This document shows, one piece after another, positions 1 to 35,496 of a stretch of DNA of 35,496 nt. A program made the position numbers and the translations under genes. Where the stretch lies: NCBI RefSeq assembly GCF_004010195.1, contig NC_057719.1:22714252-22749747 (forward strand), in the 5' to 3' direction. The notes beneath the pieces are model-generated. The model saw nothing but the letters and a program-made list of their open reading frames with translations, ran no database searches and was not told the origin of the DNA. The number at the start of each line of letters is the position of its first letter. Within the stretch, counting starts at the first letter, position 1. Origin of the DNA: Chiloscyllium plagiosum. Taxonomy: Eukaryota.

Positions 1-1712
1 GCTAAAGGAGGACACTATGGAGGTCTTGGGTAGTGAGGCATTATGGGTGGAGCTGAGAAATAAGAAGGGTGCAGTTACATTGTTGGGGCTGTATTACAGG
101 CCTCCCAACAGTGAGCGTGAGGTAGAAGAACAAATAGATAAACAAATTACGGAAAGATGTAGAGGCAATGGGATAGTGGTGATGGGAGATTTTAGTTTTC
201 TCAACGTTGACTGGGACACACTTAACGTCAGAGGTCTGGATGGAGTAGAATTTGTAAGAAGTATCCCAGAGAGTTTTCTAGAGCAGTATTTCAATAGTCT
301 GACAAGGGAAGGGGCCATATTGGACCTGATACTGGGGAACGAACCAGGTCAGGTGGTAGAAGTTGTAGTGGGGGATTTCTTTGGGAAGTGTGACCACAAT
401 TCTGTAAGTTTTACAATACTCATAGATAAAAATGAGAGTGGTCCTAAGGGAAGGGTACTAAACTGGATCAAGGCCAATTATATCAAAATTAGACAGGAGC
501 TTGGAAATGTGGATTGGACATAGCTATTTGAAGGGAAGTCCACATTTGATATGTAGGAAGCTTTCAAAGATAGGTTAAAGATAGTGCAGGATGGGCATGT
601 CTGGTTGAAGGCAAAGGGTAGGAAGGGCAAGATTTGTGAACCATGGATGACAGGAGAAATTGTACAACTAGCTAAGAGGAAAAGGAAGCGTACATAAGGT
701 CTAGGCAGCTAAAAGAAAAATGGGCCCTGGAGGAATATTGGGAGAGTAGGACAAGTCTTAAACGAGCAATCAAGTGTGCTAAAAGGAGTCATGAAATAGC
801 TTTAGCAAGCCGAATTAAGGAAAATCCCAAAGCATTTTATTCTTATATAAGAAGCAAGCGAGTAACTAGAGAAAGGATTGGTCCACTAAAGGATAATGAA
901 GGAAGGCTGTGTGCTGAACCTGAGAGAATGGGTGAGATTCTGAATGATTACTTTGCATCAGTGTTCACTGAGGAGAGGAACATGATGAATCTTGAGATTA
1001 GAGATAGAAGTTTGATTAGTCTGGATCACGTTGGCATAAGTAGGGAAGATGTGTTGGGTAGGCTAGAGGATATTAAGATGGACAAATCCCCAGGACCGGA
1101 TGGGATCTATCCCAGGTTGCTGAGGAAGGTGAGAGAGGAAATAGCTGGGGCCCTGACAGATATCTTTGTGGCATTCTTAAATACAGGTCAGGTGCCAGAG
1201 GACTGGAAAGTTGCTCATGTTGTCCCCCTGTACAAGAAGGGTAGTAGGGATATTCCGGGTAACTACAGACTAGTGAGCCTGACGTCGGTGGTGGGAAAGT
1301 TGCTGGAGAAAGTACTGAGGAATAGCATCTATTTATATTTAGAAAAGAATGGGCTTATCAGTGAAAGGCAACATGGTTTTGTGCGAGGGAGATCATGCCT
1401 ACCAACTTAATAGAGTTCTTCGAGGAAGTGACCAAGTTGAAAGATGAAGAAAGGGCTGTAGATGTCATATACATGGACTTAAAAAGGTATTTGATAAGGT
1501 TCTCCATGGTAGAGTAATGGAGAAAGTGAAGTCACATGGTGTGCAGGGTGTTCTAACTAGGTGGATAAAGAACTGGTTGAGCAACAGGAGACAGAGAGTA
1601 GTAGTTGAAGGGAGTTTCTCAAAATGGAGAAAGGTGACCAGTGGTGTTCCACAGGGGTTAGTATTGTGGCCACTGTTGTTTGTGATATACATAAATGATC
1701 TGGAAGAGGGCA
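1..1712 (+). mobile_element. CR1-clade (HER1-like) LINE, ORF2 remnant: APE endonuclease C-terminal part plus RT, with stops and frameshifts
   Basis: ORFs 17-523 (YYRPP, MGDFSF, LDLIL, DHN), 928-1410 (KSPGPDGIYP, GNYRLVSLTS, QHGF) and 1517-1712 (SGVPQG, YINDL); runs into an N gap. Confidence 0.95.
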
Positions 1713-2232
1713 NNNNNNNNNNNNNNNNNNNNNNNNNNNNNNNNNNNNNNNNNNNNNNNNNNNNNNNNNNNNNNNNNNNNNNNNNNNNNNNNNNNNNNNN
1801 NNNNNNNNNNNNNNNNNNNNNNNNNNNNNNNNNNNNNNNNNNNNNNNNNNNNNNNNNNNNNNNNNNNNNNNNNNNNNNNNNNNNNNNNNNNNNNNNNNNN
1901 NNNNNNNNNNNNNNNNNNNNNNNNNNNNNNNNNNNNNNNNNNNNNNNNNNNNNNNNNNNNNNNNNNNNNNNNNNNNNNNNNNNNNNNNNNNNNNNNNNNN
2001 NNNNNNNNNNNNNNNNNNNNNNNNNNNNNNNNNNNNNNNNNNNNNNNNNNNNNNNNNNNNNNNNNNNNNNNNNNNNNNNNNNNNNNNNNNNNNNNNNNNN
2101 NNNNNNNNNNNNNNNNNNNNNNNNNNNNNNNNNNNNNNNNNNNNNNNNNNNNNNNNNNNNNNNNNNNNNNNNNNNNNNNNNNNNNNNNNNNNNNNNNNNN
2201 NNNNNNNNNNNNNNNNNNNNNNNNNNNNNNNN

Positions 2233-2724
2233 AACCCCGTCCAATACTACCCCCCTCGTCCGCCCCCTCTGCCCCCTCTCCCGAGTAGCCAGACTGTACA
2301 CCAACAACAAGACTGCTGCTGCTACAGTTGCCTTTGTAACATGTCTTTGATATAATGTTTTTATCGGGAACTCGAGATCTCGTTCGGATAATCCAACATT
2401 TTACTGCAACTTTTTGACAGGTTCCATGTTCGCCCTGTACAGGACAATATTGGAGAGATTATCTGGGGAAGGGGTGTGGGGGTGTGGTTTAGGGTATACC
2501 CCTCTGTAGAACTCCAGGGAAAGTGTGGAGAGAGAGAGAGAGAGAGAGAGAGGGCGGGAGGTCAGTCATTTGGAGACCATGCCTGTTTAATCACTGTAAA
2601 CAAAAGATGCAATCACTTTGGGAAACAGGTCTTTGATATAATGTTTTTATCGGGAACTCAAGATCTCCTTTGGATAATCCAATTTTCGGATAATTGGTAT
2701 TCGGATAATCAAGGTTCTTCTGTA
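2233..2724. mobile_element. Non-autonomous pogo/Tigger-type (Tc1/mariner) DNA element, right-hand part with TIR and TA
   Basis: 2700-2722 TTCGGATAATCAAGGTTCTTCTG followed by TA. Its reverse complement matches the TIR at 31210-31232 at 20/23. Internal 54-bp direct repeat; left end presumably in the gap. Confidence 0.7.
2528..2552. repeat. (GA)n microsatellite
   Basis: Direct reading. Confidence 0.9.
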
Positions 2725-3358
2725 GTATGCTTGCCTTCATCGGACGGGGTATTGAGTATAAGAGCTGTAAAGTCAAGTTAAAATTGTACAAGACATTGGT
2801 TCGACCACATTTAGAATACTGTGTATAGTTCTGGTCGCCACATTACCAAAAGGATGTGGACACTTTGGAGAGGGTGTAGAGAAGTTTTATAAGGATGTTG
2901 CCTGGTATGGAAGGTGCTAGCTATGAAGAGAAGTTGAGTAGGTTAGATTTATTTTCATTAGAAAAAAGGAGATTGATGGGAGACCTGACTGAGGTTTCCT
3001 AAATTATGAAGGGTATAGACAGGGTGAATAGAGACAAGCTTTTTCCCAAGGTGAAGGATTCAATAATGAGAGGTCACGCTTTCAAGGTGAGAGGTGGAAA
3101 GTTTAAGGGGGATACATACGGCTAGTACTTCACACAGAGGGTGGTGGGTGTTTGGAACGCATTGCCCTCAGAGGTGGTAGAGGCAGGCATTTAAGATACA
3201 TCTGGACAGATGCATGAGTAGGTGGGGAGCAGAGGGATACAGATGCTTAGGAATTGACCGACAGGTTTAGACAGTAGATTTGGATCGGCTCAGACTTGGA
3301 GGGATGAAGGGCCTGTTCCTGGGCTGTACATTTTCTTTGTTCTTTGTTCTTTCTTTGT
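2725..3358 (+). mobile_element. CR1 LINE 3' part (ORF2 C-terminus plus 3' UTR), probably the continuation of 1-1712
   Basis: Encodes MLAFIGRGIEYKS and LVRPHLEYCV-like motifs; ends in a (TTCTTTG)n tail. Confidence 0.9.
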
Positions 3359-3371
3359 CCTTATAGAGAAA

Positions 3372-3595
3372 TAAATCTACCTTCCTTTTCTGGTTAGACC
3401 TCCATGTGAATTCAGATCTGCAGCAATGTGGTTGATTCTCAACTGTTGTCTGGCAAGTTACCTAATTGTCTCAAACTGCTGAAATGTCTGAAAAAAGGAA
3501 TGCAACTGGACAGATCACATACATGATATCAGCTAAGGCACTGCAAATGACATTGGCAAACTTAGCATTGTCAACGTAGAATAGTGTTCCTTCTT
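3372..3595 (+). mobile_element. Ancient SINE/L2-related fragment
   Basis: CAGCAATGTGGTTGATTCTCAACTG resembles a recurrent old shark SINE/L2 segment as I recall it; highly diverged. Confidence 0.4.
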
Positions 3596-4109
3596 TTCAA
3601 GAGAGGCCATCTGTCCTTAACTGAGATGATTTCCAAATGATTTCATGGTAAAGAGCTTGTGATTCCTGATCAGTGGGAGTTTATCACCGCTTAACAACAA
3701 AATGTACATAAAAACAGTTCATAAAACAGTTAGCTTTGCCTACCCATTGTTATTCCTGATGCTAAACCACATCCTGATTGCACAGTTGATCTGGAAGATC
3801 CATTGAGAATTTCTTTTCAGTAGCTTGTTCAATGATGTGGGAAAGCAATGCACATTTAATAAGCTTGTTGAAAAATAACCTCCTTAAAATCATCAGTTAC
3901 CCATGAACAACAGTATCTGATCTATTGTTTGGAAAATGCAGCAAAATGTTAATGAAAACAATAGTCATTATTATAGCTCTCAGGTCAATTTATACTTCAT
4001 AATTGACTAGGGTATTGCATTCTGCCATGATAATTATTTAAGTCTGCTCTCCTTATTCTAATTTTCACTGATGTTAGTCGGGATCCTGGAAAGACCACAT
4101 TATAACTGT

Positions 4110-4706
4110 TGGGAGGCCATGTTGTGGCTGTACAGGACATTAGTTAGGCCACTGTTGGAATATTGCGTGCAATTCTGGTCTCCTTCCTATCAGAAAGATG
4201 GTGGGAAACTTGAAAGGTTTAAGAATAGATTTACAAGGATGTTGCCAGGGTTGGAGGATTTGAACTATAGAGAGAGGTTGAATAGGCTGGGGCTGTTTTC
4301 CCTGGAGTGTCAGAGGCTGAGAGGTGACCTTATAGAGGTTTATAAAATCATGAGGGGCATGGATAGGGTAAATAGGCAAAGTCTTTTCCCTGGGGTGGGG
4401 GAGACCAGAACTAAAGGGCATAGGTTTAGGGTGAGAGGGGAAAGTTATAAAAGAGATCATAAGGTGCAACATTTTCACGCAGAGGATGGTATGTATGGAA
4501 TGAGCTGCCAGAGGAAGCGATGGAGGCTAGTGCAATTGCAACATTTAAAAGTCATCTGGATGGGTATATGAATAGGAAGCGATTGGAGGGATATGGGCCG
4601 GGTGCTGGCAGGTGGGACTAGATTGAGTTGGGATATCTGGTCGGCATGGACGATTTGGACCAAAGGGTCTGTTTCCATGCTGTACATCTCTATGACTCTA
4701 TGACTC
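4110..4706 (+). mobile_element. 5'-truncated CR1/HER1 LINE
   Basis: LYRTLVRPLLEYCVQFWSP...RLRGDLIEVYKIM; (CTCTATGA)n tail; flanked by TATAACTGT at 4101-4109 and 4707-4715. Confidence 0.95.
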
Positions 4707-5700
4707 TATAACTGTGACAAATAATTCCTATTACGACATACATTTTTACATTTATCTCCTGTTCTGTATGAAAGTTATAGGCTTTGTAGCATCAAGTCCC
4801 TCAATGCTCGTTCTTCACTTACTGCACAATAGAACATCATGCATGGCACATTTCAGCTTGTTCTATGCTCACTGATGAAGATTTTCTTGTCAATTTACTG
4901 ATGATTTGATGCTAACACAGCAACAATTCACATCTCAACATCTGAAATAGCCTCTGCAGTGCGTTATTCCATAGAAATATGGCAATTCTTTTGTTTCTGG
5001 AAGTTCAGCTGTTTGAGTATTGTCCTCAAGTTTTCTAAAATGATATAACTTGCTCTGCATGTTGCATGTTTAAAGGCCATTTCTATCTGATCTGTTAGCA
5101 CCTGAAACGAGGATGTTTACACCAGCAGTACAAACATCTCTTACGTAAATAAGGTTGGATATACCCACAGGGTGAGACAAATACAAATAGTCAATTTAAG
5201 GTATTTTGGGACAAAATAAGGCATTTTGAGCAGAGGGTTGGGGGTAAGGGGTGTGGTGGGGTGGGTGGATGTTGATTCTAATGAGTATAAGAGTAAATAT
5301 GGGATGCTGATGACCATAAGAGAGCGGAGAGTCAATTTTGTTTGTTGTTGTAAGAATAGAAGTAAGATTGGGAGGATATCCTGGTGATATTAGAATGAGA
5401 AGGAATTGGGATTAGTTGGTGTCATCATAAGTTTACCTAGTGGTTGACAATCATAGTATGCACATTTGAAAAAGAAAGGCATGCAAAAGAGGTGAAAGCA
5501 GGTTCAGTCTCTGACACACAAGCTCTCCGAAAAATATAGGGCAAAAAGGCTCCCTGAAGAGATGTAGGACAGACAGTCTAAATAAGAGACAAAGTACAGG
5601 ACAGTTGGTCACCCAAGACTAGCTATTCTATAGATGGCCACAAGCTGCTGAATGTGCTTTTCAGCTCAGGTTTGAAGAGGCAATGAATGATTGATCATCT

Positions 5701-6049
5701 ATCAAGATGATCAGAGGATTAGATAGGGTAGGCAGTGAAAGTCTTTTTCCTAGGATGATGATGTCAGCTTGTACGAGGGGGCATAACTACAAATTGAGGG
5801 GTGATAGATTTAAGACAGATGTCAGAGGCAGGTTCTTTACTCAGAGAGTGGTAAGGGCGTGGAATGTTTTACCTGCCAATGTAGTTAACTCAGCCACATT
5901 AGGGAGATTTAAACAATCCTTGGATAAGCACATCGATGATTTTGGGATAGTGTAGGGAGACGAGCTGAGAATAGTTCACAGGTCGGTGCAACATTGTGGG
6001 CCGAAGGGCCTGTTCTGCGTTGTATTGGTCTATGTTCTGTGTTCCTATG
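5701..6049 (+). mobile_element. 5'-truncated CR1 LINE (second subfamily)
   Basis: ORF 5707-5955 TRGHNYKL...FFTQRVVRAWN; CTATGTT-type tail; same subfamily as 24245-24509 (-). Confidence 0.9.
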
Positions 6050-6454
6050 CAGTTTCGGATGAGAGATTGTTTATATTTGCAAACTGTGGTTGCACATGGG
6101 TTAGAGAGCACAACTTGCAATTTGCAATATCGAGAGGGAACAATCCCATTTTCTGAGTTTAGTCTTGTTTTCTACTTTGTTAGCAGCACAATTACTCATT
6201 GATGGAGCTGGCATAAAACACAGGAAATGAATAAAATTGTACAAATCCTGAATAATCTCCCAAATTCTCCCCAAATTCCTTTTTCCCTCAAAGCAACACT
6301 ATGTTCAAGTCATTTAAGGATTTGTTTGTGAGCCTTGTCATTAGTGCTGCCTAGCCAGTGGCAATCAAGGTGATGACTGTTCAACTTAAGAGGCTTGCTT
6401 CCATTACCTGCTGACAGGTTTTAGCAAGCTGCACAACTCATCCAAGTTTAAAGA

Positions 6455-6775
6455 ATAACAATGAGAGGATTTGATAGGGCACACACAGGAGCAATTATGG
6501 GAGGGAAGGGACACTAAAATTAAAGGTCGACAATGGAAGGAAGTCGCTAATGAGTCCAGTAGGAAATTCGAGATAAAGCTCTTTAACCAGACAGAGGTTA
6601 GAATGTACAATTCATCACAACAATCAGTAGATGAGATGAATAACATTTATGCATTTAAGGAGAATATATAAAAAAAAAGAAACAGATGTCATTATGGTTA
6701 GAAGCAGGAGCTGCTCATGAGGAGTATGAATGTTGAGATAGATCACTTGGGCTTGTTTCTGTGCTGTACTCTCAA
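6455..6775 (+). mobile_element. Old, diverged CR1 3' fragment
   Basis: Degenerate equivalent of FFTQRVVRMWN (LFNQTEVRMYN) followed by AFK, and a GTTTCTGTGCTGTA 3' motif. Confidence 0.5.
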
Positions 6776-7082
6776 TGGCTCCTAAAATAATATAGGAGTG
6801 TACTAGTGCAAAAGTAGGAGTGTCCAACACCTGGTGGGAAATCCAGAAGGTGAGCTGGATTTTATAAGTATATGTGAATAAATTCAGAAGCAGGAGGCTA
6901 CGGAAAGGCAAGATTGACACCTTTCTACCAGCATGGATTATAACTGGCACTGGGAACCCCTATAATGTGCCTGCCCACTGAGTGCCAGTCATCAGCTTGT
7001 TCCCATCTTTTCCACTCTCTGACATGTTACTGGCGTGGAAGAGTCTGTGACCATATGGGGACATTGCCAGAAAAAAATTGAA

Positions 7083-7378
7083 TCCCTTCAGTGTGGAAGT
7101 GGACCATTTGGCCCATGGAGTCCACACTGACCCTACAAAGAGCATGCCATCCAGACCCACATCCCTAACCTATGCCTGTAACTGTTCATTTGCCATGGCC
7201 AATCCACCTAACCTGCACATCTTTAGACTGTGGGAGGAAACTGGAGCACCCGGAAGAAACCGACAAAAACATGGGGAGAATGTACAAACTCTACACAGAC
7301 AGTTGCCCCTGGGTGGATCAAATCCAGGTCTGTGTTGTCATGAGGCAGCAGTGCCAACCACTGACCCACTGTGCCACC
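7083..7378 (-). mobile_element. HE1-type tRNA-derived SINE
   Basis: Reverse complement of the HE1 body seen at 17049 and 21773 (TGTGTAGAGTTTGTACATTCTCCCC, CCTCCCACAGTC). Confidence 0.9.
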
Positions 7379-7681
7379 ACATTCTCATATATTCCTAAAG
7401 TGTAACTCAGCATGCGAAACCCCCTTTTGGTGATTCCACAGCACAATGAGAGAATCCTAGTGTCAGTGGTTACCTACGCAGCTTGTGTGATCCTAATGGA
7501 TGGTGCAGTCTCTGTGAGTGATGAGAACCGCCTGCCTGGCTGTAACTGGGAACTTAAACAGACTAATCTTTCCTTTGAAAGTGCCTCAATATTGAGGTGC
7601 CCTCTCCTTCATTCTATAGTGTCGGCAGTGATGACCCAGAAACTACAAATAACTTATGCCACTGGTTAGATAAACAGTGTA

Positions 7682-7937
7682 AAGGTGAAGTTGCCACTGT
7701 CTTACCAAACAATAGGGCTACTCTCTTATTAAAGAGACAACTGTTGGTGGTTAAACCTGAGGGTCACCAAGCCCCAGACAAGGACAGTCCTACACAGTTA
7801 CCTCAATCGGTGCAGGACTTGAACCCATGCAGTTGGCATCATTGTGCATCACAAACGAGCAAACTAAGCTAACTGACCCTCTCTTCATAATGAGAGAGCA
7901 GTCCTATGGTGTGGTAAGATTGTAGTAACTTTAGCTT
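7682..7937 (-). mobile_element. tRNA-derived SINE with an inverted copy of its own 3' end
   Basis: Minus-strand B-box GGTTCAAGTCC near 7813-7827 and partial A-box; 50-bp imperfect inverted repeats at 7682-7731 and 7888-7937. Confidence 0.6.
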
Positions 7938-8144
7938 GCATAATCAAGATGTTCATTCTATCACCACTTTTCAGCACCTACCCCTTAGCCTTATAGGTTA
8001 TGGCAATTCAGATGCACATCTAGGTACTATTTAAATGATTTCAGCTTAGGGTTATGGTTAGACTCCCTTCCCTCCCACATCTTCCATGTCTGCCCTATCT
8101 AATCCTGTCATTGTGTGGACTGGAGTTGGACTGGAGTGGGCAGA

Positions 8145-8495
8145 GTCCGAAGTCACACAACACCAAGCTATAGTCCAACAGTTTAGTTAAAATCACAAGC
8201 TTTTGGAGCTTGGCACTTTCGTCAAGTGAAGTGAAGTGAAGTGCACACAGGCACAGAATTTATGGGTGGAGCAATCAAGGGCAGAGAGGTCAAAAGATCA
8301 TACAAATGGTGTCAGTGTCGAATAATACGTCTCTGCAGGTGACCAAGAGTGTTGGACAGTGTGAATAAAGTGTCAGTAGCTGAATAACAAGTGAAGTGAT
8401 GACCTACAATCTGATTAAATGAGGCAGAGAGATAATTATAAAAAAATTAAAATCAGGTGGTATTGGAGGCAAACCAAATGACTGGAATAACATGG
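8145..8495 (-). mobile_element. Penelope-like element 3'/pLTR fragment (distinct family) with degenerate hammerhead
   Basis: Minus strand 8195-8228 cac-TTGACGA-aagtgccaagctcc-AAAAgctt-gtg: decayed CTGANGA...GAAA core closed by cac/gtg. Confidence 0.5.
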
Positions 8496-8627
8496 AACAC
8501 AAACAGAAGCTGCTGGAACAGCTCAGCAGGTCTGGCAGCATCTCTGCAGAGAAACCAGAGGAGGGATCACCGGACCCAAAACGTTAACTCTAATTTTTCT
8601 TCACAGATGCCACCAGACCCACTGAGT
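8496..8627. mobile_element. Fold-back pair of Penelope-like pLTR fragments
   Basis: CTCAGCAGGTCTGGCAGCATCT ... AGATGCCACCAGACCCACTGAG inverted; central GGACCCAAAACGTTAAC is the 3' half of a decayed hammerhead. Confidence 0.7.
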
Positions 8628-9255
8628 CATACCCTCCCCTCCACCTCGCCCCCCCACCCCAGCAACCCCTGCCCTTGCTCTGTTAATTTGCATCTTTTTA
8701 TTAATTGATAAGCAGTTAAAAGGTGAATTGCTATTCAGTAGCCAACAAGGTTAACATGCGAAAGTAAGGTAATACATGCCAGTAACTCTAAATGAAGACT
8801 TAGCAACATAATATATTTATGTACATGTTTGCACAATTACAATGTTCTCCATCCTGCTGCTTCTATGTGATGCAACATTTATTGCTGGAGTGGCAATAGA
8901 AGTAGGTAAATTAGATCCTTGCTCTGATTGCAATGGTACAATTGGCTGCTGTCTTCTAAACTTTGAAAATAGGGAGGACTCGGCCAGGCAGACTGAGAAT
9001 TTGTCATCTTTTAACTACTGCTGGCCATGTGAAGGCCTTTGCTTGGAGCAAATACATGAATTAGAATTGGCAAAGTAAAAATGCAAGAACTTCACAATGA
9101 TGCCAATGATTTTACTTTACTGACTGCTGCGATTGAGTCAGCATGGCTAAATGTTTTATAATATGGGATTCAATTTTATTTAATTCTGTCAACAGGTATC
9201 TGCAGAACGCCTGTTTCCCTGTGCATTTTTGTTGACTAGAGAATGCTGAAACATC

Positions 9256-9575
9256 ATGATGATTAGGGGTTTAGATAGGGTTGACCGTGAGAACCTTTTT
9301 CCACGTATGGAGTCAGCTATTACGAGAGGACATAGCTTTAAATTAAGGGGTGGTAGGTATAGGACAGATGTTCGGGGTAGGTTCTTTACTCAGCGAGTCG
9401 TGAGTTCATGGAATGCCCTGCCAGTAGCAGTGGTGGACTCTCCCTCTTTATGGGCATTTAAGCGGGCATTGGATAGGCATATGGAGGATAGTAGGTTAGT
9501 GTAGGTTAGGTGGGCTTGGATCGGCGCAACATCGAGGGCCAAAGGGCCTGTGTTCTTCTATGTTCTATGTTCTAT
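9256..9575 (+). mobile_element. 5'-truncated CR1 LINE
   Basis: ORF 9256-9504 TRGHSFKL...FFTQRVVSSWN; (CTATGTT)n tail. Confidence 0.92.
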
Positions 9576-9708
9576 CAATAATCTCCTGCATGTCTTCCTC
9601 TCTAGTTTTTAACTTGGAAATCTGGGAAAGACCAGCTTGAATTCTTTCCCTTTGCCATGGGTTTTTCCTGCATTAGTGGAAAGAATGTACCCATGAGTGA
9701 TTGCAGAG

Positions 9709-10225
9709 GCATAGAGTCATAGAGATGTACAGCATGGAAACAGACCCTTCCATCCAACCTGACCATGCTGATCAGATATCCCAACCCAATCTAGCCAGCA
9801 CTTGGCCCATAGCTCTCCAAACACTTCCTATTCATATACCCATCCAAATGCCTCTTAAATGTTGCAATTGTAACCCATCACCTCCTCTGGCAGCTCATTC
9901 CATACACATACCACCCTCTGTGTGAAAACGTTGCCCCTTAGATCTCTTTTATATCTTTCCACTCTCACCCTAAACCTATGCCCTCTAGTTCTAGACTCCC
10001 TGACCCCAGGAAAAGACTTTGCCTATTTACCCTATCCATGCCCCTCATAATTTTGTAAACCTCTATAAGGTCGCCCCTCAGCCTCCGACACTCCAGGGAA
10101 AAGAGCCCCAAACTGTTCAGACTCTCCCTATAGTTCAAATCCTCCAACCCTGGCAACATCCTTGTAAATCTTTTCTGAAACCTTTCGATAGGAAGGAGAC
10201 CAGAATTGTACACAATATTCCAACA
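9709..10225 (-). mobile_element. 5'-truncated CR1/HER1 LINE
   Basis: ORF 9965-10213 FTRMLPGLEDLNY...RRLRGDLIEVYKIM; reverse-complement (CTCTATGA)n tail at about 9709-9726. Confidence 0.95.
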
Positions 10226-10244
10226 ATGAATTTGCTTGGGTGAA

Positions 10245-10355
10245 GGGCTGTTATGGTACAGTGGTGGTGTACCTGCCTCTCAGCCAAGAGTCCTGTGTTC
10301 AAATCCTACCTGTTTCAGAGGTAGGTCATAGAACTGTGGACAGGTTGATTAAAAT
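10245..10355 (+). mobile_element. Short tRNA-derived SINE head
   Basis: A-box-like TGGTACAGTGG and B-box GTTCAAATCC at pol III spacing; no cloverleaf. Confidence 0.55.
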
Positions 10356-10574
10356 ATCTTGATAAGGGTAACTAAGTAGGGAAGGTATCACATTGCTTAA
10401 TGATGAAGATGATTACAGTGCTGGATGGACAAAGGAGGAGGTGAGGATGTGTACAGAAAAAATGGATAGCTATGTTTGTATCACAAGTTGTTGTGAGGAA
10501 TGGTGTCGTGGAGCAAACTTGTTTAGACTTATCGGGAAAAGTGTGATATGTATAGCACCTATTAGGTAAATGTA

Positions 10575-10800
10575 TAACTGTACTCAAGCCTTCCTGAGTT
10601 GGCAAGGTCATTAAAGCACTTCCTGAGTTGATGGCAGGAATCTGGTTCAATGTCCTTGCTGCTAACAGTTACCTTTAGCCAGACTGCCTTTGCGACATTA
10701 GCAGGTATCTTCCACTCACTGGTGGGGGAGGGTTCTCTCTCTAGGTCCTCACATTCTGCCTGCAGGACATCAAGTGAGGCATCTTTGAAGCAGAATAGAC
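10575..10800 (-). mobile_element. Myb/SANT-like (trihelix) coding remnant, probably PIF/Harbinger-derived
   Basis: FKDASLDVL...AKAVWLKVTVSSK...HQLRKCFNDLANSGR fits the F-S-x-x-E-L-x-V-L...W-x-x-V...Q-C-R-K-x-F-N-D-L pattern of Harbinger DNA-binding proteins (recognised from memory). Confidence 0.55.
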
Positions 10801-10914
10801 CTAATGTATCAATTTTCACCAATTGCTGATACTGCACAAGACCTTTCAACACATCCAAATTTCAGTTTTGTCTTAATCCTTCACTCAAGTTGAGATTGTC
10901 ACATAATTCAGCAC

Positions 10915-11008
10915 ACTCCTGATGAAGGTCTTATGCCTGAAACGTCGACTTTTCTGCCCCTCAGATGCTGCCTGACCTGCTGTGCTTTTCTAGCGCCACA
11001 CTCTGGAC
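10915..11008 (+). mobile_element. Solo Penelope-like pLTR mini-insert with hammerhead motif, 11-bp TSD
   Basis: TAATTCAGCAC at 10904-10914 and 11009-11019; CTGATGA-A-GGTC-TTAT-GCCT-GAAA-CGTC starting at 10919. Confidence 0.88.
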
Positions 11009-11069
11009 TAATTCAGCACCACGTCAAGTTTCAATGAAGAATGTAAGAAAGGATGCAAGTGCTTCGCAA

Positions 11070-11745
11070 GAAGTTTCTGGGTGTTCTTGCACATGAAACA
11101 CAAAGTGTTAGTATGGGGAGATGCAGCAAGTCATTGAGAAGGCCTTTGGTGCTAGTTGTTTTAAAAGGAGGATATTTTGTTATTTCTGTGCAGAGTGTTG
11201 TTCGGACTGCATTCTGTTTTGCTCCCTGTGTTTAAGGATGAACTGCCATTGGAAGCTGTTCAAAAGGGACACATTTGGGCTGATTGCTGGGATGAAGAGG
11301 TTGACTTGCCAAACATGACAAAACAGATTAGGCCTTTATTCATCCAAGTTGAGAAGAATGGGCAGTGATCTTACTGAAACATACACAATTCTGACAGAGT
11401 AGGTATTGAACAGATATTTCCCCCGGTGGGGTAGCCTCAAACTAAAGGGGAATCACTCTGGAATAGGTGACAATCATTTAAAACTGAGATCCAGAGGAAT
11501 TTCATCTCCCAGAGTCTAGCGAATATCTGGAATTGTCCACTCCAGAGAGCTATGGAAACCAGATCACTGACATATTTAAAGTAGAGGTAGAGAGATTTTG
11601 AAATATCATGGAATTAGGGGTAATGTAGATTGGCTTGAAAGAGGAGTTGAAGTGTGGAGCAGATCAGCCATAATCTAGTTGAATGGTGGGGCAGTCTTGA
11701 GGGGCTGAATGGTCTATTCCTGCATTTATTTCTGACATTCCAATG
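11070..11745 (+). mobile_element. Old diverged CR1 3' fragment
   Basis: Degenerate ORF2 C-terminus (GVLAHETQ, QQVIEKA, LEAVQK) and the CR1 3' motif GAGGGGCTGAATGGTCTATTCCTG. Confidence 0.7.
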
Positions 11746-11749
11746 CTTT

Positions 11750-12200
11750 TTCTCACCGTCCCCTGTCGCCTCTGTGCTCCCTTGCTTTTCCCCTTTCCAT
11801 TAATTCTTCCCTGCTGCCCACCTCACTGCTGTTGTTCCTTCTGAGACATTTCCCCTCTTAGCTATTTCCCCCTCTCAGCCACTCCCAATTTCTGTTACTT
11901 CCCTCTCTGCTACTTCCCTCCTTGCTGTCCCACTCCCTACTACTCTGTCCCACTGCTGCTCCCTTCTCTGTCAGCCCCAATCACTCTCCTGTCTGCCACC
12001 CGCCTCTTATATCTTCTCTTTCTACCACTTCTCTCCCTACCACTGTGTTCTCTGCTGCCCCTATCACTTCCCTCTCTGCTACTGCTCTCTCTACTGCTCC
12101 CCTGCCACTTCCCTTCTGTGCCACCTCCTTTCATTCCTGTGTTACAGGCTGTCTGCTGTTACCTCTTTGCTGCCCCTCCCCTCTCTGCTGCATCCCTGTT
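11750..12200. repeat. CT-rich low-complexity tract
   Basis: Strong pyrimidine skew with recurrent CTCTCTGCT/CACTTCCCT motifs. Confidence 0.8.
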
Positions 12201-12351
12201 ATTGAAAGTACTCAAACTGCCCCTATCCAAGGTCCATTCGAGATAACTGGGCCCCATGTAGCTCAACCTTGCCTTGCAAAACTGGAATCAAATAATATCG
12301 GGGAAAGCTGTCCACTTGCTGGATTATAAAGGAATTTGACAATAGTTCTTG

Positions 12352-12436
12352 GAGGTCACCTTGAGGACAATTAGGGATGGACAATAAATCATGGCCCAGC
12401 CAATGGCTCCTACATTCTGTCAAAGAATTAAAATAA
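12352..12436 (+). mobile_element. L2-type LINE/SINE 3' tail
   Basis: GGACAATTAGGGATGGACAATAAAT...GGCCCAGCCA; homologous to the end of 23945-24142. Confidence 0.6.
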
Positions 12437-13251
12437 AACTATACCAGCAATATGTAGAAATCAGCCTCCCGGCACAAATATTCTCAGTTAACCTCCTGCA
12501 GGTTTTTTAGAAAGTTCGTCAAGAGGAGAAGAGTCCTTCCAGAGGACTGGCAAAGGAGGCCATGCCACTAAATCACACCAATCTGGTCAGTGAGTGCCAT
12601 TTTGGTCAGTATCAAGTTCAGGGTAAAAAGGACTGCACTACACCAACCTTGTATCTCTTGAACTCAACCCTCCAAGAACCAGCCTGTCCCCCCAAGTAAA
12701 TTGCATCCTCAACTTCCCCAGACGAGAGTGTTGAGGTATCAGAGGGATCACTGTCAGACTGCCTCCTGGACAGCCCAGCAGCATGAAGGATGACATTTTG
12801 GTGAGGTTCATATGTGTGAACAGGATCGTACGCTGCTGAGTTTCACACAGCGACAGCTTTGCAGGTAGGTGAGGGAGAAACATTCCAGTTTTGAGTCAGG
12901 AGACTGAGGGGGTGACTGGTGTTCCCACCTCCATCAGCCTACACCCTCTAACTGATGGATGTGCAAACAAAGAGGATCAACTCAACTCTGGCAAGAAGAC
13001 CCCGAATATATTTGGCCCATGCAAACCCAAACACTTTGAATGTCAACTTTCTGAACCTCCACGGCCAACAAACTCCATTATAGAGGAGGCTCCCTTTACT
13101 CCATGTGCAGAGCAGGAGGGAAGGGTAGACAAATATGTCTCATGGTACTTAGAAGCCACAGCTAACAATGTTATGTAAATAGATTGTGTTCTTGAGAATT
13201 TTATTTACGTAGTTTCTTCCTTTTTTCATGAACTATTCCTTTTTCACTGTT

Positions 13252-13621
13252 CAAGTGGTAGATGGAGTTTAATTTAGATAAATGTGGGAAAGCAAATCTT
13301 AGCAGGACTTATACACTTTCTGGTAAGGTCCGAGGGAGTGTTGCTGAACAAAGAGACCTTGGAGTGCAGGTTCATAGCTCCTTGAAAGTGGAACCGCAGG
13401 TAGATAGGATAGTGAAGAAGGCGTTTGGTATGCTTTCCTTTACTGGTCGGAGTATTGAGTAGAGGAGTTGGGAGGTCATGTTGCGGCTGTACAGGACATT
13501 GGTTAGGCCACTGTTGGAATATTGCATGCAATTCTGGTCTCCTTCCTATCGGAAAGATGTTGTGAAACTTGAGAGGGTTCAGAAAAGATTTACAAGGATG
13601 TTGCCAGGGTTGGAGGATTTG
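13252..13621 (+). mobile_element. Internal CR1 ORF2 fragment lacking a 3' tail
   Basis: WxMEFNLDKC, RDLGVQVHSSLKV, LVRPLLEYCMQFWSP; stops abruptly after PGLEDL. Confidence 0.92.
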
Positions 13622-16600
13622 GCAGATCTCTGGCAAATCCCTTTTCTCCAGACTGACCCTACTAGAGACAAAGGACTAATTGTGACACATTCTGTGGAAC
13701 ACAGAGACATAGACCTCTTGAGCATAGCTATCCTGACTGTCCCTGACTGAAGCCCAGGACTGGTATGAGACACTGCCCAGCACTAACTGTGCTGCTCACC
13801 CCAGTCTGGCAAATGCTCTTGTGGGCTTCACTATGGCCTACTCTTTGAAGTGTTCCAGACATGTTTCACCGCTCGTTGTGAATGTCATATATTTGACACG
13901 GAAATTGCTGTTGGACTGGAGTGGCACACTGACGCATGACAAAGCGTAGGTGCTATTGTATGTGGGCTTCCGCACAGCATGGCCACCCGCCTGGTATGTG
14001 ACTGTGTCAATTGCCATGGCAAAACATGGCAGGGCAAGGCAAAGCATGCATGCAGTGGGCATGCTGCTCACAGGTGAATGTACAATGAGATAGCAAGACA
14101 GCAGCCCCGTTTGGCAGCCAGATCCATGCCCGGGCATGGCTGCTTGTCCCTGTATGGTAACTATACCCGACGCAGCTGTATACTTCTGGTTGTTAGCATG
14201 CCCTGCTAGACAAGTCTGCCCTCACAGGGGACACTATCATTATGCTGGAGGATGCCAGGATGTTGGCGACAGCTTCCTGAAAATCAGTTGGCAATGTCTA
14301 TGGTAGAAGGGTTACCCACGGCTGGTACTTGTGGATCGTGCCTTGCTGTGCAGTTTGGCTATGGAAATATGGAGGTCATTTGGAACAGGTTGTGATTTGA
14401 ATACATAAAGAACTCATTTTGGTTTCCATGTTGACTTCACCTTGGAATCATTCAATTTCAAAGTACATTTGAAATAAACTTTTAGGAGGATGCCTAAAAA
14501 TGAAAAATAGAAAGCATTTTTTTTCTGTAAATGAACTCATCCACAAGAAAATGGCCATTGAATCGAAAATGTCAGCAGCATATCAGTACTAAGATGATAA
14601 TCGAAAATAAAGAACACTATCAAGCACAATAAATAAAACAGCAATGCCAAGCGATGCCATTTAACTGAGATAATGGTTTAGTTTTGTCAATTTTTGCTAA
14701 TTTTAATTCTAATTTCCTCAGTTTTAAACAGAGAAATATTTATGATTGCGTCTTGTCAGAGATCAATTGATATAGTGCAATAAATTGAAAGTGAAATAAT
14801 GTTGAATGTAAATGCAGAACTATATTGTACAGTCTGTTGGCAAAGCTGTGATTCCATGTGAATATGGAGGAGGAACAATGTTTCCTTTTCTCTGTTCTTC
14901 ATACAATTCTGGATGTTTAGTTTTGCTTTTGGTACACATTTTCTTCGTGCCAAATGACAAGACAATACAGATTTTGCAATCAAAAATCAAACAACTGTTG
15001 TTTCACATCACAGTTGTAAACATTTGCACATTTTTTTTTCCTGTAGTTGGTTTCTTCTTCATTGCCTCCTCTCAGCTTTGAATTATTGTGTTCTCATTTT
15101 TGATCTTCCGAACCCTTATGGTCCACACATCTATTCTGCTCGACATATCTCTGCATGGGTTAGGAACAACATTTTTAAGGCATGCGTTTTATTCGGAACT
15201 CTGAGCAGCAATTAACCTGCAGGTCTAATCTTGTGGAGGAAAACGACAAGGCAAATTGATGCCTGCATTCTTCAAAGATTCAACTGTTGTTCATGATTAT
15301 GAGAGTATGAATTTGCTCCCTGTGCTTGATTAATTAAGCCTGGGTGTTGACACAGCGAAAAGTAAACAGAAAGAAAGAAATGGAAATGGCTTTAAGAATG
15401 GAATAGATAATTTAAAGCAATGTATAAAAGTTTGTAAATAAAGTTCCTTCAAATGAACATAATCTCTGTCTTGCTTTCTTGAAAACAAATATAAAATGCA
15501 TAAATCAGTGCCCGTACCTCATTTAGATTCACCACTGGTGCCCAGGAATTGAATCTAATTTTGGAGTTATTGCCTCAGAGAACCCAGGTGAATAAAAAAA
15601 AGTGTATTAAAAGATATGTTGTAATCAATTTATTAAAATGTTTTAATGTACTGATTTAAAGAAATTGGAGATAGGGAAAGGGATGGACATGACTGGTGGT
15701 GGATGAAGATTACGTGATAAAATGTCTAGGAATATGATAAAGCAGAATTGGTAACCCTAGTCTAAATCAATTAGAATAAGTAATCAGCCTGCACTCCTCA
15801 TGTCATTGATTGAGAGCTCTCCTAAAGGTGAAGGGACAGAAATTGTGTACCTCTAGCACAACTTAGAGGTGGCCTGGGCATCTTAAAGGAGTGACACTCT
15901 TCAGTTTCATTTAACTTGAGGGATTAAATACGGGCGGAACCTATGAATCTAAAAGCAGAAACTGGTGATGGAACCCAGATTTTCAGACTCCATTTTGGAG
16001 GCTTGATTTTTGAGGAGCTCAGCGAGAACTTTGAAGCTCTGTAGCTGGCCACAGTGAAAAGACATGGCAGAAATGTTCGATGCCATTAAATAGACTAATC
16101 AGGTCTTCTAAGATGAGAGTCACAAATATCATCTCCGTTCCTTGCTGCTAATCCCCGACAAATCCTGAAACCCAATTTTCAACTGTTGCTCTACCACTTT
16201 CTTTCATTGTCCTCTAACATGGTTGCATAGAAGATTATGTTTTTCTTATATTGTGTGCAATTTTGGTCTCCTTCCTATCGGAATGATGTTGTGAAACTTG
16301 AGAGGGTTCAGAAAGGATTTACAGGGATGTTGCCAGGTTTGGAGGGTTTGAGCTGGAGGGAGAGGTTGAATAGGCTGGGGCTGTTTTCCCTAGAGCGTCG
16401 GAGGCTGAGGGGTGACCTAATAGAGGTTTATAAAATCACGAGGAGCATGGATATGGTAAATAGACAAAGTCTTTTCCCTGGGATGGGGGAATCCAGAACA
16501 AGAGGGTATAGGTTTAGGATGAGAGGGGAAAGATGTAAAAGAGACCTAACGGGCAACATTTTCATGCAAAGGGTGGTGCATGTATAGAATGAGCTGCCAG

Positions 16601-16716
16601 AGGAAGTGGTGGAGGCTGGTGCAATTGCAACATTTAAAAGGCATGTGGATAGGTGTATGAATAGGAAGGGTTCTGAGGAATATGGGCCGGGTGATGGCAG
16701 GTTGGACTAGATTAGA

Positions 16717-17012
16717 ACATAGAACATAGAAAAGTACAGCACAGAACAGGCCCTTTGGTCCATGATGTTGTGCCGAGATTTAATCCTAATGTAAAATATA
16801 GTAACTTAATCTACACACCCCTCAACTCACTGCTATCCATGTGCAAGTCCAGCAGTCACTTAAATGTCCCCAATGACTCTGCTTCCACCACCACAGCTGG
16901 CAACGCATTCCATGCATTTACTACTCTCTGCGTAAAGAACCTACCTCTGACGTCTCCTTTATACCTTCCTCCTAATATCTTCAAACTATGACTTCTTGTA
17001 CCAGTCCATCCT
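16717..17012 (-). mobile_element. Nested CR1 3' fragment
   Basis: (AACATAG)n reverse tail; minus strand reads FFTQRVV-AWNAL; TSD GATTAGA at 16710-16716 and 17013-17019. Confidence 0.88.
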
Positions 17013-17048
17013 GATTAGATTGGGATTATCTGGTCAGCATGGAAGAAG

Positions 17049-17371
17049 TGGTGGGTGGCATGGTGGAACAGTGGTTAGCACTGCTGCCTCACAGCGCCAG
17101 AGACCCAGGTTCAATTCCAGCCTCAGGCGACTGACTGTGTGGAGTTTGCACATTCTCCCCATGTCTCCATGGGTTTCCTCCAGGTGCTCTGGTTTCCTCC
17201 CACAGTCCAAAAAAAAAGTGCAGATTAGGTGACTTGACCATGCTAAATTGTCCGTAGTGTTAGGGGCAGGGGTAAATGTAGGGGAATGGGTCTGGATGGG
17301 TTGCGCTTCAGCAGATCGGTGTGGACTTGTTGGGCCGAAGGGCCTGTTTCCACACAGTAAGTAATCTAATC
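17049..17371 (+). mobile_element. HE1-type SINE, full length, nested in CR1 3' UTR
   Basis: A-box TGGAACAGTGGTTAG, B-box GGTTCAATTCC, conserved central domain, CR1-like 3' end, TAATC tail. Confidence 0.92.
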
Positions 17372-18261
17372 AATTGGACTGAAGGGTCTGTTTCCATGCT
17401 GTACATCTCTATGAGTCTATGACTCTATCTGTTTGCACAGCCTCCACCTCCACTTATTGTCTCTCACTTCACCCAATCTGTGCCTTTGTAACATTCTTTT
17501 TTCTCCTCCATTGAGGTCATTGAAGATATCTTATTTTAGGAAGTCATAGCATAAAATCAGCACTAACCATATAAGACAGATCATCACATTGTTCTTCACC
17601 ACAATCTGTACAGAGGATGCATTACCAATTTGAATTGTTGAGTAAAAAAGATTACATTTGATACAACTGAAGAATTAATGTCATAGTTTCAGGTGGTGGA
17701 TTCGAAAGTTGTCAGCAATGCCTGCAGCAAGAACATTAGTTTGAAATTTAGATACGGTGTAGCAGAAAAGTGGGAGCCTGATTTACAAGGAAATTGAATA
17801 ATTTCAGAAACTGCTTCGTCGAAGGTTCTGGTATTCCTATCATTATGAGTGAGTGGATTGTTGGAAATGAAACATTAACCCAATTCATTTTCACTTTCAA
17901 TTACTTGCTACAGTCACCTACGGGACATACAGTTTGATATGAAATGATTGTATTTCGTTACCAACCATGTTGTACTTGCAAGACAGTAAATATAATGTCG
18001 AACATTAGTTGTGATTTTGAAATTTGTCAACATTTACTGAATAGTCCCAAATGTGCTAAGAATTACGCTGGTAATTAATGTGAGATCATCAAGTAAACTC
18101 GTAGGGTGTGTACTTACATTTACTGGAGCTAGAAAATGTTGAACTAATTAGCAAGTCTTAGACACTGTATCTCAGTGTCCATAAATAATTAACAATGTTG
18201 TTGTAAGATTGAGTTACTTATCTTCAGAGAAAAGATTCTAACCATCACCAATATACCAGGA

Positions 18262-19800
18262 ACTAAAGCAAAAAAGCCTGGAAAAGCTCAGCAGGTCTGG
18301 CAGCATCTGTGAAACAGAAATCAGAATTAACGTCTCAAGACCTGTGACCCTTTTTCAGAACAAATGGTGGCAAGGAAAAAAATAGCTTCTATGCAGAATT
18401 TAGGATGTGGGCAAGGAAGTAAGGAGTAAACAACAGGTGGAGATAGAATCCAAAGTAAAAGAAGAACTGTTTGACAGATAACGGAGTGGATAATGATCAG
18501 CCTTGGACAATGAATGGCTACTACTGGGGACACTTTGTGGCTAACAATGGGTTGTGTGTAATAGCAGACCACGTGATAACAAGACATGGTATTTGGGGGT
18601 TGAGGTAAGGAAATGGGAAAAAGTGCCTCAAGCCACACAATTGCTGAACTCAAAATTGAGTCTGGAAGGCTGTAGAGTTCCCAAATGGAAAATGAGATGC
18701 TGCACTTTCAGCTTGCACTGAGCTGTGCTGGAGCACTGCAGTAAGCCTGAGACAGATTTTGGCCAGGGAACAGCATGGTATGTTAAAGTGAGACTAAAAA
18801 ACTACAGATGCTGGAATCCAAAGTAGACATATGGGAGACTGGAAGAACACAGCACGCCAGAAAGCATCAGGAAGTGGAGAAATCAACATTTTGGGTATGA
18901 CTCTTCTTCAGGAGTAGATGAGGGGGTAGGGAGAGCTACAGATAAAGAGTGTGTTGAAGTGGCAGACAACTGGAAGCTCAGGGTCTTTTCTGCAGACAGA
19001 GTGGAGGTGCTCTGCGAAGCATTCACCCAAACTACGCTCATATCCCCACTGTAGAGGAGATTACATTGTGACCGGCAAATGCAGTAGACTAAATTGAGTG
19101 AAGGAGGAGTGGACAAGGCTATCCCAGACGAAAACATCCTTGTGGAAGCCTGACAAGGAAGATGAAAGGAATATGTGTCTGGTGGTGGCATCCCACTGGA
19201 GGTATTGGAAATAGGGAGCAATGATCCTTTGGATGTGGATGTTGTTGGGATGGTAGGTGAGGATAAGGGGGAACCCTATTACTATTTTGGGAAAGAAGAA
19301 AGGGGGTAAGTGTTGGAGTGCGGGAGATGGAACAAACCTAACTGAGGGTCCTGTTAATTACATTGCTGGGAAATCCTCAGTTGAGGAAGAAGATGGATAT
19401 TTTAGAAGCCCCCTTATTGACATTGGCTTCATCAGAACAGATGTGATAGAGATGGAGGAATTGGGAGAATGGAATAGAGTCTTTACAGGAAGTGGGATGT
19501 GATCAAGGTAACTAGGAATCAGTGGGTTTGTAGTGGATATTGGTGGCCAGCCTATCCTCAGATATGGAATCAAAGATAATGAGGAAGAAAAGGGAGAAGT
19601 CAGAAATAGACCACACGATTGTGACAGCAGGGTAGAAATTGGAAGTGAAATTGATAAACTTATCCAATTCTGGATAGGAGAGGGAAATAGCACCAATATC
19701 ATCAATACACCAGAGAAAGCGTTGTGTGTGGGGATTGGAATAGGACTGGAACAAGGAATGTTTCAAGTACCCTACAAAGGGACAGGCATAACTGGGGCCC
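18262..19800 (-). mobile_element. Decayed Penelope-like retroelement: RT C-terminal part, GIY-YIG endonuclease and 3' pLTR
   Basis: GPSYACPFVGY...FLWCIDD (RT YxDD equivalent), IHYKPTDS, NLVYCICRSQCNLLYSG (GIY-YIG), QHLIFHLGTLQP; decayed hammerhead at about 18327-18360. Confidence 0.88.
18791..18948 (-). mobile_element. pLTR insert of another Penelope-like family inside the GIY-YIG region
   Basis: Decayed hammerhead CTGAAGA-agagtcataccc-AAAATgtt (minus, about 18882-18915); degenerate TSD GTATGTTAAAGTG 18778-18790 / GTGTGTTGAAGTG 18949-18961. Confidence 0.7.
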
Positions 19801-20599
19801 TTTTATACCAATGCCAGGCATTGTCTTTGATTATATATCCTATTTCCTGTAAATTATTGGAATCATTTGTGAAATTAACATCAGTTGGGGATAAAAATAT
19901 TTTAAAAGGTTTATTTAACGAAAATGCCTGTAATGCAAGAAGAGTAAAAATTAATTGATTGAACAATTGAATGTGATTGCTATTCTTTGTATGTAGTCAA
20001 AGTTGAACACAAACAAGTCACTGCATCTTTTCAGAAATCAAAAACTGCACTATCAATTCAAGATCTATACTGGTTTTACTAGCTATATGTGAATTAGAAA
20101 ATACTGGATTGTGTTATTAAACATTTAAACTGATAATAAGTCACTCCTTGTAGAAAATGTTACTGATAAGGATATTGGTTGCAATGATAAAAACCTGTGC
20201 TGCAAGCTTAAGTAGAGATAATTCTGAACTGGTAAGCAATATACTTGTACAGCATACATACAACTGTGTTACAAAATGCTATAAACATTTTGTGCATGTA
20301 ATAATTCTCCCTCTCTTAAATCCAGATCATGACTAATGTGAAGTATGTACCTCAGTAGAGTATAAAAATGTACAACATACATAACTAGCCAATTTTAAAT
20401 CTCGACTCACAATGGATAGTTGTCTGTAAAATGGAACAGGATAAGTTTCAAAAAGTATTGAATATCTGGTCAGGAACGACATCATTAAGAGCTTTGCAAG
20501 TGCAAACTCCCTCGAAAGTTTCCTTCATCTATTGTACCATGTGTTCATACTGAAACTCGAGTCCTGCGCTACTAAAGGAATAAACATTAAAGAGTTGAA

Positions 20600-20827
20600 T
20601 TAGATTAGATTAGATTACTTACAGTGTGGAAACAGGCACTTCAGCCCAACAAGTCCACACTGACCCATCGAAGTGCAACCCACCCAGACCCATTCCCCTA
20701 CGTTTACCGCTTCACCTAACGCTACGGGCAATTTATCATGGCCAATTCACTTAACCTGTTTGGACTGTGGGAGGAAACCCACGCAAACACGGGGAGAATG
20801 TGCAAACTCCACACAGTCAGTCGCCTG
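20600..20827 (-). mobile_element. HE1-type SINE, 5' truncated
   Basis: (TAGAT)n reverse tail; body is the reverse complement of the 3' two-thirds of the copy at 17049-17371. Confidence 0.92.
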
Positions 20828-21228
20828 CAAGAATTCACCATTTGTCTGGAATAACATTCCCTGGGGTTCCCTTGGATCATTGACTGGAGTAATGAGGGAC
20901 ATCTCATCAAAATTCAGGTCCAATTTTGAGGATCAATGTCCTGCACCCAAGGGTACTTAAAAACGCCTGATTTGAACTTGGGTTGATTAATTTTTCAGAA
21001 GTACAGGCAGGAGCCTACAACAGGTGCTGTGTTCCATGCACAAGTCAATGATGGGGGTCTAATGCCTGATTTATTTTGTCTCACAACAATTAGATGTCTG
21101 GTGTCAGGATGTTTCAAGGGCAGCTGAAACATCTTCTGTGGTGAAGGAATTCATTTTTCCCAGCTTCACAAGACACTGGGTGAGTTGTTGCTGTTTATGA
21201 GCAGTCCCACTCACTCTGTTGACTTGCA

Positions 21229-21255
21229 GTCTCTCTCTCTCTCACACACACACAC
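21229..21255. repeat. (CT)n(CA)n compound microsatellite
   Basis: Direct reading. Confidence 0.85.
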
Positions 21256-21772
21256 TTACTTCATGGCTGCCTGATGTAAACTGTAGAAGGTCAAATTCCC
21301 TATGGAGTGGCAATGGGACTAGCAGTCCAAACGCATTATTTATCCTGATTTAGCCATGCAATGCTACTGCATTACTACCTTTGTGTCAAATCTATTAGTG
21401 AGACTTCATACGTCTGTTGTCTCTCAAGGTCATTAGTTGAGGAGCTGCAGAATACAAGCCAGCTTGGTCTCAGATACAATGCTCAGTATGTGAGTGCTGA
21501 TTAAAAAGATTAGAAAGGAACTGAATTGGCTATAACATCTTTTAGCATGGGTGGCAAAAAACAAAGTTACATCTTTCATTCTTGGCCATTATCATTCAGG
21601 AAATGTCTGTTTTTGGACCTGAAAGGAGACATGAATGAGCTTGAGTCTGTGCTCTTTATCCATTGATGCTTTTCCAACTCGATTGTCTGTCAAAGCTTGC
21701 AGTCAAAATTCAGTCATAAGTAATAAGGGACCAGTGGTGACCAGCATCCATGGGATTATACCACAGCAAATA

Positions 21773-22097
21773 GGGCAGCACGGTGGCTCAGTGGTTAGCG
21801 TGGTGCCTCACAGCACCAGAGACCTAGGTTTGATTCCAGCGTCAGGTGACTGTGTGGAGTTTGCACATTCTCCCCGTGTCTGCATGGGTTTTCTCCACGT
21901 GCTCCAATTTCCTCCCACAGTCCAAAGATGTGCAGGTCAGATGAATTGCCCATGCTAAATTGCCCATAGTGTTAGGTGCATTAATCAGGGGGAAAATTAG
22001 GGTAGAGAAATGGGTCTGGTTGCATTACTCTTCAGAGGGTCGGTGTGGACTTGTTGGGCCAAATAGCCTGTTTCCACACAATAGGGAATCTAATCTA
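21773..22097 (+). mobile_element. HE1-type SINE, full length
   Basis: GGTGGCTCAGTGGTTAGC A-box, B-box-like GGTTTGATTCC, central domain, AATCT tail. Confidence 0.92.
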
Positions 22098-22257
22098 AAA
22101 ATGGCCTTATGGTCAGGGGAAAAAACAATGCCACAGAAGATTGTCAAACTTTGCTGAGAATACAAATATACTAATAATATGGGTATTGTTTATAAAACTA
22201 TGTGTTTATAAGAGAATAGAGGTTTCATTTGTTAACATACATTAGGCACAGTTCCAA

Positions 22258-22465
22258 AACGCACACAGAAATTGCTGGAGAATCTCAGCAGGTCTGACAG
22301 TATCTGTGGGAAGAAGAGTTAACGTTTTGAGTCCAGTGACACTTGATTAGAACAGTTCAATATGTTAACTCTGCTTTCTTACACCGATGTTGCCAGACCT
22401 GCTAGGTTCCTCCAGCGATTTCTGGTTTTGTTTCAGGCATCCAGCATCTGTAGCCCTTTGTTTTA
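22258..22465. mobile_element. Fold-back pair of Penelope-like pLTR fragments
   Basis: CAGAAATTGCTGGAG..AGCAGGTCTGACA..AGAGTTAAC inverted against GTTAACTCT..TGCCAGACCTGCT..CTCCAGCGATTTCTG; decayed minus-strand hammerhead next to the centre. Confidence 0.75.
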
Positions 22466-22586
22466 TTTTAGTGATGGTTCTAGTTGCCTTCAGAAGGAAT
22501 CCCTTCAAGATGCTGGACAGCTGAAGCATCATGGCAGGTGGTTCCAAGAACATACGGCCATTTTCAAGATTGTCAGGCCTTAGTTG

Positions 22587-22970
22587 TCACAGAGTTAGAG
22601 AATCATGCAGCACAGAAACAGACTCTTCAGTCCAACTGGTCCATGCCGAACATAATCCCAAACTAAACTAGTCCCACCTGCCTGCTCCTGGCCTATATTA
22701 CTCCAAACCTTTCCTATGCATGTATTTATCTAAGTGTCTTCTAGATGTTGCAACTGTACCCCATCCACTACTTCCTCAGCAAGTTCATTCCACGTGTATA
22801 CAAAATGTACCCCTCATTTTTAAAATCTCTCACCTTAAAAAAATGCCCCCTAGTTTTGAAAATCCCCACCCAAGGAAAGACACCTACCATTAACTCTGTA
22901 TACCCCTGTTGAGTTTACCAGCCTCTATAAGGTCACCTCTCAACCTCCTACTCTCTAGTGAGAAAAGTCC
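22587..22970 (-). mobile_element. CR1/HER1 3' fragment, diverged
   Basis: Reverse complement of the HER1 3' UTR and RRLRGDLIE coding region. Confidence 0.85.
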
Positions 22971-23099
22971 ATGGTTTCTCAGGGGAATTGCTGCATCTCT
23001 GATTCTCCAGACCAGCAAATCAGGTAGGATGGGTGTGGCTATTTTTCAGGTGGGCATTATAACCAATGGTGTGCAGGGCTTGGGGTGGCATGAGGTCAA

Positions 23100-23800
23100 A
23101 GTGCAGTTTAAAACAAAATTGTGAGGGAGGAGACCAACTGTCTGCCAGGATGTATCCTCAGTATTACAGAGAAGGCATTTACTGGGATCATTTCAAAAGA
23201 CTTCCTCATTTGCAGATTGGGTGTGCCTGGAATATGCAATGCTTTCTGTGGTGGCAGGTCTGCTGTGGCTGTCTCATCCTCATAAGCTAGCTTCAAGAGA
23301 AAAGTTAAGAACAATGTAGCTCTCTTTACCTTACATTGATAGATCTCTCATGGGTGTTCAATGCTGTCGGCAGAGCAGGACCCTACAGGATTTGGATGAA
23401 AATTGCTTGCCCATCAAAGCCGGTCAGTATCATCCACTTTCCCAGAACAGCATGCACTGGACGATTCCTTTTTTGTTCTGACAGCTTCAGAGTAAAGAAG
23501 GGATTGAAATGAGGACTACCCCAAATTTGTCTGGCACTTCCTTCTGTGTACTCCTCCCCAGTAGAGTTTACTTGCACACCAGGTCAGATGGCAAGTTCTA
23601 TGATCTATCAAGACTGAAAGCAAAAGTAAAAACATACCTGATCAGCATTTGTGCTGCTAATGCTGCACAAGCCAGTCAAATGGAAATTCAGCTACGCACG
23701 GCATGACACCCAAAGCTGTAACTTGTTTTCCTTGACTACAAGTCCCAAGTTAACCATAGCCATGGGACAAGGAATTGCATCACCACCCTTGCACATACTC
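23100..23800 (+). mobile_element. Ancient RTE-clade LINE RT remnant
   Basis: VYLHTRSDGKFYDLSRLKAKVK (ORF 23509-23706) is typical of RTE/BovB-like RT; upstream degenerate QC-F, LQEK and I-CP-K motifs. Confidence 0.7.
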
Positions 23801-23944
23801 AGCTGCTAGAGTGCGAACTAGAATTCATGAGGAAATGTTGGAATAACGAATGCTATTCTCCTTATACTGGAAAAGTTTAAGAAGTGGATTAATAAAGGTT
23901 TTCAAGATGACATAAGATTTGATAGTGTAGACTGACTTAGAACT

Positions 23945-24142
23945 ACATCCTCATTCCTTCATTGTCACTGGATCAAAGTCCTGAAATTCCATCCCAAACA
24001 GTATGGTGCATTCAGCTGCACCTCAAGGGCTGCAGCGGTTCAAGAAGACAGTTTGCTATAACTTTCTCCAGAGCAATTAAGGCTGGTAATAAATGTTGGC
24101 ATAGCTGGTGCTTTCCATATTCCATGATCGAGTTAAAAAAGA
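23945..24142 (+). mobile_element. L2-type LINE 3' end
   Basis: GGGCTGCAGCGGTTCAAGAAG...GCAATTAAGGCTGGTAATAAATG..; homologous to 12352-12436. Confidence 0.65.
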
Positions 24143-24705
24143 TAAAGGTAAGCTATTTCCTCCCCCTATGAGAGATTTAATCCCATTGTAAATGGGAAGA
24201 TAAATCAATTCCTTCATTCAGATATGTTGGGAACTGGAACATTATAGAACAAAGAACAATACAGCGTAGAACAGGCCCATCGGCCCTCTATGTTGCACTG
24301 ACCTGTGAACTATTCTCAGCTCGTCCCCCTACACTATCCCAACATTGCCCATGTGCTTACCTAAAGGTTGTTTAAATCTCCCGAATGTGGTTGAGTTGAC
24401 TACATTAGCAGGTAGTGCATTCCACGCCCTTACCACTCTCTGCATAAAGAACCTGCCTCTGACATCTGTCTTAAATCTATCATCCCTCAATTTGTAGTTA
24501 TGCCCCCTCNNNNNNNNNNNNNNNNNNNNNNNNNNNNNNNNNNNNNNNNNNNNNNNNNNNNNNNNNNNNNNNNNNNNNNNNNNNNNNNNNNNNNNNNNNN
24601 NNNNNNNNNNNNNNNNNNNNNNNNNNNNNNNNNNNNNNNNNNNNNNNNNNNNNNNNNNNNNNNNNNNNNNNNNNNNNNNNNNNNNNNNNNNNNNNNNNNN
24701 NNNNN

Positions 24706-24882
24706 CACCTATTGTACTCTATGCTACATTCTCCCCACCCCCATCCTCCTCTAGCTTATCTCTCCACGCTTCAGGCTCTCTGCCTTTATTCCTGATGAAG
24801 GGCTTTTGCCCGAAATGTCGATTTCGCTGCTCCTTGGATGCTGCCTGAACTGCTGTGCTCTTCCAGCACCACTAATCCAGAA
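24706..24882 (+). mobile_element. Penelope-like pLTR insert in CR1 (5' end in gap)
   Basis: pLTR with hammerhead at 24792-24819; CR1 resumes at about 24880. Confidence 0.85.
24792..24819 (+). ncRNA. Minimal type-I hammerhead ribozyme motif
   Basis: CTGATGA-A-GGGC-TTTT-GCCC-GAAA-TGTC. Confidence 0.7.
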
Positions 24883-25286
24883 AAAGACCTTCATTGTCTA
24901 CCGTCTCTAATCCTCTGATCATCTTGTATGTCTCTATCAAATCCCCTTGAAGTCTTCTTCTTGCCAATGAGAACAGGTTCAAGTCTCTCAGCCTTTCCTC
25001 ATAAGACCTTCCCTCCAGACCAGGCAACATCCTGGTAAATCTCCTCTGCACATTTTCCAATGCTTCCACATCATTCCCGAAATCTGGGGACCAGAACTGT
25101 CACAATATTCCAAGTGTGGCCGCACCAGCGTTTTGCATAGTTTCAGCATGATATTGCAGCTCTGGAACTCAATCCCTCTACAAATGAAGAGAGAAAGTGA
25201 GGTCTGCAGATGCTGGAGATCAGAGCTGAAAATGTGTTGCTGGAAAAGCGCAGCAGGTCAGGCAGCATCCAAGGAACAGGAGAATC

Positions 25287-25314
25287 GACGTTTCGGGCAT
25301 AAGCCCTTCTTCAG
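25287..25314 (-). ncRNA. Minimal type-I hammerhead ribozyme motif (intact core)
   Basis: Minus strand CTGAAGA-A-GGGC-TTAT-GCCC-GAAA-CGTC. Confidence 0.78.
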
Positions 25315-25984
25315 GAATGAGGAAAGTGTGTCCAGCAGTGACCTGGGGTGTGCAGTGAGAGAGGGACTCACTGAAATCCTTGTAGAGGGAGGAAGAGAGC
25401 TTCTTCAAGGAAGGCATCCTTGTAAGAGGATTCGCAGTAGGTTAAAATCTTTGAGAGAAAGTGAGGGCTGCAGATGGCCTCCTTCTTCAAGGACCTCAAT
25501 TTCCCGCCAGACGTAGTCGACGATGCCCTCCACCGCATCTCTTCCACTTCCCGCTCCTCGGCCCTTGAGCTCCGCCCCTCCAACCGCCACCAGGACAGAA
25601 CCCCACTGGTCCTCACCTACCACCCCACCAACCTCCATGTACAATGTATCATCCGCCGTCATTTCCGCCACCTCCAAACGGACCCCACCACCAGTGATAT
25701 ATTTCCCTCCCCTCCCCTATCAGCGTTCCGAAAAGACCACTCCCTCCGTGACTCCCTTGTCAGGTCCACACAACCCACCAACCCAACCTCCACTCCTGAC
25801 ACCTTCCCCTGCAACCGCAAGANNNNNNNNNNNNNNNNNNNNNNNNNNNNNNNNNNNNNNNNNNNNNNNNNNNNNNNNNNNNNNNNNNNNNNNNNNNNNN
25901 NNNNNNNNNNNNNNNNNNNNNNNNNNNNNNNNNNNNNNNNNNNNNNNNNNNNNNNNNNNNNNNNNNNNNNNNNNNNNNNNNNNN

Positions 25985-26170
25985 CTCGAACTCAGCACCG
26001 CCTTCCTAACCTGCACTCGAACTCAGCACCGCCTTCCTAACCTGCACTCGAACTCAGCACCGCCTTCCTAACCTGCACTCGAACTCAGCACCGCCTTCCT
26101 AACCTGCACTCGAACTCAGCACCGCCTTCCTAACCTGCACTCGAACTCAGCACCGCCTTCTTACCCTGCA
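25985..26170. repeat. 31-bp tandem repeat, at least 6 copies
   Basis: CTCGAACTCAGCACCGCCTTCCTAACCTGCA starting at 25985, 26016, 26047, 26078, 26109 and 26140 (last copy has 2 mismatches). Confidence 0.95.
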
Positions 26171-26319
26171 ATCATCTTCCTGACCTCTCCGCCCCCACCC
26201 CACTCCGGCCTATCACCCTCACCTTGACCTCCCTCCACCTATCGCATTTCCAAAGCCCCTCCCCCAAGTCCCTCCTCCCTATCTTACATCTTAGCCTGCT
26301 GGACACACTTTCCTCATTC

Positions 26320-26347
26320 CTGAAGAAGGACTTATGCCCGAAACGTC
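26320..26347 (+). ncRNA. Minimal hammerhead motif (one stem II mismatch)
   Basis: CTGAAGA-A-GGAC-TTAT-GCCC-GAAA-CGTC. Confidence 0.7.
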
Positions 26348-26983
26348 GATTCTCCTGTTCCTTGGATGCTGCCTGACCTGCTGCGCTTTTCCAGCAACAC
26401 ATTTTCACCTCTACAAATGAAACCTAACACACCGTATGCCTTCTTAACAGCACTATCCACCTGGGTGGCAACTTTCAGGGATCTATGTACATGGACTCCA
26501 AGATCCCTCTGCACATCCACACCATCAAGAATCTTTCCATTGACCCAGTATTCTGCCTTCCTGTTATTCTTCCCAAAGTGCATCACCTCACATTTAGCTG
26601 CATTGAACTCTATTTGCCACCTCTCAACCCAACTCTACAGTTTATCCAAGTCCTCCTGCAACCTGTAACATTCTTCCACACTGTCCATGATTCCACTGAC
26701 TTTAGTGTCGTCTGCAAATTTACTAGTCCAACCACCTATGCCTGTGTCTAAGTCATTTATAAAAATGACTAACAGCAATGGTCCAAAAACAGATCCTTGT
26801 GGCACACCACTAGTAACCAGACTCCAGGCTGAATATTTTCCATCAACCACCACCCGCTGCCTTCTTTCAGAAAGTCAGTTTCTAATCCAAACTGTTAAAT
26901 CACTCTCAATTCCATGCCTCTGCATTTTCTCCAACAGCCTACCATGTAGAACCTTATCAAAGGCTTTACTGAAGTCCATGCAT

Positions 26984-27072
26984 TCCTGAAGAAGGGCTTA
27001 TGCCTGAAACGTCGATTCTCCTGTTGCCTGGATGCTGCCTGCCCTGCTCCGCTTTTCCAGCAACACATTTTC
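26984..27072 (+). mobile_element. Solo Penelope-like pLTR mini-insert with hammerhead, 11-bp TSD
   Basis: AGTCCATGCAT at 26973-26983 and 27073-27083; CTGAAGA-A-GGGC-TTAT-GCCT-GAAA-CGTC at 26986-27013. Confidence 0.9.
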
Positions 27073-28349
27073 AGTCCATGCATACCACGTCAACTGCCCT
27101 ACCCTTATCTACATGCTTGGTCACCTTCTCAAAAACTCAATGAGGTTTGTGAGACACGACCTGCCCTTGACGAACCTATGTTGACTATCTAAAATGAAAT
27201 TGTTGTTTGCTAGATGATTATAAATCTTATCTCTCATAATCCTTTCCAAAACCTTTCCTACAACAGAAGTAAGGCTCACTGGCCTATAATTACCTGGGTC
27301 ATCTCTACTGCCCTTCTTGAACAAGGGCACAACATTTGCAATCCTCCAGTCCTCTAGTGCCAAACCTGTAGACAATGACGACTCAAATATCAAAGCCAAA
27401 GGCTCTGTTATCTCCTCCCTAGCTTCCCAGAGAATCCTCGGATAAATCCCATCCGGCTCAGGGGACTTGTCTACTTTCATTTCTTCTCGAATTGATAACA
27501 CCTGTTCATAACTAACCTCAATCCTTTCTAGTCTAATATCTCGTACCTCATTCTTCTCCTCTACAATATTTTCCTTTTCCTGAGTGAAAACCGATGAGAA
27601 ATGCTCAATTAGCATCTCTTCAATCTCCACAGGGTCCACACTCAACTTCCCACTTCTGTCTTTGACTGGCCCTATTCCTACCCTAATCATCCTTTTATTC
27701 CTCACATAACCATAGAAAGCTTTAGGGTTCTCCTTTATTCTATTTGCTAAAGACTGCTCATGTCCTCTCTTTGCTCTTCTTAACTCTCACTTTAAACCCT
27801 TCCTAGCTGATCTGTAACTCTCCATCGCCTCATCTGAACCATCTTGCCTCATCAACACATAAGCCTCCTTCTTCTTCGTAACAAGAGATGCAATTTCTGT
27901 TGGAAACCACAGTTCCCCTACCTTATCACTTCCTCCCTGCCTGACAGGGACATAACTATCAAGGACACACAATATCTGTTCCTTAAACCAGCTCCACATT
28001 TCCATTGTCTGCATCTCCTGCATTTTGCTACACCATCCTATGCATCCTAATTCCTGCCGAATCACATTATAATTGCCCTTGCCCCATCGATAAGTCTTGA
28101 CCTGTGGCATGTACCTATCCCTTTCCATCGCTAAACCAAATGTAACTGAATTATGGGCACTCTCTCCAAAGTCCAACTGAACAAATAAAGAGTAAAAAAA
28201 ATGTTAATTCTGAAAACTCAGGGTGGAGCACAACAAACACTAGAATGGAAGGCCAGGAGTGGTGTGGAACAACTGGCAGACTGGAAAGCTGGAGCGGGAC
28301 GTGATGGCTGGCACTCTGACTCATTAACATTGATCTGTTATTGGTGAAG

Positions 28350-28452
28350 AACTAGGGTCGAGTTTTACAGGAAATATATGGAAAATTCCAATTTATTTGG
28401 CCAAAAATAAGGGGTTGACTTTTACATGAAATCGACTTGAGTATGTTCAGTA
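28350..28452. mobile_element. Degenerate Tc1/mariner (Tc2/pogo-like) terminal region
   Basis: Repeated GGGTCGA/GGGTTGAC-TTTTACA motifs ending TCGACTTGAGTATGTTCAG-TA, resembling ...CGACTTATACTCGAGTATATACGG-TA ends (from memory). Confidence 0.4.
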
Positions 28453-28637
28453 TTTTTGTTTTGGACTGAGTGGGCACGGAAATGGTAAGCATGTAACTTG
28501 GGAGAGCATAATCTATTTTTCTTGTAATGCAATGATTATCTTTGAGTCATGGCATTAAAAATTGTGACAACTACTTCTGAGCACTGTCTTTAGACCTAAT
28601 CAAGCATTTGATCAATTCAAATCAATTTGTTCGAACT

Positions 28638-28952
28638 GATTCAAGACCAGCTTCTTCACTGCTGTTATTAGACTTTTGAATGGACCACTTTAATGTTCAT
28701 GTTGATATTTCTGTTTCCATGCGATCCCACATTATAAGAAAATCAAGTAATAGCAGTGCCATTTAAACCAATGGGACTGGAATCACGTTATAGCCAATAC
28801 AAGTACAGGAAGTTTGCATTCTACAAATAATGGATCTAAATTCTTCAATCGCATGACAGCCAATTCATACTGAAGAAACGTGTGGAAGACCAGAACTGAC
28901 TGTACCTCGGTACAAGTGACATTAATAAATCAAATCAAATCAAATCAAATCA
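28638..28952 (+). mobile_element. Rex1/Babar-type LINE 3' remnants with (AAATC)n tail
   Basis: FKTSFFTAVIRLLN coding motif at about 28640-28682; CTGTACCTCGGTACAAGTGACA followed by (AAATC)n at about 28900-28952. Confidence 0.55.
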
Positions 28953-29031
28953 ATGTTGATCTAATCAGCTTCTTTCAACTCTGTTCCCGTTATGCTACTA
29001 ACTGTGCAACTTCTTTTCTTGACTTTCTCAG

Positions 29032-30523
29032 CTATCTGCAAGAATAATAGTGGTCATGGTAGGGGATTTTAACTTCCCAAACATAGACTGGGACTGCCAT
29101 AGTGTTAAGGGTTTAGACGGAGAGGAATTTGTTAAGTGTGTAAAAGAAAATTTTCTGATTCAGTATGTGGATGTAGCTACCAGAGAAGATGCAAAACTTG
29201 ACCTACTCTTGGGAAATAGGGCAGGACAAGTGACTTAGGTGTCTTTGTGTGGAGCCGCAGAAAATGGGGGAGATACTAAATGAGTATTTTGCATCAGTAT
29301 TTACTGTGGCAAAGGATATGGAAGATAAAGACTGTAGGGAAATAGATGGTGACACCTCGCAAAAGTCCATATTACCGAGGAGGAAGTGTTGGATGTCTTG
29401 AAACACATAAAGGTAGATAAATCCCCAGGACCTCATCAGGTGTACCCTAGAACTTTGTGGGAAACTAGAGAAGTGATTGCTGGGCCTCTTGTTGAGATAT
29501 TTGTATCATCGATAGTCACAGGTGAGGGTCAGGAAGACTGGAGGTTGGCCAATATGGTGCCACTGTTTAAGAAGGGTGGTAAGGACAAGCCCGGGAACTA
29601 TAGACCAGTGAGCCTGACCTTGGTGGTGGGCAAGTTGCTGGAGGGAATCCTGAGAGACAAGATGTACATGTATTTGGAAAGGCAAGGACTGATTAGGGAT
29701 AGTCAACATGGATTGGTGCGTGGGAAATCATGTATCACAAACTTGATTGCATTTTTTGAAAAAGTAACAAAGAAGATTGATGAGGGCAGAGCAGTAGATG
29801 TGATCTATATGGACTTCAGTAAGGTGTTCGACAAGGTTCCTCATGGGAGACTGGTTAGCAAGATTAGATCTCAGAATACAGGGAGAACTAACCATTTGGA
29901 TACAGAACTGNNNNNNNNNNNNNNNNNNNNNNNNNNNNNNNNNNNNNNNNNNNNNNNNNNNNNNNNNNNNNNNNNNNNNNNNNNNNNNNNNNNNNNNNNN
30001 NNNNNNNNNNNNNNNNNNNNNNNNNNNNNNNNNNNNNNNNNNNNNNNNNNNNNNNNNNNNNNNNNNNNNNNNNNNNNNNNNNNNNNNNNNNNNNNNNNNN
30101 NNNNNNNNNNNNNNNNNNNNNNNNNNNNNNNNNNNNNNNNNNNNNNNNNNNNNNNNNNNNNNNNNNNNNNNNNNNNNNNNNNNNNNNNNNNNNNNTAAAT
30201 AGACAAAGTCTTTTCTCTGTGGTCAGGGAGTCCAGAACTAGAGGGCATAGGTTTAGGGTGAGAGGGGAATGATATAAAAGAGACCTAAGAGGCAACCTTT
30301 TCACACAAGGGTGGTACGTGTATGGAATGAGCTGCCAGAGGAAGTGGTGGAGGCTGGTACAATTGCAACATTTAAAAGGCATTTGGATGGGTATATGAAT
30401 AGGAAAGGTTTGGAGGGATATGGTCCGGGTGCTGGCAGGTTGGGTTGGGATATCTGGTCGGCATGGACTGGTTGGACCGAAGAGTCTGTTTCCATGCTGT
30501 ACATCTGTATGACTCTATGACTC
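29032..30523 (+). mobile_element. CR1/HER1 LINE with internal deletion, spanning an N gap
   Basis: APE piece 29050-29238 (GDFNFPNIDW) joined directly to the RT N-terminal region; ORF 29386-29910; 3' UTR and (CTCTATGA)n tail at 30196-30523. Confidence 0.93.
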
Positions 30524-30624
30524 CCGTGTTGATGATAATGTTAATCATTCTGTGATCAGGTTTTATCTTCCTCTTTTGAATGTACTTTGGTCACTCAATT
30601 TCAGAAAGCTATTAAGCCTTGTAC

Positions 30625-30848
30625 TAGGCGAAACCGAGGACTGCAGATGCTGGGGATTCGAGTCCAGAGTGTGGTGCTAGAAAAGCACAGCAGGTCAAGC
30701 AGCATCCGAGGAGCAGACAAGTTGACGTTTCAGGCAAAAGCCTTTCATCAGGTCATTCCTGATGAAGGGCTGTTGCCCGAAACTTTAATTTTCCTTCTCC
30801 TTGGATGCTGCCTGTCCTGCTGTGCTTTTCTAGCACCACACTCTTGAT
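30625..30848. mobile_element. Fold-back Penelope-like pLTR pair with back-to-back hammerheads
   Basis: Perfect 29-bp inverted repeat at 30666-30694 / 30816-30844; hammerhead cores at 30724-30751 (-) and 30759-30786 (+). Confidence 0.88.
30724..30751 (-). ncRNA. Minimal hammerhead motif
   Basis: Minus strand CTGATGA-A-AGGC-TTTT-GCCT-GAAA-CGTC. Confidence 0.72.
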
Positions 30849-31207
30849 TATTAATTTGTGTACCTCCATCTTCCAGATCCCACCCTAGCTCCAATGTCTT
30901 TTACTTCTTCTAATTCCTGAACATGTTTTCATTGCCAAATTCTGTACTCAACTTTCCCACAAGCCATGTTTGAATTCTTCCAACTTGGTTTCCATTTCTG
31001 CCCTGGTGCCAAAATATTTATTATCAGAGGCACAAATGCTATCCTCGGTTACTCTTCTGCTACAAAGTTTGACATGGTACATCACACCATTCTCTTCTAA
31101 TGCCTATTTCACCTGGATGGAGCTGCGCTCAATGGTGTCTGTTGCTACTTAGACATGATCATAGAGTTACTTGCAATACTTTCACTTAATGATCCTATTG
31201 TCCCTTG

Positions 31208-32415
31208 TACAGAGGAACCTCGATTATCTGAAGGTGATGGGCAGACAGTTTTTTTGTTTGGATAATTGATTATTTGTAAAATTGATTTGACCTTAAACAA
31301 AGGAAGCCATACTGTGCATAATTGTGTTAAAAAGCATATTTACAGAGTTTTTATTTAATTCAATCGCTAAAATTTGTACAAATACTGGATATCACTTAAA
31401 AATTCATGAAATTTTACAAATCAAATCACTTCTTGAGTAAATAAAATTCATTGAGGTGGAGGTCAGTTATTATTTTTTTGAGAAAATATCCAGCTGCTGT
31501 TGCTTGAGGTGCTGCTGTCTCTTTTTTTATCGCAAACAATAACATTTGATGAGGATGCATCAACTTAACGGCATCAACTTTGTCTTGTGCTTCATACCAC
31601 TCCATGAAAAGTCGCAAACTGTCGTTAGCCTCATTAATGGGAACTGGAGGAGGTGTCAGTATCTGATTTTCCTTCCCATCCACGGTGTTCTTTCCTGCTG
31701 TTCTTTCATGACTGCGTTGATTAGCTGATCATTACTGAGTGTCTCTGTTCTGATGTCGCTGTCACAGTTTACCCAAACATCAATCTCAGCCTCTACAAAG
31801 TCTCCTTGTGCCAGCTGTCTGCAGTTCTCAGTGATGTTAGTGGTTAGCCTTTAAGCTGGATGGGTGTCCTTTTCACTGTCATGGCCACCAACATGCAAGC
31901 CATTGAATCAACACTCCATGACTGTTGATGGCTTGATGCGGTCCCAAGATTCAGCAATCACGAACAAAGCGTCCTTGATTGTGAATGCCTTCATAATTTC
32001 CTACACTCCTTTGTCTGCATTGTGTTCACCCAGGACAACATGCAACATGTTACGGCGATGATATGTTTTCATTATTGCGATGATTCCCTGATCGAGCAGC
32101 TGTAACCTTGAACTGGTATTTGGTGGTAAAAACAAACACTTGATAGCTCCGTCTAGCAATTCTAATTGGCTACTTTTCATAGTGCGTGTGCCCATGTTGT
32201 CAACAAGCAGAAGGGCACGTTGCTCGAGTCCAGCACTTGCTAAACGTAATCTGATGGCAGGTACAAAATCTTTCTGAAACCAGGATGAAAAAGTCATCCA
32301 TGCCTTACTTTGTGCTTTGTACTTCCTGGGAAATGAGTTCTTGAAGCAACGTGGATTAGCATAACACCTGATGCAGACAAGTGGTAATTTATGAGTGCCA
32401 GTGGTGTTGACACAA
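31208..32415 (-). mobile_element. pogo/Tigger (TIGD/Jerky-like) DNA transposon, 3' half with decayed DDE transposase
   Basis: TA plus TIR CAGAGGAACCTCGATTATCTGAA at 31210-31232; minus strand GTHKLPL, NPRCFK, AWMT, ALLLVDN, FLPPNTSSRLQLLDQGII. Confidence 0.9.
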
Positions 32416-32418
32416 GGG

Positions 32419-32677
32419 AAAGTTCAAAGTTTGTGAGAAGATTTGTAGCTCGGGTGCTCGTTGCTGTGGTTCTGTTCGCCGAGCTGGAAGTTTTTGTTGC
32501 AAACGTTTCGTCCCCTGTCTAGGTGACATCCTCAGTGCTTGGGAGCCTCCTGTGAAGCGCGTCTGTGGTGTTTCCTCCGGCATTTATAGTGGCCTGTCCC
32601 TGCCGCTTCCGGTTGTCAGTTTCAGCTGTCCGCTGTAGTGGCCGGTATATTGGGTCTAGGTCGATGTGTTTGTTGAT
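32419..32677 (-). mobile_element. Penelope-like (Poseidon-type) 3' fragment with pLTR
   Basis: INKHIDLDPIYRPLQ endonuclease C-terminus; CpG-rich (young); hammerhead at 32499-32538. Confidence 0.8.
32499..32538 (-). ncRNA. Type-I hammerhead ribozyme motif, best-formed copy
   Basis: Minus strand GCA-CTGAGGA-T-GTCaCCT-AGAC-AGGgGAC-GAAA-CGTT-TGC: stem I GCA/TGC, 6-bp stem II with one mismatch, palindromic AACGTT stem III region, GUU triplet. Confidence 0.82.
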
Positions 32678-35496
32678 TGCCACCTTGAAAGGCTTTGTGT
32701 AATCTGATGTGGTTAATACTGGGTCAGTGGTTAACATAGTTTTTAGGCTGTCAAGCGCATTTTGGCAGTCCACTGAAACTTCTTGCCCTTTTTGAACAAT
32801 TCGGTGAGTGGAGCAGCCATGCTGCTAAAGTTTAGCATAAACTTTCAGTAAAATCCATTCAATTCCAGGAACTGCAGTACTGCTTTTTTCGTCAATGGTG
32901 TGGGGAAATTCGCCAATCACTTTTGTTTTCACATCCCATGGGGCTATTCGTCCACGTCCAATAACATGGCCCAGGAAGGTGACTTGAGCATTTGCAAATT
33001 CACTTTTAGCTAGGTTTACAACCAAGCCTGCCTTCTGAAGTTGATCGAACAAGTCCGATAAATGCTGTAAATGTTCCTTCCACAAGTGACTAAAAATCAC
33101 TAGGTCATCAATGTACACCACACAGTTGGGCAATCCGACAATGACCTTATTAGTCAGTCTCTGAAATGTGGCTGGAGTGTTTTTCATACCAAATGGCATG
33201 ACTTTGAGCTGATATAGTCCAATTGGTGTTACAAAAGCCAAAATTGCCTTTGTTCTCTCTGACAGAGGTACTTGCCAATAGTCTCTGAACAAGTTCAACT
33301 TAGAAATGTAAGTTGCTTGTCATGCTTTCTCAACACAGTCCTCCAACCCTGGAATTGGATATGCGTCTGTCTTTGTAACGGCGTTGACTTTGCAAGAGTC
33401 CACATATAACCGTTGAGTACTATTTGACTTTGGCGCCATGACTACGGTGAGCTCACTGTAACTCGCTTCCACAATTAGGTTAGTACTTCCCAGTTTATTT
33501 GCCCATATCTCCCCATGTGATAATAATAACTCTTTCAGGCCATTTCAATTTTCTTGTGGAAGGTAACTCAATACTTTATCCCAATTTTTGACAACTTCCT
33601 CATTGTCCAGTTTGACTTGAGGAATGTTCAATACAGAATCCTCTGAACTTGGTTCTTCCTTCTGTGCTGTCATCATTAACACATTCTCCTCTTGTTTTCC
33701 TTCCCTATCAAAATACCTTTTGAGCATATTTACAAGACACACTCTGTGAGATTTCTTCCTGTCTGGAGTTCTTATCAAGTAGTTGACCTCACTCAATTTC
33801 CTCTCGGTTTGATAAGGTCCACTCAACCTTGCTTTTAAAGGCTCACCTGTTACTGGAAGTAACAGCAATCCCTTATTTCCAATTGCAAAATTTGTGAATT
33901 TGTGATTTCTTATCCGATTCCTTTCTCATTGTTTGCTGTGAAATTTTTAAATGCTGTCTAGCAACCTCTCCAGCTCTACTTAATCGTTCTCTAAAATTTG
34001 ACACGTAGTCCAAATGGGTAGTTTCTGAATTCTGACTTATTAATTTCTCCTTGATCAATTTTAACAGTCCTCTCATTTCATGTCCAAAAATTAATTCAAA
34101 TCAACTGAATTTGGTTGATTCATTTGGTTCATCTCTGATCGCAAAAAGTACAAATGAAACTCACTTCTCCCAATCATCTGGATAATCCTGACCATAAGCC
34201 CCCAACATGGTCTTTAGTGTTTGATGCCATCTCTCTCATGCTCCCTGTGATTCTGGTTGGTACACAGTACATTTGAGTTGCTTTATTCCAAAGTTATCCA
34301 TAATGTCCTTGAATAGCTTGGATATGAAGTTTGATCCTTGATATGACTGGATCTCTATTGGTAGTCCATATCTAGTAAAAAAAATTGATTAATTCTTCTG
34401 CAACCCTTTCATCTGTGATATTGCATATTGGGATTGCTTCTGGAAATCCAGTCGATACATCCATTATTGTTACAAAATACTTATTCCCACTTTTTGTTTG
34501 AGGTAGGTGACCTATACAATCAATAAAGACTTTTGTGAAAGGTTCCTCAAATGCTGGAATAGGTATTAAAGCTGCAGGTTTTATTACTGCCTATGGTTTT
34601 CTGATTAGCTGACATGTGTGACACATCTGGCGAAATTCAACTACATCCTTGTGTAGTGCAGGCTAGTAAAATGTCCTCACCCCTAAATAACCTCCAAGTG
34701 GTAGCTCATATGCCACTTGCAGCACCTCTGTTCTATACCCTACTGGGAAAGCAATTTGATGAATCTGGCGAAATCAACTACATCCTTGTGTAGTGCAGGC
34801 TAGTAAAATGTCCTCACCCCTAAATAACCTCCAAGTGGTAGCTCATATGCCACTTGCAGCACCTCTGTTCTATACCCTACTGGGAAAGCAATTTGATGAA
34901 CCTCTGCCCATTTCTCATCTGCTTGAATGTGTGATGGCCTCCATTTCCTCATTAAGACATCATTTGTTAAGTAATAAAAACAGAAATGCATTCACTCTCC
35001 TCTTTATATGTCTTTTGATACAACTGTTTAAACTTCTCATCTTTCTACTGTAACTCGATCAGCTCAGCAGAGCTAAAGATACTTACATGTTTACCTATTT
35101 GCTCTTGCTCTGTCCCACATACTTGACCAAAAAAAAGTCTCAGATAAAGCTATGTCAACCTCCTTATCTGTGCCTTTTAATCTGTCCTGCTTCAACTTAT
35201 GCCTCTGTGATCTTGAGATCACACAATCAGGGAAAGAATTCCTGAATAGGCATCATGTCTTCAGATGCCTGCATCCCCACTGACTTGTCAACTAGAGTAG
35301 GCAACACGCCTACTGGTGAATCAGCTGTATCAATTGCAAGGATAAATTGTATTCCTGAAGCTGAGAGTTCGTACAGTACTCCAACCACAAATTCTTCACT
35401 CTTCTCTGGACTCTCTAGCCTCACTTTACATAATTGAGCACTTCTTGTCTCACCATGAATTCCTGTTACCAGTACCTTTTCTGGCAATAGTCCCTC
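32678..35496 (-). mobile_element. Decayed Ty3/gypsy LTR retrotransposon pol, Gmr1-like (protease-integrase-RT-RNase H order)
   Basis: Minus-strand order: protease C-terminus (35227-35487), integrase Zn region (34800-34991), integrase core, GPY motif (33545-33868), RT MPFGMKN..YIDD (32825-33298), RNase H start (PVL..DYTKPFKVAI); many stops and frameshifts. Confidence 0.92.
34625..34899. repeat. Near-perfect ~138-bp tandem duplication
   Basis: 34625-34762 and 34763-34899 differ by a single-base indel. Confidence 0.9.

Follow-up and report, generated by a model that had tools for sequence, protein, structure and literature searches.

Hammerhead-bearing end-repeat stubs of four Penelope-like families in the Chiloscyllium plagiosum genome, in two of them probably copied from capped, uncleaved RNA

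Minimal type-I hammerhead ribozymes (min-HHR) have been described in the pseudo-LTRs (pLTRs) of metazoan Penelope-like elements (Cervera and de la Peña 2014, PMC4209133), where the sections of that report drawn on here give them a short stem I, a palindromic 4-mer for stem III, a core with one extra base before stem II and a G-C first stem II pair, and place them in several families per genome, mostly as single motifs from truncated elements. The role of the Penelope hammerheads has been stated as unclear (PMC8557442). For the Poseidon element of Anolis (PAc), the excerpts used of Frangieh et al. 2024 (PMC11167929) describe an internal RT start, extension of both strands and uncleaved RNA as the main substrate. 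Non-LTR retrozymes, as presented in the parts of PMC7229834 and bioRxiv 10.64898/2026.07.22.740005 that we cite, are non-coding, type-I hammerhead-bearing and Penelope-related, and in axolotl attain as many as 120,000 copies.

The motifs analysed here share all of the above min-HHR traits and therefore belong to an already described class. As in PAc, the copies have two 3′ ends 30–40 bases apart (the intervening sequence being referred to as tail) and no RNA ends at the cut site. Unlike in PAc, the ORF of families A to C starts downstream of the ribozyme and not inside it; PAc RNA, in the excerpts used, started 126 bases before the ORF, with neither natural start nor cap reported there. Compared to the tandem arrays, classically canonical hammerheads and circular RNAs of the retrozymes in the cited parts, we found stubs that have minimal cores and lie scattered, singly or head to head, in numbers of the same order of magnitude.

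The window, i.e. the whole stretch of 35,496 nucleotides that was analysed (NC_057719.1, positions 22,714,252 to 22,749,747), was claimed by a sequence-only reading to hold about 13 minimal hammerhead motifs, and this was confirmed: eight cores passed a strict descriptor (CUGANGA-N, stem II of at least 3 pairs, GAAA, 2–6 nt, UH) and five more proved to be decayed but true homologues upon alignment to family copies elsewhere in the genome. Sites are numbered by C3 of CUGA, from which relative positions (–4, +90 etc.) are also counted. The eight cores have their C3 at 10919(+), 24792(+), 25314(–), 26320(+), 26986(+), 30751(–), 30759(+) and 32535(–); all had been listed before, although the minus-strand ones by their low coordinates, and the broken cleavage triplet reported for 30759 is indeed present. 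The decayed copies have their C3 near 8225(–), 8556(+), 18357(–), 18911(–) and 22350(–), and the same alignment yielded two extra core-less partner copies (8496–8560, minus; 22362–22450, plus). A chance origin was ruled out, since 200 dinucleotide shuffles of the window gave a mean of 0.255 and a maximum of 3 descriptor matches versus the 8 observed; when stem I of at least 2 pairs and the palindrome were added, 5 matches remained in the window versus 0 in the shuffles. All parts (core, stem II, palindrome and stem I) occur together in only 3 of the 13 (25314, 26986 and 32535). The features of the window are as follows.

8150–8228, minus: family B (AGCU palindrome) pLTR stub; C3 near 8225 changed, GAAA changed, core decayed
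8496–8560, minus: core-less family C stub, inverted counterpart of 8556–8623
8556–8623, plus: family C stub, core decayed
10915–11008, plus: solo stub of family A that begins at –4 (C3 10919); intact core, stem II with one mismatch
10904–10914 and 11009–11019: 11-bp target duplication of the preceding stub
18261–18411, minus: family C pLTR, core decayed near 18357, downstream of an endonuclease-coding remnant
18640–19799, minus: broken Penelope-like ORF pieces found by tblastn with family proteins (RT 19392–19799; thumb 19097–19619; GIY-YIG 19021–19101 and 18640–18753)
18801–18913, minus: A-like stub (C3 18911); GAAA and palindrome decayed
22257–22353, minus: family C stub, core decayed near 22350
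22362–22450, plus: core-less family C stub, inverted counterpart of 22257–22353
24732–24882, plus: pLTR of family A2 that includes upstream sequence (C3 24792); broken palindrome (AUGU)
25191–25338, minus: family A1 inverted pLTR with tail (C3 25314), hammerhead fully intact; left arm of a unit with a 14-bp flanking duplication (25175–25188 and 26408–26421)
25345–25821, mixed strands: scrambled ORF fragments belonging to the preceding unit (ORF start region 25345–25478, minus; RT thumb and Cys linker 25471–25821, plus)
26140–26412, plus: family A1 direct pLTR (C3 26320) with short 3′ end; one stem II mismatch
26981–27074, plus: solo stub of family A1 lying within a LINE ORF (C3 26986); intact, G.U closing pair
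26973–26983 and 27073–27083: 11-bp target duplication of the preceding stub
30627–30752, minus: tailed family A stub (C3 30751) with a broken stem I, facing 30754–30844 head to head
30754–30844, plus: family A stub (C3 30759) in which both the palindrome and the triplet are broken
32425–32692, minus: family D (Poseidon-type) 3′ end (C3 32535); hammerhead intact, with endonuclease C-terminus (32626–32676) and TATA-like box

The assignment to several families of Penelope-like pLTRs also held, as RT and GIY-YIG coding adjoins the motifs, which fall into four families (A, B, C and D). RT followed by a C-terminal GIY-YIG was found upstream of the pLTR, and the family proteins carry YIDD and GIY-like motifs. 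Among six longer fragments from other loci, one matched GIY-YIG (PF01541, E 6.8e-5) above the cut-off and one weakly, and two matched RVT_1 below the cut-off; Pfam assigned no family to five Penelope fragments of the window, and a PDB search with one fragment gave a single, unrelated match. In family B, coding amounts to a thumb match of weak score (E 6e-5) plus RT motifs at one locus only. A Cys linker (CX2-5CxxC) distinguishes the Neptune clade from Penelope/Poseidon; it was present in family A proteins and absent from the single D frame read. Families A to C look Neptune-like, with the ORF starting 3′ of the ribozyme and in B directly after the tail; based on the linker, the labels Neptune-like for A to C and Poseidon-type for D are tentative. 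Two 3′ ends are preferred, at about +90 and about +125 from C3. An inverted copy lies upstream in 146 of 332 family A to C copies, and target duplications of 7–16 bases flank 17 of 154 non-inverted copies versus 1.5 in swapped flanks. Among the window copies no tandem head-to-tail hammerhead units were found, all being dispersed or head to head.

The density of motifs in the window is ordinary for this genome. A 1.156-Mb non-N sample held 362 copies (313 per Mb), with RT or thumb coding in 17 of its 120 stretches, and one tight pattern occurs exactly 60,247 times genome-wide; extrapolation from the 1.16-Mb sample gives ~190,000–350,000 core-intact motifs, compared to ~2,000–9,000 per genome in the cited sections of PMC4209133. 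The expectation of a very large, under-annotated ribozyme population is thus borne out in motif number, and for Rfam also in annotation, because an Rfam search of the window with E values allowed up to 10 yielded no family of hammerheads (only 8 weak unrelated matches). In the functional sense it is not, as the copies decay like their flanks: core versus flank divergence is 4.0% versus a median of 3.5% in family A, and 6.8% versus 8.0% in family B. Copies hence decay neutrally after insertion, which makes the window motifs fossil stubs rather than a selected ribozyme population.

Between families the picture differs. Taking the majority states of 3′-anchored copies (a representative table was set aside because its descriptor required stem II), the core CUGANGA...GAAA...UH, seen in 8 of the 13 window copies, is the majority state in all four families, the extra base before stem II is A or U, and the commonest first stem II pair is G-C in A, B, C, D1 and D2/3. 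The palindrome replacing stem III, which these copies were not required to have, is ACGU in A, C and D, and AGCU in B. Stem I varies as C-G/U-A/A-U (pair 1), U-A/A-U/C-G (pair 2) and C-G/G-C/U-A with U.U in A (pair 3), and stem II as G-C/U-A (pair 2), G-C/A-U/C-G/U.G (pair 3) and C-G/G-C/U-A/A-U with A.G in D1 (pair 4), a descriptive covariation read from four families only. The proposal that stem II varies but keeps pairing is therefore right between families. Within families no compensatory stem changes were seen and covariation was ruled out, the variation being largely CpG decay; the supposed GGGC/GCCT wobble likewise reflects a CpG site: of 115 copies, 84 have G-C and 21 have G-T at pair 9-20.

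Because core, stems and palindrome have been kept between four families, catalysis or pairing appears to be selected in the master elements. This favours a model in which the hammerheads cut the transcript as dimers and ligated circles template the insertions, so that the genomic motifs would be a working ribozyme population. Dimer cleavage and circles were proposed in the cited sections of PMC4209133 (see also Lunse et al. 2017, as cited in the part of PMC6765202 used), but in vitro rates were low and monomers inactive according to the former. In our cofold calculations, with energy models that do not score the core, the hammerhead dimer fold was not obtained. The neutral decay of cores in the copies argues against this model, which we consider unlikely in view also of the RNA and junction data below.

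RNA evidence came from one raw-read RNA run, assigned by species label. The copies are transcribed, as the dimer model would have it, but as passengers in other RNAs, with 93% and 99% of reads continuing into unlike sequence. This run revealed no RNA ends at the cut site, which lies at +28/+29, and no pile of molecule starts or ends marking an RNA start site. Family B reads showed poly(A) addition at +56/+59 (278 and 160 of 1,613 reads), i.e. before the points (3′ ends) at which reverse transcription starts, and a poly(A) signal is present in 59/80 B, 18/209 A, 0/43 C and 3/22 D copies. Family B copies supply poly(A) sites to cellular RNAs.

The 5′ ends of copies, a mapping not reported in the cited sections of PMC4209133, were determined on copies found by their 3′ block instead of by their core. 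These ends piled up at –10 to +10, mainly 1–10 bases before the core and not at the cut site, with an edge that was sharp on its upstream side and tailed off downstream. Per 100 copies and per base, families A and B had 5.0 and 5.4 ends at –10 to –1, versus 0.6–0.9 at –40 to –11 and 0.6–0.85 at the cut site. The 3′ anchoring ruled out that the pile-up was an artefact of core-based searching or of missing upstream references, as did target duplications, inverted junctions and loose RNA ends at –4. Copies that begin at the cut site and follow a purine numbered 466, and about 40 of 100 listed were true junctions by eye. Linear cleaved templates are therefore rare, which again weighs against processing by dimer cleavage, although ligation into a circle removes the ends, and with them any cut-site mark, so that circles may still account for long or tandem copies.

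Exact genome-wide counts further revealed an extra G, absent from the element sequence itself. In A1, 5,604 copies start at –4, of which 3,415 (61%; expected 26%) are preceded by G, versus 691 (12%) of the 5,934 starting at –3; another 1,994 start at –5. In B, a start site at –8 was predicted from TATA spacing prior to the search, and 1,690 of 2,197 copies starting there (77%) have the G. Since only 12% of –3 starts show it, a target preference for G-ending sites was ruled out. An initiator-like YYANWYY has its A at –4 in A1, A2, A3 and C, and B carries TATAAAT at –40; only 46/209 A and 17/80 B copies reach 40 bases upstream, where this promoter-like motif lies. Target-duplicated solo A copies have the G in 14 of 16 cases (10 of these also in the target, 3 absent from the other duplication copy and 1 doubtful), and 9 of 23 listed ORF-bearing copies start at –4 to +2, with the G in all five starting at –4. 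Inverted B junctions show it in 16/17, solo B copies in 4/13 (near background) and solo A copies with no detected duplication in 3/13; in 24 of 45 inverted A junctions the partner copy could supply it. Family C had it in 1 of 5 non-C cases (a small sample). Family D ends were spread, with no G before –18 and, by eye, a G in about 4 of 11 cases before –23. The G is absent from all 13 window copies. Long copies also lacked it (0/49), so a strand jump is left without support, albeit with low power because the mismatch could be trimmed.

An extra G is known as a cap footprint, with cap-derived G described at full-length L1 junctions in the excerpts of PMC11702581 used, and the G at the outer edge likely is this footprint of a reverse-transcribed cap. 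Its position-specific occurrence at outer-edge starts is a new observation here. A dominant end upstream of the core and carrying this G also weighs against the dimer model. It might in turn reflect stalling of the RT in front of a folded or protein-bound ribozyme on a longer RNA, followed by addition of a non-templated C and microhomology joining. Many junctions do use microhomology, about one fifth of copies extend past –40 and the RNA run showed no RNA start; however, the edge follows the TATA box, lying at –4 in A and at –8 in B, rather than stem I, which is 3–4 bases long in both, the G is position-specific (61% versus 12%), and the sharp, downstream-tailing edge resembles a run-off end. 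Stalling thus seems improbable. We regard it as very improbable that the stubs stem from separate short, non-autonomous masters whose RNA begins with a templated G: stubs do outnumber ORF-bearing copies (362 versus coding in 17 of 120 stretches), but ORF-bearing copies starting at –4 carry the same G, no long copy has it there, and two families would each have had to acquire it at the initiator position.

The window motifs are, in our view quite probably, end-repeat stubs of four Penelope-like families that in A and B were copied from capped, uncleaved RNA starting with the 5′ strand of the ribozyme. With its TATA-like box and initiator, the pLTR would let RNA polymerase II begin transcription at –4 or –8. 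Stem I appears to form the extreme 5′ end of the RNA and to lack loop 1, unlike in the min-HHR of the cited PMC4209133 sections. In the lizard template given in PMC11167929, a TATA-like box at –45 predicts a start some 14 bases before C3 and an extra G in genomic copies. The RT-endonuclease would nick the target and begin copying inside the RNA, at either tail end of the 5′ copy of the repeat (an internal start as for the lizard element in vitro), and would run off the capped end after 95–135 bases, with the cap being copied as C and often pairing with a target G. Two cDNAs primed from both nicked strands would yield the head-to-head pairs, and for longer copies read-through RNA or jumping to the 3′ repeat would be required. 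It would be on the master transcript, and not in the stubs, that the ribozyme acts, either removing its capped first 32–37 bases or pairing two repeats through the palindrome.

In retroviruses and LTR retrotransposons, minus-strand strong-stop DNA results from internal priming near the RNA 5′ end and run-off at the cap. The stubs are likely strong-stop-like run-off cDNAs of uncleaved capped RNA, with family B showing the matching order of TATA, start, poly(A) site, priming site and ORF. This likeness is one of working order only: priming is from nicked target DNA instead of tRNA, a GIY-YIG endonuclease takes the place of an integrase, and the short cDNA itself is inserted. In the literature examined we found no mapping of the natural template of these elements, and no cap G, start site, strong-stop product or poly(A) site described for hammerhead-bearing pLTRs, sharks included.

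The main importance thus lies in the fossil record that the ribozymes have left, the ribozymes themselves being of a described class. Thousands of junctions fix the 5′ terminus of the template to one base per family, with a cap-like G, and so provide exact constructs for cleavage and reverse-transcription tests. For annotation, they warn that motif counts overstate active ribozymes. A capped start would explain why ribozyme motifs outnumber coding copies and why they lie head to head, and predicts that cleavage removes the cap. More tentatively, and with the balance leaning slightly against it, hammerhead-bearing Penelope-like elements may replicate by a target-primed, retroviral-type scheme, in which the pseudo-LTR would be the equivalent of U3-R-U5, the hammerhead would be R at the capped start, the roughly 1 million stubs would be inserted strong-stop cDNAs, and the ribozyme would serve as a switch by which the RNA decaps itself, or as a means of pairing ends for strand transfer, rather than as a processor of insertion templates.

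All eight hammerhead cores proposed in the sequence-only reading were found at their positions, and descriptor matches in the window numbered 8 versus 0.255 in 200 shuffles (strict form, 5 versus 0). Alignment to family copies from other genome loci upheld its five decayed cores as well and revealed two extra core-less partner copies; all hammerhead parts were retained only at 25314, 26986 and 32535. An Rfam search of the window did not report hammerhead motifs. The motifs are minimal hammerheads of Penelope-like elements (PLEs), an already known class, and the several Penelope-like carriers that had been suggested could be distinguished as four families among the window copies:

Family A: 8 window copies; stem II GGGC/GCCC; palindrome ACGU
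Family B: 1 window copy; palindrome AGCU
Family C: 3 window copies plus 2 partners; palindrome ACGU; stem I AGUU/AACU
Family D (Poseidon-type): 1 window copy; long stem II
25191-26412: unit that combines inverted repeats with scrambled ORF pieces; its target duplication measures 14 bp
10919 and 26986: solo stubs (short copies of the pseudo-LTR, or pLTR), ca. 94 bases each, with 11-bp duplications
8150-8228, and 1570-1590 (minus strand) of sampled locus L245: family B pLTR sites
32690-35496 (minus strand): disrupted pol fragment from an LTR retrotransposon (RVT_1, E 1e-24; integrase-like frames by eye)
34634-34903: direct duplication of 133 bases inside that pol fragment
31500-32423 (minus strand): remnant of a DDE_1 transposase (E 8e-27), truncated by the family D insertion
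1-1712, 2750-3340, 4100-4710, 16230-16710, 24900-28170, 29020-30520 and others: LINE fragments with RVT_1 matches and tandem short-repeat tails, which we take to be CR1; two Penelope insertions lie inside the copy at 24900-28170
7100-7380, 17050-17370, 20600-20830 and 21770-22095: four SINE copies, presumably tRNA-like, with a 3′ end common with the LINEs (repeat comparison)
12618-12842 (minus strand): non-repeat open frame of 74 codons whose composition is protein-like; it may be a host exon

By tblastn, Penelope-type coding was located upstream of the window copies of families A, C and D, and longer fragments from other loci carried the YIDD reverse transcriptase (RT) motif, the Cys linker and GIY-YIG, with weak Pfam scores of which one was above the cut-off. 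This architecture agrees with PLEs as described in PMC8557442 and PMC3846280. Family B would be linked to PLEs by an ORF beginning directly after the tail in 2/20 loci and by a weak thumb match. At 25985-26170, beside an assembly gap, a 31-base stretch taken from the A1 3′ region is repeated six times in tandem, which may be an assembly artefact. The host's repeats suggest a cartilaginous fish.

A tight family A pattern had 60,247 exact matches in the 3.56 Gb genome (control, 0). We sampled the 20 largest scaffolds at 120 places of 10 kb each (1,155,933 non-N bases) and counted 124 descriptor matches (3-14 in five shuffles), 63 strict matches (0 in shuffles) and 362 stubs located by their 3′ block, corresponding to ca. 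101, 55 and 313 per Mb, respectively. Rough extrapolation from these scaffolds yields 350,000 descriptor matches, 190,000 strict matches and 1.1 million stubs genome-wide. For comparison, PMC4209133 counts 2,000-9,000 minimal motifs in each genome, and PMC7229834 puts retrozymes, which are Penelope-related hammerhead-bearing elements, at up to 120,000 in the axolotl.

Decay was measured on copies located by the 3′ block and reaching upstream of C3 of CUGA (numbered +1; the family A cut is predicted between +28 and +29). Non-CpG core positions deviated in 4.0% for family A (115 copies; flank median 3.5%, mean 6.1%) and in 6.8% for family B (50 copies; flank median 8.0%, mean 10.8%), and every core position was intact in 78/115 and 22/50 copies, respectively. 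The supposed very large ribozyme population thus consists of real motifs of a known kind, but an active population is an over-reading, as the cores decay like their flanks. Because CpG sites deviated in 12-44%, the GGGC/GCCT "wobble" in stem II is explained by CpG decay. Between families, the majority states did keep both stems via double changes, confirming that stem II varies yet pairs, while the palindrome switched from ACGU to AGCU. Core decay at flank level together with stems kept between families argues that selection acted on the masters (the source elements) and not on the copies. A block at +45 to +75, downstream of the cut site and common to A and C stubs, matched the core in conservation; in sequence it looks like either a protein-binding site or a branch point followed by a 3′ splice site.

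The 5′ ends were mapped on the 354/362 copies whose alignment reached +70; an end that coincided with an N gap or with the limit of the reference was censored (36/209 A, 8/80 B). Per 100 copies and per base, family A ends amounted to 5.0 at –10 to –1, 2.3 at +1 to +10, 0.7 at +11 to +40, 0.6 at –40 to –11, and 0.57 at the cut site. Family B had a similar profile and family C peaked at –12 to +4 (15/43); family D yielded no peak there (2/15). An inverted (head-to-head) copy lay immediately upstream in 146/332 A-C copies. Among the 23 listed of 30 ORF-start loci, 9 began at –4 to +2, 4 retained the upstream pLTR and 10 began further in or at a gap. Genome-wide, 466 A1 copies began at the cut site with a preceding purine, and inspection by eye left ca. 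40 true junctions among the 100 matches listed; so few indicate that linear cleaved RNA was rarely the template. The 3′ ends clustered near +86 to +95 and +124 to +128 (A), or +81 to +87 and +122 to +124 (B), in agreement with the pair of internal RT starts and the tail that PMC11167929 reports for the Poseidon element of Anolis.

The A1 element has a C at –5. Where A1 copies started at –4 and another base stood at –5, this was a G in 3,415/5,604 (61%, against a background of 26%). For starts one base further in, G preceded 691/5,934 (12%), and starts at –5 fell to 1,994; all patterns had a leading non-A letter, which excluded some cases and the majority of intact long copies. Because the family B TATA box (–40) sits 4 bases further upstream than the AT-rich motif of A and C (–36), its start was predicted at –8, where G was found in 1,690/2,197 (77%). 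At full-length L1 junctions, an extra G has been interpreted as a copied cap (PMC11702581). Among the A1 matches listed (89 junctions from the first 93 of 100), the G preceded 17/29 solo and 45/60 inverted copies; solo copies with a target duplication carried it in 14/16, of which 10 had it in the target as well, 3 had an untemplated G and 1 was doubtful. Against a cap origin, however, these listed matches had G in only 3/13 solo copies without duplication, and the partner copy could supply 24/45 of the inverted G's. Likewise, 30 family B junctions had G in 16/17 inverted but only 4/13 solo copies. No such extra G was found for family D, and it was carried in 0/49 long copies. At one sampled locus (L222/L223), two head-to-head B copies both started at –8, each with a preceding G and with 2 bases between them.

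Transcription likely begins with the first base of the ribozyme. Using a nicked target as primer, the RT-endonuclease would then start within the 5′ repeat, at one or the other end of the tail, and run off the cap, and the short cDNA would be joined to the target, often via 1-4 bases of microhomology including the cap-derived C; where both nicks are used for priming, head-to-head pairs would arise. The stubs have no promoter-like region and decay, and long copies would require either a circular template, read-through RNA or a jump to the 3′ repeat. This layout differs from that of Drosophila Penelope, in which transcription starts 46 bases ahead of a 75-base intron (PMC2377424) whose end abuts helix I (PMC4209133). 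In our literature search, no paper described a cap G, hammerhead start, strong-stop product or poly(A) site for these repeats.

RNA reads were taken from ca. 2% of one oligo-dT single-cell run, aligning 1,794 to an A1 locus and 1,613 to a B locus. Most continued into unlike sequence (93% and 99%, respectively), both directions were present, and no pile-up of read starts or ends appeared anywhere on either locus in this portion of the run; the copies are therefore transcribed as passengers. Family B copies also act as polyadenylation sites: 438/1,613 reads at the B locus had loose poly(T) ends, 278 at +59 and 160 at +56. These positions lie 12-15 bases past AATAAA and precede a GU-rich tract, and the element has no A-rich sequence there. 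The AATAAA signal occurred in 59/80 B copies and was rare in A, C and D. Since the B RT start sites lie past the poly(A) site, a normally ended RNA would be primable only in its 5′ repeat.

In the proposed layout, the hammerhead cut would take off the cap together with an upstream AUG, and pairing between the two repeats could occur through the palindrome. With the junction evidence, both the template and the ribozyme's role can be tested directly. At ca. 70 copies per Mb, family B may terminate many host RNAs.

Follow-up and report, generated by a model that had tools for sequence, protein, structure and literature searches.

Identity of the insert and of the element from which it derives

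Within the 35,496 nucleotides analyzed here (the window), a short insert of 89 nt is found on the plus strand at 26984..27072. It corresponds to the solo 3' module of a Penelope-like pLTR that stops at the upstream 3' end site, and we placed it in subfamily B (the subfamily letters A to D are labels coined in this analysis). The insert is bounded by two exact copies of the 11-mer AGTCCATGCAT, at 26973..26983 on the left and 27073..27083 on the right (both on the plus strand), a match that would occur by chance with a probability of about 1e-4, given the nearby registers scanned. The duplicated site is present once in two other CR1 copies of the window. The host is the reverse transcriptase (RT) region of a CR1 ORF2 on the minus strand (26408..28600), which carries stops and a frameshift besides the insert. 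The minus-strand translation of the flanks places the insertion in the VDV-x-MDFSKAFDKV motif of the CR1 RT, and two stop-free pieces of these flanks match RVT_1, both below the curated cut-off. We number positions from the first C of CTGANGA as +1, the preceding base being -1. On this scale the start of the insert lies between -5 and -2, an ambiguity that arises because the final CAT of the target site duplication (TSD) matches the element, at -5..-3, as well. The original prediction of an 89-bp insert with a TSD inside a CR1 RT, beginning 2-5 nt before CTGAAGA, was thus borne out on both counts by the exact 11-nt duplication, the RT motif in the flanks and the position of the start. The insert is 93.5% identical to 26315-26407 and 94.7% to 25319-25226, and its inverted-repeat relative is situated 600 nt upstream. 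Between 24706 and 27083 a single CR1 copy was apparently hit by three separate Penelope-like element (PLE) insertions within 2.4 kb.

The larger of the subfamily B insertions (25189..26407, plus strand, 1.2 kb, with a 14-nt TSD) was used as the reference for the reads described below. It is composed of an inverted arm with a tail (25338 to 25189), with its 5' break at -24, an inverted piece from behind the pLTR (25476 to 25339), and a forward unit with the linker between RT and endonuclease (EN) followed by the pLTR (25477-26407). This forward unit ends in the same module as the insert at 26984. The layout is that of two template switches: copying of the inverted arm goes from the end of the tail as far as -24, resumes about 113 nt beyond the tail and returns to the middle of the tail, the product being then joined to the forward RT-EN linker. 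A near-perfect tandem array of six 31-nt units (25985-26170) lies inside the pLTR beside an assembly gap, and may be either a genuine amplification or an effect of the assembly.

The piece of open reading frame in 25477-26407 gave six protein matches among 127 candidates, 66-81% identical, five of them named as carpet-shark proteins. Since these proteins carry an RT, a C-x4-C-x2-C linker and a GIY-YIG domain, the element is, judging by its homologs, an EN+ Penelope-like element, and the 26984 insert a fragment of its pLTR. In Pfam searches, GIY-YIG of the protein P0002 scored above the cut-off while its RVT_1 match was weak, and the PLE fragment of the window gave no match. The clade is probably Neptune, with Nematis as the alternative: Neptune is recognized by CX2-5CxxC in the RT-EN linker, and the homologs P0002 and P0003 have C-x4-C-x2-C, the window's own frame ending at the assembly gap past the first Cys of the motif. 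Exact TSDs of 11, 11 and 14 nt were found at three of the six insertions tested, and exact duplications were absent at the other three, all of them fold-backs. Of the arms, only the inverted ones at 25189 and 30630 carry the tail. The window also contains close direct duplications at 34634-34903 (133 nt, 98%) and 2338-2682 (59 nt, 93%). As for copies elsewhere, two pattern scans of viral_contigs and a long pattern run against metagenome and genome contigs gave zero matches. A shorter pattern matched 119 and 101 loci, which we took as chance, the best 15 of the 220 reaching only 19-23 bits, nearly all of it around the seed.

A predicted hammerhead with a palindrome at its cut site

The 5'-most 36 nt of the module are a predicted minimal type I hammerhead motif (26982..27017, plus strand) with the architecture described in PMC4209133. 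From 5' to 3' it consists of the first strand of stem I (26982-85), the core CTGAAGA (26986-92) followed by an extra A, stem II (26994-27005), GAAA (27006-09), the ACGT palindrome (27009-12), a predicted cut between 27013 and 27014, and the second strand of stem I (27014-17). By its sequence the motif would qualify as a minimal type I hammerhead. Over 11 aligned copies of the window, 78% of the cells pair as predicted, against 15-51% when the partners are slid; this pairing does not exceed that of the shuffle control (reached in 196 of 500 shuffles). The A15.1-U16.1 pair is kept in all 11 copies. Stem I spans -4 to -1, so that position -4 is the 5' edge of the hammerhead; A(-4) pairs with U1.4 in 8/11 copies, and one pair of the stem is mismatched, also in 8/11, with a pyrimidine mismatch at -3 in most. 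Searches with Rfam gave no hammerhead match at the gathering score across the window, CTGANGA by itself is not enriched in it (33 against 26 +/- 5), and as a monomer the module folds no better than shuffles (z -0.5 to -0.7).

The predicted cut site lies within a 6-nt palindrome (27011-27016), which is found in all copies and co-varies between families. It pairs in 94% of the cells with four double changes, and 27 of 500 shuffles reach its covariation score; CpG decay and the constraints of stem I could explain part of this signal. In two-strand folds, with energies computed without stem I, the palindrome (GUCGAU, GUCGAC, GUUAAC) was favoured over the catalytic ACGU dimer in four of five copies, by about 3 kcal/mol in both B copies. 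According to these models, the palindrome could form an inactive dimer. If real, it would provide a reason for a template that stays uncut.

5' ends of the copies in the window

We have surveyed the window with a profile and two motif scans, and obtained 13 arms with the conserved 3' motif after dropping one match that was a false match to CR1. Eleven of them reach the core, and two begin 3' of it (22386, 8542). The original prediction was that 5' breakpoints cluster just upstream of the core. Actually, six of the 11 core-reaching arms start within -6..+3 (26986, 10919, 30759, 30751, 22354 and 8556), corresponding to five of nine events in three families. The clustering therefore holds for a good part of the copies but is not universal: one inverted arm (core 25314) breaks at -24 (25338), and four long copies (cores 26320, 24792, 18911 and probably 18358) extend further upstream. 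Among the latter are a subfamily A pLTR (24706..24879, plus strand), whose sequence before the core is at least 86 nt long and is cut off by an assembly gap, and an old copy (18780..19200, minus strand) with a GIY-YIG remnant upstream of its core at 18911.

The other solo insert, of subfamily C (10915..11008, plus strand, 94 nt), is flanked by TAATTCAGCAC at 10904-14 and 11009-19 and has its start at -4, which microhomology could move as far as -5. In the head-to-head fold-back at 30630..30850 both arms terminate at the core, the minus arm, which bears the tail, at -1 and the plus arm at -6..-4. The 10915 insert and the centre of this fold-back had been predicted to break at the same position, which is correct within about 6 nt only, the two arms of the fold-back being different from each other. 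Two old fold-backs belong to family D, for which the starts are approximate since they are based on one long D copy. In the one at 22255..22465 the minus arm starts at about -4 and the plus arm near GAAA, and in that at 8496..8640 the plus arm starts at +1..+3 and the minus arm some 2 nt beyond the cut site, on its 3' side.

Assuming a loss of 10% per 8 nt, the binomial P was 0.001 for the arms and 0.002 for five of nine events; at the highest background loss it was 0.12, not significant. Since the window was chosen after the fact, the census is only suggestive on its own.

Read depth around the core in public data

Out of 24 runs, four were aligned to the reference 26180-26419 at 90% likeness. 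They represent three organisms, A (X1), B (X21 and X11) and C (X14), and the species of the window may or may not be among them. X21 consists of raw single-cell RNA reads (1443 aligned), while X14 and X11 are contigs. The reads of X21 come from both strands and are for this reason most likely largely intronic. In this run the depth fell from 459 at +5 in the core to 114 at -10, i.e. about 75% of the core-bearing reads end within a zone of 14 nt and about a quarter continue upstream. The loss at the bin boundary of -4 was 0.65 on each strand, when the other 23 steps had a median of 0.10 and a maximum of 0.26. The bins of the core and of stem II had raised losses of 0.15-0.26, and at the GUC cut site the loss was 0.10, equal to the background. 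Among the 24 rows listed of 720, the upstream loose ends had their mode at -4 (84 reads), followed by -3 (37), and none was at the cut site. The 84 reads listed at -4 are part of about 345 lost, so that the pile is not confined to one base.

In X14, -4 was again the top upstream row, with 72 contig loose ends and a step of 0.51. The flanks at this position agreed with each other at 0.33 and had 26/30 A/T letters, like simulated unrelated host flanks. X11 had a step of 0.47 with saturated counts and no row listed at -4, and the step of X1 (0.31) did not stand out, with no row at -4 among the six listed. Thus, the reads of two of the three organisms confirm that 5' ends are enriched immediately before the core, in the interval of about 10 nt before CTGANGA where this had been predicted (65% loss at -4 against a median of 10%). 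At the other side of the module the 3' loose ends were heterogeneous at reference 26401-26407 and fell in two classes in all four runs. A joint with the opposite strand (reference 26316/26327, -4 to +8) was also seen in all four runs, by 9 RNA reads with 9 different starts in the RNA data, and other joints connect 26349-50, just past the cut site, back to -4 with AG in between.

An uncut template and the origin of the boundary

Type I hammerheads cut 3' of their core. A cut template would yield copies devoid of the core and, because no pile of ends appears at +29, the RNA that was copied was uncut or religated. The suggestion that reverse transcription reads an uncleaved ribozyme is in this way upheld by the reads, religation included.

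Why the ends gather at the 5' edge is a different matter. An RNA end at about -4 is the cause that we favour, and we attach to it an even chance of being right. By this reading, an endonuclease of the element would cut the target with the stagger of 11-14 nt seen in the TSDs, and the RT would start inside the RNA, either about 88 nt past the core or at the end of the tail of about 38 nt. The fixed 3' ends are observed, and priming at internal sites would follow the example of PMC11167929. The hammerhead between the start points would stay uncut and its core would be copied, as indirectly indicated by the lack of ends at GUC. The RT would then run off the 5' end of an abundant RNA beginning near -4, the position at which the copies are seen to end. 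This RNA end could be a transcription start, or the product of trimming back to a folded or protein-bound ribozyme. The end of the cDNA would be joined to the target through a few nucleotides of microhomology. Because the RT would start inside the RNA and near the 5' end of the transcript, short run-off cDNAs with two fixed ends are to be expected, and copies of this kind are indeed observed. If both target strands are primed, two such cDNAs may be joined head to head and give the fold-backs, and the long copies might arise when longer transcripts are primed in their downstream pLTR. Twin priming, stalling of exonucleases at structured RNA and cap-derived G are all general concepts.

Families A and B have an initiator-like YYANWYY with its A at -4, a weak signal that occurs 11.7 times per kb in the window, is mostly forced by stem I and is absent from the D copies. 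Several data speak against an RNA end. The reads list no site of many molecule starts, which the type of library could hardly show, and the starts in the window are spread from -6 to +3, equally suiting a drop-off of the RT. A splice-acceptor-like site at -26 also counts against an end at -4. In Drosophila virilis the transcription start precedes the hammerhead by about 120 nt, and an intron separates the two (PMC2377424, PMC4209133); specifically, there are 46 nt from the start to a 75-nt intron (PMC2377424) that ends at helix I (PMC4209133). Pyrimidine tracts followed by TAG, resembling a 3' splice site, precede the core by 25-35 nt in three families of the window (26270-26295, about 24751-24756, and 18937). 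In the inverted arm at 25338 the break comes one base past the TAG of such a tract. No spliced joint was listed in the reads of the four runs.

Several specific sources for an end at this place were considered and discarded. A cap-derived extra G at -5 was suggested by the X14 consensus, which ends in G, as about 7% of random sets do; it is missing from the window copies. By inspection, neither a stem III nor a stem I could be drawn for a second ribozyme cutting at -4. There is no AG for a splice acceptor at -4, and the ACGT at +28, which might pass for a DPE, is accounted for by the palindrome of the hammerhead.

Alternatively, as put forward in the original prediction, the RNA may continue upstream and the RT stall, dissociate or switch template after the uncut hammerhead, for instance at a bound protein of the element or at a dimer junction. 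We regard this as possible, if clearly on the unlikely side. The present data fit a stop of the RT and an end of the RNA alike. It predicts the same pile at -6..+3, and the spread of some ten bases and the raised loss of 0.15-0.26 across core and stem II fit it, as do the fold-back joints at -4 in all four runs. Besides, the protein of an anole PLE binds the hammerhead region and assists its hammerhead (PMC11167929). However, a stop by structured RNA is expected 3' of a stem, not once the stem has been copied, and at -4 no structure would be left to stop the RT because stems I and II have already been unwound by it. Stem II is merely 4 bp long, the module folds no better than its shuffles (z -0.5 to -0.7), and about 25% of the core-bearing reads continue upstream. 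According to the text of PMC11167929, the anole RT, of another clade, reads through its hammerhead in vitro. There the core lies just before the start of the ORF and the length of the product follows the 5' end of templates tiled from -126, which argues against an intrinsic stop behind the ribozyme. Mutants of that hammerhead gave the same band and normal insertion, unprocessed RNA being the main substrate (PMC11167929).

The remaining explanations are unlikely even when taken jointly. Among them, sequence-guided joining, in which the ATT of -4..-2 would be where cDNAs of any length are trimmed or anneal to the target, through endonuclease preference or microhomology, seems improbable. The anole endonuclease favours 5'-ATT-3' (PMC11167929), and the 26973 insert uses the 3-nt microhomology CAT. 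But a second ATT, 33 nt further 3' (reference 26349-51) and copied first, shows no step (0.09-0.10), and ATT is lacking at -4 in families C and D and in the old 18911 copy, although arms of C and D do start at this position. We find marginally less probable still that a few non-autonomous mini-masters, truncated at -4 by chance, were recopied often, so that the pile would reflect ancestry. Non-autonomous pLTR derivatives do exist (bioRxiv 10.64898/2026.07.22.740005) and unit-length copies are very abundant in the reads, but the same boundary is found in three families, with both types of 3' end and in differently built fold-backs, and the flanks at -4 differ among copies, sharing no transduced sequence from a master. 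As for a SINE-like family, defined by its own promoter and short masters, the initiator-like motif is weak and not universal and a common master flank was absent.

Least of all do we believe that the pile is an artefact of alignment, in which untruncated copies of other subfamilies are clipped because all share sequence only from -4 on. It is true that A and B lose their similarity exactly upstream of -4, which would let clipped A copies mimic breakpoints; the consensus of the X21 loose ends agrees with A upstream at 19/30 letters, and X1, with 48% of other-type cores, has the weak step. Nevertheless, only 48 of the 459 X21 reads had another (A/C-type) core, and, judging by simulated mixtures, A would contribute about 10-15% of the ends in X21 and 0-5% in X14. 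Three subfamilies at 15% each would give an agreement of about 0.43, when 0.36 (X21) and 0.33 (X14) were observed. Since few other-type cores, a low simulated share of A and a low agreement of the flanks were found, the pile at -4 consists mostly of real junctions to unrelated flanks. The solo inserts of the window are, moreover, bounded by exact TSDs.

Returning to an RNA end at about -4, we propose, as a doubtful extension, that the hammerhead could act mainly as an uncut structural 5' boundary. Folded or bound by protein, it would set the 5' end of an RNA of roughly 92/130 nt, either because it protects this RNA from 5' decay or because it brings a start of its own. Together with internal priming of the RT, this would give from each pLTR a unit-length mini-retroelement with copies that may move again. 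As such a boundary, the motif might perhaps be held inactive by the cut-site palindrome.

Significance of a fixed 5' boundary

The types of element and of ribozyme described here are already known, and the use of an uncut template is in print for the Poseidon element of the anole (PMC11167929), where hammerhead cleavage was dispensable in vitro. The role of the hammerhead in endonuclease-bearing PLEs has been presented as an open question (PMC8557442). Our data indicate that the fixed 5' boundary at the edge of the ribozyme is real and reproducible. A literature search, with most subscription journals and the Repbase notes outside its coverage, found no report of 5' ends clustered at the edge of a hammerhead; Fig. 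S2 of PMC11167929, on the genomic ends of this region, may bear on the novelty of the boundary. A boundary at the 5' edge of the ribozyme with none at the cut site provides in vivo fossil evidence for an uncut template, and -4 offers a single nucleotide at which an RT stop or the end of an RNA may be sought. The boundary would also account for the huge numbers of same-sized stubs and fold-backs in shark genomes.

Comparison with known systems

The predicted motif resembles the minimal hammerheads of the pLTRs of metazoan PLEs (Cervera and de la Pena, 2014, PMC4209133) in the CUGANGA...GAAA core, the extra nucleotide before stem II, G10.1-C11.1, the palindromic 15.2-16.2 without a loop III and the short stem I, and also in that most are dispersed single motifs, ascribed there to truncated PLEs. 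Stem II is here only 4-5 bp, and the text of PMC4209133 maps no insertion ends and reports no 5' boundary at stem I. The closest likeness in mechanism is with the anole Poseidon PAc (Frangieh et al., 2024, PMC11167929), where two internal RT start sites define an optional tail, both target strands are primed, and uncut RNA is the main template with cleavage dispensable. It belongs to a different clade, the CxxxxCxxC linker here being Neptune-like, and its cDNA runs through the hammerhead to the end of the template, with no preferred 5' end at the ribozyme given in the text. Other EN+ PLEs (PMC8557442, PMC3846280) share with the copies described here a heavy 5' truncation, head-to-head inverted pLTRs, a tail of 30-40 nt on one arm, TSDs of about 8-14 nt and microhomology at the 5' junctions. 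In those works the truncation is called variable, whereas here about three quarters of the core-bearing reads stop in the 14-nt zone.

Non-LTR retrozymes (bioRxiv 10.64898/2026.07.22.740005) are likewise non-coding sequences derived from pLTRs with a type I hammerhead and dispersed monomers. They are described as tandem and thought to be cut from ribozyme to ribozyme; here the copies are solo or head to head, flanked by TSDs and with ends off the cut site. We have discarded a retrozyme at this locus: the copies of the window are solo, head to head or the termini of long elements, with no head-to-tail tandems, and the reads show only the background loss at the cut site, with no loose ends there among the rows listed. 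In R2 and L1Tc, the HDV-like ribozyme cuts at its own 5' edge. The type I hammerhead differs in cutting 28 nt inside, and for this reason cleavage cannot explain an end at -4. What these elements have in common with the copies described here is a ribozyme at the 5' limit of the unit that is inserted (PMC6765202).
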